In this document: one piece after another, positions 1 through 64,000 of the stretch
Numbering within the stretch: position 1 is the first letter of the stretch
Layout: every line of letters starts with the position of its first letter
DNA from: Bacillales bacterium UBA4682
GTDB taxonomy: Bacteria; Bacillota_I; Bacilli_A; RFN20; CAG-288
Reading direction: 5' to 3'
Assembly: GCA_002404995.1 (NCBI GenBank)
Contig: DHKY01000014.1
Location: 72,620 to 136,619 of the forward strand
Length of the DNA stretch: 64,000 nt
Translations under genes and position numbers: made by a program
Notes under the pieces: model-generated
Databases searched by the model: none
The model's input: only the letters and a program-made list of their open reading frames with translations
Told to the model about the DNA's origin: nothing

Positions 1-245
1 CCTAAAAGGTTCGAAATAATCGGGTGGGAGTGATAACTCGTGATAGAAAACACAAGGATCAACCCATATCCTTCATTGATGCAGTAAGAGACCCGCTTTC
101 TTCCCTTAGTATTCGAAGGTTCGTTTTCACATACCCGGATGATATCGCTGCTGACTAAAGAGCGGAGAATCGAACTGACAGTGGCATTCGATAAGGATAG
201 CTTTTCTGCCAGTTCGGTACCGCTCCTCGGCTTTTCTCTCAGCAT
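1..245 (-). CDS. ROK-family (NagC/XylR-like) transcriptional regulator, N-terminal part; the gene continues beyond the window start
   Basis: Minus-strand reading from ATG at 245 gives MLREKPRSGTELAEKLSLSNATVSSILRSLVSSDIIRV..., a winged-HTH typical of ROK repressors. The ORF runs off the window edge. Confidence 0.55.
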   Translation of the reverse strand, partial: MLREKPRSGTELAEKLSLSNATVSSILRSLVSSDIIRVCENEPSNTKGRKRVSYCINEGYGLILVFSITSYHSHPIISNLL

Positions 246-311
246 GGATAAAACAAGTCGGTTATTCCTGATTCGAGCAATTGATTGATTTTTTCCTATT
301 GTTTCGTTCAT

Positions 312-3300
312 TTAGTTTTTTTGGCCTATCCTGTTAATATTATATCCGTTATAGGTACAATACTTAATATTGCTAGACCAGCTTCTGCCAATCAAACCGC
401 CAAGAGCCGTCGAATGGTTGAATGGTGTGTCATCACCGGAAACAACGGAAGAACCAAAGGCATTGATATTACGAACCTTAGCAGAATCACCTACAAAGGC
501 AGAAAGAACACCTGTAAAATTGCCGCCTGCTTTATTAATAGTGCAATTTTCGAAATTGATGTCCTGAACTACAGCCTGGATACCCTCACCGCCGATCTGA
601 CGGAAGAATCCATCACACCAGCTGGAGCCATCTTTTTGAATTGTAACATTCTTGATAGTATGGTTAAGACCATAGAACTGTCCGTTAAAGATTACACCAT
701 CTTCACTGCCATCGAGTCCATTTCCGATGGCGTGGAAATCAACCCCCGTAAAATCAAGATCGCAGGTGAGAGCATAGACAGCAGAGCGTGACCTATTGTC
801 CATAAGATCCGAATGTGCCAGTCCGTCTACCGCAAAGTACTTATTGAAGTCTTCCCTTGAAGATATCTTCTTATAGCCGTTTGCACCAAAGCAATTATTG
901 AGCCATGCTTCATCCACTTTGTCTTCGCTAGTTAAGGTTGCAAACAATCTATAAACGTTATTATTAGAATCAACAACTTTTATTGAGTGCTGAACATCCG
1001 TATCTGTAATGGACGTTTTCTTTAAAGACAAAGTATGATCAGCAAGAGTATAATCACTGCTCAGGACCTGTTTTCCATCCATTGTGATGCTGCTGATGGA
1101 ATCAGAAATGCCATCGATAATATAGGTAAAGTCAGAAGTATCATTTCCGTAATGGACTACATTTGAACCTTTAACAGCAGTCAGCTTCTTAACCGTGAAA
1201 GTCTTTTCAGCGGTTTCACCAATGGCAGATGCTGTAACCTTGATATCAAGTCCATCCGGGCAATCGTCTTTGACTGTCAGCTTGTTACCAGTCAAGGTGA
1301 AATAGCAGGATTTCCAGGCCACAGAAGTAGAAGCAGTAAAACTTGCTTCAAGTGTACTCCTAGGAGTGGTAGCCGTCTTTAATTCAATCGTGTCACCTGC
1401 AGTGATTACATCTTCGGTATTGGAGATTACAAGTCCACTAATGGAATCATAGACTAGAATGGAAGCGCTGGCCGTGATATCCACTCCGTATTCTTCAAGC
1501 TTTAAGGTTGCCTTGATGCTAAGAGTAGCTCCTTCCTTTGGAACAGCAAGTTCAGCTAAAGACAAGGACTTGTCTTCTATCTTGGCACCATAAGCATCTC
1601 CTTCAATGCTATAAGTCACCTGAGTATTGTATTCGGTCTGTCTTTCCTCTGGCTTGATGTTCCTGGATAGAGGTACTATCTCTCCTTTCAGTGCATAATC
1701 CGGAAGCGCTGAGAACTTGAAATATCCTGGAGTATGCGGAATCGATAGAGTCTTTAAGGTAGGAAGCTCATTTTCATTCCAAGAAAAATAGCGATTCGGG
1801 AGCGAAGAGTAATCGTAGGATTTCCTTTCCTCTAGGGTGGCAAAAACCTTTCCCGCAGTCTCATTTGTCACTTCCGAATTGTTGCTATATCCGAAAATCT
1901 GTCCCTCGCCTAAGGCGAAGCAGTTCTTAATCGATCCATCCGTCTCATTTAAACCGACAAGAAGGCCGCTTTGCTTCCAAGAAAGGTCCGGGTCCAAGTT
2001 TCCTTTGACTTGATCACTGATAGAGAAGCAGTTCTGAATCTGGCCATGATTAACAGAGCAGAGTACTCCTGTTGCATTCTGTCCCTCATTAATTAAGCTC
2101 ACATCTAAAACAACGTTTTCAATAGTTCCGCTATTGTTTCCGACTAAGGCACCCGACCAGGATTTAACTGTCTCAATTGCGCCCTGCAGTTTCAAGTTTT
2201 TGATGGTACCGGTGTTACGACCGAAGAGTCCGTTTACCGGAGCCATTCCGGAATAGGAGAAACCAGTTAAAGCATATCCGTTTCCGTTGAATGTGCCAGT
2301 GAAAGGAACATCATAGACACCATCATTGTAGGCACCGATTGGAGCCCAATCGCCTTTTGCTGAAATATAAGAAGACAGATCAATGTTGCAGCCAAGCGCA
2401 TAATAACCGCCTAAAGAGTTTTCCTTAAAGGAAGGAGTTTCTGTGGTGTAGTCTGGTTGGAAGATTGAGCCGAAGTCTTCAGCATTATAAAGAATCTTAT
2501 CCGCAATCGCCAAGGAAAGAGCAACCGTATTCCGTTTGGTTGTAACCTTGAAATTATGTTCTCCGGAAGCAAGAGTAGAAAGATACAAAGCAGGAATCTT
2601 CACCGTCTTCGTCTGCTTATCATAGGAAAATCCATTCACTTCCTGGATAACGCCATCCACAAGCAGTTTGACATCTGCCCTTTCCGTTTCCGCTTCAGCA
2701 GTTGAATTACCATTGAAATTCAGAGTGAAATAAGCGTCTTCCTTTGCACCTTTTTCAAGAATGACTTCAGAGTCCGAGGTGATGATATGGTCCTTCCTTA
2801 CAATAAATCCTTTTTCCTTGGTTTCTCCCTGACTCTCAGCGATTACAACAAAACGGGTTCCGTCAGCAACAGAGGAAGAAAAGCTGACTCTTCCGGTCTC
2901 AGCATTGATGCTAATTCCGCTGATATCTTCTTTCAGAGAATAGCTGACCGCATATTCTCTTCCCTTTTCTGTTTTTGCAGAACAAAGTACTGTGTCTCCA
3001 TCGACAAGGTATTCGCTGACATTTAGGAAGGTAAGAACTGGTTTCTCCTGTTGCCTGACAAACTTGACAACAGTCGTAGCCGTCTTGCCGTTATAGGTAG
3101 CAATATAGACTTTCTCCGGTATCGGGTTTGAGAAAGCATCGAAGTCGATTTCTCCAGTCGCAGAATTGAGAGTGACTCCTTCTGGCGTTCCTCCTTGGAA
3201 AGAATAAGTAACGCCTTGAACGTTTTCCTTTACGGTGACCTTGTCCTTTGGATTGACTTGATAAGATTCCTTCTCGAAACTGATGGACTCTTCTACCTTC

Positions 3301-3416
3301 TCGCTTGCGGAAGGTTTGTCTTGACTGGAAGTCGGAACAGACTCACTAGTCCCACCCTTACAGCCAGTAACCAGCAACAGCCCTGCACTCGCCAAGAAAA
3401 CCAATGACTTTTTCAT
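312..3416 (-). CDS. Large surface lipoprotein with GLUG-motif beta-helix repeats and Ig-like regions
   Basis: Signal plus lipobox LLVTGCKGG. Repeated G-x-L-V-G-x-N-x-G-x-I-x-N motifs (GLFGRNTGTIKNLKL, GALVGNNSGTIENVVL, GLLVGLNETDGSIKNCF, GGLIGRSWSSNIKYCTY) are characteristic of the GLUG domain. 1034 aa. Stop overlaps start of the downstream permease gene. Confidence 0.6.
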   Translation of the reverse strand: MKKSLVFLASAGLLLVTGCKGGTSESVPTSSQDKPSASEKVEESISFEKESYQVNPKDKVTVKENVQGVTYSFQGGTPEGVTLNSATGEIDFDAFSNPIPEKVYIATYNGKTATTVVKFVRQQEKPVLTFLNVSEYLVDGDTVLCSAKTEKGREYAVSYSLKEDISGISINAETGRVSFSSSVADGTRFVVIAESQGETKEKGFIVRKDHIITSDSEVILEKGAKEDAYFTLNFNGNSTAEAETERADVKLLVDGVIQEVNGFSYDKQTKTVKIPALYLSTLASGEHNFKVTTKRNTVALSLAIADKILYNAEDFGSIFQPDYTTETPSFKENSLGGYYALGCNIDLSSYISAKGDWAPIGAYNDGVYDVPFTGTFNGNGYALTGFSYSGMAPVNGLFGRNTGTIKNLKLQGAIETVKSWSGALVGNNSGTIENVVLDVSLINEGQNATGVLCSVNHGQIQNCFSISDQVKGNLDPDLSWKQSGLLVGLNETDGSIKNCFALGEGQIFGYSNNSEVTNETAGKVFATLEERKSYDYSSLPNRYFSWNENELPTLKTLSIPHTPGYFKFSALPDYALKGEIVPLSRNIKPEERQTEYNTQVTYSIEGDAYGAKIEDKSLSLAELAVPKEGATLSIKATLKLEEYGVDITASASILVYDSISGLVISNTEDVITAGDTIELKTATTPRSTLEASFTASTSVAWKSCYFTLTGNKLTVKDDCPDGLDIKVTASAIGETAEKTFTVKKLTAVKGSNVVHYGNDTSDFTYIIDGISDSISSITMDGKQVLSSDYTLADHTLSLKKTSITDTDVQHSIKVVDSNNNVYRLFATLTSEDKVDEAWLNNCFGANGYKKISSREDFNKYFAVDGLAHSDLMDNRSRSAVYALTCDLDFTGVDFHAIGNGLDGSEDGVIFNGQFYGLNHTIKNVTIQKDGSSWCDGFFRQIGGEGIQAVVQDINFENCTINKAGGNFTGVLSAFVGDSAKVRNINAFGSSVVSGDDTPFNHSTALGGLIGRSWSSNIKYCTYNGYNINRIGQKN

Positions 3417-4327
3417 CCTTTTAATCCTCCTGCATTAGTATTTTCTATAATCTTCTTCTGGAAACAGGAATAAAGAATCAGAACTGGAATCAAGGCGATG
3501 ATGACGGTTGAAAACCTCCTTGGGTAGTTTCCATCACCCCTGAATTCGCTCTGAAGCTCATAAATGCCGACAGCCAAAGTATAATGGCTTGGCATGAAAA
3601 GATACGGGGTCGAATAGTCGTTCCATAACGCAATGGCCTGAAGGATCGAGCAGGCAATAATCGGACCTTTTGCCATCGGAAGCCTGATTTTGAAGAAAAT
3701 AGAGAAACGATTCGCACCATCCCTGCCTGCAGCTTCCGCATAAGACCAGCTAATCGACTTAAAAGCAGAATACAACCTAATGAAATTGAAGCCAAAGCAT
3801 CCTGAATACAGGAAGATGACACCGAAGAAAGAATCATCAAGATGAAGGAATTCCCTCCTGTTTACCTGTGCAGGGAGCGTGCCCACGATTGGAACAACCC
3901 TAGCAAAGATCGCCACGGCATATATAATATCTCGGCCCGGGAATTTATACTTAGCAAGAACATAGGCCGCTACAGCGGAGAAAAAGACGTTGACAACTGT
4001 TCCAACTAATGTGGTAAGGCAAGACCATAAGAACCTTTCCCAGATTGTCTCTTCAGTGCCACCGATTGTCACCACTTTGTATTGGAGGATTTCAATGAAG
4101 TTTAAGCCCTCGAATTGGCGCGGGAATCCCCAGACATTGCCGGAATTGAAATCCTGGTTTGTCTTAAAGGAGTTCAAGAGCATCCAGATAAAAGGAATGC
4201 AGAGCGTCAGGGCATAGACGAGGAAAATAACAAAGACTACCCATTTCGTTGTCTGATAAGAAACGCTACGTTTTGGTTTAGATCCACCATTCTGCTTTGA
4301 AGCAGAAATGTTCTCTATCTTTAGCAT
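3413..4327 (-). CDS. Carbohydrate ABC transporter permease (CUT1, LplC/MalG-like)
   Basis: Six predicted TM segments. EAA loop AEAAGRDGANRFSIFFKIRLPMAKGP. Start codon overlaps stop of upstream permease (TAATG). Confidence 0.8.
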   Translation of the reverse strand: MLKIENISASKQNGGSKPKRSVSYQTTKWVVFVIFLVYALTLCIPFIWMLLNSFKTNQDFNSGNVWGFPRQFEGLNFIEILQYKVVTIGGTEETIWERFLWSCLTTLVGTVVNVFFSAVAAYVLAKYKFPGRDIIYAVAIFARVVPIVGTLPAQVNRREFLHLDDSFFGVIFLYSGCFGFNFIRLYSAFKSISWSYAEAAGRDGANRFSIFFKIRLPMAKGPIIACSILQAIALWNDYSTPYLFMPSHYTLAVGIYELQSEFRGDGNYPRRFSTVIIALIPVLILYSCFQKKIIENTNAGGLKG

Positions 4328-5328
4328 TAGTAATCAACCTCACTGTATTTCTTCGACCTGAGTTTTCTTGTCAGAAGAATAACAGGCGACCAGATAGCAG
4401 AAAAGATAAGTCCTTTTGCAGCTGCTTCGCATAAATCTTTCGGATTGCGTGATTCCACAGAGTCCCAGATTTGTAAGGAAATGGTCCAGGTATTCCCCTC
4501 GCCCCCAGTCAGGAAAAGCGGCTGGAGATAGAGAGTAAGAACATTGGTCCTTCCTAAGATGACAAGAGTAACGACAGTCGGCCAGATCCTTGGAACAACG
4601 ATGTGAAAGAATTCTTTGAAATATCCGCAATTATCGATTTTTGCCGATTCAAGCAACTCTTTTGGAATACGCCCGATTGCACCAGAAAGAAGAATAATGT
4701 TGTAACCAAGTCCAGCCCATATACAATAGAGATAAACAATAATCTGGGACATCGGGTAGACTTTCGCAGCACTTTCAGAAATGCCAAGCGCTTTAACCAA
4801 TGGATAAAGATATCCGACATTTGGCTGGTAGGCCATCTTAAAAGCAAAGGTCAATACAACTACAGGAATAATATTTGGAAGGAAGAAGATAATCCGGAAA
4901 AGGTTAGCAAGGGGCATCTTCTTCGAGAGGAAGTAAGAAAATAACCTGCTAAGTGGAAGAGAAATAAAGATAGTAATCAAAGCAAATCCTAACGAGTTAA
5001 GAATAATGACCGATGAGTTGTTCAGCCAAGAAACACCGGTCGTATTAGCATAGTTATGGAAAGAGTCATACCAGACTCTTCCTAAAGTTTCGAATCCGAC
5101 CCACTGGTATCCGTTTATCGTGCCTTTCTGGAAGGCCAGAAGCAAAGAACGGATATTTACAAAGCTCCAAGTAAAGATAAACTGGGCAAGAGGATAGAGA
5201 AGCATGAGAAAAACAAAAAGATAATCCCGTTTTTTCTTGGTCAGTCTAGACCGGTTGTTTTTCAGAGGAGAAGAAACAAGAACAAGCTTTTCTTCGCTGG
5301 TATCCCTTGTCGGTATGATGCTTTTCAT
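4327..5328 (-). CDS. Carbohydrate ABC transporter permease (LplB/MalF-like)
   Basis: N-terminal KKKRDYLFVFLMLLYP typical of LplB-type permeases. EAA-like loop ESAKIDNCGYFKEFFHIVVPRIWP. Multiple TM segments. Confidence 0.8.
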   Translation of the reverse strand: MKSIIPTRDTSEEKLVLVSSPLKNNRSRLTKKKRDYLFVFLMLLYPLAQFIFTWSFVNIRSLLLAFQKGTINGYQWVGFETLGRVWYDSFHNYANTTGVSWLNNSSVIILNSLGFALITIFISLPLSRLFSYFLSKKMPLANLFRIIFFLPNIIPVVVLTFAFKMAYQPNVGYLYPLVKALGISESAAKVYPMSQIIVYLYCIWAGLGYNIILLSGAIGRIPKELLESAKIDNCGYFKEFFHIVVPRIWPTVVTLVILGRTNVLTLYLQPLFLTGGEGNTWTISLQIWDSVESRNPKDLCEAAAKGLIFSAIWSPVILLTRKLRSKKYSEVDY

Positions 5329-5329
5329 T

Positions 5330-6820
5330 TTATTTTGCCGTTACGCTGAAGTCATCCAGCCTGATTTTGTTGCCATCGCCTGCGGAACGCACCTCAATAC
5401 GGATCTTCTCCGTTCCTTCGGGAGCTTTCAGACTCCCCTTAAACACTTTGCTTTCTAAAGAATTCACATTTACAGACGAAGTACCGAGAGGCGTTTCTTC
5501 ATTTGCCCCATAATACTGGAAAGATACCACACCGCCTTTTTCTCCTTCGGTCTTAGACTTGAATTCATAATCGAATTCATAACCATCATAGACGGCTTCA
5601 ATATTCTGACGAAGGACACCTCCATCCTTAACAAAAGCAGAATAAGTCTGATTCCTCGTCCCATTTTCAATCCAGCAAACTTCTTTCTGTGCTTTTTTCT
5701 CGCTGACTTTCTTAGTAAAAGTCCATCCCCGGCTCTTTAACGCCGAGTCGTATACAGAAGCCGAGGAAGAATCCAGTTTGCCGGCATATTCGAAATCACC
5801 ATTGCTGACTTTATTCGAAACAGGTGTCTTTATCGGTTTCTTTTGATAAACAGAATCGGGAGCTGCAGACAAGGAACCTGAAGGAATGGCATCGTAGTCC
5901 GTGTAAGGCTGATTCTTAAATGGATTGTACTTGATATAATCAACAAACCTGTAGTCTCTTTCAAAGGCTGCATTGCCTGTAAAGCCGTTTGGAAACCATA
6001 CACCCACCCAGAGTCTTCCAGCCAAAGTCGGTACAAAAGTCGTCGATATATTTGTTATCTTTCCATCGCAGAAATAGACTACCATCCCTGGATCTGTATA
6101 CCAGTCAAACCCGAAAGTATGCCACTGATTATCGTTATAAGCGACCGAATTCTGATTTGTTTCAGAAATATCAGCCTCGATAGAATCACTTGCTTTTTCT
6201 GTAATCCAATTTGTATACAAGGCTTTCTTATAAGTTATCTTTCCGGACTTGGACCCACCAGGGAGTTCAACATCGATTTCTGCATTTTCGTTTTCGCTTT
6301 CTCCTTCGACTGGACGATTGCCATACGTCCAGAAGGCCGTGCATGCCCCAATCCGAGGATGAACCTTCCTTTTGATTTCATAATGTCCAGGAAGAGCTTT
6401 GAAATTAGAAATAAGGGAAGCACCGCATTTTCTTCCATCCTTGTACTGACCGAAACTTTCAATCTCGCCTTTACTGTAGTAAAGTCCATTTCCACCTAAA
6501 GCAAGATTACCGTCCTCTGTAATAGAAACGTTTTCAGGGGAAACTCCTCCATTATTTACACCCCAATAGCCTTTTAAAACCTGCCAATTCTTTTTCTCCA
6601 GACTATCAAACCCATCATAAAACCCATTGACGACATCTTCTTCAACATTCTCCAGTCTATGGTAATCATCGCCGACATGGAATCCTACACTCCCGTTCTG
6701 AGAAGCAGAATCCTCATTCGAATGTTTTTCCTGTGAAACAGAAGATGTCTCTCCACAGGAGGGAAGAGTACAAGAGAGTAGCATAAGGGGAATCAACCAG
6801 GTTTTGATATATTTTTTCAT
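5330..6820 (-). CDS. Glycoside hydrolase family 16 (beta-glucanase/laminarinase-like) lipoprotein with C-terminal extra domain
   Basis: Lipobox LLSCTLPSCGE. GH16 catalytic motif E-I-D-V-E in ENAEIDVELPGG. Beta-jelly-roll-like composition. Confidence 0.65.
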   Translation of the reverse strand: MKKYIKTWLIPLMLLSCTLPSCGETSSVSQEKHSNEDSASQNGSVGFHVGDDYHRLENVEEDVVNGFYDGFDSLEKKNWQVLKGYWGVNNGGVSPENVSITEDGNLALGGNGLYYSKGEIESFGQYKDGRKCGASLISNFKALPGHYEIKRKVHPRIGACTAFWTYGNRPVEGESENENAEIDVELPGGSKSGKITYKKALYTNWITEKASDSIEADISETNQNSVAYNDNQWHTFGFDWYTDPGMVVYFCDGKITNISTTFVPTLAGRLWVGVWFPNGFTGNAAFERDYRFVDYIKYNPFKNQPYTDYDAIPSGSLSAAPDSVYQKKPIKTPVSNKVSNGDFEYAGKLDSSSASVYDSALKSRGWTFTKKVSEKKAQKEVCWIENGTRNQTYSAFVKDGGVLRQNIEAVYDGYEFDYEFKSKTEGEKGGVVSFQYYGANEETPLGTSSVNVNSLESKVFKGSLKAPEGTEKIRIEVRSAGDGNKIRLDDFSVTAK

Positions 6821-6886
6821 AGCGCTTACATTATATAGCCAGAATTTCTGTCATACAAGTATTTTTTTATAAAGTGAACAAAAAGG

Positions 6887-6922
6887 TAATAAGCCAATGT
6901 CATCGCATTTACTGGCTTATTA
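6887..6922. promoter_or_regulatory. Imperfect inverted repeat (TAATAAGCCAATG ... ACTGGCTTATTA) in the divergent GH16/SBP intergenic region; candidate operator
   Basis: Seen directly in sequence. It lies between the divergently transcribed 5330-6820 and 7043-8482 genes. Confidence 0.25.
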
Positions 6923-7042
6923 TTCTATATATAATCAAGGGAAATCACGAAAATATTTATTTTATAAAATTTATTGCAAGCGGTTTCTATTGGCTTTACA
7001 ATTATATTGTCGTTTTTTCACTAACTGAAAAAGGAGACAAAA

Positions 7043-8482
7043 ATGAAAAAAACAAAAATCGGAAGGATCAGCATTCTATCTTTATCTCTGTTATCGGGAT
7101 GTGCGGGAGGAAAAACAAGCAGTAATGATACTCAAACTCTGAATGTCATCCTCTATGATGCAGGGTGGGGAAGTGAATGGCTCCAGGACGTGATTGACAA
7201 ATGGGAAAGCGAAAACGAAGGCTATAAAGTTAATCTAACTGCAAAGTATGAAGTCAAAACTCTAATCAATAAACACCTTTCATCCAAAAATAATCCTGAT
7301 GATTTATATATTGCTACTGACAGTGGATGGCGAAACTATGCTTATCAAGGAAAATTTGCTCCCTTAGATGACTTAAGGAGCGAAACTGTCGATGGAAGGA
7401 CAGTTGAAGAAAAGGTAAATGATGAATTCAAAAACACATTGAAACTGAACGTAAATAGTGAAGAACATGTTTATCGTCTTCCTTGGACAAGCGGATTTGG
7501 TGGTATCTATTACAACGCAAAGATGTTCGAGGAAAACAACTGGCAGGTCCCGACAACCACAAGTGAACTAACGGCCTTAGTAAAACAGATTCTAGAAAAC
7601 CCCGTCGAAGTCAAAGGCGATGACGCTGCAAGCGTAAAGCCATTCGTATTCACTGGGGATAATACAGATTACTTCGACTACGCCATCTTCAACTGGTGGA
7701 TGCAATTGGCCGGTTATGACAAAGTCAAAGATTTCTATAACTATTCCAGCGCTGAGAATTTCAATTATAAGAATTCCGACTCTGCCTATTCCTCTTTGAA
7801 GAAAGTCGTAGACTATTGGAAGACTCTCTTCGGGGATGTAACAATCAATACTGTAGATGATAACGGAAACCCGACAACAGAACAGGTATCTTCTTATATC
7901 AGCGGATCCTTATCCTACTCAAACCATGATGCACAACAGGATTTCTTCAATGGCAAGGCGGCAAGGATCTTTGATGGAGATTGGATTTATAATGAAACCC
8001 TCAAATACGGAACAAAACCTGAAGGTTTTGAAAGGAAACTGAGGAAAACGCCGGTCATCGATGGAGCCAAAGACACGGATGTCTCATATGTCATCGGAAG
8101 CGATCAATATATTGCCATCCCATCTTCTAGTAAGAAGCAGGCCTTAGCAAAGTCCTTCATCAAGACAAGGATCAGCAACTGGTCATTATCGAACTTCACC
8201 AATAAATCCCATGGCTTCCTAGCCTATAAAAACACTAACACTTCTTCCATCGATACTTCGAATCCTTATATCAGTTCCTATTTGGATAGGAAGAGTTCTG
8301 TGAAGAAAGCAGCGACAGATGACTCAAAAGCAGAAATCTACCTCAACGGATATATTTCCAACGCTTGGGTCACCAGCAGCAATCGTCCTTTCTTAGGGCT
8401 TCTGCAGCAAAGCTCTAAAACAGTCGAATCAAGCTTTGACACAATCTATAACGCTGCGAAAGACAGCTTCTCCCGCGCCTAA
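7043..8482 (+). CDS. Extracellular solute-binding lipoprotein of a sugar ABC transporter (large LplA-type SBP)
   Basis: RBS AAAGGAG upstream. Lipobox LSLLSGCAGG. 479 aa, a size typical of polysaccharide-oligomer binding proteins. Divergent from the permease operon. Confidence 0.65.
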   Translation: MKKTKIGRISILSLSLLSGCAGGKTSSNDTQTLNVILYDAGWGSEWLQDVIDKWESENEGYKVNLTAKYEVKTLINKHLSSKNNPDDLYIATDSGWRNYAYQGKFAPLDDLRSETVDGRTVEEKVNDEFKNTLKLNVNSEEHVYRLPWTSGFGGIYYNAKMFEENNWQVPTTTSELTALVKQILENPVEVKGDDAASVKPFVFTGDNTDYFDYAIFNWWMQLAGYDKVKDFYNYSSAENFNYKNSDSAYSSLKKVVDYWKTLFGDVTINTVDDNGNPTTEQVSSYISGSLSYSNHDAQQDFFNGKAARIFDGDWIYNETLKYGTKPEGFERKLRKTPVIDGAKDTDVSYVIGSDQYIAIPSSSKKQALAKSFIKTRISNWSLSNFTNKSHGFLAYKNTNTSSIDTSNPYISSYLDRKSSVKKAATDDSKAEIYLNGYISNAWVTSSNRPFLGLLQQSSKTVESSFDTIYNAAKDSFSRA

Positions 8483-8504
8483 ATCTGAAACGGAACAAAA
8501 GAAA

Positions 8505-8531
8505 GACCTGCCGGCAAGGCAGGTCTTTTTT
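8505..8531. terminator. Bidirectional rho-independent terminator
   Basis: Perfect hairpin GACCTGCC-GGCAA-GGCAGGTC followed by a T6 run, between convergent genes. Confidence 0.7.
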
Positions 8532-10989
8532 AAGCTTTGATTTCGATAATGCTTCCTTCCTTCAACAAAGAATACGGAATAAAGGCGGTCGTTTTCCGGA
8601 AGCCTCCCCGTTCTTGAACAATGTCCAGCTTGTTTCCATCAAGTAAGATAATTGCCTCTTCTTCAGATTTAGTAAAATGAATAGTGATTCTTTTATTACG
8701 GAAACTTATTTTCATTTCCGCTTTCATAAATGGAAAATAGGTTGCCGGATGAAGGTAAACACCATTTAGATGTGGATCAAATCCAAACGCATTTCGGACA
8801 AGTGATTTGAAGAGAGTGGAGGAGCTGCCGGTAAACCAATCGTTCCTGCTTTCACCATCACAACCGATTTCTGGGTTATAAACATAACTGTTTGGCATTA
8901 CGAACGGAGTTGTCGAAATGAAATCATGGTTGAAAGGAACAAGCTTGCTCCTCTCCTTCCATGCCATTTCCGGCTTGTTTATCAGGAAGAGTGAATCAAG
9001 AGCAAACACACTAGCATGGATATAAGTGGCTGCGTTCTCGGCTGTACCTTTTGGAAGATTGACAATTCGTCCTACCGCAGAGGACTCTTTTCCAAAATAC
9101 GGGTCAAAGGTTTTGAAGCCATACTTTCCTTCTAATTTTGAATAAGCCTCTAAAACAGCAGAAACATATTCCGGATGGTATTTATAGAAACCACATAGAA
9201 TATAGAAAGAATTTGAAGTCAATGTATCCCGGCTTTGATGATCGATATCATCAAAGGATCCGACAAAGAAGGATTGATCATTACCCCAGCCATGGATGAT
9301 TTTCCATTTCCCGTCTTTTTCGACAAAAGCATGATGTAAAAGTCCGTTCTCGACTTTTTCCTTTGCTTCCTTAGCCTTTTCAATCCAGTTTTCTTCCTTC
9401 TTGGCGAAAGAAAAAACCTCAATTGCTTTTGTTAACGCGGAATAGAGCTGGAAGGTTGCCCTGATAGAAACACCATTACCAAACCCTGGTTTACCCTTTG
9501 TTTTTCCTAATCCGTCAATGGCATCATTCCAATCTCCATAAAGGGCTTTAAGACATCCGGTTTCTGGATCAATATTGCCAATAAGATAATCCATAATCCG
9601 TTTCAAATGAGATAAGACATCATCTGACTCTTTAGAAAAGCAGCAGGATCCGTCTTGATTAATTTCAATATATCGCCGATTAACTAAAAGAATAGAGGAA
9701 TCACCTGTGTAGGAAAGATACTGATAAATACAATCAATCACCCATAATCCTTGATCGATGAACTCGCGGGAGTCAATCCGAACGCTTTCTCCCTCTGACC
9801 ACGCAAACTGGCGTGGACATCTTCCGGTTACAGAAACATAATCAAGGCAACCGAGGATTTTTTCTCTTACCCTCTTTGGATTGAAAATCACAGCCGCTTC
9901 TAAGGCCTGGAAGATATCACGAAAGCCAAGCCTTCTCAGTGTACTATTCTTTGTCGATGCACAATAATCGACTTGCTTGACAAGCATTTTCGAGAATGCA
10001 GTAAATTTGTCCGCATCGATTTCATTTCCTCCTTGGAAAGAAAACCTGTCGTAGGTTTCTTCCACAGTTGGAAGAGAAGAAAGATAGTCTTTTATTTCCT
10101 TTAAAGACCGAAAATTCTTTGAGGAAGTAAGCTGATAGGAGAACTCCCTGCATTGATGTGGCTCAAGTGTGCTTTTCAGGAAGTCCCCGGCTATCGCCCT
10201 ATCCGAAAAACAGGTTATGTTCTTTTCTTCACGGAATCCACCTTTTAAAAGGCAAGGAGAGGAATTCTTATCTCCCGTCTTTGAGTCACAATAGACCAGA
10301 CGAGAAGTTGTACTTTCCTTTTGCTCTACATTTTCAGTATTTCTTTTAAGGCAATAATGATGGAACAGATGTTCTTCTATTGAGAGATCCTCAGTAGTGT
10401 CAAAGACAAAACAATCGTCCTTATACTGGCACTTCTTAAACCATTTGGTCTCTACACTTGAATAATTGGAATGCCTAAGCCTTGGGTTAATGAACCTAGA
10501 AGAATAAACTTTCTTTTCTTCTTCGTCACAATTGAGAATCTTTCCGTAAACGAGAAGTTCTTTGTTATCATCTAAAGTCCTAGTGACAAGATAGGCTAAT
10601 CCGGAGGTTTTAAGAATATATGTAACCGAATGATAGGAGAAAAAGACCCCTCTCTCCACATCTTTTTCAAGGACATTCCGATCAAAATCAAAAAGTGAAA
10701 TAGGAAGATAGCAATCTTTTTCCTTTATTCCAAGGAAAAAAGAAAGAAGAGAGACTTCACCTTCTACTGTTTCCGGAAGAAGGAAAAAATCGGATTCACT
10801 CCTGCTAATCTTGCCGCAAGCATGTGCCCAAAGCACCCTTCCATCCTCCACATAGGGATAACGTGCATCGCTTTTTCGGTCCGGAATCCTAAATATTCCG
10901 TTATTCCAGTAGAGGCAATGATTTTTTTCTAGTTCTGCTTTTTTCTTTAACTCATCGAATCTCACAAGCAGTTCCTCTTGGATTTTCAT
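8530..10989 (-). CDS. Cytoplasmic (alpha/alpha)6-barrel glycoside phosphorylase/hydrolase, GH94-like (possibly a beta-glucan oligosaccharide phosphorylase)
   Basis: 819 aa with no signal peptide. Motifs GDWNDAIDG, RLGFRDIFQALEAA and the C-terminal NDWFTGSSS...GFDPHLNGVYLHP resemble GH94/GH65-type phosphorylases. The family call rests on motifs only. Confidence 0.45.
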   Translation of the reverse strand: MKIQEELLVRFDELKKKAELEKNHCLYWNNGIFRIPDRKSDARYPYVEDGRVLWAHACGKISRSESDFFLLPETVEGEVSLLSFFLGIKEKDCYLPISLFDFDRNVLEKDVERGVFFSYHSVTYILKTSGLAYLVTRTLDDNKELLVYGKILNCDEEEKKVYSSRFINPRLRHSNYSSVETKWFKKCQYKDDCFVFDTTEDLSIEEHLFHHYCLKRNTENVEQKESTTSRLVYCDSKTGDKNSSPCLLKGGFREEKNITCFSDRAIAGDFLKSTLEPHQCREFSYQLTSSKNFRSLKEIKDYLSSLPTVEETYDRFSFQGGNEIDADKFTAFSKMLVKQVDYCASTKNSTLRRLGFRDIFQALEAAVIFNPKRVREKILGCLDYVSVTGRCPRQFAWSEGESVRIDSREFIDQGLWVIDCIYQYLSYTGDSSILLVNRRYIEINQDGSCCFSKESDDVLSHLKRIMDYLIGNIDPETGCLKALYGDWNDAIDGLGKTKGKPGFGNGVSIRATFQLYSALTKAIEVFSFAKKEENWIEKAKEAKEKVENGLLHHAFVEKDGKWKIIHGWGNDQSFFVGSFDDIDHQSRDTLTSNSFYILCGFYKYHPEYVSAVLEAYSKLEGKYGFKTFDPYFGKESSAVGRIVNLPKGTAENAATYIHASVFALDSLFLINKPEMAWKERSKLVPFNHDFISTTPFVMPNSYVYNPEIGCDGESRNDWFTGSSSTLFKSLVRNAFGFDPHLNGVYLHPATYFPFMKAEMKISFRNKRITIHFTKSEEEAIILLDGNKLDIVQERGGFRKTTAFIPYSLLKEGSIIEIKA

Positions 10990-11239
10990 AATTGAAGCCT
11001 CGCTTTTAACTATTGTTCTTCTTTTTTCATATTCTGAAATTATTTTGTCTAGAGAAGCAGAAAAGGAAGGAAGGAAATAAATTTACAGATACATTTCATT
11101 GAATATAACTTAGCCTGTAACTATTTCATTCATGATTATAGCATAGCAAAGATAAATTATTCATTGTTTTTTTATAAACTAAAATATTTATTCGTTCCGT
11201 TAATTGATTATCAGTTAGAATCATGATTCAATTGAAAAA

Positions 11240-11275
11240 ACAGATTCCATCACTGAGGAAAGAATCTGTTTTTTA
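11240..11275. terminator. Rho-independent terminator downstream of the LRR lipoprotein gene
   Basis: Hairpin CAGATTC...GAATCTG with flanking T/A runs on both sides. Confidence 0.55.
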
Positions 11276-11303
11276 AATGCTTAGTTATTCCAAAAGACTG
11301 ATG

Positions 11304-12626
11304 TTATTTGGATAATCCAGTCGAATTATAGTGAATGGTAGCCGAAGAGGTAATATTGTTTTTATCGTATTCGCCGATTTCCACATTATTCCACTGTGCT
11401 TGGCTTCCACCATAATAGATATCCTTGATACTTGTCGGATAACCTAAAGCATGATAATCCATTTTCGTTATGTTTGCAGGAATATAGATATCCGTTAGTT
11501 TTGCACACTCACTGAACCTCTCCTCAGGAATGTTTTTCATGCCTTTGCCAAGTGATGCTGCAGAAAGAGAACTGCATCCTTCAAATTGTGACCCTGATCC
11601 GAACGAGGAGTTGCCAGATACGAATTTGGTCAGGCTATCCGGAAGAGTGACTTCTTGTAAGCTGCTGCAATTAAGGAAAGCCAAAGAACCTAGTGTTGTA
11701 AGTCCCTCGGAAAATTCGATTCCAGTTAATGACTCACATTTTTCGAAAGCACGTACAGCTATCTTTTTGATATTTCCAGGGAGAACTAGGCTTTCAATTC
11801 CGGTTTTGTGAAAGGCAGATTCGCCAATGGACTCTATTCCATTTCCGAAAGTGACATTTTTTAAGGATGTGCATTCTTCAAAGGTTTTCTCCTCTAATGT
11901 CTTCACCTTTTCTGGAATCCGAACTGAGGACAAAGAGGAACAATAGCTGAAACACATCTGTCCAATCGATTCAAGAGCCGATGGAAAAGAAATCTCAGTC
12001 AAAGAGGAACACTGATAGAAGCTCATCCGTCCTAACGAACTTATTGTGGAAGGAAGAATGACAGAGGATAGGTTTTTGCATCCGTAAAAAGCAGATGCTC
12101 CAATCTTCTTTATTCCCTCTTTCCTTTTAATGGACTTAATCTTTGTTTCTCTGCTGAAGGCATAATCTTCGATAGATACGACTTTGTAGCCATCGTGAAC
12201 CGAGGGGATAATAAGATCAGATGGTTCATTGCCATCATAATTTTCATTGAGACCAACTACGCCACACGTTTTCGTGGTTTCATCCAGAACAGAGAATGAG
12301 AGATACTTTTCACTGCTCGGTTCTTCATTCAAACTGCTGTCCGAAGCATTAGGTTCTTCCTTTGAGCCACTACATGAAACAACGCTTGGTTCTTCTATCA
12401 AGCCACTGCCGGAATTACTCGGCTTTTCTTTTGTCCTACTATCTGAATCACTCGCTTCTTCCTTTGTTTCACTTCCTGAGTTACCCGGTTCTTCATTCAA
12501 ACCACTCATAGAGAAGGATGTACCAGTATTAGTGGGATTGTTTTCTTTCTTGTTCGAGCATCCATAACCAGCAATTGAAAAAAGAGCAAGCAAGGAAAGA
12601 ACATATCGGATTTGTCTTGATTTCAT
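11304..12626 (-). CDS. BspA-type leucine-rich-repeat surface lipoprotein with an N-terminal Ser/Glu-rich repetitive linker
   Basis: Lipobox GYGCSNKK. Repeats of the LRR_5 type (SLTEISFPSALESIGQMCFSYCSSLSSVRIP...). Tandem xEEPx low-complexity repeats near the N-terminus. RBS AGAGGT. Confidence 0.7.
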   Translation of the reverse strand: MKSRQIRYVLSLLALFSIAGYGCSNKKENNPTNTGTSFSMSGLNEEPGNSGSETKEEASDSDSRTKEKPSNSGSGLIEEPSVVSCSGSKEEPNASDSSLNEEPSSEKYLSFSVLDETTKTCGVVGLNENYDGNEPSDLIIPSVHDGYKVVSIEDYAFSRETKIKSIKRKEGIKKIGASAFYGCKNLSSVILPSTISSLGRMSFYQCSSLTEISFPSALESIGQMCFSYCSSLSSVRIPEKVKTLEEKTFEECTSLKNVTFGNGIESIGESAFHKTGIESLVLPGNIKKIAVRAFEKCESLTGIEFSEGLTTLGSLAFLNCSSLQEVTLPDSLTKFVSGNSSFGSGSQFEGCSSLSAASLGKGMKNIPEERFSECAKLTDIYIPANITKMDYHALGYPTSIKDIYYGGSQAQWNNVEIGEYDKNNITSSATIHYNSTGLSK

Positions 12627-12881
12627 TTGGAATTACCTCTTGATATTAAATTTATACCCCCCAGAAATGTCAATAACCATTTTCTATTTCAATGCATTGT
12701 CTCATCCTATGAAATGCTTTATTTCTAATAATCAGGGGATTGAAATAGCTCTAGTCAAAGCCAGAATTCAGATTCTGGTCAAAAGAAAGCAGGATACATT
12801 CTTCCGCAAGAAATCTTTATCAAGGAATAACAGAGGAATAAATTGCTATAATAGATATTAATTTAAGAAGGAGTAAAAAGA

Positions 12882-13673
12882 ATGATTGTTGCCTTAATTG
12901 TAATATCGATTCTATGTCTTATTCTGCTTTGGTTGATGTTCTGTGGTTACCAGTGGTGCTTTGGACCTTTCCATCGTCTTCATAATCAAAAAACAGCAAG
13001 ACTAAAAGGAAATAAAGATACCTATAGTCTTGAAAAAGCAGGATTAATAAATGAAAGTCCTCTAAAAGGAAAGAAGCTTATTTTCTTAGGTTCATCCGTG
13101 ACTTATGGAGCCTCTTCTCAAGGCGTATCCTTTCCGGATTTCATCGGAAAAAGAAATGATTGTACCACCATCAAGGAGGCCGTTAGCGGAACAACCTTAA
13201 CAGATGATAAAAAGAATTCCTATATTTCCCGTCTGAAAAAGAGGAAAGAAGATAATGTCGACAGGTTTATCTGCCAGCTTTCAACCAATGATGCTACAAA
13301 AGGAAAAGAACTAGGAACAATCTCTTCCAGTTATGACAGGAACGATTTTGATTCCCACACCATAATAGGTGCAATCGAAACAATAATTGCTTACGCAAGA
13401 AAAAAATGGAATTGTCCGATCGTTTTCTTCACAAATCCAAGATACGAAAGTCAGAAATATTCATCCAGGGTTTCCGTATTAAAGGAAATCGCAGACAAGT
13501 GGAACATCTATATAATCGATTTGTGGAACACCGAAGATTTCAATAAAATCAGTGAAAAAGAGAGACACCTCTATAGGGCTGATAGAATCCACCCAACCAA
13601 AGCCGGTTATCTCCTTTGGTGGACACCGGTATTTGAAGAAAGACTCTATTCTATAATTGAAGAAGCAAAGTGA
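12882..13673 (+). CDS. SGNH/GDSL-family hydrolase (esterase/lipase-like) with an N-terminal membrane anchor
   Basis: RBS AGGAG. Block I LIFLGSSVTYG and catalytic block V ADRIHPTKAG (DxxH) fit the SGNH hydrolase fold. Confidence 0.55.
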   Translation: MIVALIVISILCLILLWLMFCGYQWCFGPFHRLHNQKTARLKGNKDTYSLEKAGLINESPLKGKKLIFLGSSVTYGASSQGVSFPDFIGKRNDCTTIKEAVSGTTLTDDKKNSYISRLKKRKEDNVDRFICQLSTNDATKGKELGTISSSYDRNDFDSHTIIGAIETIIAYARKKWNCPIVFFTNPRYESQKYSSRVSVLKEIADKWNIYIIDLWNTEDFNKISEKERHLYRADRIHPTKAGYLLWWTPVFEERLYSIIEEAK

Positions 13674-13866
13674 CATTTTGAGCAACAAAAAGCAGTTTGC
13701 AGTAAAGAAAATTCATTACTATGATTCGAATTATAAAGCTGAATTATAAAGCGAAATCAGGAATCTGACAAAATATATCAATCCTGATTTGTCCGAAAGA
13801 AAAAGGGAGAAGCCATATTTCGACGGCTTGCTCCCTTGGATTTCAAATTCAGTTTAAAGACAAAAT

Positions 13867-16539
13867 TTAGGCTTTATAGGTGATGGCAAATTTAGAAATA
13901 CGGACTTGATTTGAGGAAGCCTTGAAAGTAATAGACTTCGTTCCCTCGTCAAACGCCCACGTTCCATTGTAGCCAGAATAACTATAAGTTCCTTTTTCGG
14001 AAGTCAGTTCAAAGCAGCCCGGCCCGCCTTTGGCCGTGTCTTTGACAGTACAAGTAAAAACAATCTTAGTAATCGATCCGGAAGCAATGCTGATAGTCAA
14101 TGATTGAGTTTTAAATACATTGACATAATTCGCAGTTACAGTTCCTTGAGAAGCCTTGAAATCAATGCCTTTATTTGTTTCTTCAATAGCCTTAGATGAT
14201 ACTAATTCAAATTCACTAGCACTGATCTCAACCGTCTGAGTTGCTGCTTTTGCAATAACAGTGATGGCGATAGAAGCCTTGACTTCTGCGTTGACAGCAG
14301 AAGCAACCGTAACAGTGAAAGTATCTCCGACAATGGCTTCTTCCGTCAAAGTGACAACGCCATCAGCCACCGTGGCATGTGCGTTTTCGGAGACAGACCA
14401 AATAAGTTCGTCCTTGGCAGCAGAGGGAGTCTGTTCAACCTCTAAGGTTAAAGTCCTTCTCAACTGGATATTTGCTTTCTCGCCAAGTTTGAAGGAGAGA
14501 GCCGTTGCAGCAGGACGGGTAGCAGCACTAGCTTCGGTGACATACATGTAATATTTATCATTGTTAAGATAGATATAGCCTTTAACATCATAGAAGCCGT
14601 CAGCCACATCCATGCCAGTAACTTTGACGCTCTTGTCCCCTAAGGCAAAGGAACTAGACTCAACAGAAACAGAAGAAATAGAAACAAATTTAGCACCATC
14701 CTTGATGGTCAGAGCCGCAAGAGAAGTTGCATCCCTATCCGTTGCTTCATAGGTAGAAACAATGGCCTGATAGTCATTTGCATCAAGGATAGCAACACTT
14801 GTCTGAGTTAATTCGAAGACATATTTCTTAGAAGCATCAAACTTCACTTTGCCTTCGAACTTGACACTGTCGCCTTCCTTAACAGCTGCATTCTTGACAT
14901 AGACATAGACGTAATCACTGGCATCCGCCAGGATATAGCCTGAGGCATCGACAGCTTTGACAACACCCTTCAGGGTAAGCTCAGTACCATCCACAGATGC
15001 TTTTGCAGCAGAGATGGTATCTAAAACATCAATAGCATAGGTGGCATCGGAGTATCCGTTCCTCTTTGCGGTCAAGACAACACTGCCTGCTTTTAAGCCT
15101 TTCAGCTTGCTTCCATCAATGATTTCAGCAACTTCGGCATTATCAACGCTATAGGTAATGCTAGGAGTATCGCCTTCTTCGGAAAGCGTGGCAGAAAGAT
15201 CAATGGTCTCTCCGACAGTGACAAGATCCTGGGCCTTGATGGTGATGCTCTTATCGGCAATCTTAAGGCTGTAAGTTCCAGTCTTCGTTCCACCAGCGAA
15301 TTTCGTTGTTGCAGTGACGACTAAATCAGCAGCTGTGGCATCTTCGGCAATGGTAAGAAGACCATTCTCGTCGATGGATGCCTTGTCGCTGCCACTGACA
15401 GACCAAGCAACTTCTTTTGTCGCATAGTAAGGTTCGACGGAAGCAGAGAACTGGAGTGTCTCTCCTTTGCCGATGGTGATGGCACCATTATCGGCTTCGA
15501 CAGTAATCTTAGTCGGTTCACCCTTAGAAGGAGTCTTTAATCCGTTGTCTTCAGCAACGAAAGTTCTCCGCTCGCCCGTTGCGGTCTTAGCACAGAGATA
15601 ACCATAGACATCATAGGTTCCGATTTCATAGTCATAGGCAATATCGAAGCTGAACTTATTGGTTCCACCGATTCCTTCCGGGTAATCGACATTGGTGTAT
15701 TTCTGTCCTTTGCTTCCAGTGCTTTCTGAGATAGTACCATCTTTCACAACGCCATAGAGGATACCTTTTCCGTTATATCCATCTAAGACATCTGGAGTGA
15801 TGATGACCGGATCATTGCTTATAACCGGCTTTGTGTATTCGGCAGAAAGGATAATGACGGAATTCAATTTATACTCGAATCCGTAATCACCATTATCAAT
15901 GGTACCAGCGGTAACAACATAATCACCGACATTGACCATGCTGGCATTCTGCTTTCCATAAGCATAAACAGCATTTTCCATGCCGTTTTTATCGGCAAGG
16001 ATGAATCCGTAGTTTCCTTTGGCAAGAACAACACCTTTGGTCTTATAGACATCAGACGAAGTCTCAAGGGCCGTATTTCCGACAGTAGAGACAGGATCAA
16101 GGATAGTCATAGCAAACGCACCGTCTTTGTAGCCATCCTTGTGTGCAGTGATGGTGACATCACCTGCTTTAACCGCCGTCACAACACCATCAGCAACGGT
16201 AGCAACAAGCTCATCTGAACTTGTGTAAGTCACACCTTCGACAGAGGAAGTCAGAGTAACCTGTTCTCCGATAGTCGCATAGGATAAACCGGAAAGAGAG
16301 ATAGTCTCCCTTTCGCTAGCAGAAGCAGAAGGAGTAATCGTCGGGTTCTGAGTCGGTGTCTCCGTAGGCTTAACAGTAGGAGTTTCCGTGGGTTTTTCTG
16401 TCGGCTGATCCGTCGGTTTTACTGTGGCAGAAGGAGTATCGTTAGGATTTGCAGAAACAGAATCAGATGTCTTCCCGCATCCAGCAACGGCAAATAAGGA
16501 GAGAAGAAGAGAAAGAGATAAGATTTTCTTTCGCATCAT
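13867..16539 (-). CDS. Large surface lipoprotein with multiple Big_2 (bacterial Ig-like) domains and a Pro/Thr-rich linker
   Basis: Lipobox LFAVAGCGK. PTEKPTETPTVKPTETPTQNPT linker. Big_2 signatures (TYTSSDELVATVADGVVTAVKAGDVTITA, ITYSVDNAEVAEIIDGSKLKGLKAGSVVLTA). Start chosen at MMRKKIL; the ORF is open upstream to 16587. Confidence 0.65.
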   Translation of the reverse strand: MMRKKILSLSLLLSLFAVAGCGKTSDSVSANPNDTPSATVKPTDQPTEKPTETPTVKPTETPTQNPTITPSASASERETISLSGLSYATIGEQVTLTSSVEGVTYTSSDELVATVADGVVTAVKAGDVTITAHKDGYKDGAFAMTILDPVSTVGNTALETSSDVYKTKGVVLAKGNYGFILADKNGMENAVYAYGKQNASMVNVGDYVVTAGTIDNGDYGFEYKLNSVIILSAEYTKPVISNDPVIITPDVLDGYNGKGILYGVVKDGTISESTGSKGQKYTNVDYPEGIGGTNKFSFDIAYDYEIGTYDVYGYLCAKTATGERRTFVAEDNGLKTPSKGEPTKITVEADNGAITIGKGETLQFSASVEPYYATKEVAWSVSGSDKASIDENGLLTIAEDATAADLVVTATTKFAGGTKTGTYSLKIADKSITIKAQDLVTVGETIDLSATLSEEGDTPSITYSVDNAEVAEIIDGSKLKGLKAGSVVLTAKRNGYSDATYAIDVLDTISAAKASVDGTELTLKGVVKAVDASGYILADASDYVYVYVKNAAVKEGDSVKFEGKVKFDASKKYVFELTQTSVAILDANDYQAIVSTYEATDRDATSLAALTIKDGAKFVSISSVSVESSSFALGDKSVKVTGMDVADGFYDVKGYIYLNNDKYYMYVTEASAATRPAATALSFKLGEKANIQLRRTLTLEVEQTPSAAKDELIWSVSENAHATVADGVVTLTEEAIVGDTFTVTVASAVNAEVKASIAITVIAKAATQTVEISASEFELVSSKAIEETNKGIDFKASQGTVTANYVNVFKTQSLTISIASGSITKIVFTCTVKDTAKGGPGCFELTSEKGTYSYSGYNGTWAFDEGTKSITFKASSNQVRISKFAITYKA

Positions 16540-16649
16540 CTTTGTTCGGAGCCTTGGCTGCTCCACTTTTCCTTTCAAGTGCACCAAGTAAGAAGCTATG
16601 ACTAGTCTTCTTTTTTCAGTATACGCCTTTAAAAATAGTTTTAATAAGA

Positions 16650-16684
16650 AACAATAAAAAGACGGCCTAGTTTTCTAGGTCGTC
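16650..16684 (-). terminator. Rho-independent terminator for the 16708-17325 gene
   Basis: Hairpin GACGGCCTAG-TTTT-CTAGGTCGTC with a U-rich tract following on the minus strand. Confidence 0.55.
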
Positions 16685-16707
16685 TCAAGATTTTTCAATT
16701 GTTTAGA

Positions 16708-17325
16708 TTATTCCGCTTCTGTAAAAAAACAATACTCAAGACCGCCGCTGACAGTCACTTTCGCATGAGCGATATACTCAGTATCTTTTTTCTTCTTGGC
16801 TGGTTTGAAATCATGCGTGAAGGTATTGTCGTCATCTTTTCCAACCAAAATATAGTCCCCATTTTGGCTCCGATCAAGAGCAAATCCGACTAAATCCTTA
16901 CCTGTGAACTTGCCTCTCATCTCAACCCATGGTGTTAGGAGAACATCACTGTATTTCCAGATACAAGTGACTCCAGCAGAAGAATAAGTCTCCTTAGAGT
17001 CAAAGCCAAAGACAATCTGCTCTCCATCGGCAAACTTCTCTTTGGATAATTCCTCGTTGGAAATGCCATCTTTACTCGTATAGTACTTTGTTTCCTTACT
17101 GCCGGCAGGAGTCCAACCGATTAAATGCTCAAATCCAAACTCATCTAATACATAGTCTCCTTTATCTGAAAAATGAAGGAATCCTTTTGAGAAGCAATCA
17201 GCCACATAATCATCTGGTGTTGCCGGGACAACGTAAAGCAGCGAGCTAACATGGGATTTTGTCTGGCAGCCACATAACTCAAAAAGACTAATACCACACC
17301 TTATCCTTTTTTTAAATTTGTTCAT
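16708..17325 (-). CDS. Hypothetical small lipoprotein co-transcribed with the upstream serine protease
   Basis: Strong RBS AAAAGGAGG before MNKFKKRIRCGISLFELCGCQ, a lipobox-like sequence. Start overlaps the protease 3' end by 14 nt. No recognisable family. Confidence 0.5.
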   Translation of the reverse strand: MNKFKKRIRCGISLFELCGCQTKSHVSSLLYVVPATPDDYVADCFSKGFLHFSDKGDYVLDEFGFEHLIGWTPAGSKETKYYTSKDGISNEELSKEKFADGEQIVFGFDSKETYSSAGVTCIWKYSDVLLTPWVEMRGKFTGKDLVGFALDRSQNGDYILVGKDDDNTFTHDFKPAKKKKDTEYIAHAKVTVSGGLEYCFFTEAE

Positions 17326-18388
17326 ATAGGTTTGCCTCCTTTTCAGCGTATTCAACAGCATTTATGATTGTCGAATTGATTTTTACTGCATACCCATGGG
17401 AATCACTACTTAATGTAAGGATTCCGCACACCCCGTTGAATGATTCAAAAGTATATTCGTTTTCATACTCGAAATACAACGGGCCACCACTCATTCCCGA
17501 AACAGCATAATTGTTTAGATTAAATAAGTTATCTCCTATACTATAATTCGTGGCCTGAACACGATAACCTGCTGAATAACAAAGATACCCTTTTCGGTAA
17601 TCACCATCAGATAGTCCACCAGCATATCCAGCAGCAACATTTGCAGAATTATAAGGACCGTACTGATTTGAAATTCCGTAATATCCGATTATGTCGCCTA
17701 CGTTTTCTTCCCTGATAAGAACAGCCCAATCATTAGCATATTCAGACGATTCTGAATAAAGGCTAGGCCTAATTACCTCTTTGACATCAAAAATATAGTC
17801 GAAAACAGAAGTATCGTTATCTGACTGAACAGCTTTAACACGAAGATTGGTCCTAAACTTTGAGGATTTTTTATCAAAAACACAATGAGCTGCAGTCAAC
17901 CTAACATAATCACTAACAGAAAAACATGTTCCGTAGCTAATCCATGTATCACCATTTCTTTTATAATTGCCGGTTAATGAGGCAATAGAGGAACAATTAC
18001 TAACCTTTTTATGAGAATAATCAACTTTAACCAGGTTATCCTTGCAGTTTCCCTCGGTATTGTAATTTTGAAAATTAAAATCAAAGAAGTCATTATATTG
18101 ATTTCTAATGATTTTAGAGTCCGTGGATTTTGTGACATCCTTTGAGGTAAGTAAAAAGCTAGAACAGGAAACAGCCGTATGTTTAATCATCTTTGGCATA
18201 GGCTGAATTTCTACAGAAGAATCATTGTCCGAACTCACCTGATAATCTTGCAAAGCCAGACTGCCTTCTGAGTCATTCACTACTTCAGAATAAGAACATT
18301 GGCTTACTTTGGTCGGCTTAGTCAAAGGAATACTTAAACTTCCCTGAAGCATTAGAAGAATAAGAAGTAAACATAATTTTCTTGTCAT
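17312..18388 (-). CDS. Secreted trypsin-like serine protease (S1 family, V8/Spl-like)
   Basis: Signal peptide MTRKLCLLLILLMLQGSLS. Catalytic His motif TAAHCV, Asp in NDWAVL, Ser motif GMSGGP. RBS GAGGT. Confidence 0.7.
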   Translation of the reverse strand: MTRKLCLLLILLMLQGSLSIPLTKPTKVSQCSYSEVVNDSEGSLALQDYQVSSDNDSSVEIQPMPKMIKHTAVSCSSFLLTSKDVTKSTDSKIIRNQYNDFFDFNFQNYNTEGNCKDNLVKVDYSHKKVSNCSSIASLTGNYKRNGDTWISYGTCFSVSDYVRLTAAHCVFDKKSSKFRTNLRVKAVQSDNDTSVFDYIFDVKEVIRPSLYSESSEYANDWAVLIREENVGDIIGYYGISNQYGPYNSANVAAGYAGGLSDGDYRKGYLCYSAGYRVQATNYSIGDNLFNLNNYAVSGMSGGPLYFEYENEYTFESFNGVCGILTLSSDSHGYAVKINSTIINAVEYAEKEANLYEQI

Positions 18389-18749
18389 TTTGTTTTACCT
18401 CGCTATTACATCTGTCCAAATTATATTACGGCTTGTTCACTTTTTTAAAGGTTAGTCAAATCTTTCTAAAATCAGTAAAAAGATATTAAAATTGGTTTTT
18501 TTTATCGATTTTTACTGATTTTCTTATCTTTTCTCATTCTTTTGCCTCTTTTTAATTTAATTGTAATCGCTTTCTTTTTTTGTTTTAAGGAATTGCATTT
18601 AGTAATTATTTGAATCAATTTGCTTTTTAGTAGTATTTCTCGAGAAATATCAAACGCTTTTCATAAACAGCTTCATTTCTATTAGAACCTGTACCTTCTG
18701 TGTTATACTAGATTAATTCGAATTGACTTTGTGAAAGGGAAAACAAAAG

Positions 18750-20285
18750 ATGAAAAAATCAAAATTCCTATTGCTTCCTTTATTATGCTTAATTTTAAGT
18801 GGTTGCCATACGAGCCAAGCAAAAGAGAAAACAGAAGGTGAAAAGCTAGCGGAAGGCTATTATTCAACCTCTTTTCTTAAGCTTGATTCTCTCAATGACA
18901 CGAATTCCAATCTAGCCGGCATCAACATCATTTCAGAATTAGCCGGAGGAATTAATGCAGGCATCCTCTCTCTTCTTTCCGCAAAGAAAGACAATTTTGC
19001 AGGATGGGCAGCTTCTACGATATTCAAGCTTGTCTTCAATGTCGAAGGAGAAGACAAGTCGCAGAAGATACTTGAGACTCTGGATTCCATTGACAAGAAG
19101 ATTGATGAAATCAATAAAAAGCTAGACCAAGTCATCCTCAGGCTCGATTCCGTCCTGGAAAAGCAGGAACTCAACGCCTTGAAAAGTGATATCAACACTC
19201 TTAGAAACGGTAATGCCTATTTACAGACCTATATCGATTATACGAAAAACCTAAGTATCGGAAAGGAATCCTCCTCTTCCCTTGATGAAGAGATTGTAAA
19301 AAAAGAATATGAAGCTCTGAATAAACGATTCCCGGATGCTCCGACTAAGGTCAACGAGTATGCCCATCTTCTTTTTGATGCGGGCGTAAATTCAGGAAAA
19401 AACATATTCGCAAACATCAAAAGAATCATCTCGTTGAATCATTTCCTCTTTGATTACCAGGAAGTGAAACTGAAGCTCTTCAATGATGCTAGTTATTTAG
19501 CTCCTTTCCTGTATGCCTGTGCTATCAGCTATGGTCAGCTTAACTATATCAGGAATAACAATCCTATGACGAGCGTCGAATACATCGATGCCAATGCCAG
19601 GTTTGAGACCACTAAGCAGAATGTCGAAAGAGTCAAGAAAGCCTATGAGGAAAACGAAACCCATAGGAGAAAAGAAGGCTTCATTTCCTTCCTTTACCCG
19701 GATAACGAAAAGTATATTCCTTTCTATAACCGTATTCGCACCATCACATCGGATTCTTATGTAAACTATCAAGTGGATCAATCTAAACTAGGTGACAAGA
19801 AATACTGGCAGGACTGGGTCTTTGCCAAGTCCTCCTTCAAAAACGGTGAAGAGATGACTCCTCTCTATGCAGTCAAAGGAGAAACCATAAATACCATCCT
19901 CGAGTGTATTTCTTCGTTAGTCAAGACTAGGAAAAGGAGCGATAGGACATTAACGAATCTTTTCTCCGATGCTGGCTTTGAAATCCCTCCTTATTCTGGA
20001 ACGAACAAAGACGGTCTCCGTTTCTTTACCGGAGATGACTTCCAAGTCTATTCTTCCTATGAAGATACCTTCTTCCAAGTCACTTCGCCGCTCTCTGGAA
20101 ACAGGGCGGGAAGCTCATTGGAAAAAGATAAGGGGATAACAATCAATTTTGCTATTGGATCTGTTGAGAAGAGTCAGGCAAAAAGGTATGGCTGGCAAAC
20201 AGAAAGTGCCCTTCTACTCACCAATGAAAAAGAATTCGGATATGATTCTTCCCTTTCGACAGACATCAGCGGTAATATTGTCTAG
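18750..20285 (+). CDS. Hypothetical coiled-coil lipoprotein
   Basis: Lipobox LILSGCHTSQ. Heptad-rich region ILETLDSIDKKIDEINKKLDQVILRLDSVLEKQELNALKSDINTLRN. Preceded by a ~360-bp AT-rich spacer with an extended -10 TGTGTTATACT. Confidence 0.55.
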   Translation: MKKSKFLLLPLLCLILSGCHTSQAKEKTEGEKLAEGYYSTSFLKLDSLNDTNSNLAGINIISELAGGINAGILSLLSAKKDNFAGWAASTIFKLVFNVEGEDKSQKILETLDSIDKKIDEINKKLDQVILRLDSVLEKQELNALKSDINTLRNGNAYLQTYIDYTKNLSIGKESSSSLDEEIVKKEYEALNKRFPDAPTKVNEYAHLLFDAGVNSGKNIFANIKRIISLNHFLFDYQEVKLKLFNDASYLAPFLYACAISYGQLNYIRNNNPMTSVEYIDANARFETTKQNVERVKKAYEENETHRRKEGFISFLYPDNEKYIPFYNRIRTITSDSYVNYQVDQSKLGDKKYWQDWVFAKSSFKNGEEMTPLYAVKGETINTILECISSLVKTRKRSDRTLTNLFSDAGFEIPPYSGTNKDGLRFFTGDDFQVYSSYEDTFFQVTSPLSGNRAGSSLEKDKGITINFAIGSVEKSQAKRYGWQTESALLLTNEKEFGYDSSLSTDISGNIV

Positions 20286-20308
20286 GCCTTTCCCTTCCGA
20301 TTCAAAAA

Positions 20309-20950
20309 ATGAAATTTCGTCTATTCCAGGCAGAGAATAAAAATTGTCCGCTCTTTCTGCTTCACAATTATCAAGATGACGGAGAAAAGATCTTTGATTT
20401 AGCAAAAGAACTGTCCAGAAAGAATTTTGCTTTGCTCGTCATCTATGATTTCGATTGGGAAAGCCAAAGGACGCCTTGGCCAGCACCAAGCATCGGCAAG
20501 AACGGCAGTTCCTTTTCCGGACAGGCGGATGAATACCTCAGATCCTTAACCGCATCTTTGCTTCCGGAAGTCCTAAAACAGGTCCGTCCTTCCAAGATTG
20601 GAATACTTGGTTATTCCCTTGCCGGCCTTTTCTCACTTTATTCCCTTTACCGCCTGGATTGTTTTTCTTTGGCAGCAAGTGTCTCTGGCTCTCTCTGGTA
20701 TCCATCTTTCGATGAATTCGTCTTTTCTCATCAAAGGAAAAAGAAGCCGGATAAGATTTATCTTTCTGTCGGAGACAAAGAAAAGAATACTTCCAATCCG
20801 TTTCTATCGAAAGTAGAAGAAAAAACCAAGGTAATCGACGAATATTACAAATCAATTGGAATACCTGTTTTATACGAGCTCAATAAAGGAAACCATTTTG
20901 CCGATGTTTCCCTGCGTCTAGCCAAAGCAATCGCTTTCCTTCTGAAATAA
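20309..20950 (+). CDS. Alpha/beta-hydrolase fold esterase (putative esterase family)
   Basis: GxSxG nucleophile elbow GYSLAGLFS. Size and motifs fit esterase D/enterochelin-esterase-like proteins. Confidence 0.55.
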   Translation: MKFRLFQAENKNCPLFLLHNYQDDGEKIFDLAKELSRKNFALLVIYDFDWESQRTPWPAPSIGKNGSSFSGQADEYLRSLTASLLPEVLKQVRPSKIGILGYSLAGLFSLYSLYRLDCFSLAASVSGSLWYPSFDEFVFSHQRKKKPDKIYLSVGDKEKNTSNPFLSKVEEKTKVIDEYYKSIGIPVLYELNKGNHFADVSLRLAKAIAFLLK

Positions 20951-21098
20951 AACCGTCTCTTTCTTTTCCAGCATTTTATTTTCGCCATTGAAATGCAATC
21001 TAGGACAGATAATTGTCAATTTAGGAACAGTTATTGCTGAAAAGAAACCGGTTGGATTATCATGATGCAAGCGCTTACTACAAAGGAGCTCTTTTTCT

Positions 21099-23069
21099 AT
21101 GGAAAAGTCAAAAGAAAAGAAATCTGTATTTACCACCCCACTTCTATCCTCCAAAATCAAGAAAAGCGGCGTCTCCCTTTTCCCAGAAGCAGGTCTTGGC
21201 TATCTGCTTGGCCCTCTTCTCGCCTTAATCAGCAATGGTGTTGTCAACATCTGGCTCATCCAATACTGGGATAAGGTCTTAAGGCTGAAAGAATGGAATC
21301 CGCTTTTCGAGACATTAAGGCCGATCATCTCCTCGATTATTATCATCATCGGCAACCTGCTAGTCGGAAAACTCAGGGAACGGAAACCGACCTTAGCTGG
21401 AAAGGCGCGCCCCTTCATCCTATTAGGCATGCCCTTGATTGCTATTGCCTTGCTCGTCTTATTCCTTGTTCCGCTTCCGGCAGGAGCAGGAGGAACGACC
21501 TCGAATCTTCTTGCCAGTATCGTCATTGCCATAGGCTACAACCTCTACTACGCCTTGGCTTGGCCAATTTATTACACCTCTCACTCCGCTTTGGTAAACT
21601 TATCAACCCGTGACGGAGGAAAACGAGGCCTCCTCTCAACCTGTATCATGGCTGCCCAATTAGGTGCCTCGGGTGTTGCAGGCAGGGCAGGAGGAATCCT
21701 AGTCGATTTCATCGGTTTACTTCCGAAATATGTCATTACCGGCGTTGATCAGTCTTTTTCCTCGAAAAGCGACGCCCTTGCTTATGCGACAAAAGCAGGA
21801 ATATCCGCTGACAGCATCAGCGAAGTCATTTCCCCAAGCCAAGCAAACAGCAAATGGACCCTGCTTAGGATCATTAGGATTGTCTGCTTAGTCGTCGGAT
21901 GTTTGTTAGAGTATTATTTTACCCGTGAACGTATCACAGAGGAAAACATTAAATCTTCCTCTGAAAGCGAAGATCAAAGCAAAGTCAAAGGTGCCTCAAG
22001 GGCCCAGCAGAGGAAAATCTGCATTCATGACCGTTATTGGTGGCTGATCATGGTTTTCTTCTTCCTCTACCAGTTTGGAGGCCAGAGGAAAAACAATGAC
22101 AGGTCCTTCTATTCCCAGGCTATGAGTTCTGGAACAACACTATCCTCTATTATTAATACTGTCGGTGCCATTCCAACCGCCTTAGGGAGGTTGATTGTCT
22201 GGCCGATCGCCAACAAATTCTCGAAGTCAAAGTCCATCATCGGCGGGTCCGTCGTCGCTTTCCTTGGATCATTGATTGCCTTGATTTGCTTAATGCCTAC
22301 AGTTAGCACGAGCGAAGCTGCCGTCGAGGCACTCTCTGTTACATCCTTCTGTGTCAAAGCCCTCGGTGCTGCCCCGGCTAGGTATGTCTCTTTAGCCCTT
22401 TTAGCCAATGTACTAGACCATCAGGAAGCCTTATACGGAAAACGTACGGATGGCTTCACTAGGGCCGTCTATGGTTCCATCATGGTTGCTATGTCCGGTA
22501 TCTGCAACGGCATCATCGCCGGTATGAACGCGGTAACTCCTTTAGAAAACCAGAAACTCGTCCATACGATTCTCGGCTTCTTAGTCGAAGGTGTCTGCTA
22601 TCTAATTATCGCCGTCAGGTTCCTGGCAAGGAACGTCGAGAAGTTCACAAAGCTCGATAATCAGACCATTATCAACAACCAGAGAGAGCTCTGCCTCAAG
22701 GAAGGAAAAGAGTGGATTTCTCCGGAAGAGCGGGCAAAGAAGGAAGACGAAGAAAACAACAAGAGGATTGAAGAAAGTCGAATTGCTCAGCTCAATGCTG
22801 ATTGCAGCAAGAAACACCTTGATTTCGAAGCTGAAAACGCTAAGTTCTTAGCTGAAAAGAAAAAGAAGGATGAACTTGCGCTGAAGAAGAAAGAAGCGGC
22901 TGACAGGAAGAAAAAACAAGCAGAAGAAAAGAAGAAACAGAAGTTCGACTCCCTGCCTCAGGAAAAGAAGGATAAGATTCTAGCCAAGAAAGAAAAAGAA
23001 CAGCAGAAAATCGAAGAAGAGTTCTCCTCTCTGCTTCTTAAAGCAAAGAATAGCGGTCTATCCGCCTGA
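21099..23069 (+). CDS. MFS-type transporter (GPH/glycoside symporter-like) with a ~120-aa Lys/Glu-rich coiled-coil C-terminal tail
   Basis: RBS AAAGGAG. About 12 hydrophobic segments. C-terminus KKKKDELALKKKEAADRKKKQAEEKKKQKFDSLPQEKKDKILAKKEKEQQKIEEE. Confidence 0.6.
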   Translation: MEKSKEKKSVFTTPLLSSKIKKSGVSLFPEAGLGYLLGPLLALISNGVVNIWLIQYWDKVLRLKEWNPLFETLRPIISSIIIIIGNLLVGKLRERKPTLAGKARPFILLGMPLIAIALLVLFLVPLPAGAGGTTSNLLASIVIAIGYNLYYALAWPIYYTSHSALVNLSTRDGGKRGLLSTCIMAAQLGASGVAGRAGGILVDFIGLLPKYVITGVDQSFSSKSDALAYATKAGISADSISEVISPSQANSKWTLLRIIRIVCLVVGCLLEYYFTRERITEENIKSSSESEDQSKVKGASRAQQRKICIHDRYWWLIMVFFFLYQFGGQRKNNDRSFYSQAMSSGTTLSSIINTVGAIPTALGRLIVWPIANKFSKSKSIIGGSVVAFLGSLIALICLMPTVSTSEAAVEALSVTSFCVKALGAAPARYVSLALLANVLDHQEALYGKRTDGFTRAVYGSIMVAMSGICNGIIAGMNAVTPLENQKLVHTILGFLVEGVCYLIIAVRFLARNVEKFTKLDNQTIINNQRELCLKEGKEWISPEERAKKEDEENNKRIEESRIAQLNADCSKKHLDFEAENAKFLAEKKKKDELALKKKEAADRKKKQAEEKKKQKFDSLPQEKKDKILAKKEKEQQKIEEEFSSLLLKAKNSGLSA

Positions 23070-23084
23070 TTCGAAAGCATTAAA

Positions 23085-23120
23085 AAAGTCCCTCGGTTCT
23101 AAATCCGCGGGACTTTTTCT
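23085..23120. terminator. Bidirectional terminator between MFS and Hpt genes
   Basis: Hairpin AGTCCC-TCGG...CCGCGGGACT followed by a T5 run. Confidence 0.5.
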
Positions 23121-23131
23121 ATACAGTTATT

Positions 23132-23485
23132 TCAGTCGAGTTCCTTCAAGGCTGATTCCACAATTTCGTATTGCGTAGTAACCTTAGCAAAAAGAGGAAG
23201 AATCTTTTCTTCTTTGAAAACACGTTCCCGTAGTTCTTCGGTCAAGTCCGATGCAGCTTGGAAAAGATTCGTGAATCCAAGGTTGCTTGCCAGTCCTTTC
23301 AAGGTATGGCTGGCAAGAAAAGCTTTTTCCACATCTTCCTCCTCGATAGCAGCCTTAAGTTCTTCATAGGTGGGATCCGTTAGGAAATGAGGAAGAATCT
23401 TCTTCCTTAGGCTTTTCGAAGCAAAACGATTAAGAACCTCAAGATAGTCTCCGCCTATCGTTGCATAGAATTCTTCGATATCCAT
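23132..23485 (-). CDS. Histidine phosphotransfer (Hpt) domain protein
   Basis: RBS GGAGGA. Hpt signature SHTLKGLASNLGF. 117 aa, all-helical composition. Confidence 0.7.
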   Translation of the reverse strand: MDIEEFYATIGGDYLEVLNRFASKSLRKKILPHFLTDPTYEELKAAIEEEDVEKAFLASHTLKGLASNLGFTNLFQAASDLTEELRERVFKEEKILPLFAKVTTQYEIVESALKELD

Positions 23486-23506
23486 ATTCGTTATCCTCCA
23501 TTATCG

Positions 23507-25441
23507 TCACTTGATTCTTCCTTGCTCGTCTTTGACAAGGAATTCCCGGATTTCGAGCAGACATTCAAGCAGCAGAGGGTTGAACTTTCCGCACTCGCCA
23601 TTCCTGATCCTGTCAATTGCCTTATCCGGAGAATAGGCCTCCTTATAAACACGTTTGGCCGTAAGAGCATCATACACATCCGCGAGAGACACCACCTGTG
23701 CGGCAATCGGTATCTCATCTCCGACTAATCCCTCTGGATAGCCTTTGCCATCATATTTTTCATGGTGGTAAAGGCAAATCTGATAGGCATATTTCACAAG
23801 CGGCTCTTTCTGGTATTCCCGTACGTTCCTAACCCTATGGGCACCATAGACCGTATGCTTCTTGACTTCCTCAAATTCTTCTTTCGTCAGTTTTCCGGGT
23901 TTATTCAGTATCTTGGAATCAATCTCGACTTTTCCGATATCGTGAAGCGCAGAAGCCGTAGCAATCAAATAGACATCATCCTTTGATAGGTTATATCGGT
24001 CCGTTTTCCGCCTAAGAGCGACAAGCAGACGTTCGGTTATCTTGTTGATATTCGTAACGTGCTCTTTTCCCCTTCCTGAACGGAATTCACTGACCTGGCT
24101 GAGGATATCCACAAGAATATGACTGCATTTTTCTTTTTGATTGTTTTCGCTGGAAACAGTGGAGAGCAGACGACGTTGTTTCTGATAAAGATGGATTGTA
24201 TTCAGTACACGCCTATAGACGACTTTCGCATCGAAAGGACGGCTGATGAAATCAGACACTCCCCTTTCGTAGGCTTTCCGAATGGTCTCCGGGGATTCAT
24301 CTTCGGTAATAGTGATAACCGGAATCTCCTCAAGAAGATGCGAGTCTGTCCTCTTCTGCAGGACACCAAAGCCATCCCTGTCAGGCCTGAGGATGTCAAG
24401 AAGAACAAGAGCAATCTCTTTTCCTTCGTTTGCAAGAATTTCAAGACACTCCTTGCCTCCCTTGGCTTCCCTGACATTGAATTCATTGCTTAAAATCGAT
24501 GAGAGAATCTCACGATTTAATGCGGAGTCATCCACAATCAGAATGGTCTGCTTATCCGGGGAAGAGGAAATCTGTATGGTATGGTCAGTAACAACTAGGT
24601 TCTTCTTTGCCTTCGCTCGGTAGAGAAGCTTATCCGCACGCCTGACTGCTTTTTCAATTGTCTGCTTTTCACTGAAGGTGGCACCTACGCTGAAAGTCAG
24701 GTTGATTTCGGCATAACCGGGGAAGATGATTGTCTTCAGGCGCTTTAAGATAGCTGTCAGCTTAGTCTCATAATTGCCTTTATCCGTTTCCGGAAGAACC
24801 AGAAGGAATTCGTCTCCTCCGTAACGGATCAGCTTGTCCCTCTTTCCAAGATCCTTCTTCAGCTCCTTCGCAAAGACTTTCAGGACATAGTCCCCTGCGA
24901 CATGGCCGTAGACATCGTTGTAGACTTTGAAGTCGTCTAAATCGATCCTGGCTACACAGGCAGAAAGAGTCGAATTCTTGATTTCTTCTTCATAAAAGCG
25001 GCGATTAAAGGCACCGGTAAGAACATCCGTATAGGTCTTCTCATAGTATTCATTGATGCGGGTGAGTAGTTTGACCTCTCCAGAAACATCAACGACATTC
25101 TTGTTGTCGAATTCACGAAGAAGTTCCCTGACACAGGGTTTGGAATCGATTTCGAGATAACGGGAGATGACAAAATAGATGCCATCCTTTGAGAACTCGA
25201 TTTTCACCTGATCCTGCTTGGTATTTATCGCCTTTGCAGAGGTACAGTTGTCGCAAGGATTCTTCTTTCCCCAAAAAGAATAGCAGGGGCAGTGCAGAGT
25301 TGCTGAATTTCCATCGGGACAAAGACCTGCAATCTCATCCTTTTTCAGAATACGGACGACATCGAAGACATTGCGGTAACTATCCCTCTCGGATTGAGCC
25401 TCAGCCTCACTTAAAGAATATGTTTTTTCTTTTTCAGTCAT
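23507..25441 (-). CDS. c-di-GMP signalling protein with domain order Cys-rich N-terminal region, GGDEF, REC, HD-GYP
   Basis: RYGGDEF active-site motif. Receiver ILIVDDS...LLDILRPDRDGF. HD-GYP motifs HDIGK and HHEKYDGKGYP. N-terminal CPDGNSATLHCPCYSFWGKKNPCDNC. RBS GGGAGG. Start overlaps the end of the kinase gene by 8 nt. Confidence 0.8.
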   Translation of the reverse strand: MTEKEKTYSLSEAEAQSERDSYRNVFDVVRILKKDEIAGLCPDGNSATLHCPCYSFWGKKNPCDNCTSAKAINTKQDQVKIEFSKDGIYFVISRYLEIDSKPCVRELLREFDNKNVVDVSGEVKLLTRINEYYEKTYTDVLTGAFNRRFYEEEIKNSTLSACVARIDLDDFKVYNDVYGHVAGDYVLKVFAKELKKDLGKRDKLIRYGGDEFLLVLPETDKGNYETKLTAILKRLKTIIFPGYAEINLTFSVGATFSEKQTIEKAVRRADKLLYRAKAKKNLVVTDHTIQISSSPDKQTILIVDDSALNREILSSILSNEFNVREAKGGKECLEILANEGKEIALVLLDILRPDRDGFGVLQKRTDSHLLEEIPVITITEDESPETIRKAYERGVSDFISRPFDAKVVYRRVLNTIHLYQKQRRLLSTVSSENNQKEKCSHILVDILSQVSEFRSGRGKEHVTNINKITERLLVALRRKTDRYNLSKDDVYLIATASALHDIGKVEIDSKILNKPGKLTKEEFEEVKKHTVYGAHRVRNVREYQKEPLVKYAYQICLYHHEKYDGKGYPEGLVGDEIPIAAQVVSLADVYDALTAKRVYKEAYSPDKAIDRIRNGECGKFNPLLLECLLEIREFLVKDEQGRIK

Positions 25442-28400
25442 CCTCTTGACCTCCCTCTACCGATTTCTTCTTCAAACAGGAGTTCAAGGTGTTCTTAAGG
25501 ACATCCCTATGGATAGGCTTGGCGATATGGGCATTCCTTCCCGCATCTAAGGCATCCTGTACATCTTTTACAAAGGCACTTGCCGTCCTTGCGATGATTG
25601 GGATTTCCTTGGCCTCTGGATGATTCGAATCACGGATTGCTTTTGTTGCTTCATATCCGTTCCTGCCAGGCCTCCTGACATCCCTGAGGATAGCGTTGTA
25701 CGTTCCTTTCTTAGAAGAAAGGAATTTCTCTACGACCTGTTTTCCATCCTTGGCAACATCTGCCGTTGCTCCTTCGGATTTCAATAGCTCAAGGGCAATC
25801 TCTGCATTCAGATCATTATCCTCTGCAATCAAGAAATGCCTTCCCTTCAAGTCAAAGACAGTATCGTCTTCGGAAACCGAATTCTTAAAGCGCTCGACTT
25901 CAATCAGCTTTTCCTTAAGGTTGACTTCACTGAAAGGCTTGGCAAGGAAGCCATCGATGTCGATTTCAAGCGCCTTTGTTTCAATATCCGTCCAGTCATA
26001 AGAGGTGAGGAAGAGAATCGGAGTATCTACCGGAATAATCTTCCGGATTTCCTTTGCCGTATCAAGTCCGTTCCTGCCTGGCATCTGCCAGTCCAGAATG
26101 ACAGCATTGTATTCTTTTTTCTCAGCGTAACGTTCCTTCACAAGCTCGACAGCAGCTTTACCACTATATACAGCATCAAAAACGACGCCCGTATCAGACC
26201 TATTTTCCTTAATACCGTCACAGACCGATTTTTCATCATCTACAAGAAGAATCCGGCTCCTATGATGGTTGTGCCAGAAATCCTTATCTTCTTCCTCATG
26301 GGTAAGATGAAGGGATAATTCGACCGTAAAGGTTGTACCTTTACCAAGTTCACTCTGCAAATCAATCGTTCCACCCCTAAGGTCAATAATGTTCTTGGTG
26401 ATTGCAAGACCAAGACCGGTTCCGGATTCCTTGTTCGTAGTAGAATTCTCAGCCCGGGTAAAAGGATCAAAGATTATCTTCTTGAATTCATCTGAGATGC
26501 CATAACCATTATCCGTAACAACAAACCGAAGTCTTTCAAAGGACTGAGAACTCTGCCCTAAATCGGTAATCTGAAGTCCGATTTGTCCGCCTTCCGGAGT
26601 ATACTTGATGGAATTAGAAAGAAGATTAATCAAAATCTGATTGATACGGGTCTTATCTCCCATGAATAACTCATGGGACCTGACACCGACATTGATTCTC
26701 AGTTCCTGCTTTTTCGCATTGGCCATCGGGCGAATGACAACATTGACCGATTCGATGAGCTCATCTAAAGAGAAGGCAGACTGACGGATTGTCCTTTTTC
26801 CGCTCTCAATTTTAGAAATATCAAGGATGTCGTTGATTAGTCCGAGAAGATGGTTGCTCGCTGCCGTGATCTTCCGGGAATACTCTTTCACTTTTGTCTC
26901 ATCCCCTGTGTTTTTAGACAGAAGGGTCGAGAACCCAATGACGGCATTCCTTGGCGTACGGATATCATGGCTCCTGTTGGAAAGGAAGGTGGTTTTCGCC
27001 TTATTGGCTTCTTCCGCAACTTGCAGAGCCTCAGAAAGCTGTTCATTATGTACCTTTTCAAGTTTATTCTTCTGTTTTGAATAATAAACAATGAAGAATA
27101 TAACAATTCCTGCAATTAAGATAAGGACGGATGCAAGAATTGCAGCTGCTTGCAAAGGATTGCGTTTCCTGAACAATAGAAGTGAACCAGAATTCTTATG
27201 AATGTTTGCCTCGCTAATATACTTAGATAAATCCGACTCTGAAATGCTAGCAACATAGCTGTTAAGAGAAGCAAGAACATTGGTATTGATATCACGGGAT
27301 ACTGGAATTGTGACATTGACAGTCTGTCCAGGAACAAGACTTGTGACCAAGGAACTTCCGGTTTCATAAATATAGTACTGCCTAGAATCCCGCGTTCCAA
27401 AAGCGATATCCGCTTTTCCCTTTTCAACCGCCTGCAGACAGGCTCTGGAATTATCACAGAGAATAACTTCTTCATAATCACTGGTCGAATATTGCTCTTC
27501 CCTTCCTCGGACAATGGCAATACGGCTGGCTTTGCCATCACTATCTGGTCTCTGTGCAAAAGAAAGGACAGAAGTCAGGATTGGAGCACTGTTAATATAT
27601 CCGAATTTCGAACACCTAGAAGAAGTCATGTTCCTTCCTAAGAAGAAGGCAAATTCTCCAGAGTCGAGTTTTCCTTCCGCATCCGTCCTATCGGAAGCAA
27701 AGGTGTATTCCGTCTTGATTCCTGTTCTTTGGCAATAATCATCAAGAGCGGATACAAGGACCCCTTTGGGCTTGCCATTATCCTCATAAGCATAAGGAGC
27801 TGTGTTTTCCCTGCAGAGGACCTTCAGTTTTCCGATATTGCTTAGTTCCTTTTCCCTCTCATCGCTCAAAAGGAAAGTGTTGTTCGCTACACGAAAATAG
27901 GTATCATAGAGTGTATCTTGGAAGTTGGGATTGACCTCGTCTATCCTTTTCCTGGCCTCATCCAGCTTCTGAATCAGTCCTGTGTTCCCCTTGGTAGAAG
28001 CAAAATAATAAGGGCGAGGGGCAAAGTTAGCAACGATTCTAGTGTTAGCAATGGGAGAAAGGGATACACTGGAAATAACATCCACTTTTCCATCAATCAA
28101 AGCCTGCTTCTGCTCATCTGCGGTCTTATAATACACAATCTCGTAATTCAGTTTTTCCGAATCAAGATAAGAGAGAACTTCTCCGTTACGAGTGGCTGCC
28201 GATTCCCATAAACCAACTTTGATTAACGCTTGACCGTAAAGATTATGTTCTCTTAGCCCGTTTGTCTTTAGAGCGCAAAGAGTCGTATAAACAGTTCCAT
28301 AGCTTCTCTGAGGAAATTCAAAGTTTTTCTCAGTGCCAGAGTTCTTAAGCAGCGGACCTAGAAGGTCGACTTTCCCTTCTTTAAGATCCGAAAGTGCTTT

Positions 28401-28715
28401 GCCGACAGCCTCGTTTCCGTCTGAGCTTCCATAAGGTACATATTCCATCTGCCAGCCTGTATATTCAGAAATTTTCTCAAGATAATCATAATTGTATCCA
28501 GTCACCTTTCCGGAATGACCGAAGAAGCTCCTTCCTTCCTGGGTAGGAAAGGCAACACGTATAATCGTTCTCTGTTCTTTGTCTTTTTGCTTTAAGGCAC
28601 TCTTTTCCTCGAATAACACATGAGTAGGATTCATTGGTTTAGAAAAAGAAGCAGAAAACAGCATCAAAATAGCAGAAAATCCCAAAAGCGTTCTTATTTT
28701 TCTCTTTAACGACAT
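25434..28715 (-). CDS. Hybrid sensor histidine kinase: two periplasmic solute-binding (Venus-flytrap/SBP_bac_3-like) domains, TM, HisKA, HATPase, REC, REC
   Basis: Signal peptide. TM AAAILASVLILIAGIVIFFIVYY. H-box SHDIRTPRNAVIGFSTLL. G-boxes GTGLGLAITK. Two receivers (RILLVDDE...VILDWQMPGRNG and HFLIAEDND...ILRDVRRPGRNG). Confidence 0.8.
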   Translation of the reverse strand: MSLKRKIRTLLGFSAILMLFSASFSKPMNPTHVLFEEKSALKQKDKEQRTIIRVAFPTQEGRSFFGHSGKVTGYNYDYLEKISEYTGWQMEYVPYGSSDGNEAVGKALSDLKEGKVDLLGPLLKNSGTEKNFEFPQRSYGTVYTTLCALKTNGLREHNLYGQALIKVGLWESAATRNGEVLSYLDSEKLNYEIVYYKTADEQKQALIDGKVDVISSVSLSPIANTRIVANFAPRPYYFASTKGNTGLIQKLDEARKRIDEVNPNFQDTLYDTYFRVANNTFLLSDEREKELSNIGKLKVLCRENTAPYAYEDNGKPKGVLVSALDDYCQRTGIKTEYTFASDRTDAEGKLDSGEFAFFLGRNMTSSRCSKFGYINSAPILTSVLSFAQRPDSDGKASRIAIVRGREEQYSTSDYEEVILCDNSRACLQAVEKGKADIAFGTRDSRQYYIYETGSSLVTSLVPGQTVNVTIPVSRDINTNVLASLNSYVASISESDLSKYISEANIHKNSGSLLLFRKRNPLQAAAILASVLILIAGIVIFFIVYYSKQKNKLEKVHNEQLSEALQVAEEANKAKTTFLSNRSHDIRTPRNAVIGFSTLLSKNTGDETKVKEYSRKITAASNHLLGLINDILDISKIESGKRTIRQSAFSLDELIESVNVVIRPMANAKKQELRINVGVRSHELFMGDKTRINQILINLLSNSIKYTPEGGQIGLQITDLGQSSQSFERLRFVVTDNGYGISDEFKKIIFDPFTRAENSTTNKESGTGLGLAITKNIIDLRGGTIDLQSELGKGTTFTVELSLHLTHEEEDKDFWHNHHRSRILLVDDEKSVCDGIKENRSDTGVVFDAVYSGKAAVELVKERYAEKKEYNAVILDWQMPGRNGLDTAKEIRKIIPVDTPILFLTSYDWTDIETKALEIDIDGFLAKPFSEVNLKEKLIEVERFKNSVSEDDTVFDLKGRHFLIAEDNDLNAEIALELLKSEGATADVAKDGKQVVEKFLSSKKGTYNAILRDVRRPGRNGYEATKAIRDSNHPEAKEIPIIARTASAFVKDVQDALDAGRNAHIAKPIHRDVLKNTLNSCLKKKSVEGGQEDD

Positions 28716-29078
28716 AAGCCCCTCTTTCTACTTTTTTTGGAAGTTAATATTTTTATTATAAAAGATAGTTAGGACAAATCCTATTTATTTTTCAAAAATT
28801 GTTACTAGAAAGCGCTAGAACGTATAAACATAAGGCCATCTTATTGCCCTCATCAACTCAATGGTGACCTTCGGTGACGGAAAACAATTAATTTGCTTCC
28901 TTGAAAATTCAAAAAAGGAAACTATAATAAATTTGACAAGTAAAAAAATAATTCCTATTTAATGTTTCCCCAAGAACCATCAATCACCTGAAAGAAATAT
29001 TCGATAGAAATTGTTTTTTTAAACAAAGGCGGCGGCCTAGTGCTTCTCATTCACATTCATTGAAAGGAGTATTTTTTA

Positions 29079-29924
29079 GTGAGCTTTGAAAAAAGGAACT
29101 TAGCAGAGGCAGAGAAGAAAATCGGTTATCATTTCAATAATCCAAATCTTTTAGCACAGGCTTTTACAAGATCATCCTATGCTAAGGAAAATGGAAAAGA
29201 AAGCAATGAAGTTCTGGAGTTCTTCGGCGACAAGATTCTTTCTAGGTATATCGTAAAAAGAATTGCCGAAGTCCTCGGCAACAAAGACAGGAACCAAAAC
29301 GAAGGATTCGCAATTCAGAATCACGAAATGGAAGGGGCATTAAGCTATCTTCACAATACACTGGTTTCCAACAAACATTTAGCCACAAGAACAGAACAGC
29401 TTGGCTTATTTCAATATAGGTTCTTAGGTAAAGGCGAAAAGACTTCTCAAAACGAAAAGAAACCAAAAGCTGATCTGATTGAGGCAATCAGGGGCGCAGT
29501 CGCTATCGATAGTAACTGGAATGATACTGTGATTGAGATTGTAAGGAACAAACTCCTTGAAATTGATTCCTTTATCCAATCCTGGGATTTTTCATCAAAA
29601 AATAAAGAATTGAAAAATCCAGCAAAGACAAAAGAAAAAGTTCTAGAGGCTGCAGTCCCTGAGACACCAAAATTAAACTTACGGTTCTCAAATCAAAACG
29701 CAACGTCTGTCCTCTTCGAACAAATAGCCAAACATAAATACCCTAAAATCAAGTGGTCTTTCACGGAAGTGAAGAAAACAAAAGAAAGAATCGAGTGGGA
29801 GTGCCACTACAAAATGGAAGGAAGCAGACTTTCTGGCAAAACAATCGCAAAAAAGAAAAAACAAGCAAGAAAATTAGCAGCCTACGAAATTCTGACCTTT
29901 CTTACAAAGAAAGAAAACAAGTAG
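29079..29924 (+). CDS. Ribonuclease III family protein (catalytic domain, ~35-aa insertion, C-terminal dsRBD)
   Basis: GTG start with RBS AAAGGAG. N-terminus KIGYHFNNPNLLAQAFTRSSYAKENG. Signature-like EVLEFFGDKIL. Second catalytic block ADLIEAIRGAVAIDS. C-terminal dsRBD-like GKTIAKKKKQARKLAAYEILTFL. Confidence 0.65.
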   Translation: MSFEKRNLAEAEKKIGYHFNNPNLLAQAFTRSSYAKENGKESNEVLEFFGDKILSRYIVKRIAEVLGNKDRNQNEGFAIQNHEMEGALSYLHNTLVSNKHLATRTEQLGLFQYRFLGKGEKTSQNEKKPKADLIEAIRGAVAIDSNWNDTVIEIVRNKLLEIDSFIQSWDFSSKNKELKNPAKTKEKVLEAAVPETPKLNLRFSNQNATSVLFEQIAKHKYPKIKWSFTEVKKTKERIEWECHYKMEGSRLSGKTIAKKKKQARKLAAYEILTFLTKKENK

Positions 29925-29943
29925 TTACTAAAACAAACGAAAA

Positions 29944-29980
29944 GCGCTTCTCCTTACCGCCGAAAGGAGAAGCGTTTTTT
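29944..29980 (+). terminator. Rho-independent terminator after the RNase III-like gene
   Basis: Hairpin AAGCGCTTCTCCT...AGGAGAAGCG followed by a T6 run. Confidence 0.7.
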
Positions 29981-29981
29981 G

Positions 29982-30341
29982 TCATTCCATTATTTTCTTT
30001 TTCGAATTCTTTATTCTGATGATGAAGAATACAAGTTGGATAGACTCAGCAATCAAAGACAGAGCGAAGAAAACCAATCCCACAAAAGGAATATAGGACG
30101 GATATCCAATCAGGAGAACACAACCAAGAATTCCGATTCCGGTTCCAAAGAAGGATAAGAAGGAAAACTTAGTGAACATTCCTGCAGCGCCAAATGCAAC
30201 AATCAAGAAAGAAGCAGATAAAATCGTCGACCACAGCTCGACATAACCAATAATCCTAGCCCGCCTGAATTCACCAAGGCATGCAAGAATCAAGGAGATA
30301 AAGACACTCCAAGAAATCAGTTTTTCTTTTTTCATAATCAT
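29982..30341 (-). CDS. Small integral membrane protein (hypothetical)
   Basis: 119 aa with 3-4 hydrophobic helices. Start overlaps the stop of the upstream esterase gene (ATGA). Confidence 0.45.
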   Translation of the reverse strand: MIMKKEKLISWSVFISLILACLGEFRRARIIGYVELWSTILSASFLIVAFGAAGMFTKFSFLSFFGTGIGILGCVLLIGYPSYIPFVGLVFFALSLIAESIQLVFFIIRIKNSKKKIME

Positions 30342-31288
30342 TTGAAGAAACGAAGCAGAGAATTATAGAGTCCGACTCTCCAGCTTCTTGCCGAATGGTA
30401 TCCCCTCCGGACTTTGACGTATTCGGTATTCTTATCCGTAAAAATACGGCTGGAATCACTCAGAAGCTCGTTAACCATTTTGCGATGTCCATGGTAAGCA
30501 AAATCATAGATTCCGTCTGCGTTGAACCTGTAGTTCAGCTTATAATTCTTGAATTCCGGACTTGTCAGCGAGGAAATGATTTCCGTGCTGTTCACCGAAG
30601 AAGAATAGCATCCGAAATAGGAGAAATAATCAAAGCAGTTGATCCTTCCGGCATTAAGAGTCAATCGGCAGCCATTGGATAAACCAGCAATAGCCCGGTG
30701 ATCACGGCTTGACGACAGTCCGAGTTTATCCTGTGTCACACTATAGGTAGCATATTTTGCCTCAACCGAAGGAACGATATCGTATCTAAGTTCACTGATG
30801 AAATTCTTATTCGAGTTTTCCTTTACTGGAGAGTAATCCTTTATATTCTTGATATTGTCGTCTCCAAACAAGCCATAACTGTAGAAGGTCGGACAGACAA
30901 CGATAAGAGGATCAATGACTTTATAATAAATCAGATTATCCAGCCTTACTCTGGCTTTTATGTTTTCAAGCCAGGTATCGAGATGATTCACGCTCTGTTT
31001 ATCTGTTCCATGAAGCAGATAAAGGATATTGTATTGAGTCCCGCTGTCATACCCATAAGGAAGGTACACAGCGCACTTTTTTTCCTCTTTACGCCCAGAG
31101 TTGAATACATAGTCCTGGGTTTCATAGGAAAAAGTCTCAACATTCCCTTTCTGTTCACTCCGTTCGCTAAGGTATTTTTTGTCAACTTCCACATCCGTGA
31201 TTTCTGCCTCTCCTGAAGCAGCATGACAGGAAGTAAGAAAAAGTGTGAACAGAAGGACCGACGAGGTCAGCAATTTGTTCTTAACCAT
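30338..31288 (-). CDS. Secreted esterase-family lipoprotein (alpha/beta hydrolase)
   Basis: RBS GGGAGG before MVKNKLLTSSVLLFTLFLTSC lipobox. LLHGTDKQSVNH and GxSxG-like AGLSNGC. The ORF is open upstream to 31345, but that would overlap the terminator. Confidence 0.5.
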   Translation of the reverse strand: MVKNKLLTSSVLLFTLFLTSCHAASGEAEITDVEVDKKYLSERSEQKGNVETFSYETQDYVFNSGRKEEKKCAVYLPYGYDSGTQYNILYLLHGTDKQSVNHLDTWLENIKARVRLDNLIYYKVIDPLIVVCPTFYSYGLFGDDNIKNIKDYSPVKENSNKNFISELRYDIVPSVEAKYATYSVTQDKLGLSSSRDHRAIAGLSNGCRLTLNAGRINCFDYFSYFGCYSSSVNSTEIISSLTSPEFKNYKLNYRFNADGIYDFAYHGHRKMVNELLSDSSRIFTDKNTEYVKVRRGYHSARSWRVGLYNSLLRFFK

Positions 31289-31302
31289 ATTGGCCTCCCT
31301 AT

Positions 31303-31343
31303 AAAAACGAGAAGGATCCGCCTGAAAAAGCGGATCCTTTCTC
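31303..31343 (-). terminator. Rho-independent terminator after the cassette-1 small membrane protein gene
   Basis: Hairpin AAGGATCCGC-CTGAAAAA-GCGGATCCTT with a U-rich tract on the minus strand. Confidence 0.6.
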
Positions 31344-31354
31344 ATTGAATCGTA

Positions 31355-31771
31355 TTATTCTTTTACCGGAACAGGCTTCTTCTTGGAATATCCAAGGCTG
31401 AAGGCAACCGCTGCAAGAATGACAGCAACAAAATCGAAGATCCAGAAGAGGAAGAAGAGAGCATCAAAGGAATTGCCATCGACTCCGAAAGCAACATTGG
31501 AGATGAAGAGCCTTTCGGTGTTGAGTAAAACAGCAATCGACACCGCATAGAAGACAACTGGAAGGATTCCTAAGATTCCGAAATCCTTAAAGAGGCAGAG
31601 AAGAGTTGTAACAAGTCCTAAGACAATCCTGACAACCGCGACAGGAGAAACCGGAGAAAGGTAGTTTCCGCCTCGTGCTGTGTAGAAAATCAAAGTAAGT
31701 AATCCGCAAAGGAGAGAAGCGAGGGAAAGATAGAAGCCTTTGCCTTTGGAAGCTAGGAATTTCTTCAACAT
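31355..31771 (-). CDS. Small 4-TM membrane protein (cassette 1), paralogous to 48573-49016
   Basis: RBS AAAAGGAGG lies inside the GH3 3' end, giving near-contiguous stop/start. Shares TARGGNYLSPVSPVAVV (copy 2 has TTGYFAGNTPDAAVV) and a 4-TM topology with the copy-2 protein. Confidence 0.55.
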   Translation of the reverse strand: MLKKFLASKGKGFYLSLASLLCGLLTLIFYTARGGNYLSPVSPVAVVRIVLGLVTTLLCLFKDFGILGILPVVFYAVSIAVLLNTERLFISNVAFGVDGNSFDALFFLFWIFDFVAVILAAVAFSLGYSKKKPVPVKE

Positions 31772-31772
31772 A

Positions 31773-34772
31773 CTAATTATCCTCCTTTTTACCAGCAATC
31801 CTGTTATAGATGATTAATCCAAGGGATGCAGCAGCAAGAACACTGAAGACAGATGTCAAAGCGATGAGGGTGTTATCATACCAAGTATTGACCTGGACAA
31901 TCTTGCTCGAAGAGGTAAGACCGTTCCTAGCAGCAGAATTGGCAAAGACATAAAGCTGACGATGAATTGCTTCACGCCTGTTGGACCTAAGCTTATAGTC
32001 CTTGGTAATATCGATACCCTGTAGATACTTGGCAAAGCCGGTTCCGGAAGTGCAGAACCTAGTAGTACCGGCTTCATAGGCAAGCTGAGGTTCCCTTAAG
32101 GAGCCCTGCTTCTGTCCGAAGTCCGTTGTAACAGCGCCTTGGAATCCCCATTCCTTTTCCCTGACATTCTTCCAGAGATTGGAATGATGGCCGGTCCAGA
32201 CAAGTCCCAAACGATTGAATGCACCCATGACAGCAGTGCAGCTCTTATCTTCTTTTCCCGTCGTTTCGAAAGCATATTGGAAGGCACGGAGATAGACTTC
32301 ACGGATAGCCTGCTCATTGGAGAAAGTGCAGACACCGATACGGTTGGTTTCCTGATCGTTGAGGAAGAAGTGTTTGAGATAAGGAATCGTTCCCTTGCCC
32401 CTAGCACCCTTGACCTCAGCTTCGCAGAGCTTTCCGGCAAGGAAACCGTCTTCGGAATAGTACTCGAAGTTACGGCCTCCGCAAGGAGTACGATGCGTGT
32501 TGGCAGCCGGGCCATACCAGCCGACTCCTCCGCCCCAGAGTCCTTCTTCGCCGAAGGAATCGCCGACTTCATTGGTCAGGGTTACATTCCAGGTACCGGC
32601 AATGATAGTCTCAGTCGGATATGAAACCATCAGTTCATCAGTCTTCTTGACATTCTCGGCATCATACTGCTTTGTATAGTCTTCGATGTAATTGGATTTT
32701 GTCCAAGCAGACGGGCCATCGACCGCAGTGGTAGCATTGAGTCCGACGGATTCCCTCTTATTACGTCCCTGAGCAGTTGAGGAATAATAGTCATCAAGGG
32801 TAAGCTGGTCCAGAAGCTTATCCCAGTTCTCGTTGTCATAATCAGCACCGATCATCCTAGCCAGCGTGTATTTCTTTTCGGCTCCGGTAGTGATAGAAGA
32901 GGTGTCACTGCTTCCCTTTTCATAAGCAGAAGGAGAAGTGGTTCCATCCGTCTTTTCCGAATAATAAGAAGCGATTTCCTCTAACCTCTTATTATTTGCT
33001 GAAAGATTCTTGACACCAGTTGGATAGGTTCCGTTCCAGTCCTTACGAGAGAGATAAGTGATCTTCTGGTCGCTGTCTCCAACATAATAGTTCAGATCAG
33101 TGGAATCGAATTGATTGGTAATCGTTGCATTGTTTCCGCTTAAACGATACTCATCCTTATCGAAAGATCCTTTTGTGAATTTGCGTGCTTTGGAAGCGTC
33201 GCCAGCAGCATCCATTCTGGCTTTCTGAACTCCATCCACCTTGGATTCCAGAATGTTGTTCAAGGCTTCGTGGGTTCCATTGCCGATGGCAAAATAATAA
33301 TCACCCTGCTCTAAGACATAAGTCTTGCTGTTGGTATAGTCGTAGCTGGCTAAATCTGAAAGAGAGACATCAATCGTCACTTTCTCAGACTGTCCAGGAG
33401 CAATCAAGCCGGTTTTCGCAAAGCCGACAAGCTGAATTGCACTCTTCTCGATGATTCCAGATCCGTAGGGAGCCTGGGCATAGAGTTCAACGACATCCTT
33501 GGCAGAGTAATTCGTAGAATTGTTCTTCACCGTGACTGTTGCTTTGGCTGTCTTGTTGTTCCAATCGACCTGCCTATCATCCAAGGTCTGAGTAAAGGTG
33601 GCATAGCTTAAGCCATAGCCAAAGGGGAACTGGACTTCCTCGTTGTAACGCCAGTTGCCTTTCGATACAACAGCACCAGCCTTAGAATCGGAATTTCCTC
33701 TTCCTAAGACATAATCCTCGTAACGGGTTTCAAAGTAACGGTAACCGACATAGATACCTTCCTGATAGACGAGATACTTACGGGAATCGGGGTTGACGAT
33801 ATCATCCTTATTTGCATAATCGAAGTTTCCGAAGTTCCTCATCGAAGGATTGGCTTCCACATCATAAGCATAAGTGTCCGCAAGATGTCCGCTCGGGCAG
33901 GTCTTACCGACTAAGATATCAGTTACAGCATCAAGTCCGACTTCGCCCGGACCGCCGATATAGAGGCAGCTATCGATATTGTATTCATCGAGGAAGCCAA
34001 GTTCCGGAGTATTGAAGGTATTGACTAAGACAATGCGCTTCTTAAACGGCCCGTTTTTCCTTTCTTCCAAGACAGACTTCTCTTCATCCGTTAAGGATAA
34101 GTAATCGGATGTAAGGTCAGTGCCTTCGCCGCCGATTCTTGTCAGGACAAAGACAGCAGCATCGGAATAGTCGTTATAGGAGGCTTTCCTATCCGAATCG
34201 AATTCCGAGGCATTGATTTCATTGACTTGGTTGATGACACGGAAATTCAGTGTCTTGCCAGTCCAACCAGTCTTTTCGATGAAGCCTCTCTTCTCGTCGT
34301 AATTCTTTTTATAGAAATCGTAGATAGTCTTGTTGATTTCAATCTTATCCTGGCAAGCCTTGAGCAAGTCCCTCTTCCGCTCTTCGCTGGAAGTGACACC
34401 ACCGCTTCCGGTTCCTCCAAGAGCTAAGTCGACCTGATTATATCCGAAGAATGTGACCTTAGCCTTTTCGTTGAGCGGTAAAGCATTATTTTTGTTAGTC
34501 CTTAAGACTGTTCCTTCCGCCTGGACCTGTTTTGCGACATCCCGCGCATGATTCCTAACGGATTTATAGTCAGAATAGTCGCTCTTATAGTGAATAGGAT
34601 TTTCGTTTCCGTCTCCGGTTTCAATAATCTTCGTTGAACTGATGTTGAGGAATTTGTTGATGTATCCGGACCACTCCTTGGTGACTGCAATTCCGCCGAT
34701 AGATGCGGAGAGAAGGATAGTCGATGCGGAAAGGATTGCACGCCATAATCCGGTTCTGCCGATTTTCTTCAT
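31773..34772 (-). CDS. Membrane-anchored glycoside hydrolase family 3 with permuted domain order (cassette 1)
   Basis: RBS AAGGAG. N-terminal signal/anchor and C-terminal TM LIALTSVFSVLAAASLGLIIY. The GH3 C-terminal-type domain (FPFGYGLSYATF) precedes the TIM-barrel motifs (RTPCGGRNFEYYSEDGFL, KHFFLNDQE, GFQGAVTTDFG). Confidence 0.75.
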   Translation of the reverse strand: MKKIGRTGLWRAILSASTILLSASIGGIAVTKEWSGYINKFLNISSTKIIETGDGNENPIHYKSDYSDYKSVRNHARDVAKQVQAEGTVLRTNKNNALPLNEKAKVTFFGYNQVDLALGGTGSGGVTSSEERKRDLLKACQDKIEINKTIYDFYKKNYDEKRGFIEKTGWTGKTLNFRVINQVNEINASEFDSDRKASYNDYSDAAVFVLTRIGGEGTDLTSDYLSLTDEEKSVLEERKNGPFKKRIVLVNTFNTPELGFLDEYNIDSCLYIGGPGEVGLDAVTDILVGKTCPSGHLADTYAYDVEANPSMRNFGNFDYANKDDIVNPDSRKYLVYQEGIYVGYRYFETRYEDYVLGRGNSDSKAGAVVSKGNWRYNEEVQFPFGYGLSYATFTQTLDDRQVDWNNKTAKATVTVKNNSTNYSAKDVVELYAQAPYGSGIIEKSAIQLVGFAKTGLIAPGQSEKVTIDVSLSDLASYDYTNSKTYVLEQGDYYFAIGNGTHEALNNILESKVDGVQKARMDAAGDASKARKFTKGSFDKDEYRLSGNNATITNQFDSTDLNYYVGDSDQKITYLSRKDWNGTYPTGVKNLSANNKRLEEIASYYSEKTDGTTSPSAYEKGSSDTSSITTGAEKKYTLARMIGADYDNENWDKLLDQLTLDDYYSSTAQGRNKRESVGLNATTAVDGPSAWTKSNYIEDYTKQYDAENVKKTDELMVSYPTETIIAGTWNVTLTNEVGDSFGEEGLWGGGVGWYGPAANTHRTPCGGRNFEYYSEDGFLAGKLCEAEVKGARGKGTIPYLKHFFLNDQETNRIGVCTFSNEQAIREVYLRAFQYAFETTGKEDKSCTAVMGAFNRLGLVWTGHHSNLWKNVREKEWGFQGAVTTDFGQKQGSLREPQLAYEAGTTRFCTSGTGFAKYLQGIDITKDYKLRSNRREAIHRQLYVFANSAARNGLTSSSKIVQVNTWYDNTLIALTSVFSVLAAASLGLIIYNRIAGKKEDN

Positions 34773-34849
34773 AATCTGTTACGCTCCTTGTAACTTGAAG
34801 GGATGTACTCGAGTTGTCCCTTGCTGAGAAAAGTATAATCTTCTCTTAT

Positions 34850-34896
34850 GGCAAGAAAAGGAGTTGGCAAGAAAATGCACTTTTTTGGCAAAAAAT
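34850..34896. promoter_or_regulatory. Three direct repeats TGGCAAGAAAA / TGGCAAGAAAA / TGGCAAAAAAT in the kinase-to-GH3 intergenic region (sense-strand TTTTCTTGCCA). Spacing 16 and 21 bp. Candidate LytTR-regulator binding sites.
   Basis: Seen directly. The repeats lie 78-125 bp upstream of the GH3 start. A 21-bp spacing matches the periodicity of LytTR (AgrA-type) direct-repeat sites. Confidence 0.4.
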
Positions 34897-34921
34897 GTAT
34901 TGGTACCCCTTTTTATAGGAA

Positions 34922-36214
34922 TTAAGCGGTTACATTGGCATCTTCTGGAAGTGGGAAGATGATATCTGCATTATAAATATCGTTTTCCTTGTAGAAACGG
35001 ATGTTCCCGTTGTATTTTTTCACAATGTAGCAAATGCTCTTCACACCGAAGCCGTGATATCGGTTGTCGCCCTTGGTTGAAAGAGGAAGTCCGTCCTTGA
35101 ACTGGACAGGAGTATTGCAATAGTTTTCGATGTGGACAGAGATGATATGTCCTTTCTGGCTGATCTTAAGAAGGATAAAACGCTGCTTTACATCCGTTAC
35201 TTTTTCCTCGTATTCAATCGCGTTATCCAATAGATTTCCAAACAAGGAAGTCAGATCGCCTATTCGAAGGAAACCCAAAAGGTCTTCCTTTACCATAATA
35301 TAAAAAGGAATATTCCGGCTATTGCAGATATAAGTCTTCTCACTGAGGACAGTATCAAGGGCTTTGTTTCCGGTCTTTGGAGAGCATTCGTATTCGTTGA
35401 CCGTTTTCTCTAACTCGCTGAGTTCTTCTTCGCTCCTGTTCCCACGTTCCTTGAAGTCGTTGATGAAATGCTTCAGATCGTGGGCTTTCCTGTTGAGGAC
35501 ATCGATATTGTTCTTTACCGATTCATAATACTTGTCGGATTGGTTGATGAATCGTTCCAGATAGATGTTCTCATTCACCTTGTTCTTATAGCCAAGGAGT
35601 CCGAACTGAAGCATGAGAGAAATGACATCGCAGAAGACAAGTGGAAGACGGGTGACCCAGAGTCCGTCGATTTCATAGACCTGAAGAAGGAACTGGAGAA
35701 GGTAACAGAACCTGGCTGAGAAGATGGCAATTGGAAAGACGCCCCCTCCTTTCAGAGTAACTCCTTTGGAAAGATCACTGAAGCGATAAATAATAAAACA
35801 ACAAAGTCCATAGACAACCAGCCTGACACTGACAGAAAGAAAGAACCACCCAATGGAATTAATCTGGTTTTTGAAAGGCAGGTAGATCAGGTTCTCGATA
35901 TTATGGGAAAGATTCTGGATTAGCTGAGCTCCGACACAGCAGAAGAGAAGATCTTTCAGCTTGTTTTCGAAGCAGATAATCAGTCCCAGGAAGGAGAGGA
36001 GGAATATGGTAATCGATGACAAGCCTTGAATGACTTGGTTTAAGAGGTTCGTCAGCCTGACGGAGCAGATTGCGTAGAGGGCAAACGTAATGACAGCAAG
36101 CAAAACGAAGTGTTTCCGTCTTTTGAAAAAAGGAACGAAAAGAAGCTCCGCAAAGAATATCTGGAGAATATATCCGTGAGAGGAATGAAGGACAAAAAGT
36201 TCAGACAGACTCAT
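34922..36214 (-). CDS. AgrC-like (HPK10, GHKL) membrane sensor histidine kinase (cassette 1)
   Basis: Polytopic N-terminal domain. H-box NRKAHDLKHFIN. N-box GNLLDNAIEY. G-box HGFGVKSICYIV. Start overlaps the RR stop by 4 nt. Confidence 0.75.
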   Translation of the reverse strand: MSLSELFVLHSSHGYILQIFFAELLFVPFFKRRKHFVLLAVITFALYAICSVRLTNLLNQVIQGLSSITIFLLSFLGLIICFENKLKDLLFCCVGAQLIQNLSHNIENLIYLPFKNQINSIGWFFLSVSVRLVVYGLCCFIIYRFSDLSKGVTLKGGGVFPIAIFSARFCYLLQFLLQVYEIDGLWVTRLPLVFCDVISLMLQFGLLGYKNKVNENIYLERFINQSDKYYESVKNNIDVLNRKAHDLKHFINDFKERGNRSEEELSELEKTVNEYECSPKTGNKALDTVLSEKTYICNSRNIPFYIMVKEDLLGFLRIGDLTSLFGNLLDNAIEYEEKVTDVKQRFILLKISQKGHIISVHIENYCNTPVQFKDGLPLSTKGDNRYHGFGVKSICYIVKKYNGNIRFYKENDIYNADIIFPLPEDANVTA

Positions 36215-36918
36215 AGTTTCTCTCCGAAATACTTCGTCAGCTCATTCAGGAAAGAGGCCTTATACACTCGGCTGAGAGGCAACGCCTCTGTTCGGATAAA
36301 GACCTCGCTGTTATTGAAGTTATCAACATACCGCAGATTCACAAGAAGGGAACGATTGATTTCGGAGAAGCCCTGTCCCTTAAACCTGTCTTTGATACTA
36401 TCCATCGATCCCCGCCTCCGATAGGTGTTGTTCTCCAGATGGAAATAAAGATAATGCTTATTGCTTTCGATATACCTGATATCCGGAATTCTCACCTTGT
36501 GGACTTCGTTGGAAGAACTGATGACAATAGATTTTTCTTCCTCTTTTCCAATATGGGAAAGGAATTTGTTCCTCTTAATACGGAACAATTCATAGTCCAT
36601 CGGCTTGATCAGGAAATCATAGGCGTTCACTTCGTACCCATCGACAGCATACTGTACCCTCTCAGTCAAAAAGACCAGGCAAACATCCTTATCGACTTCC
36701 CGGAGCTTCTTCGATGCTTCGATTCCGTTCCTTTCCGGCCTGGCCACATCCATGAAGATAAGACTCGCATCACCTTTATATTTCGAAACAAAATCTGCCC
36801 CGTTCCGGAAATAAGAAACGGAAAAGGAAACTTTGTTCTCTTCCTGATAACGGGCAAGATAATTCCGGATCAAATCAATCCATTTTTCCTGGTCTTCAAC
36901 GACTGATATTTTAATCAT
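36211..36918 (-). CDS. LytTR-family response regulator (cassette 1)
   Basis: Receiver MIKISVVEDQE...FMDVARPERNG plus a C-terminal LytTR domain (IRYIESNKHYLYFHL...). No SD sequence. An extended -10 TGTGTTATAAT sits 6 nt upstream of the ATG. Confidence 0.8.
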   Translation of the reverse strand: MIKISVVEDQEKWIDLIRNYLARYQEENKVSFSVSYFRNGADFVSKYKGDASLIFMDVARPERNGIEASKKLREVDKDVCLVFLTERVQYAVDGYEVNAYDFLIKPMDYELFRIKRNKFLSHIGKEEEKSIVISSSNEVHKVRIPDIRYIESNKHYLYFHLENNTYRRRGSMDSIKDRFKGQGFSEINRSLLVNLRYVDNFNNSEVFIRTEALPLSRVYKASFLNELTKYFGEKL

Positions 36919-36935
36919 ACCGAAATTATAACACA
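36919..36935 (-). promoter_or_regulatory. Extended -10 (TGTGTTATAAT) placed so that transcription would start at or near the ATG of the LytTR regulator. Possible leaderless mRNA.
   Basis: Sequence geometry only. No SD motif between the -10 and the ATG. Confidence 0.3.
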
Positions 36936-37036
36936 GGAAACGAAGAAAGAAAGGCAGACAAAAAGAAAGGAAAATACGGCATTATTCGACATTTGAATAT
37001 CATTGTCAAAACCATTGATTCTTGTTTTCAGCTCTG

Positions 37037-37052
37037 CTATTTTTAAAAATAG
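37037..37052. promoter_or_regulatory. Perfect 16-bp palindrome CTATTTTTAAAAATAG in the divergent RR/SDR intergenic region
   Basis: Seen directly. 25 bp upstream of the SDR RBS. Confidence 0.3.
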
Positions 37053-37075
37053 TCAACTACAGAGGAGGTAACAGA

Positions 37076-37861
37076 ATGTTTGACTACAAAGGAAAAGTCG
37101 TCGTCATTACCGGGGCATCTTCCGGCCTAGGAAAGCAGATGGCCGAAGGTTTTGCTTCTCAAGGAGCCAGCTTAGCTTTATTAGCCCGCCGTGTAGAACG
37201 CTTAGAGACTTTAGCAGAAGACTTAAAGAAAAAATATGGAACCGATGCCATTGCTGTCCGCTGTGACATCACCGACAATGCATCCATTGATAATGCAGTC
37301 GCAGCCGTCAAAGAGCACTTCGGACATGCTGAAGTTCTCGTCAATGATGCCGGCGGAGAAAAAGGAACTGGCACCAAGGCACTCGAATACAAGGATGAAG
37401 ACTGGCTCTTTACCCTTAATCTTGACCTAACTTCTGTCTTCCGTGTTTCCCGTGCATTCGGAAACCTCAGGAAAACAAACATTGAAGAGAAGAAACAGAG
37501 CTATGGACGTATCATCAATATTGCTTCCATTTTCGGTTTAGTCGGCAACACCGCCATTCCGACCATTGCCTACCACACATCAAAAGGAGCCGTTGTCAAT
37601 TTCACCCGTGGATTAGCGGCTGAACTTGCAACCACTGGAATCACAGTCAACGCCATCTGCCCTGGCTACTTCTATACAGAGCTTACCACCGCAACTTTGG
37701 ACAGCGATTACTTCCAGGCATTTGCCAAGCAATCTGTTCCGAGGCAGAGATACGGAAGAGAGGGCGAACTCAATTCCTGCGCCTGCTTCTTAGGAGCAGA
37801 AGAATCCTCTTATGTCACCGGTCAGATCATTGCTGTCGACGGCGGCTACACCTGCATCTAA
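37076..37861 (+). CDS. Short-chain dehydrogenase/reductase (SDR) family oxidoreductase
   Basis: RBS GGAGG. TGASSGLGK Rossmann motif. Classical SDR length. Confidence 0.8.
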   Translation: MFDYKGKVVVITGASSGLGKQMAEGFASQGASLALLARRVERLETLAEDLKKKYGTDAIAVRCDITDNASIDNAVAAVKEHFGHAEVLVNDAGGEKGTGTKALEYKDEDWLFTLNLDLTSVFRVSRAFGNLRKTNIEEKKQSYGRIINIASIFGLVGNTAIPTIAYHTSKGAVVNFTRGLAAELATTGITVNAICPGYFYTELTTATLDSDYFQAFAKQSVPRQRYGREGELNSCACFLGAEESSYVTGQIIAVDGGYTCI

Positions 37862-37880
37862 ATAATTACAACAAGAAGAA

Positions 37881-37914
37881 AACTCCTCTGGCATCGGCCA
37901 GAGGAGTTTTTGTT
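37881..37914. terminator. Bidirectional rho-independent terminator
   Basis: Perfect hairpin AACTCCTCTGGC-ATCG-GCCAGAGGAGTT followed by a T run. Confidence 0.75.
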
Positions 37915-37926
37915 TGAAGCCACAAA

Positions 37927-38841
37927 TCAGACAATTTTCTTACGGAGCCAAGAGGAGAAGAAATCAACAAGGACAATCCTGATGACGATTCCGAAGGTAT
38001 CCGCACCGAGATGAGAATAGGAGTTCTTACTCAAATCTAGAAGAATAGAGAATCCGATACCAGCATCCGAGGAAAGGACAAGGCCAAGGGTTGTAGCCGT
38101 ACGAAGATTGATGTCCAAACGATACAATCCGACCGAGAGAAAGCTAGGAATGACTTCTGGAACGACACCGCACAAGACACGCTGGACTGGACCGGCACCT
38201 TGAGCGTCCAAGGCTTCAAGGCCGTCAAGATCCGCTTCATCAAGCTGATCCGCATAGAGTTTGCCGATCCTACCGATGGAATGAATGCTTAAACATAAGA
38301 TTGCAGTAAGCCAAGTCTGACCGGATAAAGCGACAAAGAAAAGAGCAAGAAGCAGTTCAGGGAAGGTACGGATAAGGATCAGAATGAATTCGGAGATTCC
38401 CGCCCATTTCTTGAAGAGGACATGGGAAGCAAAGAAACCAAAGGGAATTGAAATCAGGAAACCGACACTAGTACCGATAATCGTAATACCTAAGGTGACT
38501 AAGCATCCATAGATGACACCCTCGTTGAATTTGTAAAGTCCCTTTCCAACGAAGTAGTCCCAATCGAAGAGGAAGAAGTCATGGCAGCGCTGAGCGACAA
38601 GCTCACCATTGATTGGACTGTCAAAGGCATTCTTAATACCGATGTATTTTCCCATGAAGATAAGGACGATGACAAAGATGACAAAGGAAACCAGATTGAC
38701 AATCCACCTTTTCGGACGTGCCTGATAAGCAGACACCGGATCATTGTAATGGGTCCTTCCCTGTTTATCGGCAGTAAAGAAGTAAAGGCATTTTTTAAAG
38801 AAGTTAGGCTTCTTTTCGCTTTGATTCGTTTTCTGTTTCAT
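37927..38841 (-). CDS. PhnE-like ABC transporter permease
   Basis: Polytopic. Consecutive with a second permease, an ATPase and an SBP. Homology to phosphonate-type permeases inferred from operon context and TM pattern. Confidence 0.6.
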   Translation of the reverse strand: MKQKTNQSEKKPNFFKKCLYFFTADKQGRTHYNDPVSAYQARPKRWIVNLVSFVIFVIVLIFMGKYIGIKNAFDSPINGELVAQRCHDFFLFDWDYFVGKGLYKFNEGVIYGCLVTLGITIIGTSVGFLISIPFGFFASHVLFKKWAGISEFILILIRTFPELLLALFFVALSGQTWLTAILCLSIHSIGRIGKLYADQLDEADLDGLEALDAQGAGPVQRVLCGVVPEVIPSFLSVGLYRLDINLRTATTLGLVLSSDAGIGFSILLDLSKNSYSHLGADTFGIVIRIVLVDFFSSWLRKKIV

Positions 38842-39860
38842 CGTAGTTTTCTCACCAATGTATTCGAAACAATCTGAAGTATAGCAACAATAAGGAAAAG
38901 AGGGACAATCCTTGCTCCAACATAGTCATACCAGGCATTTTCGATGAAAATCTCCAAGGCATTCCTGTAAGTAGAGCTGATTCCGACATAGCCTAAGACA
39001 ACTGAGGCACGAATATTGATTTCCAAGGTATAGATAGAATAGGCGAAGAACATCGGCTTGACTTCCGGATGAAGACCTAAGAAAACGGATTGAAGGTTCG
39101 TAGCACCACAGGAACGCATCGATTCAAACGGACGCCTATTGAGCGTTTCAAGATACTCGTACCTCATCTGATACCTGATACCAAGAGAGAATAATCCGAT
39201 GGATAGAACGGCCGGAAGGACAGTTCCGATTCCCATAATCATAGCAAAGATGACACAGATGACAAACCTAGGAATACAGCGAAGGATATCATTGAATACC
39301 TTAACGATGGTACGTAGGATACGATTGTGATTGACATTATTGGCACAGAGATAATAAACCGGAATAGCAATCACAGCACCTAAGACAGTAGCCCTGAAAT
39401 TGATACAGAAAATCTGTAAGAAAGGTAGAGAATTGATCAGAGGAGTCTGAATACCGACCGCAAAGCTCTCCCATCCGAATTTCCACCAACCAGCCCAGTC
39501 TTTCGTACGAAGAGGGTTGGGAGTGAATAAATTTTTGAAATTGTTTCCAAAGGCAACCCAGTTAATACGGACATCCTTCTCATAATTGAATGGAAGGAAG
39601 CTAAGGACAATAACAAGGATGAGTGTAGCAAGAATCAGAATCCTTTTTGTGATGCGAGGCTTGCGAATCGTTTTCACCAGACTCCCATCCTGTTCAGGAG
39701 AAAGATCAACCTCGACATCCTTATAAAAGGCATGGTCAAGCATTATTCCGAACTTGGTTGCTTTGAACCATTTCTTACGATACTTTTTCCAATCAGCGCT
39801 TTTCCTCTTCCTATAGGAACGAAAATCGAGCTTTTCGACTTTTTCAGTATTTTCTACCAT
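38838..39860 (-). CDS. PhnE-like ABC transporter permease with an N-terminal cytoplasmic extension
   Basis: Polytopic. ~80-aa charged N-terminal extension. Translationally coupled to the downstream permease. Confidence 0.6.
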   Translation of the reverse strand: MVENTEKVEKLDFRSYRKRKSADWKKYRKKWFKATKFGIMLDHAFYKDVEVDLSPEQDGSLVKTIRKPRITKRILILATLILVIVLSFLPFNYEKDVRINWVAFGNNFKNLFTPNPLRTKDWAGWWKFGWESFAVGIQTPLINSLPFLQIFCINFRATVLGAVIAIPVYYLCANNVNHNRILRTIVKVFNDILRCIPRFVICVIFAMIMGIGTVLPAVLSIGLFSLGIRYQMRYEYLETLNRRPFESMRSCGATNLQSVFLGLHPEVKPMFFAYSIYTLEINIRASVVLGYVGISSTYRNALEIFIENAWYDYVGARIVPLFLIVAILQIVSNTLVRKLR

Positions 39861-39865
39861 AGAAA

Positions 39866-40666
39866 TTACCTTTTCTCAGCTGGTTCTTCTGGAATCTCAT
39901 CAAGCTTGGCTCCGAGATTTTCGTTACTGTTCAGATGACGTCCATAGATTTTAAAGCAGGCCTCATCGGTTACTTCTTCCGGCTTTCCATCAAAGACAAT
40001 CTGACCAGCACGGACACCGATAATGCGGGTAGAATATTTCTTTGCCAAGTCGACATGATGCCTATTAGCAATAATCGTGATTCCCCTCTTGTTGATACGG
40101 ACAAAGTCGTTCCTGACGGCAATCGTCGTTGCCGGATCAAGAGAAGCGACAGGCTCATCAGCTAAAAGAATCTTCGGCTCCTGAGTTAAGGCACGGGCTA
40201 AGGCAACACGCTGTTGTTGACCGCCGGAAAGCTGATCAGCACGAACATAAGCTTTATCAAGAATACCGAACTTATCAATGTTCTGCAAAGCAAGAAGCTT
40301 TTCCCGTTTGGTATAGATTCCGAACAAAGTTTCGAAAGTGTTATGATAACCAACACGTCCAGAAAGAACATTCTTGTATACGGAACTGCGGCGGACAAGA
40401 TTGAAGGACTGGAAAATCCTTCCGATGTTCCGTCTTTGTTCACGGAGCTTCTTACCTTTCAGCTTGCTGATATCAACGCCATCAATCAGCACTTCTCCGT
40501 TTTGAATATCGTGCCTTTTGTTAATACAGCGGATCAGCGTGGATTTTCCAGCTCCGGATAAGCCTATAATGGAAATAAACTCTCCATCCTCCACTGTCAG
40601 ATTCACATCTTTCAGTGCCTGGAAGCCATTCGGATAGACTTTGTCGACATGTTTCAGTTCAAGCAT
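39866..40666 (-). CDS. PhnC-like ABC transporter ATP-binding protein
   Basis: MLELKHVDKVYPNGFQALKDVNLTVEDGEFISIIGLSGAGKSTLIRCIN closely resembles phosphonate-importer ATPases. Walker A, signature LSGGQQQR, Walker B ILLADEP. Confidence 0.8.
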   Translation of the reverse strand: MLELKHVDKVYPNGFQALKDVNLTVEDGEFISIIGLSGAGKSTLIRCINKRHDIQNGEVLIDGVDISKLKGKKLREQRRNIGRIFQSFNLVRRSSVYKNVLSGRVGYHNTFETLFGIYTKREKLLALQNIDKFGILDKAYVRADQLSGGQQQRVALARALTQEPKILLADEPVASLDPATTIAVRNDFVRINKRGITIIANRHHVDLAKKYSTRIIGVRAGQIVFDGKPEEVTDEACFKIYGRHLNSNENLGAKLDEIPEEPAEKR

Positions 40667-40756
40667 AGGCTTTCTCCTTACTTTTCTCGTATGTTTTAAT
40701 AAACGACAAGCCTAGCCCAAAAAGGGCTAGGCTTGCTAAATTCCAGATTTCAGAAA

Positions 40757-41950
40757 CTACTTGCTAGCGTGTTCGTTCGTCCAACGATACCTTTCACGGG
40801 CAGCATCGTAATCGGAATCTTTGCCTTCCCTGTAATTAGTATGAGAGTAGATCTGGTAAAGCAGATAAGCACCAGAAGGCTGTCCATCGTTATCGATATC
40901 GTAATCGGTATCGGTAGCACCGGTTTCACCCTTCTTGATTCCGTTATCGTGGATGCTTCCGTCTTTGACAGCGCCCTTAAGAGCAGTCTTAATGGCTTCT
41001 TTCTTATCATCTTCAAGCTTGCCATAAGCGCAGACAGTGTCGTTCCTGATTGGGTCAAGAACAGCTGCAGTATAGGTCTTGGTGAAGACGGATTCATCGT
41101 TATGGTACTTGCTATCGGTCTGAACAAAAGCGGATCCGTAACGGATATCGAAGAATCCGACAGCAACATCGATGACACCATTCCTGAGGTTATCAACCAT
41201 TTCAGGATAGGACTTCTGAGTTGCGTTGATCCTAGCTAATTTCTTATCATTTTCAGAAAGCTTGTCATAAGCGGCTTTATCGAAGAAGCCTTTGGTATAT
41301 CCCTTGTCATATAAATACTTAGTCGGATAAATGAAACCAGAGGAAGAAGTAGCAGCCATAGTTCCCCAGACAGCATTGCCAGCATGCCTTTCATCTAAGG
41401 AAATTTCACCATCACCATTGGTATCAAGGGCAGGTTTGTTAAGAGCAATACGTTCAGAATCCTTAAGAGTGAAGACAACAGAGCAATAGAAGTTGACTAA
41501 AGTAGAGGACTGTTCTCCACGATAGACGTATCCATCAGCACCATTCCTATGCTTACGCTGATTCTCACGGGCAGCCTCATCTAATCCTTTGTAGTCATCA
41601 GCCTGGACTTTGTAGCCAGCACGGCCAGCAGAAAGAAGAAGGGAAACAGCACCCGGCTGTTCGATCGTCCTCTGGGCATAGCCAGAAGCCGTAAGGAAGC
41701 CACCGTCGATTTGACCAGCTGCAAGAGCAGTGGTAGTGGCAGCATAAGTGGAGCCGACATCGATGCTGAAGGAATAACCAGGAGCATACTTGTCAAGGAT
41801 TGGGGCTAAAGCTTTCGCACGGGTCAGAAGAGTAGCAGGGTCATTGGACGGAACTAACTGAAGGTGAATCTTTTTGCCTTTGTTTCCGCAGCCAGTAAGG
41901 CTTAAGGATAATAAGGCAAGCGTAACGACAGAAGTCAGAGTCTTTTTCAT
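40757..41950 (-). CDS. PhnD/SsuA-like substrate-binding lipoprotein with a ~120-aa C-terminal extension
   Basis: RBS AAGGAGG. Lipobox LSLTGCGNK. Venus-flytrap motifs (KIHLQLVPSNDP...AAGQIDGGFL). The ORF is open upstream to 42028. Confidence 0.6.
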   Translation of the reverse strand: MKKTLTSVVTLALLSLSLTGCGNKGKKIHLQLVPSNDPATLLTRAKALAPILDKYAPGYSFSIDVGSTYAATTTALAAGQIDGGFLTASGYAQRTIEQPGAVSLLLSAGRAGYKVQADDYKGLDEAARENQRKHRNGADGYVYRGEQSSTLVNFYCSVVFTLKDSERIALNKPALDTNGDGEISLDERHAGNAVWGTMAATSSSGFIYPTKYLYDKGYTKGFFDKAAYDKLSENDKKLARINATQKSYPEMVDNLRNGVIDVAVGFFDIRYGSAFVQTDSKYHNDESVFTKTYTAAVLDPIRNDTVCAYGKLEDDKKEAIKTALKGAVKDGSIHDNGIKKGETGATDTDYDIDNDGQPSGAYLLYQIYSHTNYREGKDSDYDAARERYRWTNEHASK

Positions 41951-42403
41951 ACTGAATTTAATTCCTCCTTTGTATGAAAAACAGTCAACAGCTGTAGTAA
42001 GGAAGAAATCACTCAGAATGGATACCATTTCTGAACCCGGTTAAGGGAGATTTAATTGAGAAGCGGATAGTCCTCATTTAATGGCTGAGGGTAGAAACAG
42101 AGTCACCATAACCAACTCACTATATCCGATTTCTTTCCTGCTTTATTTTAAGGCAGGAATACCCATTACAGAAAAAATAGCGCTTACAGTCAGAATGATC
42201 TACTCGTTGGAACATCCATTTTTTACTGATTTTATGGGAAAAGCTGGCAATTATAAAAAATCAGTTACATTTTTTCAAAATAGTACCTGAAAAGGTAAAC
42301 TAAGGTAATAATGTTGGATTTTTGTATATTAATTTCGTCTTTGTTTTGTTCTTCCGCTCTTTTTCTTTATAATTTTCATATATTAAAAAAAGAGGAGATT
42401 CGT

Positions 42404-43255
42404 ATGAAAATAGCTATTTCTGCCGAAAGCACAATCGATTTGCCAAAGGAACAACTCGAACGATTCGATATCCATACTCTGCCTTTCACTTTGAATCTCG
42501 GCAGCAAATCTGTTCTTGATGGCGAAATCAGGCCTGAGGATCTTTTCAAGTTTACCGAAGAGACAGGGCAGCTTCCTAAGACAAGTGCTGTAAATGAGTT
42601 TCAGTACCGAGAACACTTTAAAAAGTTAAAAGAAGAAGGATATGATGCCATCATCCACTTCTGCCTATCCAGCGGCATTTCCTCTGCCTGGTCCAATGCA
42701 AGGAAAGTCAAAGACGAATTCGAGAATCTTTATATTATTGATACGAAATCTCTATCGACAGGAATTGCCCTTTTAGCGATTCAGGCAAGAAAACTGGCCG
42801 ATGAAGGAAAGAAGCCTGAGGAAATCTATGCGATATCCAGTGAGCGAGTCAAAAATGTCCAAGCATCTTTCTCTCTTGAAAGTGTCAATTATCTTTATAA
42901 GGGCGGGCGTTGCTCAATGCTCGCAAGGCTAGGAGCAAATCTTCTTCACCTGAAGCCTGAGATTTTCGTCCATACGGATACTGGAAAGAGGTCAGCCGGG
43001 CAGAAATTCCGTGGATCCAGGAGGAAAGTGGTCAGGAACTATGTGGAAGACACCCTCAAACAATTTAACCACCCGGACCTTTCCCTGTGTTTCATTACTT
43101 ATTCGACCGCACCAGATGATGTCGTTGAAGCAGTAAAGAAGCGTTTGTACGAGAGAGGATTCAAAGAAGTCATACCGACCCATGCTGGAGGTACCATCTC
43201 CTGCCACTGCGGTCCTCATTGCCTTGGCATCCTTTATATCAACGACGGAAAATAG
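42404..43255 (+). CDS. DegV-family (fatty-acid-binding) protein
   Basis: RBS AGAGGAG. MKIAISAESTIDLPKEQLERFDIHTLPF is a typical DegV N-terminus. Confidence 0.75.
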   Translation: MKIAISAESTIDLPKEQLERFDIHTLPFTLNLGSKSVLDGEIRPEDLFKFTEETGQLPKTSAVNEFQYREHFKKLKEEGYDAIIHFCLSSGISSAWSNARKVKDEFENLYIIDTKSLSTGIALLAIQARKLADEGKKPEEIYAISSERVKNVQASFSLESVNYLYKGGRCSMLARLGANLLHLKPEIFVHTDTGKRSAGQKFRGSRRKVVRNYVEDTLKQFNHPDLSLCFITYSTAPDDVVEAVKKRLYERGFKEVIPTHAGGTISCHCGPHCLGILYINDGK

Positions 43256-43300
43256 AGCTTAATAATTTTCTAAAATCCGATTTTCGTGAGGAATTACTTA

Positions 43301-44016
43301 TGCTTAAAATTGCCATTGTCGAAAACGATCCAGAGCAGATACAGACGACTTCCGAAAGGTGCACAAGATACTGCAAAAGGAATGACTTGTCCTGTTCAAT
43401 CCAGTCTTTCCAAAATGGATTTGACTTCCTTGAAAGCGACTTTTCGCTTTTCGATGTCATTTTCATGGACATCGACAGGCCCGGCATCAACGGAAGGGAA
43501 ACTTCGGTTAAAATCCGGGAAAAGGGGGTCACGACTCCTCTTATTTTCGTTACGAATCTTCCTCAATATGCCATCGATGGATACAAAGTCCAAGCCTTGG
43601 ACTTCATTCTCAAGCCAAGGACGTTTGCTGATTTTACTCTAGCAAGGAAGAGAGCACTTCTCAGCACGGAAAAGAGCGAAGACAAAACTTTTGTTCTCAA
43701 TATCCATGGTTCTTTCCAGAAGTTTAAGAACAGTGATGTCATTTATTTTGAGAGGGTTCGCCACGACGTGCATCTTCATCTCCAAAATGGTGAGATGATT
43801 GTTTTTCGTTCTTCACTGAATCGAGTCGAGCCCTTACTCGATTCCCAGATCTTCATCAAGTGCAATTCCGGATGCATCATTAATCTCAGCCGAGTGAAGT
43901 CCAGGGACGGAGATGTCCTGATCAGGGAAAACGGGGATAATATCTCTATTTCCCGTTCCCGGAAAAAAGAGACAAGGGCGAAGCTGAACGAATACTATCG
44001 GGCAAATCGGATATGA
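43301..44016 (+). CDS. LytTR-family response regulator (cassette 2)
   Basis: Receiver MLKIAIVENDPE...FMDIDRPGINGRE plus LytTR C-terminus. Paralogous to 36211-36918. Confidence 0.8.
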
Positions 44017-45317
44017 ACGAAAGCGGAATCATTGGCATTGTCACGAGATTCGGCCTTGCCTCCTTCTATCTGGAAATCCTTACCGCTAGGATAATTGTCC
44101 TTTTCTCAGCCAAGAAACGGAAAATTTTTCCCATCCGTCTGCTCCTATGTCTTCTTCTTTGTTTTGCATGCTATTTCCTTCCTTCGGTAAAAATAGGACA
44201 TTTTTCCTATTCCTATTGTATTTGTGTTGTCATCGCCTTTCTCTGTGGATTATTCCTTTATAAAGAAAAAGTTCCTCTTATCTTCTATAGTTCAATTGCT
44301 GCCTGGGGTATTCAGCATATCGCATGGAACCTACTCAGTATCGTCTTTGACTTGATTCCAAATATTCGTTTGTATCCGGTAATTGAAATCGAATCAATTT
44401 ATTATTGCGGATTTCTGTTCATCTATGGAATCTTCTTCCTTTTCTTTTATTTGTTCCATATCGAATTCCGGTACAGCAAAAAGCATTTCGTTTCCTTTGT
44501 CTTTGCTTCCCTAAGGCTAGTTGCGACAAGGTTCCTTTCCCAATCGATTACTTCTTGGAATATCCCCATCCGAATCTACACAAGCCTGACTGCCTTTCTT
44601 TCCCTGGTCATTAGGATCGCCTATCCTTATCTTTCGGTTCTGATTGAGAAAGAGAGAAATCTAGTCAACGAGAAAAAGAACCTTGAAAGCAGGATCACCT
44701 TGCAGGCAAAGCAACAGGAACTATCCAAGGAAACCATCGATGTCATCAATAGGAAGTTCCATGACAGGAAAAACCAGATTCTATCCCTGGAACGAAGGCC
44801 TCAGAGCCAGTCGAAGGATTTTGCAAAAGAACTTGGAAACAGCATTGATATCTATAAGGATATTGCTCGGACCGGAAACGAAGCAGTCGACATTATCATC
44901 ACTCAGAAGTCACTCCTATGCACATCAAAGAATATCCGCTTCACCTATATTCTCGATGGAAAAGCATTGGATTTCAGGAGCCGGAGCGATATCACCTCGT
45001 TATACGGAAACATTATTGATAACGCCATTGAAGCAACAAGTCTCGAAGAAGGGGAATTCCGCCTCATTAAGCTCAAGACCTATAAACAGAACGGCTTTGC
45101 CATCATCAGCGAAGAGAACTACTGTCACAAAAACATCCAGTTCGGCAAAACCGGTCTTCCGATATCCTCAAAACAGGATTCCATCAATCACGGCTACGGA
45201 ACCAAATCCATCCAATACATTGTCCATAACTACCATGGACAGTTATCCAGGAAGCAGGAAGACGGGATTTTCTACCTGTCCATTCTCCTACCGCTATCTA
45301 CCAAAAAAGACGCCTGA
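44013..45317 (+). CDS. AgrC-like (HPK10, GHKL) membrane sensor histidine kinase (cassette 2)
   Basis: 6-7 TM N-terminal domain. H-box NRKFHDRKNQIL. N-box GNIIDNAIEAT. G-box HGYGTKSIQYIV. Overlaps the RR stop by 4 nt. Confidence 0.75.
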   Translation: MNESGIIGIVTRFGLASFYLEILTARIIVLFSAKKRKIFPIRLLLCLLLCFACYFLPSVKIGHFSYSYCICVVIAFLCGLFLYKEKVPLIFYSSIAAWGIQHIAWNLLSIVFDLIPNIRLYPVIEIESIYYCGFLFIYGIFFLFFYLFHIEFRYSKKHFVSFVFASLRLVATRFLSQSITSWNIPIRIYTSLTAFLSLVIRIAYPYLSVLIEKERNLVNEKKNLESRITLQAKQQELSKETIDVINRKFHDRKNQILSLERRPQSQSKDFAKELGNSIDIYKDIARTGNEAVDIIITQKSLLCTSKNIRFTYILDGKALDFRSRSDITSLYGNIIDNAIEATSLEEGEFRLIKLKTYKQNGFAIISEENYCHKNIQFGKTGLPISSKQDSINHGYGTKSIQYIVHNYHGQLSRKQEDGIFYLSILLPLSTKKDA

Positions 45318-45333
45318 TTACCGATTGTGTCAT

Positions 45334-45428
45334 TTTTCTGTCCGAAAATGGCACAAAGTCAAGCGCTTACATTTGGAAATGGTATTGTTTTCTTGCTCCG
45401 AAAGCCCTTTCTTATCGTCAAGGGCTTT
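45334..45428 (+). promoter_or_regulatory. HK2-GH3 intergenic region with two imperfect direct repeats (ATTTTTCTGTCCGAAAA and ATTGTTTTCTTGCTCCGAAAG, 54 bp apart) sharing the TTTTCTTGC core with cassette 1, then a stem-loop AAAGCCCT...AGGGCTTT
   Basis: Seen directly. The hairpin has a weak U-tract, so it may be an attenuator or partial terminator. Confidence 0.35.
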
Positions 45429-45448
45429 TGGAAGAAAGGAACAAACAA

Positions 45449-48400
45449 ATGAATCCGAAACTATTTCGTGGATTAACTGTTGTCAGTGCTTTCTTCCTAG
45501 CATCAAGCGTCAGGGCAAGTACTTTAAGGGAAAAGTATGCAACCCAGCTTGACCAGACTTTGGGAACAAAGTCTAGCGAAACCCGCTATGAGAAGGTCGA
45601 CGATGGTGATCAATCTGACCCGTGGAACTTCAAAGGAAAGTTCAAAACGGCCAAGGAAGCAGTCGAAGGCTACAAGGAATTCTCTATCCGTGAAGCCCAG
45701 GAGACTTTCGCTCTCTTAAAGAACGAGAACGCAGCTCTTCCGCTGAAGAAGAACGCCAAGATTACCAGGATGGGATTACGTTCCTACGCTCCTGTCTATG
45801 GAAACTCCGGTGGTTCTATTCCGGATAAGAACATCATCGACAATGGGAACAAGATCTTCGAAGCTTTCAAGGCAAGAGGATTCGATCTCAATCCGAGCAG
45901 GTTCAAAGCCTATGAAAACTACTTCAAGGATAAAGCCTGGGGCGGAAAAGGATTCGGTGCGACTCCGGCTGAATACTCCGATGTTACCGTTACCGATTCT
46001 GTTGCGGAACTCTCCTTAGCAGAATTAAAGGAAAGCAATCCGGACTTCAACAAGGACTACGGTTCTTATTCCGATGCAGCCGTTGTCGTTGTCGGACGTC
46101 CTGGCGGAGAATCCAAGACTTACGATGTCGGAGCTAATCCGGAAACGACTACTGGGAACATCAGGGGTCTCTCCGATAAGGAAAAGGAAATCATCAAAGA
46201 AGCCGAAGACCACTTCGACAAAGTCATTGTCCTTGTCAACTCCACTACGACCAGGGAAATCGAAGAACTCAAAAACGATCCGAATATTGATTCTATCCTC
46301 TGGATCGGTTATCCGGGCGCTTATGGTTTCTTAGCAGTTGCAGATGTCTTAAACGGAACGGTCTCTCCGAGCGCTTACTTAGGCGACATCTATACCGCTA
46401 ACAACAAGACCAATCCGGCAAGGCAGTCCTTCGGTAACATTCCGTGGGCAAATGCAGCTGACTTCGAATCTGCTGAAAACGTCAATTCCTACTTAGTCGA
46501 AGCAGAGGGCATCTACCAAGGATACCGTTACTATGAAACCCGTTATAACGATATCGTCAACGGAAGGTACAATGCCCAGAGTGCAAAAGCCGGAACCTAT
46601 ACGACTGCTGATTCCAAAGTCGCTACGGTCGACGGCAACTGGAACTATGACTATGAAGTGACCTATCCGTTCGGCTACGGATTAAGCTACACCACTTTCG
46701 AGCAGACTCTTGATGAAGTCAAGATCGATGGCAACAAGAAAAATGCCCTAGTTACCGTCACGGTCAAGAACACCGGAAAGGTCAATGGCAAGAAAGCTAT
46801 CCAGCTTTACGCTCAGACTCCTTATACCGAATACGACCGTACCAACGGAGTCGAAAAAGCCGCCATCCAGCTTGTCGATTACGAAAAAACGAAAGAACTC
46901 AAGCCAAACGAAAGCCAGACCATCACCCTTCATGTCGATAGGTCAAACATTGCTTCCTATGACTACAAGAAGGCCAAGACCTGGATTCTCGATGCTGGCG
47001 AATATTCCTTCGCAATCGGCGACAACTCTCACGATGCTTTGAACAACATCCTCGCAAAGCAAGGCAAGACAACCGCCAATGGCAGGGACTACAACGGCGA
47101 CAGCAGCAAAGTCTATTCTTGGAACTGGACCGAATTCGATAGCGCTACGTTTGCCTATTCGGAAACTGGAAAGGAAATCACGAACCAGCTCTCCGATGGA
47201 GATTACTCCAGGGATTTGAATACCTTCAAGCCAAATACTGTCACCTATTTCTCCCGTTCTGATTTCAACGGAACTTTCCCGAAATCCTATGAAGGTCTTT
47301 CTGCCGATGGTCGTCTCAAAGAGCTTCTCAAGAACGACTTCATTCAGTTAAAGACCGATGAAGACACTTCGGACGTCAAGTTCGGTGATACTTCTTCCTC
47401 CTTGACTTTAGCGGATCTCAAAGGCGCCGATTTCTCTGATCCACGCTTTGATGAACTTGCCAACAAAGTCACTGTTGACGAATTCTTAGACTTCGCAAGC
47501 AACGCTTTCCACAATATCCAGAAGATTGAATCGGTCGGATATGCTGGAAACAAAGCAGATGACGGCCCGGGCGGCAGTGATACAAGCTACCTTGATTCCG
47601 GTTCTTATCAGGGCAACAAGTTCACGGATACCGACGAAGCAAAAGTCGGCGAAAACAAGTACAGGGGAACCCGTACTGCTCCGACTCCTCAGAACTTAGC
47701 CTATTCCTTCAACAAGGAATTAGCCTATGAAAACGGTGAAATCATCATCGGAGAAACCTCTCTGATCCTGAACCTTCCGATCATCATCGGTCCTGGTGGA
47801 AACCTCCATCGTCATGGATACAATGGACGTGGCGGAGAATACTATTCTGAAGATCCAATCCTCTCCGGCTATATCGGCTCTGCTGTTGTCCAGGGTGCCC
47901 AGTCCAAGGGCTGCCTTGTCAACATCAAACATGCTGCCTTCAACGATCAGGAACGTAACCGTTCTGGTATCGCTGTCTTCAGGAACGAACAGAAAGCACG
48001 TGAGTTAGAACTCCGCAACCTCAATGCCAGGTTCACTGCCAAAGGCAAACCAGCAAGCTTCTACGATGACGAAACCAAAGCCAATACGTATAAAAATGGT
48101 GCCTTAGGCGTCAGGACTTCCTATAACCGTATCGGTGCCGTTGCTTCTAGCGCAAACTATGCTGTCCAGCAGACCATCAGGCGTGATGAATGGGGATTCC
48201 ATGGTTACTCCGTTACCGATTTCACCGGTGTCTCCTTAAAGGCAGCTCCGAAGGAATCCATCCTTGCTGGAACTTGTGCCTTCTGCGGCTTTGGAAAACC
48301 GAGCCTTGACTACTGGAATACAGAATCCCTAACTAAGGATAAGAATAGGGCCAATGCAATCCACACCAACATCAAATATGTTCTCTATTCTCTTGCAAAC

Positions 48401-48571
48401 TCCAATGCCTTGAATGGTGTTAACTCCAGCTACAAGGCCTACACTGTCAAGCTCAACACTTGGTGGAGAACTGCCTATAAGGCTGCCATCATCACAACTT
48501 CCATCTTGACCGGTGCCTTTGTTGTCTTAACCGGTGTCTTCACCTTTGTCCGCAAGAAGGAGGAAAAATAA
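45449..48571 (+). CDS. Membrane-anchored glycoside hydrolase family 3 with permuted domain order (cassette 2)
   Basis: RBS AAAGGA. Signal peptide and C-terminal TM AIITTSILTGAFVVLTGVFTF. FPFGYGLSYTTF precedes HRHGYNGRGGEYYSEDPIL, KHAAFNDQE and GFHGYSVTDFTG. Paralogue of 31773-34772. Confidence 0.75.
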   Translation: MNPKLFRGLTVVSAFFLASSVRASTLREKYATQLDQTLGTKSSETRYEKVDDGDQSDPWNFKGKFKTAKEAVEGYKEFSIREAQETFALLKNENAALPLKKNAKITRMGLRSYAPVYGNSGGSIPDKNIIDNGNKIFEAFKARGFDLNPSRFKAYENYFKDKAWGGKGFGATPAEYSDVTVTDSVAELSLAELKESNPDFNKDYGSYSDAAVVVVGRPGGESKTYDVGANPETTTGNIRGLSDKEKEIIKEAEDHFDKVIVLVNSTTTREIEELKNDPNIDSILWIGYPGAYGFLAVADVLNGTVSPSAYLGDIYTANNKTNPARQSFGNIPWANAADFESAENVNSYLVEAEGIYQGYRYYETRYNDIVNGRYNAQSAKAGTYTTADSKVATVDGNWNYDYEVTYPFGYGLSYTTFEQTLDEVKIDGNKKNALVTVTVKNTGKVNGKKAIQLYAQTPYTEYDRTNGVEKAAIQLVDYEKTKELKPNESQTITLHVDRSNIASYDYKKAKTWILDAGEYSFAIGDNSHDALNNILAKQGKTTANGRDYNGDSSKVYSWNWTEFDSATFAYSETGKEITNQLSDGDYSRDLNTFKPNTVTYFSRSDFNGTFPKSYEGLSADGRLKELLKNDFIQLKTDEDTSDVKFGDTSSSLTLADLKGADFSDPRFDELANKVTVDEFLDFASNAFHNIQKIESVGYAGNKADDGPGGSDTSYLDSGSYQGNKFTDTDEAKVGENKYRGTRTAPTPQNLAYSFNKELAYENGEIIIGETSLILNLPIIIGPGGNLHRHGYNGRGGEYYSEDPILSGYIGSAVVQGAQSKGCLVNIKHAAFNDQERNRSGIAVFRNEQKARELELRNLNARFTAKGKPASFYDDETKANTYKNGALGVRTSYNRIGAVASSANYAVQQTIRRDEWGFHGYSVTDFTGVSLKAAPKESILAGTCAFCGFGKPSLDYWNTESLTKDKNRANAIHTNIKYVLYSLANSNALNGVNSSYKAYTVKLNTWWRTAYKAAIITTSILTGAFVVLTGVFTFVRKKEEK

Positions 48572-48572
48572 A

Positions 48573-49016
48573 ATGATGGCTAAACTGAAATCAAAGCTGA
48601 CCCTTCGCAACATTCTTCTTCTCTCTTCTGTCGTCATGCTCATCGTCGGATGGATCATCTATCTTGTTGTTGCCACTACGGGATACTTTGCCGGCAATAC
48701 GCCAGATGCCGCCGTCGTGACTCTCAGCATCTTCTACATTCTTATCGCTTTAGCCTTCATCTCCTTTGATGACAAGCTTCAGAAGTTCGATACGCTTTTC
48801 TTCTTCACGTTAGCCGCTTTCCTCATCTTAGCCTTTGTCTTCTTCGTCTTAGACAAGGAGGAAGTCATCGGCGATAGGTTAATTCCAGTCAACCATCCTC
48901 AGAAAGAAGTCGAAGCAGTCGGTGCTTCCATCACTGGAATCGTCTTCTATCTTCTCAGCATCATTCTCTTAATCGTTTCTTCCTTCTTATCCTTCAAGAA
49001 GAAAGCAGCAGAATAA
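48573..49016 (+). CDS. Small 4-TM membrane protein (cassette 2)
   Basis: RBS AAGGAGG within the GH3 3' end. ATGATG start 2 nt after the GH3 stop. Paralogous to 31355-31771. Confidence 0.55.
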   Translation: MMAKLKSKLTLRNILLLSSVVMLIVGWIIYLVVATTGYFAGNTPDAAVVTLSIFYILIALAFISFDDKLQKFDTLFFFTLAAFLILAFVFFVLDKEEVIGDRLIPVNHPQKEVEAVGASITGIVFYLLSIILLIVSSFLSFKKKAAE

Positions 49017-49028
49017 AAGAATCAGCAA

Positions 49029-49062
49029 AAACAGCAGGGGCATCGCTCCTGCTGTTTTTTAT
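49029..49062 (+). terminator. Rho-independent terminator after cassette 2
   Basis: Hairpin ACAGCAGG-GGCATCGCT-CCTGCTGT followed by a T6 run. Confidence 0.75.
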
Positions 49063-49082
49063 TATTCAAATTTGGCTATTAA

Positions 49083-49121
49083 AAAAGCCATCTTCTTATT
49101 TTTGATAAGAGGATGGCTTTT
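49083..49121 (-). terminator. Rho-independent terminator for the GH2 gene
   Basis: Hairpin AAAGCCATCTTCTTA...TAAGAGGATGGCTTT with flanking T/A runs. Confidence 0.55.
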
Positions 49122-49125
49122 TATT

Positions 49126-51534
49126 CTAGATATGAAGGTCTTTTTCTTCTAATCCCTGATAGACAGGAACAGAGACGGAAGTATCTCCGTATTTGGTACG
49201 GAACGTGATTTTCCTTGTCCCTTCATCAATGGTCGGCTTGAGGATCGCCTGAGCTTTTCCATAATAGGCCTTTGTCTTGGTTCCCTGGTAACTATCCTTG
49301 TAATATGGACACCCGTTTCCAAGTCCGAGAAGAGCACAGTTTTCCCTTCCAATCACTTCGATGTCATTGTTTTCTAATGGTTTAACATTGCCTTTCCTGT
49401 CGGTGAAAAGAAGTTTCAGGTAACAGAGTTCTTCACTGGAAATTTTTTCTTTTTCCGGCACGACAGAGAATTTTGTCTCTTTCTCTAGACTGGATAAGGA
49501 GCATTTTCCAATTTCCTTATGGTTTTTATCATAGCCAATCGCAGTCAGCGTTCCCGGGACATACTTGATCTTTATGCGATAGGTTCCGTCTTTGCTATTT
49601 CCTTTTTTCTTCTTAGCAATCCTTTTTCCATTCTGGTAAAGTTCCACGTAATCTGCCTGAGAATAGATTTCGGCTTCCGTCTTCTTGTTTTCATATCCTG
49701 GGAAATCATAACTTTCCAGTGCCCAGCTGAACTTCCAGCTAGAAGGCGAATGACCTAAGGCATAATCTTTCGGAGATACGCAGGCTAGGGAAATCACCTT
49801 CTGGCGGAAGGCGGTCTCGGTGTAACTCCTCTCGGCGCTGACATCTCCGAGGATATCGATTCTTCCGGAACCCGCTAAAAGCCAGCCGGCTTTGTCTTCC
49901 TTGATGTCTTCGCTTTCACAGGCAACCCAGCTTCCGACGCCGGCTTCTCCGATATAATCCCAGCCGGACCAGACAAAGTCTCCAATCAGGCGCGGATTCT
50001 TTTCTGCCCTAGCATAGAATTTCCCGGCATCCGCACAGAAGGTCTCGCTTCCTAAGATAAAACGATGCGGATACTTCTTCAGGTCATGCTTATAACGCTT
50101 GATGCCATAGTTGTATCCTGCAACATCGAGCTGGGCAAAGGCGCCTCTTGTCTTCCGGTCGGACTGTGGAAGTGTGGCACCGCTTTTCCTGAAGTCAGCT
50201 CCTAAGATACCGGCAAGATTGTTGAAGAACTCGCTTCCGACGGATTTCTTTTTCTGTTTTGGTTTGGCTTTTGCATTTTTGTCTGCTTTCTTATCCGAAT
50301 AAACACCAAAGCCCCAGCTGAAGAGTGCGTTGAAGAAAATATTGATTCCGCAAGTACAAGGTCTTGTACCATCGATGGAGTGGAGATATTCGGTCCTCGT
50401 CTTCACAAATTCAATTCCTTTTTTCTGAGAGGTCTCAGCAACTTCATTTCCTTCAGAATAAAGAATCACACATGGATGGTTGTAATCTTTATCAACCCTG
50501 TCTTTCAGATCCTGTTTGTAATAGGTAAGGCCATAGGATGCATAATCGTATTTTGTTTTGTGAATATACCAACAATCGGCGAATTCATCCCTGACCAGCC
50601 TGCCAAGGCGGTCACAGGCTTCCAGCCTGGTCTGAGAGATCGGGTTATGGGCGGAACGGATTGCATTGTAGCCTGCTTCTTTCCTGATTGCGACTTTGCG
50701 GAAGCTTGCCGTCTTATTATCGATAGCACCAAGCAGGCCGTTATCATGATGGACACAGGCGCCGAAAAGAATCACTCTCTTTCCATTCAGGAGCAGTCCG
50801 TCTTTTTCGTTTAATGAGATTTCCCGGATACCGAATAGGCTCTCTGCTTCATCCTTCCCTGCAAAACTGACTTTTGCAGTGTACAGATAAGGATGATTCC
50901 TATCCCAAAGATGAGGGTTATTGACCTGAATTTCCTCTTTCAGGCTGTCTTTGTCATGGAATTCCTCCTGGTAAACAACCTGGTTATCCCTGTCATGGAT
51001 TTCGATTTTTCCATTTCCTTTTTCAGAAAAAGAGCAGGAAAGAGAAATCAGACCCTTCTGGTAGTCTACTGTCTTGACTTTCAATGAGCGGGGAAGAATA
51101 TGCCTTTTCGGAAGAACAAAGAGATGGACCGGCCGATAGATTCCCGAACCGCTGTACCAGCGGGAATTAGGCTGAGCAGAATTATCGGCAATCACCTCAA
51201 TGCGGTTTTCTCCGTCCTTCACAAAGGACGTTGCATCGAAATAAAAATCCGAATAGCCATAAGGGCGATAATAGGCTTCTTTTCCGTTCAGGAAGATTCT
51301 GCCGTTCCTATAGATTCCCTCGAATTCGAAATAGACTCTATCGCCCTCTTTCAAGAAAAGAGAGAATTCTTTTTCGTAATGATATTTTCCGCCTTCGAAA
51401 TAGGATACATTGACTCCGCCGGGATTATTGATATCCCGCTTTTCGGATATCCTAGCATCATGCGGCAAGGTAACCCTTTTTCCTTCTTCTTTATGTCCGT
51501 CTTTATAGAAAAACCAGTTATCATTAAAAAACAT
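49126..51534 (-). CDS. Glycoside hydrolase family 2 (beta-galactosidase/beta-glucuronidase-like)
   Basis: RBS GAGGAG. N-terminal MFFNDNWFFY...LPHDA. GH2 acid/base region NHPCVILYSEGNE. Confidence 0.75.
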   Translation of the reverse strand: MFFNDNWFFYKDGHKEEGKRVTLPHDARISEKRDINNPGGVNVSYFEGGKYHYEKEFSLFLKEGDRVYFEFEGIYRNGRIFLNGKEAYYRPYGYSDFYFDATSFVKDGENRIEVIADNSAQPNSRWYSGSGIYRPVHLFVLPKRHILPRSLKVKTVDYQKGLISLSCSFSEKGNGKIEIHDRDNQVVYQEEFHDKDSLKEEIQVNNPHLWDRNHPYLYTAKVSFAGKDEAESLFGIREISLNEKDGLLLNGKRVILFGACVHHDNGLLGAIDNKTASFRKVAIRKEAGYNAIRSAHNPISQTRLEACDRLGRLVRDEFADCWYIHKTKYDYASYGLTYYKQDLKDRVDKDYNHPCVILYSEGNEVAETSQKKGIEFVKTRTEYLHSIDGTRPCTCGINIFFNALFSWGFGVYSDKKADKNAKAKPKQKKKSVGSEFFNNLAGILGADFRKSGATLPQSDRKTRGAFAQLDVAGYNYGIKRYKHDLKKYPHRFILGSETFCADAGKFYARAEKNPRLIGDFVWSGWDYIGEAGVGSWVACESEDIKEDKAGWLLAGSGRIDILGDVSAERSYTETAFRQKVISLACVSPKDYALGHSPSSWKFSWALESYDFPGYENKKTEAEIYSQADYVELYQNGKRIAKKKKGNSKDGTYRIKIKYVPGTLTAIGYDKNHKEIGKCSLSSLEKETKFSVVPEKEKISSEELCYLKLLFTDRKGNVKPLENNDIEVIGRENCALLGLGNGCPYYKDSYQGTKTKAYYGKAQAILKPTIDEGTRKITFRTKYGDTSVSVPVYQGLEEKDLHI

Positions 51535-51682
51535 ACGTGCTCCTCATTTCTTTGCTATTATATCGGAACATTCTAAGGGCTTACATTATTTGTCGCAATT
51601 TGTTTGTTTTCTGTCATAAATCACCCATTCTCCTAACCCCTTCTTTGCTATACTAAGTGCAGAAAGAGGACTATCACCTATA

Positions 51683-53179
51683 ATGAAACAAGCAAGAAAT
51701 CCATATACTCCTAGGAGAACTTATATTCCGGATGGAGAAGTGCATGTCTTTGGCGATCGAGCCTATCTTTTCGGTTCCCACGACAAGGAAAACGGTGAGA
51801 CTTACTGCAGGCTATCCTATGAAGTCTTTAGCGCGCCGATCAACGATTTGACGACTTGGACAAGCAAAGGAATCAATTATTCTTCTTCTCAGGATCCCAT
51901 AGCAGTGAAGACCAATCGTCCTTACAGGTATGCACCGGACTGTGTCAAAGGAAAAGACGGAAGATACTATCTTTATTACTGCCTTGGCGGAAAGAAAACG
52001 AAAGGCCTCTATGATGGTCCGATTTCGGTTGCCGTTTCCGCCACTCCTGATGGAAAATATGAGTTCTACGGACATGTAAGAAACAAAGACGGCTCCTTGT
52101 TCAATGACCACATCGTGTTCGATCCTGCCGTCCTAAACGATGATGGAATCATCCGGCTATATTACGGAACCTATTATCCTTTTTCCTCTTTCAAGCGGTT
52201 TCTTAGACCAGTCAGGAGAATCATCGAAGGCTGCTTTATCCATCGTACTCCGAAGCAGATCAAGGCATACAACGATAAAATCAGGGGAGCGTATACAGTC
52301 CGCCTTGAAGACGATAGGCTGACCGTCTCCTCCTCACCGAAACCAGTAAGGGACTGCTACTCCAAAATCGGTCCTTTCAAGACAAGAAGGACTATTTTTC
52401 CCCGTTCCTCCCATAACAGGCAGGGCCATGGATTTTTCGAGGCTTCCTCTATCCGGAAAATCAATGGGAAATACTATTTCGTCTATTCCTCTAGGAATAA
52501 TCATGAACTCTGTTATGCGACAAGCGATTATCCGGATAAGGCATTCCACTACGGAGGGGTTCTTGTTTCAAACGGAGATGTCGGATACCACGGAAGAAAA
52601 GAAAAAGACCGACTGAACTATACCGCTACCAATCACGGATGCATCGAGAGAATCAATCAATCCCTCTATGTCTTCTATCATAAGGAAACACACGGAAGCG
52701 ACTATTCAAGAGTCGCTTGCGCTGAGAATATCAAGATCCGAGAAGACGGAAGCATTCCTCAAGCTGAGATTACTTCCTGCGGACTGAATAAGGGAGACCT
52801 TGTCGGAAAGGGATATTATGACGCTTTCTATGCCACCTATATCACAAATGGAAGAAGGCCGAACCGAAACAACACCAAAAAGAAACGAATTCCTAGGCTG
52901 ACAAACAATCAAAGGGAATGTTATCTGACCAATCTGAAAAAGAACTGTATTGTCGGATACCGGTATTATGATTTAAAAGGTACAGAAAAGCTAATTCTTA
53001 CCGCCCGAGGAAGAGGTATCGTTATTGTAAAGACAAACCATTCCCAAGGAACAAAGCTAAACATCGATTCAAAAGATTTTTATAATTACAGGATTCAATT
53101 TACTGGAAACTGCCACGAAGAAATCCAATTCCGTGTTTTAAAAGGAAACCTCGAAATCAAGGGGTTTTCCTTAGAATAG
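51683..53179 (+). CDS. Beta-propeller glycoside hydrolase, GH43-like
   Basis: N-terminal NPYTPRRTYIPDGEVHVFGDRAYLFGSHD and the blade-like repeat pattern resemble GH43-clan five-bladed propellers. Weak call. Confidence 0.4.
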   Translation: MKQARNPYTPRRTYIPDGEVHVFGDRAYLFGSHDKENGETYCRLSYEVFSAPINDLTTWTSKGINYSSSQDPIAVKTNRPYRYAPDCVKGKDGRYYLYYCLGGKKTKGLYDGPISVAVSATPDGKYEFYGHVRNKDGSLFNDHIVFDPAVLNDDGIIRLYYGTYYPFSSFKRFLRPVRRIIEGCFIHRTPKQIKAYNDKIRGAYTVRLEDDRLTVSSSPKPVRDCYSKIGPFKTRRTIFPRSSHNRQGHGFFEASSIRKINGKYYFVYSSRNNHELCYATSDYPDKAFHYGGVLVSNGDVGYHGRKEKDRLNYTATNHGCIERINQSLYVFYHKETHGSDYSRVACAENIKIREDGSIPQAEITSCGLNKGDLVGKGYYDAFYATYITNGRRPNRNNTKKKRIPRLTNNQRECYLTNLKKNCIVGYRYYDLKGTEKLILTARGRGIVIVKTNHSQGTKLNIDSKDFYNYRIQFTGNCHEEIQFRVLKGNLEIKGFSLE

Positions 53180-53357
53180 AACGATTTTCTGTTTCTGTCA
53201 CTCCGCTTAGGACATATGTCTGTCCCAAAGTCAGTTTTTTTGTTGTGAAACGCAAAGAACAAATGTAACCAAAAAAAGCAAGCTTAGATTCCAAGCGCTT
53301 TTTTACCAGTTGATTTTAAACGCTTACAAAGCTAAAATGAACATGTTCATAAAGGGT

Positions 53358-53903
53358 ATGCCGAAAATAATCAATCACGCAGAAGAAGCCATTCTGCAAA
53401 GCGCACGAGAAGAGCTGAAAGAAAATCCGAAGTCTTTTTCAATGCGTAAGATCGCATCGAAAGCTCAGATTGCGGTGGGAACGATTTACCACTACTTTCC
53501 GGACAAGGTGGATTTGATTGCTGCGATTCTCCTGGAAGATTGGAAAAAGAGGTACTCAACCGCAGAAAAAGAGGTTCTTCTTTTCTCTTCCATCGAGGGA
53601 TTAGTTGAAATCATCTATCACCTGATTCTCGACTTCAAGGACAAGAACCAAGAGGTCTTTTCTTCTTATCGCGACAGCCAAGGATTGAAAGACTATCCCA
53701 AACTTCATCAAAGGTTTATCAGCGAACTTGTCTCCTTATTCCAAAAAGGAAAAGAACACCTTCAAAGGAAGAAGGAAGACAGCATTGACAATCTTGTCAT
53801 GGAAAGGATGCTCATCCAAAGGCGCAGTCAATCAATTGATTATTCGACCCTTTTAAATGCTATTTCAAAAATCATCGGAGGTAAAAATGAAAAGCAACTT
53901 TAA
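53358..53903 (+). CDS. TetR/AcrR-family transcriptional regulator
   Basis: HTH SMRKIASKAQIAVGTIYHYFPDKVDLIAAIL. Start ambiguous; the ORF is open from 53310. Confidence 0.6.
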   Translation: MPKIINHAEEAILQSAREELKENPKSFSMRKIASKAQIAVGTIYHYFPDKVDLIAAILLEDWKKRYSTAEKEVLLFSSIEGLVEIIYHLILDFKDKNQEVFSSYRDSQGLKDYPKLHQRFISELVSLFQKGKEHLQRKKEDSIDNLVMERMLIQRRSQSIDYSTLLNAISKIIGGKNEKQL

Positions 53904-54816
53904 GAATCTGGATCCGAAAGACAATTTCTATCAGACTTCCCTCTTCTTCCCAAGGCCGGTGGTCAGGGTTGGTACTTTGACGAAAGACGGCAAGACGACG
54001 CTTGGTCCGTACTCTCTTCTCGCTCCTTATTACATTGCCGGAAAAGAATACTATGCCAGGCTCCTTGAATGCCGCAATTCTTCCAACACGGCTCAGAACA
54101 TTCTCCGGGAAGGAAAGTGCACACTGAACTTCTTCCCGGATGACTCTAAATTATTCAAGGAAGCCGTTAGAAGGGGTTGGCCGGGAGATACTCCGGAAGA
54201 GAAGAGGAAAAACTGCATTTTCCATTTGGAAGACAGCCAGAGCCAAAGGGAACATCCCAATGAGAAATATCCTCAGATTGTCAGCGAATCCTTCCAGGTC
54301 ATCGAATGCACTTGGAGGAGAGAGCTCGACAATGCCCAAGATGATAAGCCCGGCGAATTGAACGGATACGAAGGACCCTATCACAACTTCAACGGCATCA
54401 CTTCGAAATTCGGCGCCCACTTCATCTTACGCATCGATCATATCGACAGGAAAGAGAAATACTGGAACTCCATCGTCAACGGGGTCAACCACAACAACTT
54501 CCCACGTGTCCCGGTCGATTACGGCTATCGGGACAGCAAGAATTTCTGGTGTTCGAAGTTCAAAAAGCCCCATGGTGAAAGGCTGCCAAGGCGTGAGACC
54601 AGCCTGGAATCGGTCCGTTATGCAGCCAAGCGTCTGCAGACAGATGTCCAATTCACGGATGATGCCTTGAAGCGTCTTGTCAAAGTCCCTCGCATCTTCC
54701 TTCCTACTGCCTTAAAAGGATGTGTGAAATGGGCAGAAGAACACAACGTGAAAGTCATTACCGAAAAGGAAATGATTATCATCAACGATAAACGTGCAAA
54801 AGAAAAGAACAAATAA
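53887..54816 (+). CDS. Hypothetical protein with an N-terminal flavin-reductase-like fold
   Basis: RBS GGAGGT before MKSNFKNL. FFPRPVVRVGTLTKDGKTTLGPYSLLAPYY resembles the flavin reductase-like domain. Confidence 0.4.
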   Translation: MKSNFKNLDPKDNFYQTSLFFPRPVVRVGTLTKDGKTTLGPYSLLAPYYIAGKEYYARLLECRNSSNTAQNILREGKCTLNFFPDDSKLFKEAVRRGWPGDTPEEKRKNCIFHLEDSQSQREHPNEKYPQIVSESFQVIECTWRRELDNAQDDKPGELNGYEGPYHNFNGITSKFGAHFILRIDHIDRKEKYWNSIVNGVNHNNFPRVPVDYGYRDSKNFWCSKFKKPHGERLPRRETSLESVRYAAKRLQTDVQFTDDALKRLVKVPRIFLPTALKGCVKWAEEHNVKVITEKEMIIINDKRAKEKNK

Positions 54817-54836
54817 AAAGCAAAGGAAACCGAGAA

Positions 54837-55700
54837 ATGAAAATTGCAATTGCTGGTGCCTTCGGACATCTTGGCTACGATATCCTGAAGGAAGCCATTG
54901 AGAAGAATTACGAAGTCATTGCACTGGATTTGAAAGAAAAAGACAATCCATATCAGGGAAAGTATCTCTTCCATCCAATCGATGTCACCAAAAAAGAAAC
55001 CCTAGCCGGATTATTGGATGGTGTCGATGTTCTTGTCTCTACCGTTGGTCTTGTCTCAAAAAGCGCTACCCTTACAAACTACGACATTGACTATCAAGGA
55101 AACAGGAATCTTCTGGAAGAAGCCAAAAAGAACAAGGTCAAGAAGTTTGTCTATGTCTCAGTTATCCATGCCGAGACCGCCAAAGATGTTCCAAGGTTAG
55201 ACAGTAAATTTCAGTTCGAGGAGAAGCTGAAAGCCTCTGGCAGGAATTACAGCATTGTCCGTCCGACCGGCTATTTCTATGATATCGCCCATGTCTTCAG
55301 GCCAAGGATTGAAAAAGGAAAGGTCACTCTTCTCGGAAGAAAGAGCTATCCTGTCAATGTCATCGACACAAGCGATCTCGCCGACTTCATCCTGAAAAAG
55401 GCAGCCGAAGAAGGAAACTCCTTCGATGAAATCGGCGGAAAGGAAACTTACACCTACGAAGAAATTGCAAAGAGGTTCTTTGCAGCAGCCGGCAAGAAGG
55501 CAAAGATATCAAGAGCACCGGTTTTCCTCTTTGATCTGATTATCAAGAAAGCAGCAAAGAAAAAGGATGGGTCCGAAGCCATCATCCGTTTCTCCAAATG
55601 GACCCTGACGCATGAAAGGGAAGGAAAGGTCAAATACGGCACAAGGTCATTCAAGGACTATATTTTCGCCCTCTATTCGAAGAAAGGGGAAGGAAAATGA
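54837..55700 (+). CDS. NAD(P)-binding NmrA-like / atypical SDR protein
   Basis: MKIAIAGAFGHLGYDILKEAIEKNYEVIALDL Rossmann N-terminus. Length typical of NmrA/PhzF-like reductases. Confidence 0.65.
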   Translation: MKIAIAGAFGHLGYDILKEAIEKNYEVIALDLKEKDNPYQGKYLFHPIDVTKKETLAGLLDGVDVLVSTVGLVSKSATLTNYDIDYQGNRNLLEEAKKNKVKKFVYVSVIHAETAKDVPRLDSKFQFEEKLKASGRNYSIVRPTGYFYDIAHVFRPRIEKGKVTLLGRKSYPVNVIDTSDLADFILKKAAEEGNSFDEIGGKETYTYEEIAKRFFAAAGKKAKISRAPVFLFDLIIKKAAKKKDGSEAIIRFSKWTLTHEREGKVKYGTRSFKDYIFALYSKKGEGK

Positions 55701-56554
55701 TCGAATCCACTCCACAGTTCTGGATTTTCGTTTCTATTCTTCTTGCCGTCAGTCTTCTCCTCTGCTCCATCGGATTCAAGAAGTTCGTTTTATTTCTCTC
55801 TATCGGATACGGTCTTTCCGTCTTCGGAATCGGAATTGCCTTGATGGTCTTCACAGCAGGCAAGTTCTCCTTCGTCAACATTTATAGCAGCTCCATCGTC
55901 AACTATATTCTTGCCGCCGTCCTGATTCTCTATGGCAGGCGTCTAGCCGGTTTCCTCACCTATCGTGAAATCAGTTCCTTAAGTTACCGGAAAACCTTGG
56001 AAAAGGTCTCCGGAAAAGAAGAAAAAAAGAGGCCGTTTTTCGTCAAAGCTACCATCTGGTTATCCGTTGGCATTCTTTATATCAGGCAGACCTATCCAGT
56101 CATCTATCGAGTCGGAGGTTCCTTTGCTGCCGAAGGTAGCGGAAGGATTACTCCAATCGTAGGAGCCTGCATTGCCCTTCTCGGTCTTATCATTGAAACC
56201 AGGGCCGATTTGGAAAAGAACAAGGCCAAGAAGAAGAATCCACACACCTTTGTCTCTTCTGGCCTTTATTCCTTAGTCCGTTGTCCGAACTACTTAGGAG
56301 AAATCATCAGGTGGACAGGAATCTTCATCTCCGGCTGTGATATTTTCAGAGGCGATTATGTCAGCTGGATTATCTCTATCCTCGGTTATCTTCTCATTGT
56401 CTATGTCAGGATCAGCGGTGCAAAACGTCTGGAACTCCGTCAGGACAAGAGTTACGGAAACGATCCGAAATATCAGGAATACAAGAAAAAGACTCCAATC
56501 TTAAGGCACCTTATCCCGGTAAAATCCTTAGCGAGCTGGAACTGGGTGAAATAA
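55697..56554 (+). CDS. Membrane protein of the ICMT / DUF1295 (steroid-5-alpha-reductase-like) methyltransferase/reductase family
   Basis: Polytopic. C-terminal motif LVRCPNYLGEIIRWTG. Start overlaps the upstream stop (ATGA). Confidence 0.55.
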   Translation: MIESTPQFWIFVSILLAVSLLLCSIGFKKFVLFLSIGYGLSVFGIGIALMVFTAGKFSFVNIYSSSIVNYILAAVLILYGRRLAGFLTYREISSLSYRKTLEKVSGKEEKKRPFFVKATIWLSVGILYIRQTYPVIYRVGGSFAAEGSGRITPIVGACIALLGLIIETRADLEKNKAKKKNPHTFVSSGLYSLVRCPNYLGEIIRWTGIFISGCDIFRGDYVSWIISILGYLLIVYVRISGAKRLELRQDKSYGNDPKYQEYKKKTPILRHLIPVKSLASWNWVK

Positions 56555-56555
56555 G

Positions 56556-57269
56556 ATGATGTTTCTTACTGAATTCAAGGATGCCCCAAGAGTCGGTTTA
56601 GCCTTCCAAGGTATCTATGATATCCTACCGGTCGTTTTCTTCCTCCTTGGATCCATCATCCTTCTCCGTACACTTTACTCCAAAAGGGTCAAAGGCTGTT
56701 ATTGTCTTCTTGCTGCTGGCAGCATCAGGGTATTCTCAGCTGGCATTTTAAAAGCACTACATAAGATTGTAATGGGTTCCTTCCAAGTCGACTATATTAT
56801 CCTAGACAAGCAGTTCACACCAACACAGTCTATCGGTTTTATTCTTCTGTTCTTAGCTCTCCTTGGAAGGTTCACCTTGAAAAACACCAAATACGTTCAA
56901 GAAAAGACAAGGGCTATTACACTACCGGTGCTTGCTCTGTTCCTTGCCGAAGAAATCAAGATCGGGGATAGCGGACTGCCCGCCTTTACCAATTCCTGGC
57001 CGTTCCTTGCCATAAGGATCATCGGAGCAGGCGGCTTCCTCGTCAGGCTCACTATCATTTCCTTCAAGAGGAAACGAATTCCAGAAGCCGTACTCTTCCT
57101 AGTCTCCATTGTCTTAATGGTATCCATGGGCTATCTCTCGACAAAGCGAGGTTATGAAGGAGCCTGGATGCAGATCAGCTGTAATGTCCTCTACCAGCTC
57201 TGCTTCTTTATCGGATGTCTGCTTCTCAAAAAGCATAAACTCGAAGAAGCGAATCTATTCAAGGCTTAA
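56556..57269 (+). CDS. Hypothetical polytopic membrane protein
   Basis: 237 aa, 6-7 hydrophobic helices. Contiguous with the upstream gene. Confidence 0.45.
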   Translation: MMFLTEFKDAPRVGLAFQGIYDILPVVFFLLGSIILLRTLYSKRVKGCYCLLAAGSIRVFSAGILKALHKIVMGSFQVDYIILDKQFTPTQSIGFILLFLALLGRFTLKNTKYVQEKTRAITLPVLALFLAEEIKIGDSGLPAFTNSWPFLAIRIIGAGGFLVRLTIISFKRKRIPEAVLFLVSIVLMVSMGYLSTKRGYEGAWMQISCNVLYQLCFFIGCLLLKKHKLEEANLFKA

Positions 57270-57274
57270 AGCAC

Positions 57275-57306
57275 AAGCGCTGAGCCAAAAGGCCAGCGCT
57301 TTTTGT
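57275..57306 (+). terminator. Rho-independent terminator
   Basis: Hairpin AGCGCTG...CAGCGCT followed by a T4-5 run. Confidence 0.6.
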
Positions 57307-57506
57307 TTGATTGGTTTTCTTCAGCAAAAAGAAATTAGGTCTTTTCATTGGTTTTTCTTTTTAGAAAGAATCAAGTATCCTTTCTCCACTATTTTTGTTT
57401 TTTGATAGCACTTACATACAATCATTTAAATAGTATCCTTTTTTGACCCTTTTTCATTTTCTTTTTAATGTGTTAGCTTATTTCAAAAATTCAGGAGGGT
57501 GTTCAC

Positions 57507-59408
57507 ATGAATGCAAAAAACAAAGTTATTTTTTCTCTTCTTTCCCTTTTCGCACTGACTGGATGTACGGAGAAAAAACAGTCCGAGGCCAGGAGCAATT
57601 CCGGTTCCTCATTTTCCTCTGAGGAAAGTTCAGTGACAGGAGAATCGAAGTCCTTTGTCAACAACAAAGATTCTTTTCAAGAGGAAACGGAAATCGACAT
57701 TGAGTCAGATTTTGACTCTCAGGCAAAAGAAAGCGATGATGCTGCAGAGAAAATTGATGTCTCTTCAATCGAAAAAGGAAGCTCCTACTCCATCACGGAG
57801 GGCGGGACTTATCTTTTATCCGGTACAAATGAGGACGCACGGGTTGTCATCGATGCAACGGAGGATATCCTACTTGAGTTAGATAATCTCTCTTTGACTT
57901 CCTTGACGGATTCACCTTTAGAAGTGAAGAACGCAAAATCCATTACTATCAAAGCACTAGAAAAAACCAAGAACTATCTTAAGGACAGTGAAAACAATAC
58001 CTTAGAAGCTGCTCTAATCGTCAAGAAAGTGCCGCTTTCTATCACAGGGAAGGGATATCTCTATGTTTCCGGAAAAGGAAAAAGCGATGATGTCACAGAT
58101 TCCGGAGTGGGTATCCAGGCAGCCAAAGGAATTCAGATTGAAAACGCCCATGTAATCGTGGAGGAATCGGTTTCCCATGCAAGGAACGCAAAGGCAGGTC
58201 TCACGATCAAAAACGCAAAGCTTTCCCTTCATTCGAAAAAAGACGGCATCCACACAAAAGAGGGTGGGGTTGATATCGAAAATTCTGTCTTAAATCTAGA
58301 CACCTATGGAGATGGTATCGATGCTGCTAGGGATATTACGATCACCAGCTGCAGCATTCATTCCATCACCCATGGTGAATATATTCTCTATGACAAGTCT
58401 GCAGATACAGATGGCAGTCTCTTAGAAGATTCAAAGTATATTCTTGAAAACGGAGAATATAAGAAGATTTCTTCGGATGACAGGAACCGGTATTCTACAC
58501 GCTACTATCTGGCACAGAAGTGCAAAGGAATCAAAACCGAAGCTAAGCTTACAGTCAATCAAGGAGATTATTACTTCTATACCGCGGATGATTCCTTAGC
58601 AAGCGATACCGATATCGAATTATTAAGCGGCGATTTTGTTTTCTATACGCTTGATCAAGCCATAAATTCCGATCAAATTCTAAATATTGGAAGCACATCA
58701 GAAGAAGGGCCGTCCTTGCATATTTATCATTCCTATGAAGGAATCCAAGGAGGTCAAATCAGTTTCCACTCAGGATACGCTTATATCGAAAGCACCGATG
58801 ATGGTATAAACGCAACCAGCGACACTTTGGAAGACATCTCTAGGAACTTCCATGACGGAAGTACCGTCTATGTAAATGCAGACGGAGATGGAATTGACTC
58901 TAACGGAACAATTACAAGGGATGGTGGAAATCTCTTTGTTTTCGGACCCAAAAACGATGGGGATTCTTCCCTTGATTCAGACAAAGGCTTTACTTATCTT
59001 GGCGGAACAATTCTCGCTTTTTCTCAGCAGGGAAGGATTGAGACACCTTCTGCTGAAAACAGGAACGTAGCAAGTCTGAATCTCTCAAGCTACAAAGAAG
59101 GAGCGGTTCTTTCTTTTTTGACCAATGGGTATGAGTTTTCTGCCCTTCTTCCAAAAGCTTATTCTCAATTGAATGTGATTATCGGAAGCGATAAGCTTGT
59201 TAAAGATAACCAATTAGAAGTAATTTCCGTAAATCAAACAGCAGCGGAATATAAAAACGGTATTTACTGTGGTGAAGAAAAGGGAGAAGGAACTACCATT
59301 GCAACAGTTTCTTTAAAAGATGGTCTTACAAGCACTGGAAACGGGTCAACTGGTGGTCCAGGTGGATTTCCAGGTGGAAACAATGGAGGAAGACCTGATA
59401 GACCCTAG
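57507..59408 (+). CDS. Secreted lipoprotein, probable right-handed beta-helix carbohydrate-binding/processing protein with a Gly-rich C-terminal tail
   Basis: RBS AGGAGGG. Lipobox LFALTGCTEKK. Repeated DGI/NxxI turns. C-terminus GNGSTGGPGGFPGGNNGGRPDRP. Confidence 0.4.
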   Translation: MNAKNKVIFSLLSLFALTGCTEKKQSEARSNSGSSFSSEESSVTGESKSFVNNKDSFQEETEIDIESDFDSQAKESDDAAEKIDVSSIEKGSSYSITEGGTYLLSGTNEDARVVIDATEDILLELDNLSLTSLTDSPLEVKNAKSITIKALEKTKNYLKDSENNTLEAALIVKKVPLSITGKGYLYVSGKGKSDDVTDSGVGIQAAKGIQIENAHVIVEESVSHARNAKAGLTIKNAKLSLHSKKDGIHTKEGGVDIENSVLNLDTYGDGIDAARDITITSCSIHSITHGEYILYDKSADTDGSLLEDSKYILENGEYKKISSDDRNRYSTRYYLAQKCKGIKTEAKLTVNQGDYYFYTADDSLASDTDIELLSGDFVFYTLDQAINSDQILNIGSTSEEGPSLHIYHSYEGIQGGQISFHSGYAYIESTDDGINATSDTLEDISRNFHDGSTVYVNADGDGIDSNGTITRDGGNLFVFGPKNDGDSSLDSDKGFTYLGGTILAFSQQGRIETPSAENRNVASLNLSSYKEGAVLSFLTNGYEFSALLPKAYSQLNVIIGSDKLVKDNQLEVISVNQTAAEYKNGIYCGEEKGEGTTIATVSLKDGLTSTGNGSTGGPGGFPGGNNGGRPDRP

Positions 59409-59558
59409 CATGTCTTTTCTCAGGTGACAGACTTCTAAAGGTTTCCAGAAACCAAGAACACCCATGATTTAGGAGCTGTTCTTTTCAGCAAGTCCAAGTA
59501 GAGGTTATTTCTCATTTTCTTTCATTCTTTCACAATAAAAAAACGTTATAATAGTTTT

Positions 59559-60086
59559 GTGAAAATCCTGCTTGATAACGAATTCAGGCAATATGCCTCT
59601 GAGATTCTCTTCAAAAAAGAGTACAAATCCAGGAAAAAATATGTTGCCCACGGAAACTATAGCCTTTATGACCATTGCATCCGTGTTGCGCTTCTTAGCT
59701 ACTCCTATGCAAAGGAAAAGAACAGGAAAGTAAATCGGAGAGCACTTGTCCGGGGTTGCCTTCTCCATGACTACTATCTCTATGATTGGCATCATAAGAA
59801 CGAAGGCCATCGTCTCCATGGTTTCCGTCATCCGTATTTTTCTCTTCGAAACGCAGTGAAAATCTTCTCTTTATCGAAGAAAGAAAAAAACAGGATTCTA
59901 TCTCATAGGTTTCCACTGACCTTCTGGATTTTTCCTAAAAGCAAGGAAGCCTTGCTTCTCAGTCATTTCGATAAAGTTTCCGCTTCGATAGAGCACAAGA
60001 ACAGCAAGAAGGCAAAAAGCAGTCAAAAACGAAAAAGCAGAGAAGTTTCATCTAGGCCGATTCCAACGAGCAAAGCAGCTCACTGA
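59559..60086 (+). CDS. Small HD-domain phosphohydrolase-like protein
   Basis: H...HD motif (HCIRVALL...LLHDYYLYDWH). GTG start with no SD. TATAAT 6 nt upstream, so possibly leaderless. Confidence 0.45.
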   Translation: MKILLDNEFRQYASEILFKKEYKSRKKYVAHGNYSLYDHCIRVALLSYSYAKEKNRKVNRRALVRGCLLHDYYLYDWHHKNEGHRLHGFRHPYFSLRNAVKIFSLSKKEKNRILSHRFPLTFWIFPKSKEALLLSHFDKVSASIEHKNSKKAKSSQKRKSREVSSRPIPTSKAAH

Positions 60087-60095
60087 AATCAAAAA

Positions 60096-60131
60096 GAGCC
60101 TGCGCCAATAAGACGCAGGCTTTTTCTTTTT
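60096..60131. terminator. Bidirectional rho-independent terminator
   Basis: Hairpin GCCTGCG-CCAATAAGA-CGCAGGC followed by a T-rich run. Confidence 0.7.
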
Positions 60132-61486
60132 TAGAAGATCTGATCCACCCATTCCGGATGATCCACGAAGGGATTCCGGTTCTTCTGTTTGGATTTCTGT
60201 GCAAAATCGTTCCGGTTGATTTCGATTTGACTGACAGGGTCCAGCTGGTTCCACTTTTTCAGCGTTTCAACACTATCACAAACGTTCGTAAGCGGTGTTC
60301 CTCTCTCGGCAAAGTAACAAGTCCACCTATAGAAACAGATTCGGGCAACATCGCCTTTCACAGAATCAATTGGTTCAAAATATCCGTTCTTTCGGGTTCC
60401 GTAAACAGTTCCGTTATAATTCACAGTCGTTCCACCAGTGCAGTCTCCGTATTTATCGTTTCCTCGTGTCGAATTCGTTTTATTGTAGGTGGGGCGGATA
60501 TGAAGAAGATCTTGTCCTCCGCCTGTTGTACCATACAGGTTATCAGACAAAGACTGCGGCCAGACATGTTCCCGGTTCCAGGTCTCAGCCGGGTTTTTCT
60601 TAACGCTTTCCTGAGTATAGAAATATATCCTGTTCGAGGGATTGCTTGGATCCTCATCCGCACTCTGGAGAACTTCACTGAGCTTTCCGGTTCCTTTTCC
60701 GCTATAAGTATAATAACCTTTCGGCTTGATTAAGCTGGTAAGGGCAATGCGAAGAGTTCCGTTTGTTCCTCCGGTAAGATTCGAGCCGAGCGAAGAATAA
60801 TAGGCAGTGGCATCCGTCGATGGTTGAACAGAAGCCGAAACACTTGGATTCTCTGAAGGTGTGTCTGGTTCTGTCGGAGTCTCTCCGGATTGGCTGTTCA
60901 GAGAAGATAAATAAGCTTTGCTTCCAGTCTCGAAAGTTCCGTTGTACCTTTGAAGAGTACCATAAATAACAGCATCATCCCCGACTTTGATTTGATCACT
61001 CGAGGTGAATTTTGCCTGATTGAGATAATATCCGCGGAAAACAACCAAGTCCACATCATCCGAAGAAATCGTGAAAGTAGCATTTCCGTAGCTTGTGCTG
61101 ACTTCCTTGATGGCTGTAATGGAGCCAAAGACATAGTAGGATTTCTCTGTGGTCTCTTTGTCCGCCAAGCTGCTTACCTTTTCCTTTGCTTCCTTGCAGG
61201 AGAAAGGATGCAGTTTCGACCCATCATTCTTAGCTTCTTCGGTGACAGAAACCGATGTCTTGTCAACAGAAGGAGTCTCCGAAGGTTTGCTGCTTTCCGT
61301 AGGGGCAACGGTTGTAGATGACGATGCTGTTGGCTTAGAAGAGAAAGAAGGAGTCTCTGTCGGTGCTTCAGAAACTGATTGTGTCGGCTGATTACCGCTA
61401 GCGCTTAAGGAGGGAACTTGAGTATCACAGGCGGCTAGAGTGAGAGATAGGAGAACAGATAAAGGAAGAAGTTTTAATTTTTTCAT
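60131..61486 (-). CDS. Extracellular Endonuclease I (EndA/Vvn)-family nuclease lipoprotein with an N-terminal OB-like domain
   Basis: Lipobox LSLTLAACDTQ. Ser/Thr/Pro-rich linker. Endonuclease I motifs NREHVWPQS and DLLHIRPTYNKTNSTRGN. The ORF is open upstream to 61519. Confidence 0.65.
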   Translation of the reverse strand: MKKLKLLPLSVLLSLTLAACDTQVPSLSASGNQPTQSVSEAPTETPSFSSKPTASSSTTVAPTESSKPSETPSVDKTSVSVTEEAKNDGSKLHPFSCKEAKEKVSSLADKETTEKSYYVFGSITAIKEVSTSYGNATFTISSDDVDLVVFRGYYLNQAKFTSSDQIKVGDDAVIYGTLQRYNGTFETGSKAYLSSLNSQSGETPTEPDTPSENPSVSASVQPSTDATAYYSSLGSNLTGGTNGTLRIALTSLIKPKGYYTYSGKGTGKLSEVLQSADEDPSNPSNRIYFYTQESVKKNPAETWNREHVWPQSLSDNLYGTTGGGQDLLHIRPTYNKTNSTRGNDKYGDCTGGTTVNYNGTVYGTRKNGYFEPIDSVKGDVARICFYRWTCYFAERGTPLTNVCDSVETLKKWNQLDPVSQIEINRNDFAQKSKQKNRNPFVDHPEWVDQIF

Positions 61487-61597
61487 TGTAATTACCTTAA
61501 CAATAAAAGGATACACCAAATCCCTCCTATTTCAGAGCAGAATAGAGAAAAAGTGCCGAATATGCTACACTTTAGGCTAGTTGAGGTAATAGTGCAC

Positions 61598-62683
61598 ATG
61601 AAAAATCTCTACGACAAGGAAAGAAATCTAGTCAATGTATCCAATTCCATCCTCCGGCACTATAAGCTAGAGACCTTCCATCCTTCCCTAACAGAACTTG
61701 ATGCTATCCTAGATGAATCCAAAAACAAGAAAATCTGCCTGATTCTCTTGGATGGCTTTGGGAAGTATATACAGGAACTCCACTCCTCTTCCTGCCATTT
61801 TATTCTGTCTCATAACAAGAGGACGATTACCTCAGTCTTTCCACCGACGACAACAAGTGCAACAACAAGTCTTCTGACAGGAAAATATCCTATTGAAACC
61901 GGATGGCTTGGATGGACGGAAAAACTTCCCGAATATGATCTTCCCTGTGTCAGGTTTCTGAATACTTTTACCGATGAGAACAAGACAAAGATACCAACCC
62001 CTACACTCGAACTTTATCCTTATACTTCTATCTTTGACCGAAGGAAAGAAAAAGGGATCAGAGGCAATTGTCTGCAATCCTTCCGTTACCCGGACAGGAC
62101 AATCGAATCTTTCTTCTCAAGGGCAGACAAAGTACTGAAGGACTCTGATTTTCTTTATCTCTATCATGTGAATCCAGATGAGCTTCTTCATGAGTACGGG
62201 ACTGAATCGAAAGAAGTCGACCTTGTCATACAGAAATTGAATCAAGAGGTCGAAAAGCTGACCAAGAACAATCCGGATACTCTCTTTTTGCTCCTTGCCG
62301 ACCACGGACATAAGAACGCAAAATACTTCGACATCGAAGAGTATGAGGACTTTTATTCCTTGCTCGAAAAGAAATGGTTTTCCTTAGAGCCGAGAACAGC
62401 TAGCTTCTTAGTCCGAAAAGGAAAGGAAGAGGAATTCAGAAAAGCAGCCAGGACTCATTACGGAGAGCACTTCTATGTCTACTCAAAAAAAGAAGCGCTG
62501 GAAGAAAACATCTTCGGTCTTGGTCAAATGGAAAGACGGATTCCTGAAATCCTTGGCGACTTCATCTTGGTATCTAAGGATGAATCGGCATTCAAGCTGA
62601 AAAAAGACATTGGCCTTGTCTCCCATCATGCCGGTTCAAGCGATGACGAGAAATATATAAATATCTCTATCTACAATAGCTGA
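61598..62683 (+). CDS. Alkaline-phosphatase-superfamily enzyme (nucleotide pyrophosphatase/phosphodiesterase-like)
   Basis: RBS GAGGT. Metal-ligand blocks ICLILLDGFG and LLLADHGH. Putative nucleophile Thr in PPTTTSATTSLLTGKYP. Confidence 0.55.
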   Translation: MKNLYDKERNLVNVSNSILRHYKLETFHPSLTELDAILDESKNKKICLILLDGFGKYIQELHSSSCHFILSHNKRTITSVFPPTTTSATTSLLTGKYPIETGWLGWTEKLPEYDLPCVRFLNTFTDENKTKIPTPTLELYPYTSIFDRRKEKGIRGNCLQSFRYPDRTIESFFSRADKVLKDSDFLYLYHVNPDELLHEYGTESKEVDLVIQKLNQEVEKLTKNNPDTLFLLLADHGHKNAKYFDIEEYEDFYSLLEKKWFSLEPRTASFLVRKGKEEEFRKAARTHYGEHFYVYSKKEALEENIFGLGQMERRIPEILGDFILVSKDESAFKLKKDIGLVSHHAGSSDDEKYINISIYNS

Positions 62684-62689
62684 TTTAAA

Positions 62690-62716
62690 AAGTCCTAGGA
62701 TGACTAGGACTTTTTT
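62690..62716. terminator. Bidirectional rho-independent terminator
   Basis: Hairpin GTCCTAG-GATGA-CTAGGAC followed by a T6 run. Confidence 0.7.
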
Positions 62717-64000
62717 CTATTTCACATCCGAATTGTTCGGCTTTACGACAGCCAGTTCATCCTTTGTCTTCTCCGAAAGACGTTTGCGGAATATTTTCGG
62801 AGTCACTAGATAGTAGAAGGCAAGCGAGAAGAGACCTGAGCAGATATCGGCAATCGGTTCTGCTAAGAAGGCATAGCTTGCATTATTTGTCAGCCAAGGA
62901 AGCAGGATTGTCAAAGGAACGAGTACAAAGAACTTCCGGTTCCTCGAGAGCCAAATCGAATAATTGGCCTGTCCCATTCCGGTAAGTCCATCGACATAGA
63001 CATATTGGAAAGCCAAAGGAATGATACCGATCCTATACCAGCGGATGAATTTCACACTCGCCTCTATGACTTCGCCACTCCTGTCCGTCTTACTTCCAAG
63101 GCCGACAAACCTCGTTGCAAACGGTTTTGCAAGAAGGAAGGACAAAAGGAAACAGGCAGTACAGAAGGACAAGGCAAAAATCGTAAGCTGTTTTTCCGCC
63201 TTCTTAATCAAATCGATTCTCTTAGCACCATAGTTATATCCCAGGATTGGCTGAGTTCCAGAAGAGATTCCAAGAAGAGGACCAGTAATCAAGGAGAAGA
63301 AAGCTTGGACAATCGTGGCGACCTCAATATAAAAATCCCCATTGCCATTGCCGAATTTCTGGAGCCTGCTGTTCAGAAGAATAACGATGACACTATCCGT
63401 TGACCTGATGATGAAAGGAGAAAAACCAAGTTTCAGGATATTGCCCATGATTCTAAGATCATAGTGTCCGAAGGACAACTTGATTCTTGACCCTCTCCTA
63501 AGGAAAAAGATAGCAAGGACAAATGAAAGGAATTGGCAGCAAATAGTCGCAAGAGCAGCACCGCGGATACCCCTATTGAATACATACCTGAAAAGAGGAT
63601 CCAAGCAGACATTGAGAAGACAGGCAGAGAGCGTTGTCATCCTTGCTTTCAAAGATTCTCCTTGAGCGGTAAGGAACTGATTCAATCCAAAGGAGATAAT
63701 GGAAAAGAAAGTGCCGATAAGATAAATCATTAAGTATTGCTTGGCAAAAGGATAAGACTGATCACTTGCGCCGAAGCAATAAAGCATCGGCTTCCTAACA
63801 CAATAGAAGACGACCATTAAAACAGCACTTAGAATTATAAGCATCCTTAGCGCATTGCTTAGAATTTTCTTTGCACGCTCTTCTTTTTTCTCACCCAATG
63901 CAATTGAGAAAAGAGGAGCACCGCCAAGTCCAATCAAAAAAGCAAAGGAAGAGATGAACTGGGTAATCGGGGCAACCACTCCGATTCCAACCAGAGCTTC
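62717..64000 (-). CDS. MATE/MOP-superfamily efflux or flippase protein; N-terminus beyond window end
   Basis: 12-TM-like hydrophobic profile. The ORF is still open at the window edge. Confidence 0.55.
   Translation of the reverse strand, partial: EALVGIGVVAPITQFISSFAFLIGLGGAPLFSIALGEKKEERAKKILSNALRMLIILSAVLMVVFYCVRKPMLYCFGASDQSYPFAKQYLMIYLIGTFFSIISFGLNQFLTAQGESLKARMTTLSACLLNVCLDPLFRYVFNRGIRGAALATICCQFLSFVLAIFFLRRGSRIKLSFGHYDLRIMGNILKLGFSPFIIRSTDSVIVILLNSRLQKFGNGNGDFYIEVATIVQAFFSLITGPLLGISSGTQPILGYNYGAKRIDLIKKAEKQLTIFALSFCTACFLLSFLLAKPFATRFVGLGSKTDRSGEVIEASVKFIRWYRIGIIPLAFQYVYVDGLTGMGQANYSIWLSRNRKFFVLVPLTILLPWLTNNASYAFLAEPIADICSGLFSLAFYYLVTPKIFRKRLSEKTKDELAVVKPNNSDVK

Follow-up and report, generated by a model that had tools for sequence, protein, structure and literature searches.

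A three-gene operon of Bacillales bacterium UBA4682 encoding the parts of a candidate phosphorelay and a putative two-input c-di-GMP enzyme

A 64-kb window of DNA from Bacillales bacterium UBA4682 (the whole stretch that was analysed, 64,000 nucleotides) carries three genes that, as judged from their sequence, form a co-transcribed operon and encode the parts of a multistep phosphorelay: a hybrid sensor kinase, an enzyme combining a GGDEF with an HD-GYP domain around a central receiver, and a stand-alone Hpt protein. Every part is of a known type, and the operon is an uncharacterised variant assembled from such parts. In the reading that we favour, and to which we give roughly even chances, a His-Asp-His-Asp phosphorelay would feed a bifunctional c-di-GMP enzyme that responds to two separate inputs. 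The features on which this reading is built are listed below, with window coordinates and with residue numbers of the respective protein.

23132..28715, minus strand: three-gene operon of hybrid kinase, PAS(3Cys)-GGDEF-REC-HD-GYP enzyme and Hpt (ORFs, junctions, Shine-Dalgarno sequences)
25434..28715, minus strand: hybrid sensor histidine kinase, 1093 aa (Pfam)
27876..28568, minus strand: Venus-flytrap (solute-binding) domain 1 of the kinase, about residues 50-280 (best SBP_bac_3 stretch, 63-260)
27201..27848, minus strand: Venus-flytrap (solute-binding) domain 2, about residues 290-505 (second SBP_bac_3 stretch)
27081..27152, minus strand: transmembrane helix, about residues 522-545 (Kyte-Doolittle)
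26310..26999, minus strand: HisKA and HATPase_c kinase core, with H583 in the SNMSHDIRTPMN H-box (Pfam)
25905..26252, minus strand: kinase receiver 1, with D826 D827, D875, T904 and K926 (Pfam Response_reg 822-937, codons)
25485..25835, minus strand: kinase receiver 2, with E965 D966, D1012, T1044 and K1066 (second Response_reg stretch)
23507..25441, minus strand: PAS(3Cys)-GGDEF-REC-HD-GYP protein, 644 aa (Pfam, alignments, AF2 model)
25088..25420, minus strand: PAS-like N-terminal domain of the enzyme, with a C53-x9-C63-x2-C66 cluster (plus C51)
24602..25033, minus strand: GGDEF diguanylate cyclase domain, RYGGDEF, without I-site (alignment to PleD, invariant columns)
24215..24550, minus strand: enzyme receiver, with D304 D305, D349, T379 and R401 for the conserved Lys (Pfam, alignment, codons)
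24098..24229, minus strand: predicted continuous helix joining REC to HD-GYP, residues 405-448 (AF2 full-length model)
23552..24097, minus strand: HD-GYP phosphodiesterase domain, with H461, H500 D501, H529, H559 H560, D588 and GYP (alignment to PmGH 4mcw and PA4781 4r8z)
23132..23485, minus strand: stand-alone Hpt, 117 aa, with H60 in SHTLKG (Pfam Hpt)

The ORF listing contains exactly three minus-strand ORFs at 23132-28715 (1093, 644 and 117 aa) and agrees with Pfam on the contiguous order of kinase, c-di-GMP enzyme and Hpt that an earlier, sequence-only reading of this DNA had described; Pfam also finds all domains named in that reading in the three proteins. The reading overlooked the use of AGG as a Met codon, the N-terminal cysteine domain of the enzyme, the state of the cyclase I-site, and the substitutions R401 and M457. 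Its proposal of translational coupling holds for the first junction, at which the kinase stop and the start of the enzyme gene overlap by 8 nt (ATGACTGA) with a GGAGG 8 nt upstream, but not for the second, at which a gap of 21 nt precedes an Hpt start with its own GGAGG. The neighbours of the operon are a divergently oriented RNase III gene and an MFS_2 gene in convergent orientation, and a second assembly (L091) carries an identical operon.

All three proteins have to be read with AGG as Met, so that 27, 17 and 1 residues (45 in all) that appeared as Arg in the earlier translations are Met. With AGG masked, the residues aligned to it were Met in 29%, Leu in 16% and Ile in 11% of cases, Arg lying outside the six commonest, whereas the control codons CGT and ATG were aligned to Arg in 49% and to Met in 38%, respectively. 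Thirteen of 31 AGG columns have a Met majority and one an Arg majority. Across 42 ORFs, AGG occurs 18.7 times and internal ATG 5.9 times per 1000 codons (sum 24.7); AGG is thus the dominant Met codon here. The AGG-to-Met reassignment is already known from recoded Bacilli of the UBA7642 clade (PMC8629427), in which AGG likewise occupies conserved Met positions as the dominant Met codon, and nothing in the window contradicts this published description (PMC8629427). No tRNA genes, including tRNA-CCU, were found within the 64-kb window. The closest genomes are those of uncultured gut Bacilli.

The hybrid kinase had been described as having two solute-binding domains, one transmembrane segment, a HisKA/HATPase core and two receivers, an architecture on which Pfam, the Kyte-Doolittle profile and structural alignment agree. 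The sensor region can be aligned to the BvgS periplasmic structure 4q0c across both lobes (residues 71-501; E 1.2e-4, a weak sequence similarity), with structure matches of domain 1 to AncQR (4zv1) and BvgS (4q0c) and of domain 2 to BvgS VFT2 (3mpk; residues 297-501). A Kyte-Doolittle window of 19 residues exceeds 1.6 only at 519-531, giving a single strong transmembrane segment at about 519-545 besides a signal-like segment at the N-terminus. HisKA (573-639, 51 bits; H583 codon CAT) and HATPase_c (686-802, 94 bits) are followed by two Response_reg stretches (136 bits) with complete receiver pockets, and both Met residues of the H-box come from AGG codons. Matches to NCBIfam models are confined to the kinase core and all remain under the equivalog cut-offs; the EvgS model reaches 161 bits against a cut-off of 1995, over the kinase/receiver part only. 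Tandem extracytoplasmic solute-binding domains followed by one transmembrane segment, a kinase core and a receiver are shared with BvgS/EvgS, whereas the kinase described here has no PAS domain between membrane and core (about 28 residues separate the transmembrane segment from HisKA), has no fused Hpt (none was found in the kinase) and has a second receiver. The protein P0271 is 100% identical to this kinase, and its orthologues form about 80 clusters with identities of 57-65%; the commonest of them are orphans with neither the enzyme nor Hpt beside them. Receiver 2 shares 77% identity with a stand-alone REC whose gene immediately precedes that of the enzyme in L010; the stand-alone REC product of L009 is 139 aa long.

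The 117-aa Hpt protein was correctly recognised, as its match to PF01627 (34.8 bits) lies above the cut-off of 24.6, and H60 (HTLKG) is kept in the orthologues shown. All phospho-accepting residues are intact, namely H583, D875 and D1012 of the kinase, H60 of Hpt and D349 of the enzyme receiver. Moreover, in nine of the 11 distinct relatives that could be assessed, the GGDEF-REC-HD-GYP gene is directly followed by the Hpt gene, in support of a His-Asp-His-Asp relay; Hpt is consistently next to the enzyme gene rather than the kinase gene, and hybrid kinases adjoin the enzyme/Hpt pair in most relatives. Plain REC-HD-GYP genes, too, repeatedly have Hpt genes and hybrid kinases as neighbours (L028, L030-32, L035, L050, L060), and L036 encodes a fused Hpt-REC-HD-GYP protein in one gene. 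The enzyme gene stands without Hpt or kinase in two relatives and in the Ruminococcus branch; together with the orphan kinase orthologues, this indicates that the pairing of kinase, Hpt and enzyme is lineage-specific. According to the favoured model, binding of an extracellular small solute to the two solute-binding domains, or its departure, would alter autophosphorylation of H583, and the phosphoryl group would pass through D875 and/or D1012 to H60 of Hpt and from there to D349 of the enzyme receiver.

The middle protein, in which an internal receiver and an HD-GYP domain (HDIGK/GYP) had been recognised, bears both out by Pfam and alignment with largely intact catalytic residues, and none of the codons behind its RYGGDEF, HDIGK and HHEKYDGKGYP motifs is ambiguous. 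Over residues 297-630 it shares 35-46% identity with many stand-alone REC-HD-GYP (RpfG-like) proteins. In the AF2 secondary structure, REC and HD-GYP are joined by an unbroken helix of 44 residues (H405-448), while the linker between GGDEF and REC is short, flexible, non-helical, variable in length across the family and predicted with low confidence; the monomer pTM of 0.46 means that inter-domain contacts are not firm. By alignment and model, this half of the protein is an RpfG-type unit with the receiver as its N-terminal regulator, and the contrast drawn earlier with receivers that normally sit at the N-terminus dissolves accordingly. The receiver itself (span 298-409; Pfam Response_reg 300-409, 63 bits) has a D-D-D-T pocket that is invariant in the family, with R401 (codon CGT) in place of the conserved beta5 Lys. 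Of 20 GGDEF-REC-HD-GYP proteins, 18 have Arg at this position; among 63 REC-HD-GYP proteins that stand alone, 45 have Lys. In CheY, K109R permits phosphorylation and blocks activation (PMC3203184), so that coupling in the present receiver may not be canonical.

Within the HD-GYP domain (span 449-630; Pfam HD_5/HD 467-614, 93 bits), equivalents of PmGH H189, H221, D222, H250, H276, H277 and D305 are present together with HHExxDGxGYP; conservation extends to seven of eight metal ligands, to GYP and to the RxxK motif. The missing ligand is the third-metal Glu (equivalent to PmGH E185), a partially conserved residue that is replaced by M457 here and has been lost in the sub-clade of the enzyme. 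This Glu separates binuclear from trinuclear HD-GYP sites, and the product of domains without it varies (10.1101/2021.11.05.467447). The domain would therefore be of the binuclear type, with a product that is perhaps pGpG rather than GMP. The phosphodiesterase activity of RpfG-family proteins depends on phosphorylation of REC (10.1101/2021.11.05.467447). Given the RpfG-type unit and the long helix leading into HD-GYP, receiver phosphorylation would mainly regulate, and most likely activate, c-di-GMP hydrolysis.

The cyclase half appears to be organised around a sensor of its own. Residues 1-125 of the enzyme form a PAS-like sensor domain with three invariant Cys, for which no Pfam or NCBIfam model was found. 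In nine of ten sampled proteins this domain lies directly upstream of GGDEF, including the permuted relatives P0193, L019 and L079, whose order is REC-HD-GYP-Cys-GGDEF: REC stays beside HD-GYP and the Cys domain beside GGDEF. These arrangements point to PAS(3Cys)-GGDEF as one unit, in which GGDEF has its own dedicated upstream sensor. GGDEF (Pfam 137-280, 107 bits) had been called intact, and alignment to PleD shows its catalytic residues to be largely so: together with the GGDEF motif, the equivalents of D327, N335, D344, R366 and K442 are present, in columns invariant among 35 family members. K280 is invariant in the GGDEF-REC-HD-GYP family, and the equivalent of PleD R446 is aligned to Lys across a one-residue gap (AKAK-KN vs AKASGRN). 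GKMD stands here at the place of the I-site RxxD; the two closest relatives have GKSD and ESED, and most other family members RxSD. The cyclase looks catalytically competent and free of an inhibitory I-site. The N-terminal domain would gate it separately, its three Cys probably binding a metal or an Fe-S cluster as cofactor, through which redox, O2, sulfide or metal conditions inside the cell would be sensed. For comparison, the PAS domain of NreB binds [2Fe-2S] via Cys63, Cys66 and Cys78 (PMC13478379), and shares with the present domain an N-terminal PAS fold and three conserved Cys, which lie at comparable places in the sequence. Their order and spacing differ (C-x9-C-x2-C here vs C-x2-C-x11-C in NreB), no sequence match of the Cys domain to NreB was found in Pfam/NCBIfam at E <= 1, and the output is a kinase in NreB but GGDEF here, where the cofactor is putative.

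Among known systems, RpfC/RpfG of Xanthomonas is alike in that a hybrid kinase acts via Hpt on a receiver directly N-terminal to an HD-GYP phosphodiesterase. The Xanthomonas kinase has a fused REC and Hpt, whereas the present operon gives Hpt a gene of its own and has a kinase with two extracellular solute-binding domains and two receivers. Unlike two-domain members of the RpfG family, the enzyme has an additional N-terminal PAS(3Cys)-GGDEF module, the receiver Arg for Lys and an HD-GYP domain without the third-metal Glu. In Anabaena CdgKA-CdgSHA, the route from a two-receiver hybrid kinase to the receiver of a c-di-GMP phosphodiesterase is postulated to run via an Hpt (10.64898/2026.09.11.750938); here, by contrast, the operon itself supplies the Hpt, and the enzyme has other domains (GGDEF plus HD-GYP).

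The placement of a receiver between cyclase and phosphodiesterase had been regarded as unusual, a view at odds with the at least 120 full-length protein clusters, Ruminococcus included, that share the GGDEF-REC-HD-GYP layout, one of these clusters having 13,829 member sequences. The Ruminococcus proteins carry the database name 'diguanylate cyclase'. Family members share the domain order with a receiver in the centre, and gut bacteria commonly have this uncharacterised layout. The supposed scarcity of c-di-GMP circuitry in low-GC Gram-positives is likewise contradicted for clostridia, whose predominant c-di-GMP hydrolase is HD-GYP (10.1101/2021.11.05.467447).

Other readings of the enzyme have to be weighed against these data. 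The one put forward originally holds that a single phosphorylation of the central receiver flips the enzyme reciprocally between cyclase and phosphodiesterase, for example if receiver dimerisation paired two GGDEF domains while altering HD-GYP activity. Two seemingly competent catalytic domains flanking one intact phospho-acceptor pocket, in a conserved domain order, are compatible with such a switch, and the family-specific Lys-to-Arg exchange could reflect a specialised dual-output receiver. However, the connection from GGDEF to REC is the short, non-helical, low-confidence and length-variable linker described above, the permuted relatives keep each regulator with its own catalytic domain, and GGDEF already has a dedicated sensor. 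Since the receiver forms a unit with HD-GYP and the cyclase has its own sensor, reciprocal switching is possible but not the most economical reading, and we regard it as unlikely.

It is also conceivable, but rather improbable in our view, that one enzyme domain alone is active. The protein would then be either a net phosphodiesterase in which GGDEF has a sensory role (for GTP, or allosteric), or a net cyclase in which the binuclear HD-GYP does no more than bind c-di-GMP or trim pGpG. M457 in the sub-clade and Lys at the PleD R446 equivalent would fit, as would the database name of the family, the variable products of Glu-less HD-GYP domains and the existence of catalytically inactive RpfG-family forms (10.1101/2021.11.05.467447); the family-wide invariance of GGDEF, the metal-binding Asp and the N335, D344, R366 and K442 equivalents, and the retained HD-GYP ligands and motifs, instead indicate selection on both active sites. 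Finally, the Arg-bearing receiver might be a phosphate sink or serve constitutive dimerisation rather than form the output of the relay, with kinase and Hpt mainly signalling to a regulator encoded elsewhere. Such an arrangement would accord with the uncoupling of phosphorylation from activation by the same exchange in CheY and CsrR (PMC3203184), with the mostly orphan kinase orthologues, and with the occurrence of kinase receiver 2 as a separate single-domain REC in relatives, as expected for sink-type branches. The invariant D-D-D-T pocket and the consistent position of Hpt beside the enzyme gene argue against it, as does the content of the 64-kb window, where the sole other candidate regulators are a separate LytTR pair, and we consider it very unlikely.

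Overall, we favour the model of a phosphorelay feeding a two-input enzyme, in which the relay would drive the phosphodiesterase and the cysteine-bearing PAS-like domain would gate the cyclase, so that the net c-di-GMP level may integrate signals from outside and inside the cell.

Open reading frames were found at the location where the sequence-only reading had placed three contiguous genes on the minus strand, and the middle protein (hereafter the enzyme) carries in addition an N-terminal domain that this reading had overlooked:

25434-28715, minus strand: kinase, open reading frame of 1093 aa
23507-25441, minus strand: enzyme (middle protein), open reading frame of 644 aa
25088-25420, minus strand: PAS-like three-Cys domain (Cys-PAS), residues 8-118 of the enzyme, C53-x9-C63-x2-C66
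23132-23485, minus strand: Hpt protein, open reading frame of 117 aa

The start of the enzyme gene, preceded by a GGAGG at a distance of 8 nt, overlaps the stop of the kinase gene in ATGACTGA. After the enzyme gene comes a 21 nt gap and then the Hpt gene, which has a GGAGG of its own. The trio is bordered by a divergently oriented gene for RNase III and a convergent one for an MFS_2 transporter and is therefore a self-contained operon, which a second, independent assembly (L091) carries in identical form. Neither promoter nor terminator scans of the operon surroundings outperformed shuffled sequence, and a plasmid origin was rejected after a megablast search of the operon against PLSDB returned zero matches. 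When the window was scanned with HMMs of GGDEF, HD-GYP, Cys-PAS and Hpt, only the operon gave matches. A separate two-component pair, consisting of a GHKL (HATPase_c_5) kinase and a REC-LytTR regulator, lies at 34922-36918 (minus strand). The neighbourhood is also dense in glycan-utilisation genes (5330-10989, 20309-23069, 30338-34772 and 45428-51534), including GH16, GH94, two GH3, GH2, two esterases, SBP_bac_1 and an MFS_2 sugar transporter, and this setting may hint at the type of solute sensed by the kinase.

The 644-aa protein contains 17 AGG codons and zero internal ATG codons, and motifs in which Met is nearly universal (among them SNRSHDIRTPRN, DVRRPGRNG and DILRPDRDG) show Arg under the standard code, all at AGG codons. 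In a test of this codon, AGG positions of the three operon proteins were masked as X and the proteins aligned to distant standard-code homologues. The masked positions aligned to M in 29%, L in 16% and I in 11% of cases, with R outside the six commonest residues; as controls, CGT aligned to R in 49% and ATG to M in 38%. Among the 31 AGG columns, Met was the majority residue in 13 and Arg in one. Over 42 ORFs of the window, AGG occurs at 18.7 and internal ATG at 5.9 per 1000 codons, their sum (24.7) being a normal Met frequency. Judged from these alignments and codon counts, AGG encodes Met in place of Arg throughout the window, occupies conserved Met positions and is the dominant Met codon, matching the known reassignment in UBA7642 (RFN20, Bacilli) (PMC8629427). 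Among the relatives compared, the pattern is common to L006 alone (88–90% identical); in relatives of at most 71% identity Met is encoded by ATG, and any AGG falls mostly in Arg/Lys columns and never in a Met column. The window contains zero tRNA genes of any kind, so that the search for a tRNA-CCU was negative. All key residues cited here have unambiguous codons except M457 (AGG). At residues 410, 477 and 613 of the enzyme (24212-24214, 24011-24013 and 23603-23605, minus strand), AGG occupies columns in which Arg, Lys or Gln predominates in standard-code relatives, as in VVY[R/Q]RV; these few codons may represent ancestral AGG-Arg codons that the reassignment captured and that are now Met, or may point to some residual ambiguity. 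The public protein P0271 matches the table-11 (standard-code) translation of the kinase at 100% identity, so deposited sequences of this organism show Arg at every AGG-encoded Met. Heterologous expression without AGG-to-ATG recoding would put Arg in place of Met at 45 sites, some of them in the kinase H-box and in the receiver active-site loops.

The domains proposed for the kinase were recovered by Pfam (SBP_bac_3 in two stretches, HisKA, HATPase_c and two Response_reg), as was the Hpt domain of the 117-aa protein (34.8 bits, cut-off 24.6), and a lone strong hydrophobic segment at about residues 519–545 of the kinase agrees with the single transmembrane segment expected. NCBIfam models matched the kinase core only, all equivalog matches lying far under their cut-offs. 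The sensor region aligns with the BvgS periplasmic structure 4q0c over both lobes, and also with BvgS VFT2 alone. The kinase nevertheless falls outside the BvgS family in the strict sense, as it has neither a PAS domain nor a fused Hpt domain and scores under the model cut-off; orthology to BvgS was rejected, the shared feature being sensor architecture only. Kinase receiver 2 (25485-25835, minus strand) shares 77% identity with a stand-alone REC protein whose gene in the related locus L010 (72-431) immediately precedes that of the enzyme; the equivalent gene in L009 (9532-9951) encodes 139 aa. The fusion of receiver 2 to the kinase is thus lineage-specific, and its likeness to a separate REC protein suggests a branch or sink role for receiver 2.

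In the enzyme, Pfam confirmed GGDEF (137–280), Response_reg (300–409) and HD_5/HD (467–614), and alignment largely answered the concern that catalytic residues might be degenerate, as the GGDEF motif is kept along with seven of the eight HD-GYP metal ligands and HHExxDGxGYP. Compared with PleD, the cyclase domain has the metal-binding Asp, the equivalents of N335, D344, R366 and K442 and the GGDEF motif, and PleD R446 aligns to Lys. The I-site RxxD reads GKMD; since most relatives retain RxSD, product inhibition appears to have been lost in the sub-clade of the window. The receiver retains D304, D305, T379 and the acceptor D349, but R401 (CGT, 24239-24241, minus strand) replaces the conserved β5 Lys. 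Arg occupies this position in 18 of 20 GGDEF-REC-HD-GYP proteins, and Lys in 45 of 63 stand-alone REC-HD-GYP relatives; on these counts, Arg at the β5 Lys position is a signature of the GGDEF-REC-HD-GYP family. In CheY, K109R allows phosphorylation and blocks activation (PMC3203184). For HD-GYP, the comparison was made with PmGH (4mcw), whose eighth ligand, the third-metal E185, aligns to M457. The Ruminococcus branch has this Glu, as do 48 of the 63 stand-alone relatives, but it is gone in the sub-clade of the window. A survey of HD-GYP proteins found that it splits trinuclear from binuclear sites and is an imperfect correlate of hydrolysis to GMP rather than pGpG (10.1101/2021.11.05.467447). 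An orphan relative of the enzyme in L017 (740-2668), a locus without Hpt, carries Ala in place of D305 and Lys where the window protein has R401; it adjoins a 521-aa family-2 glycosyltransferase (3267-4832), which hints at an exopolysaccharide output.

The architecture had been regarded as unusual, an expectation not borne out by the at least 120 protein clusters that have the full four-domain layout in about 640 aa, one of which comprises 13,829 member sequences; Ruminococcus proteins of this layout are named ‘diguanylate cyclase’. The related view that c-di-GMP circuitry of this kind is rare in low-GC Gram-positives fails for clostridia in the HD-GYP survey (10.1101/2021.11.05.467447). Our literature searches found no characterised GGDEF-REC-HD-GYP protein, and one may exist elsewhere. 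GGDEF-REC-HD-GYP is abundant in gut Firmicutes and is a common composite enzyme, with an input path that is here genetically defined. The same toolkit is shuffled in a fused Hpt-REC-HD-GYP gene (L036, 1102 onward) and in permuted REC-HD-GYP-Cys(PAS)-GGDEF proteins (L019, L079 and P0193).

The gene that directly follows the enzyme gene encodes Hpt in nine of 11 assessable distinct relatives (window, L006, L007/8, L003/13, L009/10/16, L014, L015, L021 and L004/5/18, the two negatives being L011 and L017, and L012 left out as too short), and the phospho-accepting His is kept in the Hpt orthologues shown. Hybrid kinases flank the enzyme-Hpt pair in most relatives and vary by lineage; the commonest orthologues of the window kinase are orphans, and the enzyme homologue in Ruminococcus has neither partner beside it. 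The kinase-enzyme-Hpt operon is for these reasons lineage-specific, and this gene order indicates that the conserved core is the enzyme-Hpt pair. A small ORF following one orphan kinase orthologue (L094) was tested and is not Hpt. Several Lachnospiraceae and proteobacterial loci carry plain REC-HD-GYP genes with Hpt genes and hybrid kinases, that is, the logic of RpfC/RpfG with its parts distributed differently. The operon likewise resembles other relay-controlled c-di-GMP enzymes such as Anabaena CdgKA-CdgSHA, for which an Hpt was postulated (10.64898/2026.09.11.750938).

The most likely mechanism, which we regard as about an even call, is a His-Asp-His-Asp relay with independent Cys-PAS gating. 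Solute bound at the two flytrap domains would modulate autophosphorylation of H583, and the phosphoryl group would pass from a kinase receiver through Hpt H60 to D349 of the enzyme. Phosphorylated D349 would then regulate HD-GYP hydrolysis via a long helix, and by analogy with RpfG-family enzymes phosphorylation is expected to activate it; the cyclase, devoid of its I-site, would be gated independently by the PAS(3Cys) domain. The sequence-only reading had instead proposed that the receiver, sandwiched between two catalytic domains, acts as a reciprocal toggle of cyclase and phosphodiesterase, a role that we consider unlikely. The preferred reading makes the receiver the N-terminal regulator of an RpfG-type REC-HD-GYP unit: residues 297–630 match many stand-alone REC-HD-GYP proteins at 35–46% identity, and in a full-length model receiver α5 is predicted to continue as a single 44-residue helix (405–448) into HD-GYP. 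The GGDEF-REC link (289–294) is modelled with low confidence as non-helical and varies in length across the family. As this model, built from the standard translation (Arg at AGG positions), has a pTM of 0.46, inter-domain packing is not established. Strictly, the enzyme lies outside the RpfG family, given its extra domains and the Lys-to-Arg exchange.

A regulator-only role for one of the two catalytic domains seems distinctly improbable, both active sites having kept the motifs described, with Lys at PleD R446 and Met at E185 as departures. It is highly doubtful that the Arg-type receiver is a sink and the true output is encoded elsewhere: the role suggested for kinase receiver 2 lends this some support, whereas the sole receiver elsewhere in the window is the LytTR pair member. 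For the relay with Cys-PAS gating, all components are of known kinds, so the operon is not a new signalling principle; it offers a complete linked input path (kinase and Hpt) for testing control of a fused cyclase/phosphodiesterase, and the chief points of interest are the Arg-type receiver and the Cys-PAS sensor, which has no family model.

Residues 1–125, which hold the Cys cluster, are conserved, and for 24 members no Pfam (PocR included) or NCBIfam model matched this region at E <= 1. A sensitive search recovered the domain in at least 616 representative clusters. Nine of ten sampled proteins have it directly upstream of GGDEF, in arrangements including REC-Cys-GGDEF and permuted REC-HD-GYP-Cys-GGDEF, and in the tenth its partner is an AraC HTH domain. 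Conservation over 150 diverse representatives is 99% for each of C53, C63 and C66, 91–96% for W57, N65, R30, K80, E82 and E106, and only 44% for C51. The PAS domain of NreB, which binds [2Fe-2S] through a CX2CX11C motif (PMC13478379), likewise presents three invariant Cys on a PAS scaffold, but its Cys spacing is unlike that of Cys-PAS and there is zero sequence match between the two; owing to these differences, a metal or Fe-S cofactor is put forward as a hypothesis, and the domain possibly binds one or the other. Tentatively, Cys-PAS may be the founding example of a large undescribed sensor family whose Cys bind Fe-S or metal and gate the cyclases of anaerobes by O2, redox or sulfide; with an Arg-type receiver and HD-GYP, one polypeptide could then set c-di-GMP from two independent inputs, an extracellular solute acting through the kinase-Hpt relay and the intracellular redox state. 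The cofactor, if identified, would annotate hundreds of protein families, because this domain without a family model is nearly always wired to GGDEF.

Follow-up and report, generated by a model that had tools for sequence, protein, structure and literature searches.

Two old copies of a LytTR regulator-kinase-GH3-membrane protein module as putative sense-and-degrade units

The pairing of a HATPase_c_5 kinase with a LytTR regulator is the class of the Agr, Com, Blp and Fsr peptide systems. In the 64-kb stretch of DNA analysed here (the window), such a pair stands twice beside genes for a glycosidase and a small membrane protein. Is each of these groups a functional unit, and to what would it respond? 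An earlier note on this DNA had proposed a "sense-and-degrade" module for two different surface glycans.

The window holds two old, diverged copies of one four-gene module. The order in both is LytTR response regulator (RR), HATPase_c_5 histidine kinase (HK), permuted family-3 glycoside hydrolase (GH3) and a small protein with four transmembrane helices (4TM), and all eight open reading frames were present in the order and orientation that the earlier note gave. RR1 (36211..36918, minus strand) has a receiver and a LytTR DNA-binding domain (Pfam Response_reg 4e-13, LytTR 6e-16). So does RR2 (43300..44016, plus strand; Response_reg 1e-11, LytTR 1e-12), whose start had been placed at 43301 and is here corrected to 43300. 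Pfam likewise found the expected HATPase_c_5 domain in the kinases and the GH3 domains in the hydrolases. RR and HK overlap by 4 nt in both copies (from 36214, the HK1 start, to 36211, the RR1 end, in copy 1; from 44013, the HK2 start, to 44016, the RR2 end, in copy 2), and both RR genes stop at TGA. AGG encodes Met in this window, as in the already known Candidatus Enterosoma-type code. The motifs quoted earlier had been translated with the standard code, and many of their R residues are really M; with AGG as Met, the RR1 receiver motif reads MDVA(M)PE(M)NG.

Local alignment gave 32% identity for the two RRs (z=45 against shuffles), 29% for the HKs (z=57) and 35% for the GH3s (z=167). DNA similarity between the copies is essentially gone, so the duplication is old, as had been claimed. 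The mirror orientation of the two cassettes is not conserved, and relatives hold them direct or in tandem. The further claim that all four protein pairs are clearly homologous held for RR, HK and GH3, but not for the 4TM pair, where pairwise comparison detected no homology (z 0.8, BLASTP E 0.2). When the two 4TM families were compared profile to profile with hhalign, they matched over the full length (probability 96.4%, E 1.3e-9), and reversed-sequence controls gave about 1%. Judged by these profiles, 4TM-2 is a distant homologue of the 4TM-1 family.

Both kinases are polytopic. HK1 (34922..36214, minus strand, overlapping RR1; HATPase_c_5 5e-23) has at least 5 transmembrane segments predicted by hydropathy and the H-box AHDLKH, and HK2 (44013..45317, plus strand; HATPase_c_5 6e-21) has 6. 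By hydropathy their loops are short, and neither has a sizeable extracellular domain that could bind sugar in any obvious way. They had been called AgrC-like. This is right at the level of the Pfam family but not beyond it: phmmer found no match of HK1 to any solved structure in the PDB, AgrC included. An extended -10 box, TGTTATAAT, was read 6 nt upstream of the RR1 ATG (36925..36933, minus strand), and the same geometry occurs before the RR gene in five related loci (L004, L005, L007, L008 and L046). If this box is the promoter, the RR1-HK1 mRNA is possibly leaderless. The same upstream region has TTGACA-17-AATAAT at 37009-36981, a second sigma-70-like site. Matching repeats were not found upstream of the RR genes, and the autoregulation typical of LytTR systems was not evident.

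GH3-1 (31773..34772, minus strand, 999 aa) and GH3-2 (45449..48571, plus strand, 1040 aa from ATG 45449, in a frame that opens at TTG 45428) both show the Pfam order Glyco_hydro_3_C, Fn3-like, Glyco_hydro_3, which is permuted. One hydrophobic segment stands at each end of both enzymes, in agreement with the N-terminal signal and C-terminal anchor described before; in GH3-1 these are residues 12-30 (signal or anchor) and 970-988 (C-terminal helix), and in GH3-2 a signal peptide and a C-terminal helix. In the PDB, GH3-1 matched 2x40 at 1.6e-74 and the permuted 5k6l at 5e-70. Its nucleophile D (TTDF) and acid/base E (GGEGTD) align to D242 and E458 of Bgl3B, and GH3-2, assigned by Pfam and its similarity to GH3-1, retains VTDF and GGES. 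The two enzymes are members of the permuted GlyA1 subfamily, a known one, and have kept their two catalytic residues.

The closest characterised enzymes are beta-glucosidases and beta-xylosidases; every score against the NCBIfam equivalogs was far below cut-off, and substrate specificity is not readable from the sequence. The neighbouring genes encode GH2, GH43, GH16 and GH94 enzymes, esterases and sugar transporters, which indicates dietary plant oligosaccharides. The evidence points to dietary plant glycans as the substrate rather than the cell's own surface glycans, and the earlier idea of surface glycans found no support. Unusually for a nutrient-acquisition locus, the conserved core contains no transporter.

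The 4TM genes are coupled translationally to the GH3 genes. In both copies an AAGGAGG Shine-Dalgarno sequence lies inside the last GH3 codons, as had been noted, and the 4TM ATG follows the GH3 stop by 1 nt. 4TM-1 (31355..31771, minus strand) has 138 aa and 4TM-2 (48573..49016, plus strand) 147 aa, each with four hydrophobic segments. Like the GH3-2 ATG, their likely starts (ATG 31771 and ATG 48573) are not the longest-ORF starts. 4TM-1 matched no Pfam or NCBIfam family, LrgA/CidA included. Its family has about 100 clusters, none named, and that of 4TM-2 has 16. The AF2 model of 4TM-1 reached pLDDT 96, and the fold search returned generic four-helix bundles only. When the alignment motifs of both families were mapped by hand onto the predicted transmembrane segments, the most conserved residues fell in the two predicted extracytoplasmic loops.

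A terminator-like hairpin follows 4TM-1 (31312..31339, minus strand; 12-bp stem, then a T run), and an intrinsic terminator follows 4TM-2 (49027..49059, plus strand; 15-bp stem plus T run). Beyond the hairpin of copy 1 are genes for an esterase lipoprotein (PF00756; Pfam Esterase 1e-10) and a 119-aa membrane protein (29982..31288, minus strand). The true start of the lipoprotein, 31288, was read from the sequence with its Shine-Dalgarno, and its lipobox is LTSC. The same gene pair follows the cassette in L004, and in the window a terminator comes after it (29945-29974). The pair probably belongs to the copy-1 unit as its attenuated downstream portion.

The spacer between HK and GH3 carries the putative operators. 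In copy 1 the direct repeats TTTTTTGCCA and TTTTCTTGCCA (34861..34895, minus strand) have cores exactly 21 bp apart, and a third TTGCCA stands beside them at 34854-34849. Exact TTGCCA-N15-TTGCCA occurs once in 64 kb, in this spacer, and 12 other type-1 orthologous loci have the pair between HK and GH3 as well. The weight matrix scored the site at 35.8 bits and the next best at 13.9. The putative RR2 operator (45327..45372, plus strand) consists of GTGTCA, ATGGCA 21 nt downstream and the conserved element AAGCGCTTACAT. This pattern is unique in the window (chance expectation 0.24) and conserved in position; the distance from R1 to AAGCGCTT was 34-35 nt in 6/6 type-2 loci; the second half-site is degenerate (ATGGCA, AAGTCA). 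Among 26 non-redundant HK-GH3 spacers, the best direct repeat had a spacing of 21 in 8.6 cases and of 22 in 2.3, against about 0.8 cases per spacing in shuffled spacers; since the related loci share ancestry, they do not count as fully independent witnesses to the conserved repeats. In the published LytTR architecture (PMC6193735), a 12-bp gap parts the 9-bp repeats, which stand 4-11 bp ahead of the -35, and the repeats found here, 21-22 bp apart, agree with this classic layout.

A candidate -10 box for GH3-1, TATACT (34832..34837, minus strand), lies 33 nt downstream of the start of repeat 2, a distance also found in L031. Between it and the GH3-1 start, the leader contains a hairpin (34798..34822, minus strand; AAGGGA/TCCCTT) with a conserved CUCGAG-containing loop; among the small sample of 6 orthologous leaders the loop is conserved and the stem changes are compensating. 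In copy 2 the hairpin AAAGCCCTT/AAGGGCTTT (45401..45428, plus strand) was read just upstream of the GH3-2 ribosome-binding site, and analogous hairpins exist in L005 and L007. No terminator was found between HK and the GH3 promoter. Taken together, this arrangement suggests that the GH3-4TM operon of each copy is driven by that copy's own regulator.

The order RR-HK-GH3-4TM was conserved in all related loci with enough flanking DNA (including L001, L002/3, L004, L005-L008, L009, L017/18 and L046-L051). The GC content of these genomes ranges from 23 to 59%, and the flanking genes vary by locus. The module is widespread among gut and rumen bacteria. In one distant variant (L019), HK, LytTR RR, GH3 and 4TM stay together in a different order, and in one lineage, on contigs from at least two independent samples, GH3 and 4TM are fused (P0178) downstream of RR-HK. 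Some loci retain 64-65% identity in GH3 but only 30-36% in RR and HK. An exchange of the two-component system, or selection unlike that on GH3, may be the reason.

The best explanation overall, which we hold with moderate confidence, is that either copy forms a complete "sense and degrade" unit by itself. Its RR and HK genes would be expressed from a promoter of their own. The polytopic HPK10-type kinase, once stimulated, would phosphorylate the LytTR regulator, which would bind the direct-repeat pair, 21-22 bp centre to centre, and turn on a weak promoter of the bicistronic GH3-4TM operon; we infer activation rather than repression. Attenuated read-through would probably reach the esterase lipoprotein gene in copy 1. 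The product would be an extracellular, membrane-tethered, permuted exo-beta-glycosidase of the GlyA1 subfamily, and the 4TM protein may act together with it, next to its C-terminal anchor helix, to which it is joined in the lineage with the fusion. The stimulus would most likely be a glycoside or oligosaccharide from plants, or something that GH3 releases through its basal activity, and not an Agr-type peptide. Since the enzymes, kinases and operator half-sites (TTGCCA versus GTGTCA) differ, the copies would be two insulated channels for two substrates. The sense-and-degrade logic of the earlier note, with two separate channels, fits the two different operator motifs.

A refinement of this explanation, not a replacement, is that the GH3-4TM complex itself is the sensor, with 4TM relaying substrate turnover or occupancy to a loop-poor, intramembrane-type kinase. 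BceAB-type transporters inform BceS-type kinases in a parallel way. BceS-BceAB and the cassettes share minimal extracellular kinase loops and a co-encoded membrane complex handling the substrate, but the likeness is one of logic only: the cassettes have no ABC transporter, and their kinase and regulator families are different. The short loops of the kinases, the constant co-encoding of 4TM and its fusion to GH3 in one lineage, and its conserved residues in predicted extracytoplasmic loops are in favour, and basal read-through from HK, with no terminator in between, could keep the complex at a sentinel level. We nevertheless find this refinement rather unlikely, as contact between 4TM and kinase is without evidence, the sole robust fusion joins 4TM to GH3 and not to HK, and the fold of 4TM is generic.

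The GH3s might instead trim the cell's own surface polymers under a system that senses envelope state, in the tradition of LytSR-type control over murein hydrolase activity. LytTR regulators owe their name to autolysis control, GH3 includes NagZ-type N-acetylglucosaminidases, and these enzymes are tethered to their own cell's membrane at one or both ends. This is improbable: the best matches are beta-glucosidases and beta-xylosidases with the KHF..N.QE..R motif, not NagZ, and GlyA1, a permuted member that has been characterised, acts on cello- and xylo-oligosaccharides. GH2, GH43 and esterase genes recur nearby, and 4TM resembles neither LrgA/CidA nor another Pfam family. Agr-like quorum sensing, with a secreted peptide made and processed elsewhere and GH3 as a density-controlled public good, would account for the shared kinase and regulator class and for a two-component system diverging faster than the enzyme, as in the evolution of specificity groups. 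It appears very improbable, given that the 47 ORFs of the window include no agrB, agrD or C39-peptidase ABC exporter (the earlier note had also seen no agrBD), that no neighbour or small ORF beyond the four core genes recurs across the gene-annotated loci, that promoter and operator elements occupy the spacers, and that HK1 has no detectable match to AgrC or another solved structure. The null hypothesis, in which the two gene pairs are neighbours by descent only and functionally unlinked, has nothing specific in its favour and is hardly credible. The order is kept across differing contexts and GC contents, the association survives a gene-order variant, and operator-like repeats occupy just the place that a LytTR regulator would require.

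Agr, ComDE, BlpRH and FsrCA share with the cassettes a polytopic sensor with a HATPase_c_5 kinase, a LytTR regulator and an operator of two direct repeats 21 bp apart beside a weak promoter. The cassettes differ in lacking AgrB, AgrD, double-glycine peptide and C39 exporter, in having the repeats before the effector operon and not visibly before that of the two-component system, and in a glycosidase output; the likeness of their two-component systems to AgrC and AgrA was below detection by phmmer against the PDB. The LytTR Regulatory Systems HdrRM and BrsRM of Streptococcus mutans also encode a LytTR regulator with a small membrane protein, with direct repeats separated by a 12-bp gap upstream of the promoter (PMC6193735). 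Their regulator has neither receiver nor kinase and is inhibited by the adjacent membrane protein, whereas the cassettes have a full two-component system and couple the membrane protein to the enzyme gene, not to the regulator gene. GlyA1 (PDB 5K6L) and BrGH3A have the same (alpha/beta) sandwich, Fn3-like domain and TIM barrel and come from gut or rumen, but they were soluble recombinant enzymes from metagenomic clones, and the parts of their accounts available to us describe no membrane tethering, regulatory context or 4TM partner.

The arrangement had been called not a textbook one. This is true, but it is not new. In Butyrivibrio proteoclasticus B316, the three LytTR regulators each stand beside a secreted GH3 with a C-terminal transmembrane helix (PUL7, 21 and 33), and Kelly et al. 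2010 proposed carbohydrate sensing (PMC2914790). As in the window, the anchored GH3 adjoins its LytTR regulator in several copies per genome. In the available part of that report this is a one-sentence genomic remark, which mentions no kinase class, 4TM partner, operator or experiment. The 4TM partner, the GH3::4TM fusion and the operators appear to be undescribed. B316 belongs to Lachnospiraceae, and the window to a Bacilli lineage that reads AGG as Met.

In copy 1, on the minus strand, our ORF map placed the LytTR response regulator RR1 at 36211-36918, the HATPase_c_5 kinase HK1 at 34922-36214, the permuted family-3 glycoside hydrolase GH3-1 at 31773-34772 and a small ORF, the four-TM protein 4TM-1, at 31355-31798. 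In copy 2, on the plus strand, RR2 lies at 43300-44016, HK2 at 44013-45317, the GH3-2 ORF at 45428-48571 and the small ORF of 4TM-2 at 48534-49016. The RR ends of the two copies point toward each other across 6.4 kb, which holds an SDR gene, a four-gene ABC transporter operon and a DegV gene. The RR and HK genes overlap by 4 nt (ATGA) in both copies, just as had been read from the sequence alone. Pfam assigned Response_reg and LytTR domains to both regulators, HATPase_c_5 to both kinases (5e-23 and 6e-21) and GH3 domains to both enzymes, which bore out the domain assignments proposed in the earlier note.

Hydropathy analysis showed 5-6 clear TM segments within the first ~210 residues of HK1 and HK2, one hydrophobic segment at each end of GH3-1 and GH3-2, and four hydrophobic segments in each small protein. 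Kinase and regulator genes adjoin, and the phospho-acceptor His and Asp are present in the translations (H-box AHDLKH or FHD(M)KN; receiver FMD(V/I)), as in a two-component system (TCS). Each small gene probably starts at an ATG 1 nt past the GH3 stop, and its AAGGAGG Shine-Dalgarno sequence is made of codons for the lysine/glutamate-rich cytoplasmic tail of the GH3. Strong hairpin terminators were found 3' of both small genes. The four-gene arrangement is genuine and far past chance.

To compare the copies, local alignments were scored against shuffled sequences. RR1 and RR2 share 32% identity (z 45), HK1 and HK2 29% (z 57), and GH3-1 and GH3-2 35% (z 167), while almost no similarity is left between the two copies at the DNA level. 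The claim of an old paralogous module thus holds. The further claim that all four protein pairs are clearly homologous applies to the first three only; the 4-TM pair was not significant in pairwise alignment (z 0.8). Its homology was detected by hhalign. The 4TM-1 family (42 cluster representatives gathered by an exhaustive HMMER search, alignment A3) matched the 4TM-2 family (16 proteins, alignment A2) over the full length with 96.4% probability and E 1.3e-9, and reversing either alignment lowered the probability to ~1%. All four genes therefore form paralogous pairs, the 4-TM pair at the profile level only. GH3-1-type orthologues are 55-95% identical and GH3-2-type orthologues 74-89% identical. 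Since separate orthologues of each type occur in many genomes, the duplication is older than those lineages. Both cassette types are present in direct orientation at two related loci (L001 and L007), and tandem cassettes occur at L036/L037 and L041; the mirror orientation in the window is incidental.

Related genomes often carry two or three adjoining RR-HK-GH3 cassettes, tandem or direct (L001, L007, L036/L037, L041, L026/L044). At some loci an extra small or lipoprotein-like gene lies between HK and GH3; L002, L038 and L043 have a GDSL esterase there, L001 an 86-aa membrane ORF. The cassette family thus appears to expand locally and to tolerate insertions downstream of the operator.

The window is read with a modified genetic code. 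In 16 genes of the region AGG is three times commoner than ATG (158 versus 51 codons). AGG stands at the Met positions of the receiver motif D-x-x-M-P-x-M-x-G in both RR1 and RR2. When GH3-1 was aligned with 58 homologues, the residues opposite its 18 AGG codons were Met in 63% of cases, and Arg was outside the six commonest residues and practically absent. As controls in the same alignment, ATG codons faced Met in 70% and CGT codons faced Arg in 84%. AGG encodes Met throughout the window (e.g. 25434-51534), matching the reassignment reported for Candidatus Enterosoma, family CAG-288 (PMC13092985). One 4-TM homologue carries the NCBI label Candidatus Enterosoma sp., and the AGG-rich, ATG-poor signature was seen at only four related loci (L007, L026, L039 and L044). 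No tRNA genes were found in the 64-kb window. Standard-code translations consequently show R where M is meant, and the motifs quoted in the earlier note, which used the standard code, need this correction. Expression of the cassette genes must allow for this code.

The gene order recurs in other genomes. Every GH3-1 orthologue neighbourhood has the order RR(LytTR)-HK(HATPase_c_5)-GH3-small protein amid unrelated flanks, and the neighbourhoods of 4TM-2 orthologues have the same order. A metagenome scan seeded with the 4-TM protein alone, using the narrower alignment A4, recovered 26 loci. All those with enough upstream sequence contained the full four-gene set except L028, which had a weak GH3 match and in which neither RR nor HK was detected. 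The carriers range from 23% to 59% GC. At L019, a distant 4-TM relative (28% identity) lies in the order HK-RR(LytTR)-GH3-x-4TM-GH3. A scan of genome contigs with GH3-1 returned one close relative only, from Bacillales bacterium UBA4694; the other seven matches were to GH3s that are unrelated and lack the cassette.

One lineage encodes the GH3 and the 4-TM protein as a 1075-aa fusion (P0178), which lies downstream of RR-HK on contigs that come from two or more independent samples. The GH3 anchor helix of this fusion continues directly into helix 1 of the 4-TM domain. By this geometry, the free 4-TM protein would have both termini in the cytoplasm and its two conserved loops outside. These loops read Y..RGGN.LSPVS and SNV..GVDGN.FD in family 1, and ATTGYF.G..P and DKEEVVGEM.IPVNHP in family 2. 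A 229-aa protein (P0165) that joins an RR-family receiver domain to the C-terminal half of a 4-TM protein was considered as a second fusion and set aside, since it could have arisen by deletion or by chimeric assembly.

Neither 4TM-1 nor 4TM-2 matched Pfam or NCBIfam, and every source that names the family labels it "hypothetical protein". The AlphaFold model of 4TM-1 (pLDDT 96) is a plain four-helix membrane bundle, whose best structural neighbours, claudin/TARP tetraspans, barely outscored generic helical bundles. The modelled fold is uninformative on function.

Both enzymes have the permuted Pfam order Glyco_hydro_3_C, Fn3-like, Glyco_hydro_3. The best solved structure was Thermotoga neapolitana Bgl3B (2x40, E 1.6e-74), followed by the permuted rumen GlyA1 (5k6l, E 5e-70), whose alignment includes the N-terminal sandwich domain, and 5wug. 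In both copies the nucleophile Asp (TTDF/VTDF) lies opposite MSDW of Bgl3B and the acid/base Glu (GGEG/GGES) opposite SGEG. We take the catalytic residues of Bgl3B to be D242 (MSDW) and E458 (SGEG), in the numbering of Pozzo et al. 2010. In NCBIfam none of the ten proteins received an equivalog-level name, all scores being far under the cut-offs. The enzymes are thus assigned by sequence to the permuted GlyA1-type subfamily with its catalytic residues kept, and exo-beta-glycosidase activity is predicted. GlyA1 has broad beta-glucosidase/beta-xylosidase activity on short oligosaccharides, and the permuted subfamily that it defines is typical of gut microbes (PMC5104943; cf. PMC11233000).

As for the substrate, the earlier note proposed surface glycans. 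The window contains other glycan-use genes, namely GH16, GH94, GH2, GH43, two PF00756 esterases and a GDSL esterase, and sugar ABC and MFS transporters lie outside the cassettes. GH2, GH43 and esterase genes are also recurrent cassette neighbours in other genomes. These neighbours speak for oligosaccharides from dietary plants rather than for glycans of the cell's own surface.

Putative operators were found in the HK-GH3 spacers. The spacers of type 1, the loci orthologous to copy 1, carry two T-rich TTGCCA copies (variants TTCGCCA, TTTGTCA and ACCAAATTT) exactly 21 bp apart, starting right past the kinase stop. In an unbiased search for the best 9-nt direct repeat at spacings of 9 to 40 in 26 non-redundant spacers, spacings of 21 and 22 bp were chosen in 8.6 and 2.3 cases, respectively, versus ~0.8 per spacing in shuffles. 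The 64-kb window has a single exact TTGCCA-N15-TTGCCA, at 34865-34891, and L031, L033, L035 and L037 have one each, always in the HK-GH3 spacer. A type-1 PWM scored 35.8 bits at the window spacer versus 13.9 bits at the next best site, and its scan found no further type-1 operator above background in the window, so that a wider regulon is not visible there. In all six examined spacers of type 2, the loci orthologous to copy 2, GTGTCA is followed 21-22 nt further downstream by a second half-site, and a conserved AAGCGCTT element stands 34-35 nt from the GTGTCA half-site. The type-2 pattern is unique in the window (0.24 expected by chance). The AAGCGCTTACA element was considered as a -35 box and was assigned no role, its spacing to candidate -10 boxes being inconsistent between the types.

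In the LytTR operator as established by experiment, a gap of 12 bp separates two direct repeats of ~9 bp, and a weak -35 lies a few bp further downstream (PMC6193735). The putative sites have this layout, with two ~9-bp repeats, a 12-bp gap and a promoter downstream. From the layout, each regulator would activate its own GH3-4TM operon, and we judge control of these operons by RR1 and RR2 to be rather probable. The differing repeats of the two types would mean that the paralogues have diverged in DNA specificity. Upstream of the RR genes, where autoregulatory sites might lie, inspection by eye showed operator-like repeats in L046 only, as a TTGTCA...TTGTCA pair.

Among type-1 orthologues, the TCS diverged much faster than the enzyme. 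At loci such as L001, L024, L030 and L041 the GH3s are 64-65% identical, the RRs 35-36% and the HKs 30-32%, versus 65-70% for the GH3s and 47-52% for RRs and HKs at L004 and L031-L037. The TTGCCA-type operator is retained in both groups. The identities suggest rapid sensor evolution or swapping of TCS modules.

The cassettes were compared with known systems. With the Agr system (agrBDCA) they share the kinase class, a polytopic sensor (5-6 TM) with HATPase_c_5, and the LytTR response regulator. No AgrB (PF04647), AgrD or C39-peptidase exporter was matched among 47 non-overlapping window ORFs, which agrees with the absence of agrBD from the window, and no AgrB-type gene was present in the Pfam-annotated syntenic loci. 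The cassette spacers are 44-150 nt long and filled with promoter elements, leaving no space for an agrD-type gene in the cassettes; a peptide gene could lie elsewhere in the genome. No recurrent neighbour gene or small ORF beyond the four core genes was seen across the annotated loci. Against sequences of solved structures (PDB), HK1 had no match, AgrC included, and RR1 matched via its receiver domain only. The description "AgrC-like" is therefore right as to HATPase_c_5 and the polytopic sensor, but not as to direct sequence similarity. Judged by its genes and domains, the system is an HPK10/LytTR-class TCS without a defining feature of the Agr locus. In the LytTR Regulatory System (HdrRM/BrsRM), a regulator without a receiver is followed by a membrane inhibitor (e.g. 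DUF2154), whereas the cassette RRs have receivers and cognate kinases, and the 4-TM gene follows the GH3 rather than the regulator. The output of LytSR-LrgAB/CidAB is an LrgA/CidA protein (PF03788), a family matched by neither 4-TM protein in Pfam or NCBIfam. A gpPUL combines CAZyme, regulator and transporter; the cassettes have the first two and no transporter in the conserved four-gene core, with sugar ABC and MFS transporters located elsewhere in the window.

The novelty seen in the arrangement was narrowed in part. Carbohydrate sensing was proposed for LytTR regulators beside GH3s of Butyrivibrio proteoclasticus in a remark by Kelly et al. (PMC2914790), so the LytTR-GH3 association is on record already, and the permuted GH3 subfamily is likewise known. 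Full-text literature searches yielded no account of four elements: this kinase class in such a setting, the 4-TM family, its fusion to the GH3 and the operators.

Most likely, each cassette works as a two-component switch dedicated to an exo-glycosidase tethered at the surface and to the membrane partner of this enzyme, the two copies forming insulated paralogous channels. This keeps the outline of the first interpretation, with a weaker 4-TM homology and a different substrate. The best candidates for the signal are a glycoside or its product, possibly sensed via the GH3-4TM complex itself. In an unlikely extension, the tethered GH3 and the 4-TM protein would act as an "enzymatic antenna" that makes a quorum-sensing-class kinase a glycan sensor. 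Turnover by the surface GH3 would be read within the membrane via the 4-TM protein, signalling would need catalysis rather than ligand binding by the kinase, and the paralogous copies would be insulated by enzyme, kinase and operator.

Much less is understood of glycan sensing in Gram-positive bacteria of the gut and rumen than in Bacteroidetes, and HPK10-class kinases are, to our knowledge, known almost only for peptide pheromones. The module is compact, widespread and self-contained, and joins a pheromone-class kinase to a cell-surface glycosidase and a membrane protein family without a name. It supplies testable parts (two operator motifs, two promoters and a natural GH3::4TM fusion), and one genome offers paralogues of differing specificities. 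It could reveal what a peptide-free HPK10 kinase senses and whether the 4-TM protein is an anchor, chaperone or co-sensor.

Several other features were observed. In copy 1 of the window and at L004, L005, L007, L008 and L046, a -10 box, good or extended, precedes the RR start codon by 6-8 nt, and there is no Shine-Dalgarno sequence; in the window this box is TGTTATAAT (36925-36933, minus strand). The arrangement suggests leaderless RR-HK mRNAs in many cassettes. Unlike RR1, RR2 in the window has an ordinary GAGGA ribosome-binding site. The 5'-UTR of GH3-1 (34798-34822, minus strand) contains a short hairpin with a conserved loop (A/U)CUCGAGUA, whose stem varies with compensating substitutions in the window and L007, L009, L026, L035 and L037 (n=6; RNAalifold support weak); it matched no Rfam family. 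For the esterase gene, the longest-ORF start (31345, minus strand) is probably wrong and the ATG at 31288 is preferred. A terminator hairpin (31312-31339) falls within the 31288-31345 extension, and the ATG at 31288 has a strong AGGGAGG site 5' and begins a lipoprotein signal ending LTSC.

A purine riboswitch aptamer (Rfam RF00167; 42048-42147, minus strand; 49.6 bits, exceeding the gathering score) is situated upstream of an ABC transporter operon (37927-42028, minus strand) encoding a PF12974 "phosphonate-binding" protein, two permeases and one ATPase. This operon probably serves purine-related uptake, not phosphonate uptake. A separate phosphorelay cluster (23132-28715, minus strand) encodes a 1093-aa hybrid kinase with SBP_bac_3 solute-binding domains and two receiver stretches, a GGDEF, receiver and HD-GYP-type protein, and a small Hpt protein.

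Follow-up and report, generated by a model that had tools for sequence, protein, structure and literature searches.

In Escherichia coli, the LytTR regulators of the BtsS/BtsR and YpdA/YpdB systems act through direct repeats. Binding of YpdB to promoter DNA has been reported (PMC4847170). The sites of AgrA are 9-bp imperfect direct repeats that lie 12-13 bp apart and upstream of the -35 region (PMC5600425), and the agr promoters bound by AgrA have a suboptimal spacing (PMC4227749). The DR1 and DR2 elements of ComE comprise 9 bp each and are joined by a 12-mer linker (PMC4005675). In Butyrivibrio proteoclasticus B316, PUL7, 21 and 33 encode LytTR regulators beside GH3 enzymes that are secreted and carry a transmembrane helix at the C-terminus, as noted in 2010 from the genome annotation (PMC2914790), and a LytTR regulator is included in one Roseburia PUL table (PMC5320581). 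Our search of the literature on LytTR with GH3 or beta-glucosidase yielded no published description of a LytTR-GH3 operator or of the function of such a system.

Direct repeats and probable promoter layout of cassette 1

The window, by which we mean the whole 64-kb stretch of DNA that was analysed, contains two cassettes in which genes for a response regulator (RR), a histidine kinase (HK) and a GH3 enzyme follow one another. In cassette 1 the order on the minus strand, which is the sense strand, is RR1, HK1, a 149-bp spacer and GH3-1, with the following features:

36981..37009, minus strand: sigma-70-like promoter TTGACA-17-AATAAT upstream of RR1 (promoter scan)
36211..36918, minus strand: RR1, REC + LytTR response regulator (Pfam PF00072 and PF04397)
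34922..36214, minus strand: HK1, multi-pass membrane histidine kinase with a GHKL (HATPase_c_5) domain (Pfam)
34886..34898, minus strand: DR1, distal direct repeat (ACATTTTTTGCCA), with a homologous repeat in 29 of 33 orthologous loci
34865..34877, minus strand: DR2, proximal direct repeat (CATTTTCTTGCCA), 21 bp from DR1
34849..34859, minus strand: third copy (TTTTCTTGCCA), 16 bp after DR2 at about -34 to -24, the usual place of a -35 box
34832..34837, minus strand: putative -10 hexamer TATACT of the GH3-1 promoter, starting 27 nt after DR2
34798..34822, minus strand: 5' leader stem-loop AAGGGA-CAACTCGAGTACA-TCCCTT (MFE fold)
31773..34772, minus strand: GH3-1, with the Pfam domains Glyco_hydro_3_C, Fn3-like and Glyco_hydro_3 in permuted order
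31355..31771, minus strand: small hydrophobic protein of about 138 aa (translation) with several predicted membrane segments, directly 3' of GH3-1

HATPase_c_5, the only domain of HK1 in the Pfam scan, is of a type also present in AgrC and ComD, and the closest full-length solved structure to RR1 is that of ComE (4cbv). No NCBIfam equivalog above cut-off was obtained for RR1, HK1 or the small downstream ORF, and the AgrB family was absent from the Pfam scans of the window genes and from the gene tables of 11 related loci. The neighbours of the cassette genes are SDR, DegV, GH3 and small membrane ORF genes. The small ORF following GH3-1 is probably co-transcribed with it. An ORF of 138-155 aa without Pfam or NCBIfam match directly follows the GH3 gene in every fetched locus for which a gene table was available. 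Both GH3 proteins of the window (31773-34772 and 45449-48571) have the permuted order of GH3 C-terminal domain, Fn3-like domain and GH3 N-terminal domain, and both carry hydrophobic segments at the two ends, which in GH3-1 are located at the N- and the C-terminus. The presence of these segments suggests that both are membrane-anchored cell-surface enzymes. Elsewhere in the window, a gene for a GGDEF + receiver + HD-domain protein (23507-25441, minus strand) is overlapped by a gene (25434-28715, minus strand) for a hybrid histidine kinase that combines a sensor domain of the SBP_bac_3 family with two receivers. Glycan genes are abundant around this pair (GH94, GH2, GH43, MFS sugar transporter, esterase).

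The spacer is delimited by the HK1 stop at 34922 and the GH3-1 ATG at 34772, with the Shine-Dalgarno sequence AAGGAG at 34789-34784, and its sense strand reads ...ATACATTTTTTGCCAaaaaagtgCATTTTCTTGCCAactccTTTTCTTGCCAtaagagaagatTATACTtttctcagcAAGGGAcaactcgagtacaTCCCTTcaagttacAAGGAGcgtaacagattATG. It contains three TTTT(C/T)TTGCCA copies (minus strand; TTTTTTGCCA at 34895-34886, TTTTCTTGCCA at 34875-34865 and again at 34859-34849), the TTGCCA ends of which are 21 bp and then 16 bp apart. The initial annotation had reported three direct repeats between the kinase and GH3-1 genes with these spacings, a description that proved exact to the base. The exact 11-mer has three occurrences per 64 kb, two of them in this spacer, and DR1/DR2 is the single exact match to TTGCCW-N15-TTGCCW in the window; a search of the 64 kb for further exact pairs that might belong to a regulon found none. 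Places where a 10-mer is accompanied by two more copies (at most one mismatch) within 50 nt number two in the window, and first-order Markov simulations gave 0.16 such places per 64 kb, with at least one in 14% of the simulated windows. Taken by itself, the triple repeat of cassette 1 is suggestive rather than decisive, a chance origin being only moderately improbable; it is significant because it is conserved in orthologues. The only other such place in the window, at about 40886 (10-mer ATCGTTATCG), is located in the ORF 40757-42028 (minus strand), a gene for an ABC substrate-binding protein of the phosphonate-binding type.

The -10 hexamer of GH3-1 and the positions relative to +1 were deduced from conservation. 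They place the TTGCCA hexamer of DR1 at about -66 to -61 and that of DR2 at about -45 to -40 from the start site, which is predicted near 34826-34824 (minus strand). When the related loci described below were anchored on the proximal repeat, TATACT, TATGCT, TACAAT or TGnTAnnnT was found at the -10 position, and in nearly all loci the proximal hexamer is followed at 27-28 nt by the start of a -10, often one of the extended type (TGnTAnnnT). As TTGCCA matches TTGACA at five of six positions and TATACT lies downstream, the hexamers could in principle be -35 boxes, either of a single sigma-70 promoter or of several that overlap. However, DR2 is separated from the -10 by 27 nt and the third copy by 11 nt, both values fall outside the range of 16-18 nt, and it is the longer distance that is conserved across loci. 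Moreover, the consensus promoter scan detected no canonical sigma-70 promoter on the sense strand of the spacer; no -35 match is present 16-18 nt upstream of TATACT and nothing at the -35 position resembles TTGACA. We therefore regard this explanation as extremely improbable. In particular, the third copy, which lies within the 27-nt interval and 16 bp (1.5 helical turns) from DR2, is too close to the -10 to be a -35 box.

No terminator was detected in the window between HK1 and the repeats and, therefore, read-through from the RR promoter could also express GH3-1. The leader stem-loop of GH3-1 is not significant when taken alone (z -0.27). Its CTCGAG loop is conserved and its stem covaries in L001 and L003-L006, the compensating stems of GH3-1-type leaders being AAGGGA/TCCCTT, GAGAAGC/GCTTCTC, AGAAAG/CTTTCT and CAAAAC-type. 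Neither of the two GH3 leaders of the window gave a match in Rfam at E<=1.

Conservation of the repeat pair in related loci

With HK1 as the search query, an alignment was built and 79 genome loci were fetched. Their hosts include Clostridia MAGs, Pseudoflavonifractor, Gemmiger, Allofournierella and Bifidobacterium. Carriers that can be cultivated are Pseudoflavonifractor capillosus ATCC 29799 (L020), P. intestinihominis CLA-AP-H29 (L017), Bifidobacterium asteroides ESL0199 (L026) and Allofournierella massiliensis DSM 100451 (L078). The order RR-HK-GH3, and with it the adjacency of a gene for a REC + LytTR regulator, is retained in the large majority of these loci, and the kinase-GH3 spacer measures about 80-480 bp in all but a few. 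All 13 loci with a GH3 that is 61-80% identical to GH3-1 have TTGCCW-N15-TTGCCW in the spacer, formed by two copies of TT(T/C)TTGCC(A/T); L005 has three copies at 21+21 bp. The exact pattern TTGYCW-N15-TTGYCW is found in the kinase-GH3 spacers of 28 of the 32 cassette-1-type loci (5.6 kb of spacer in total) and likewise in L017, which brings the total to 29 of 33 loci, and it occurs with one mismatch in L019 and L026, both from Bifidobacterium. Outside the spacers, only 4 matches were found in about 748 kb on both strands, and 3 of these are located just upstream of an RR gene. The same offset emerged from a test that did not presuppose any motif, in which 76 dereplicated spacers were searched for direct repeats of at least 9/10 identity at offsets of 10 to 40, with shuffles as the control: an offset of 21 was found in 25 of the 76 spacers, every other offset in at most 5, and the shuffles gave 0.4.

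The core that is conserved in the cassette 1 orthologues is TT(T/C)TTGCC(A/T), with the weight on TTGCC. DR1 and DR2 conform to the consensus (A)CAnTT(T/C)TTGCC(A/T), in which a 9-bp core and a 12-bp spacer add up to 21 bp from centre to centre, and the ACA and the T-tract that flank DR1 are conserved among the orthologues as well. In L170, a 90% relative, DR1 and DR2 are identical to those of the window while spacers and flanks are altered. The initial annotation had proposed an operator of three copies; its 21-bp pair is conserved, but the 16-bp copy is limited to the window and L170, with no counterpart at that position in all other orthologues. Since this copy has been kept in L170 (TTTTTTTGCCA) while its flanks changed, it may nevertheless be functional, although it stands outside the conserved design. 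A tandem duplication of 16 bp was considered as its origin and rejected, because DR2 and the -10 would then have been 11 nt apart in the ancestor, instead of the conserved 27 nt.

These features are those of LytTR operators: cassette 1 and its orthologues have at least two imperfect repeats of about 9 bp on the same strand, the repeats are spaced in the range of 21-22 bp (12-13 bp spacer), and a REC + LytTR regulator is encoded nearby. We thus see in DR1/DR2 a conserved direct-repeat pair that, as judged from the aligned loci, has a fixed phasing and a fixed distance to the -10 and is tied to a LytTR regulator. RR1 is the proposed binder. On comparative grounds, DR1/DR2 are most probably the operator of the adjacent RR1, and GH3-1 the gene that they regulate. 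The absence of the repeats from orthologous loci had been named beforehand as an argument against such an operator. Instead, direct repeats of the LytTR (AgrA/ComE) form with the predicted 21-bp phasing are present in 29 of 33 loci, plus two with one mismatch, and their conservation in orthologous RR-HK-GH3 spacers supports the suggested control of GH3-1 by the adjacent RR.

The sequence of the repeats differs between groups of regulators. TTGCCW repeats belong to loci with an RR that is at least 37% identical to RR1, the Bifidobacterium hosts included, CAGTTTG(C/T)GC-type repeats, also at 21 bp, to loci with RRs 30-35% identical to RR1, and the TGTGTCA/GTCA class to the cassette 2 orthologues. 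By this comparison, the repeat motif appears to track the clade of the regulator rather than the host. This bears on two other explanations. Firstly, the repeats could be phased T-tracts that stimulate a constitutive GH3 promoter as curved DNA or a UP-like element with no regulator bound, since a run of T4-T6 opens each repeat and 21 bp correspond to two helical turns. However, the invariant part is TTGCC(A/T) and not the T-run, GATTTGCCA or CCTGCCA, with little of the T-tract, is retained in loci of Pseudoflavonifractor and Bifidobacterium, and in other clades CAGTTTGYGC or TGTGTCA takes the same phasing, all of which leaves this explanation with a very low probability. Secondly, the repeats could serve a regulator that is encoded elsewhere, such as a global carbohydrate regulator, and not the adjacent RR. 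Indeed, the window has more cre-like matches than expected (14 against 4.3). However, a global factor does not fit well with a single exact pair in 64 kb, the repeats accompany the RR-HK-GH3 cassette in different phyla, their sequence class changes with the RR clade, and a direct-repeat arrangement of 9+12 is what LytTR regulators typically use (PMC5600425, PMC4005675). We consider a regulator from elsewhere unlikely, if somewhat less so than phased T-tracts, and retain RR1 as the probable ligand of DR1/DR2.

Repeats are also found close to the RR gene itself. In L027, three to four TTTTTGCC copies with 21-bp phasing precede the RR gene (L027:5110-5260) beside a canonical TTGACA-17-TATAAT promoter, and further cases are L013:5130-5156, L036:5132-5158 (minus strand) and L087:3657-3682. 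This suggests autoregulation of the RR in those species. In the window, a TTGCCW pair upstream of RR1 was sought as a test for autoregulation and only the sigma-70-like promoter was found there. As the RR-HK genes of cassette 1 thus appear to have a promoter of their own without repeats, they are not obviously autoregulated.

The RR-HK-GH3 cassette is also present in Actinobacteria (L019 Bifidobacterium aerophilum, L025 Bifidobacterium sp. and L026 B. asteroides), with TTGCCA-type repeats at 21 bp in all three. Because these cassettes carry the same type of repeat at the same distance, the comparison suggests that the module and its operator were transferred horizontally together. In some genomes two kinase-GH3 units are arranged in tandem (L086:1-2690, where the end of a second HATPase_c_5 kinase is followed by a non-permuted GH3, and L089:1-3602); the two cassettes of the window are 8 kb apart.

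Related repeats in cassette 2

Cassette 2 has the same gene order as cassette 1 but is encoded by the plus strand:

43300-44016, plus strand: RR2
44013-45317, plus strand: HK2
45323..45332, plus strand: distal repeat GATTGTGTCA, conserved in all dereplicated cassette 2 orthologues shown
45344..45353, plus strand: proximal repeat GAAAATGGCA, 21 bp after the distal one, in gap-free alignment with L082, L083 and L093
45360..45371, plus strand: conserved palindromic, cre-like element CAAGCGCTTACA, between the repeats and the -10
45380..45388, plus strand: putative extended -10 TGgTATTGT of the GH3-2 promoter, TGnTAnnnT in most cassette 2 orthologues (by eye)
45397..45432, plus strand: GH3-2 leader hairpin, dG -19.4 kcal/mol, z -3.63, with none of 200 shuffles folding as well
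45449-48571, plus strand: GH3-2
48573-49016, plus strand: small membrane ORF after GH3-2

With identities of 32% between the RRs, 33% between the kinases and 35% between the GH3s, the two cassettes look like old paralogues. About 18 loci related to cassette 2 were fetched by searches with HK2, among them about 8 useful loci from a scan of metagenomes for cassette 2 kinases. The orthologues conserve GATTGTGTCA-N11-...G(T/C/G)CA at 21-22 bp, and 11 of 14 loci have TGTCA-N17/18-G(T/C)CA in the 245 bp that surround the kinase stop, as compared to 11 matches in the other 259 kb. The proximal repeat GAAAATGGCA is degenerate in the window, with GGCA where the orthologues have GTCA or GCCA (the relaxed pattern matches at 45328-45353). 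An alternative reading as GTCA...GTCA with a spacing of 29 bp was dropped, since the gap-free alignment with L082 and L083 places the proximal site at GGCA, at 21 bp. By this alignment, cassette 2 has 21-bp direct repeats of its own, with a related motif (...TGTCA / ...G[TCG]CA) and the same geometry. The design that the alignments indicate for both cassettes consists of 21-bp direct repeats that end in G-Y-C-A and are located 27-29 nt before an extended -10.

The bases that the initial annotation had picked out in cassette 2 were different ones, namely ATTTTTCTGTCCGAAAA at 45332-45348 and ATTGTTTTCTTGCTCCGAAAG at 45384-45404, which were thought to share the core TTTTCTTGC with the repeats of cassette 1. 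Both strings exist, but they do not qualify as operators. Their mutual match needs an indel, they are about 52 bp apart, and the spacer contains no direct repeat of at least 9/10. ATTTTTCTGTCCGAAAA represents the variable, non-conserved spacer between the true cassette 2 repeats and is absent from L082-L094, while ATTGTTTTCTTGCTCCGAAAG begins in the -10, extends over the likely start site near 45394-45396 and provides the 5' arm of the leader hairpin. The window contains 7 copies of the core TTTTCTTGC, most of them within coding sequence. In cassette 2 the core lies at or after the -10 and its position is not conserved among the orthologues, which have TTTTCCTGC in L082, TTTTCTCAC in L083 and no such element in L084-L094.

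It was nonetheless conceivable that one operator with the core TTTTCTTGC is common to the two paralogous promoters, with three sites in cassette 1 and two in cassette 2 (45332-45348 and 45384-45404), as the 9-mer is present in both spacers and both cassettes encode a LytTR regulator. This is contradicted by several observations. RR1 and RR2 are only 32% identical, neither cassette 2 element is kept as an upstream repeat in orthologues, the second one lies downstream of the extended -10, and the position of the C in TTTTCTTGC is either T or C in cassette 1 orthologues, where the constant part is GCC(A/T). A common operator of this kind is therefore very improbable. The view that conservation of a repeat between paralogous promoters argues for function is invalid as stated, because the cassette 2 elements are not operators and TTTTCTTGC is not the conserved core. 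As judged from these sequences, the sharing of the motif between the cassettes is coincidental and not above chance, which bears on any inference of cross-talk. The more general conclusion that each GH3 gene is under the control of its adjacent RR appears to hold, although in cassette 2 through bases other than those originally chosen.

The palindromic element at 45360-45371 was compared to the cre sequence TGWAANCGNTNWCA. Its right half and its centre match (AAGCGCTTACA), whereas the left arm is degenerate, resulting in 3 mismatches in the window. The sequence (A)AGCGCTTACA is conserved in cassette 2 orthologues, some of which have 1-2 mismatches to TGWAANCGNTNWCA when read by eye (1 mismatch in L096/L097, TGTAAGTGCTTACA). 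The palindromic AAGCGCTTACA element is found in the cassette 2 orthologues L080-L097 and also in L003/L004 (TGTAACGGCTTACA). If it is a CcpA cre site, it would add catabolite repression of the GH3 promoter. The hairpin of the GH3-2 leader has 13 bp and is conserved in L080-L083, and its 5' arm is the '...CTCCGAAAG' element of the earlier proposal. A role as terminator or attenuator was discarded, since the U-run lies within the stem and no U-tract follows; a 5' leader stem-loop is more likely. An alternative pairing of CCTTTCTT with AAGAAAGG could mask the GH3-2 ribosome-binding site.

Proposed regulation and comparison with known systems

In the mechanism that we propose, HK1 would phosphorylate RR1, and an RR1 dimer would bind DR1 and DR2 in tandem at about -66 to -40. 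RR1 would then recruit RNA polymerase, or re-shape it, at a promoter where the -10 (TATACT, 34837-34832) is not accompanied by a usable -35, and binding of RR1~P would switch on GH3-1 and the downstream small membrane protein. We infer activation rather than repression from the position of the sites, which would be the usual one for activators that make up for the lack of a -35, and from the missing -35 itself. The third copy would represent an additional site, restricted to this lineage, that faces the other side of the helix, overlaps the -35 region and may modulate or limit activation. Cassette 2 would operate in the same mode via its own related repeats at 45323-45332 and 45344-45353.

On a broader view, which we offer only tentatively and hold to be possible rather than probable, the operator would be the cis-element of a widespread mobile module of four genes (LytTR regulator, AgrC/ComD-type kinase, permuted membrane-anchored GH3 and small multi-pass membrane protein) in gut Bacillota and Bifidobacterium. 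A kinase type of peptide quorum sensing would here have been re-used for peptide-less sensing of glycans or glycosides, with the GH3 and the small protein as possible co-sensors that generate or present the ligand, and the two copies in the window would be insulated channels with TTGCCW and TGTCA operators, respectively.

The present findings provide an operator consensus and a promoter layout for an uncharacterised LytTR subfamily that is devoted to cell-surface GH3 enzymes and is common in gut and rumen Bacillota and some Bifidobacterium. The pattern TTGYCW-N15-TTGYCW can be used to predict regulons in genome scans, and the repeats lend themselves to binding assays with defined mutations. 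This also opens to testing the signal of a peptide-less AgrC/ComD-type kinase in glycan-degrading bacteria.

The B316 loci share the association of LytTR and GH3 genes with the cassettes described here, and the part of that paper that concerns them treats co-localisation only, without operator, promoter or phasing (PMC2914790). With BtsS/BtsR and YpdA/YpdB, which sense carbon nutrients, the cassettes would have in common that the LytTR regulator activates a single nutrient-related gene next to it or in its vicinity. However, the E. coli kinases are of the LytS type with a 5TM-Lyt domain whereas HK1 has HATPase_c_5 only, RR1 scores 41.5 bits against a cut-off of 246 for the BtsR model, and the E. 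coli targets are transporters. The ComE boxes of Streptococcus pneumoniae comCDE, comAB and comX show the same 9+12 arrangement with 21-bp phasing (PMC4005675), but they differ in sequence and belong to an autocatalytic competence circuit, whereas here a single structural gene is concerned and pheromone and export genes are lacking. The AgrA sites of agr P2/P3 in Staphylococcus aureus are likewise imperfect direct repeats of about 9 bp, combined with a REC + LytTR regulator and a HATPase_c_5-type kinase, and they lie upstream of a promoter in which the -35/-10 arrangement is defective (PMC5600425, PMC4227749). In contrast to these, the motif is TTYTTGCCW rather than [TA][AC][CA]GTTN[AG][TG], the target is a glycoside hydrolase rather than RNAIII and the agr operon, and the RR operon of this genome has no repeats in front of it. 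Furthermore, among the genes covered by the Pfam scans and gene tables there were no AgrB and AgrD peptide genes, which mark an agr-type quorum-sensing locus beside its kinase and regulator genes. Compared to these systems, the repeats are a cis-element of a known kind within an uncharacterised but widespread module.
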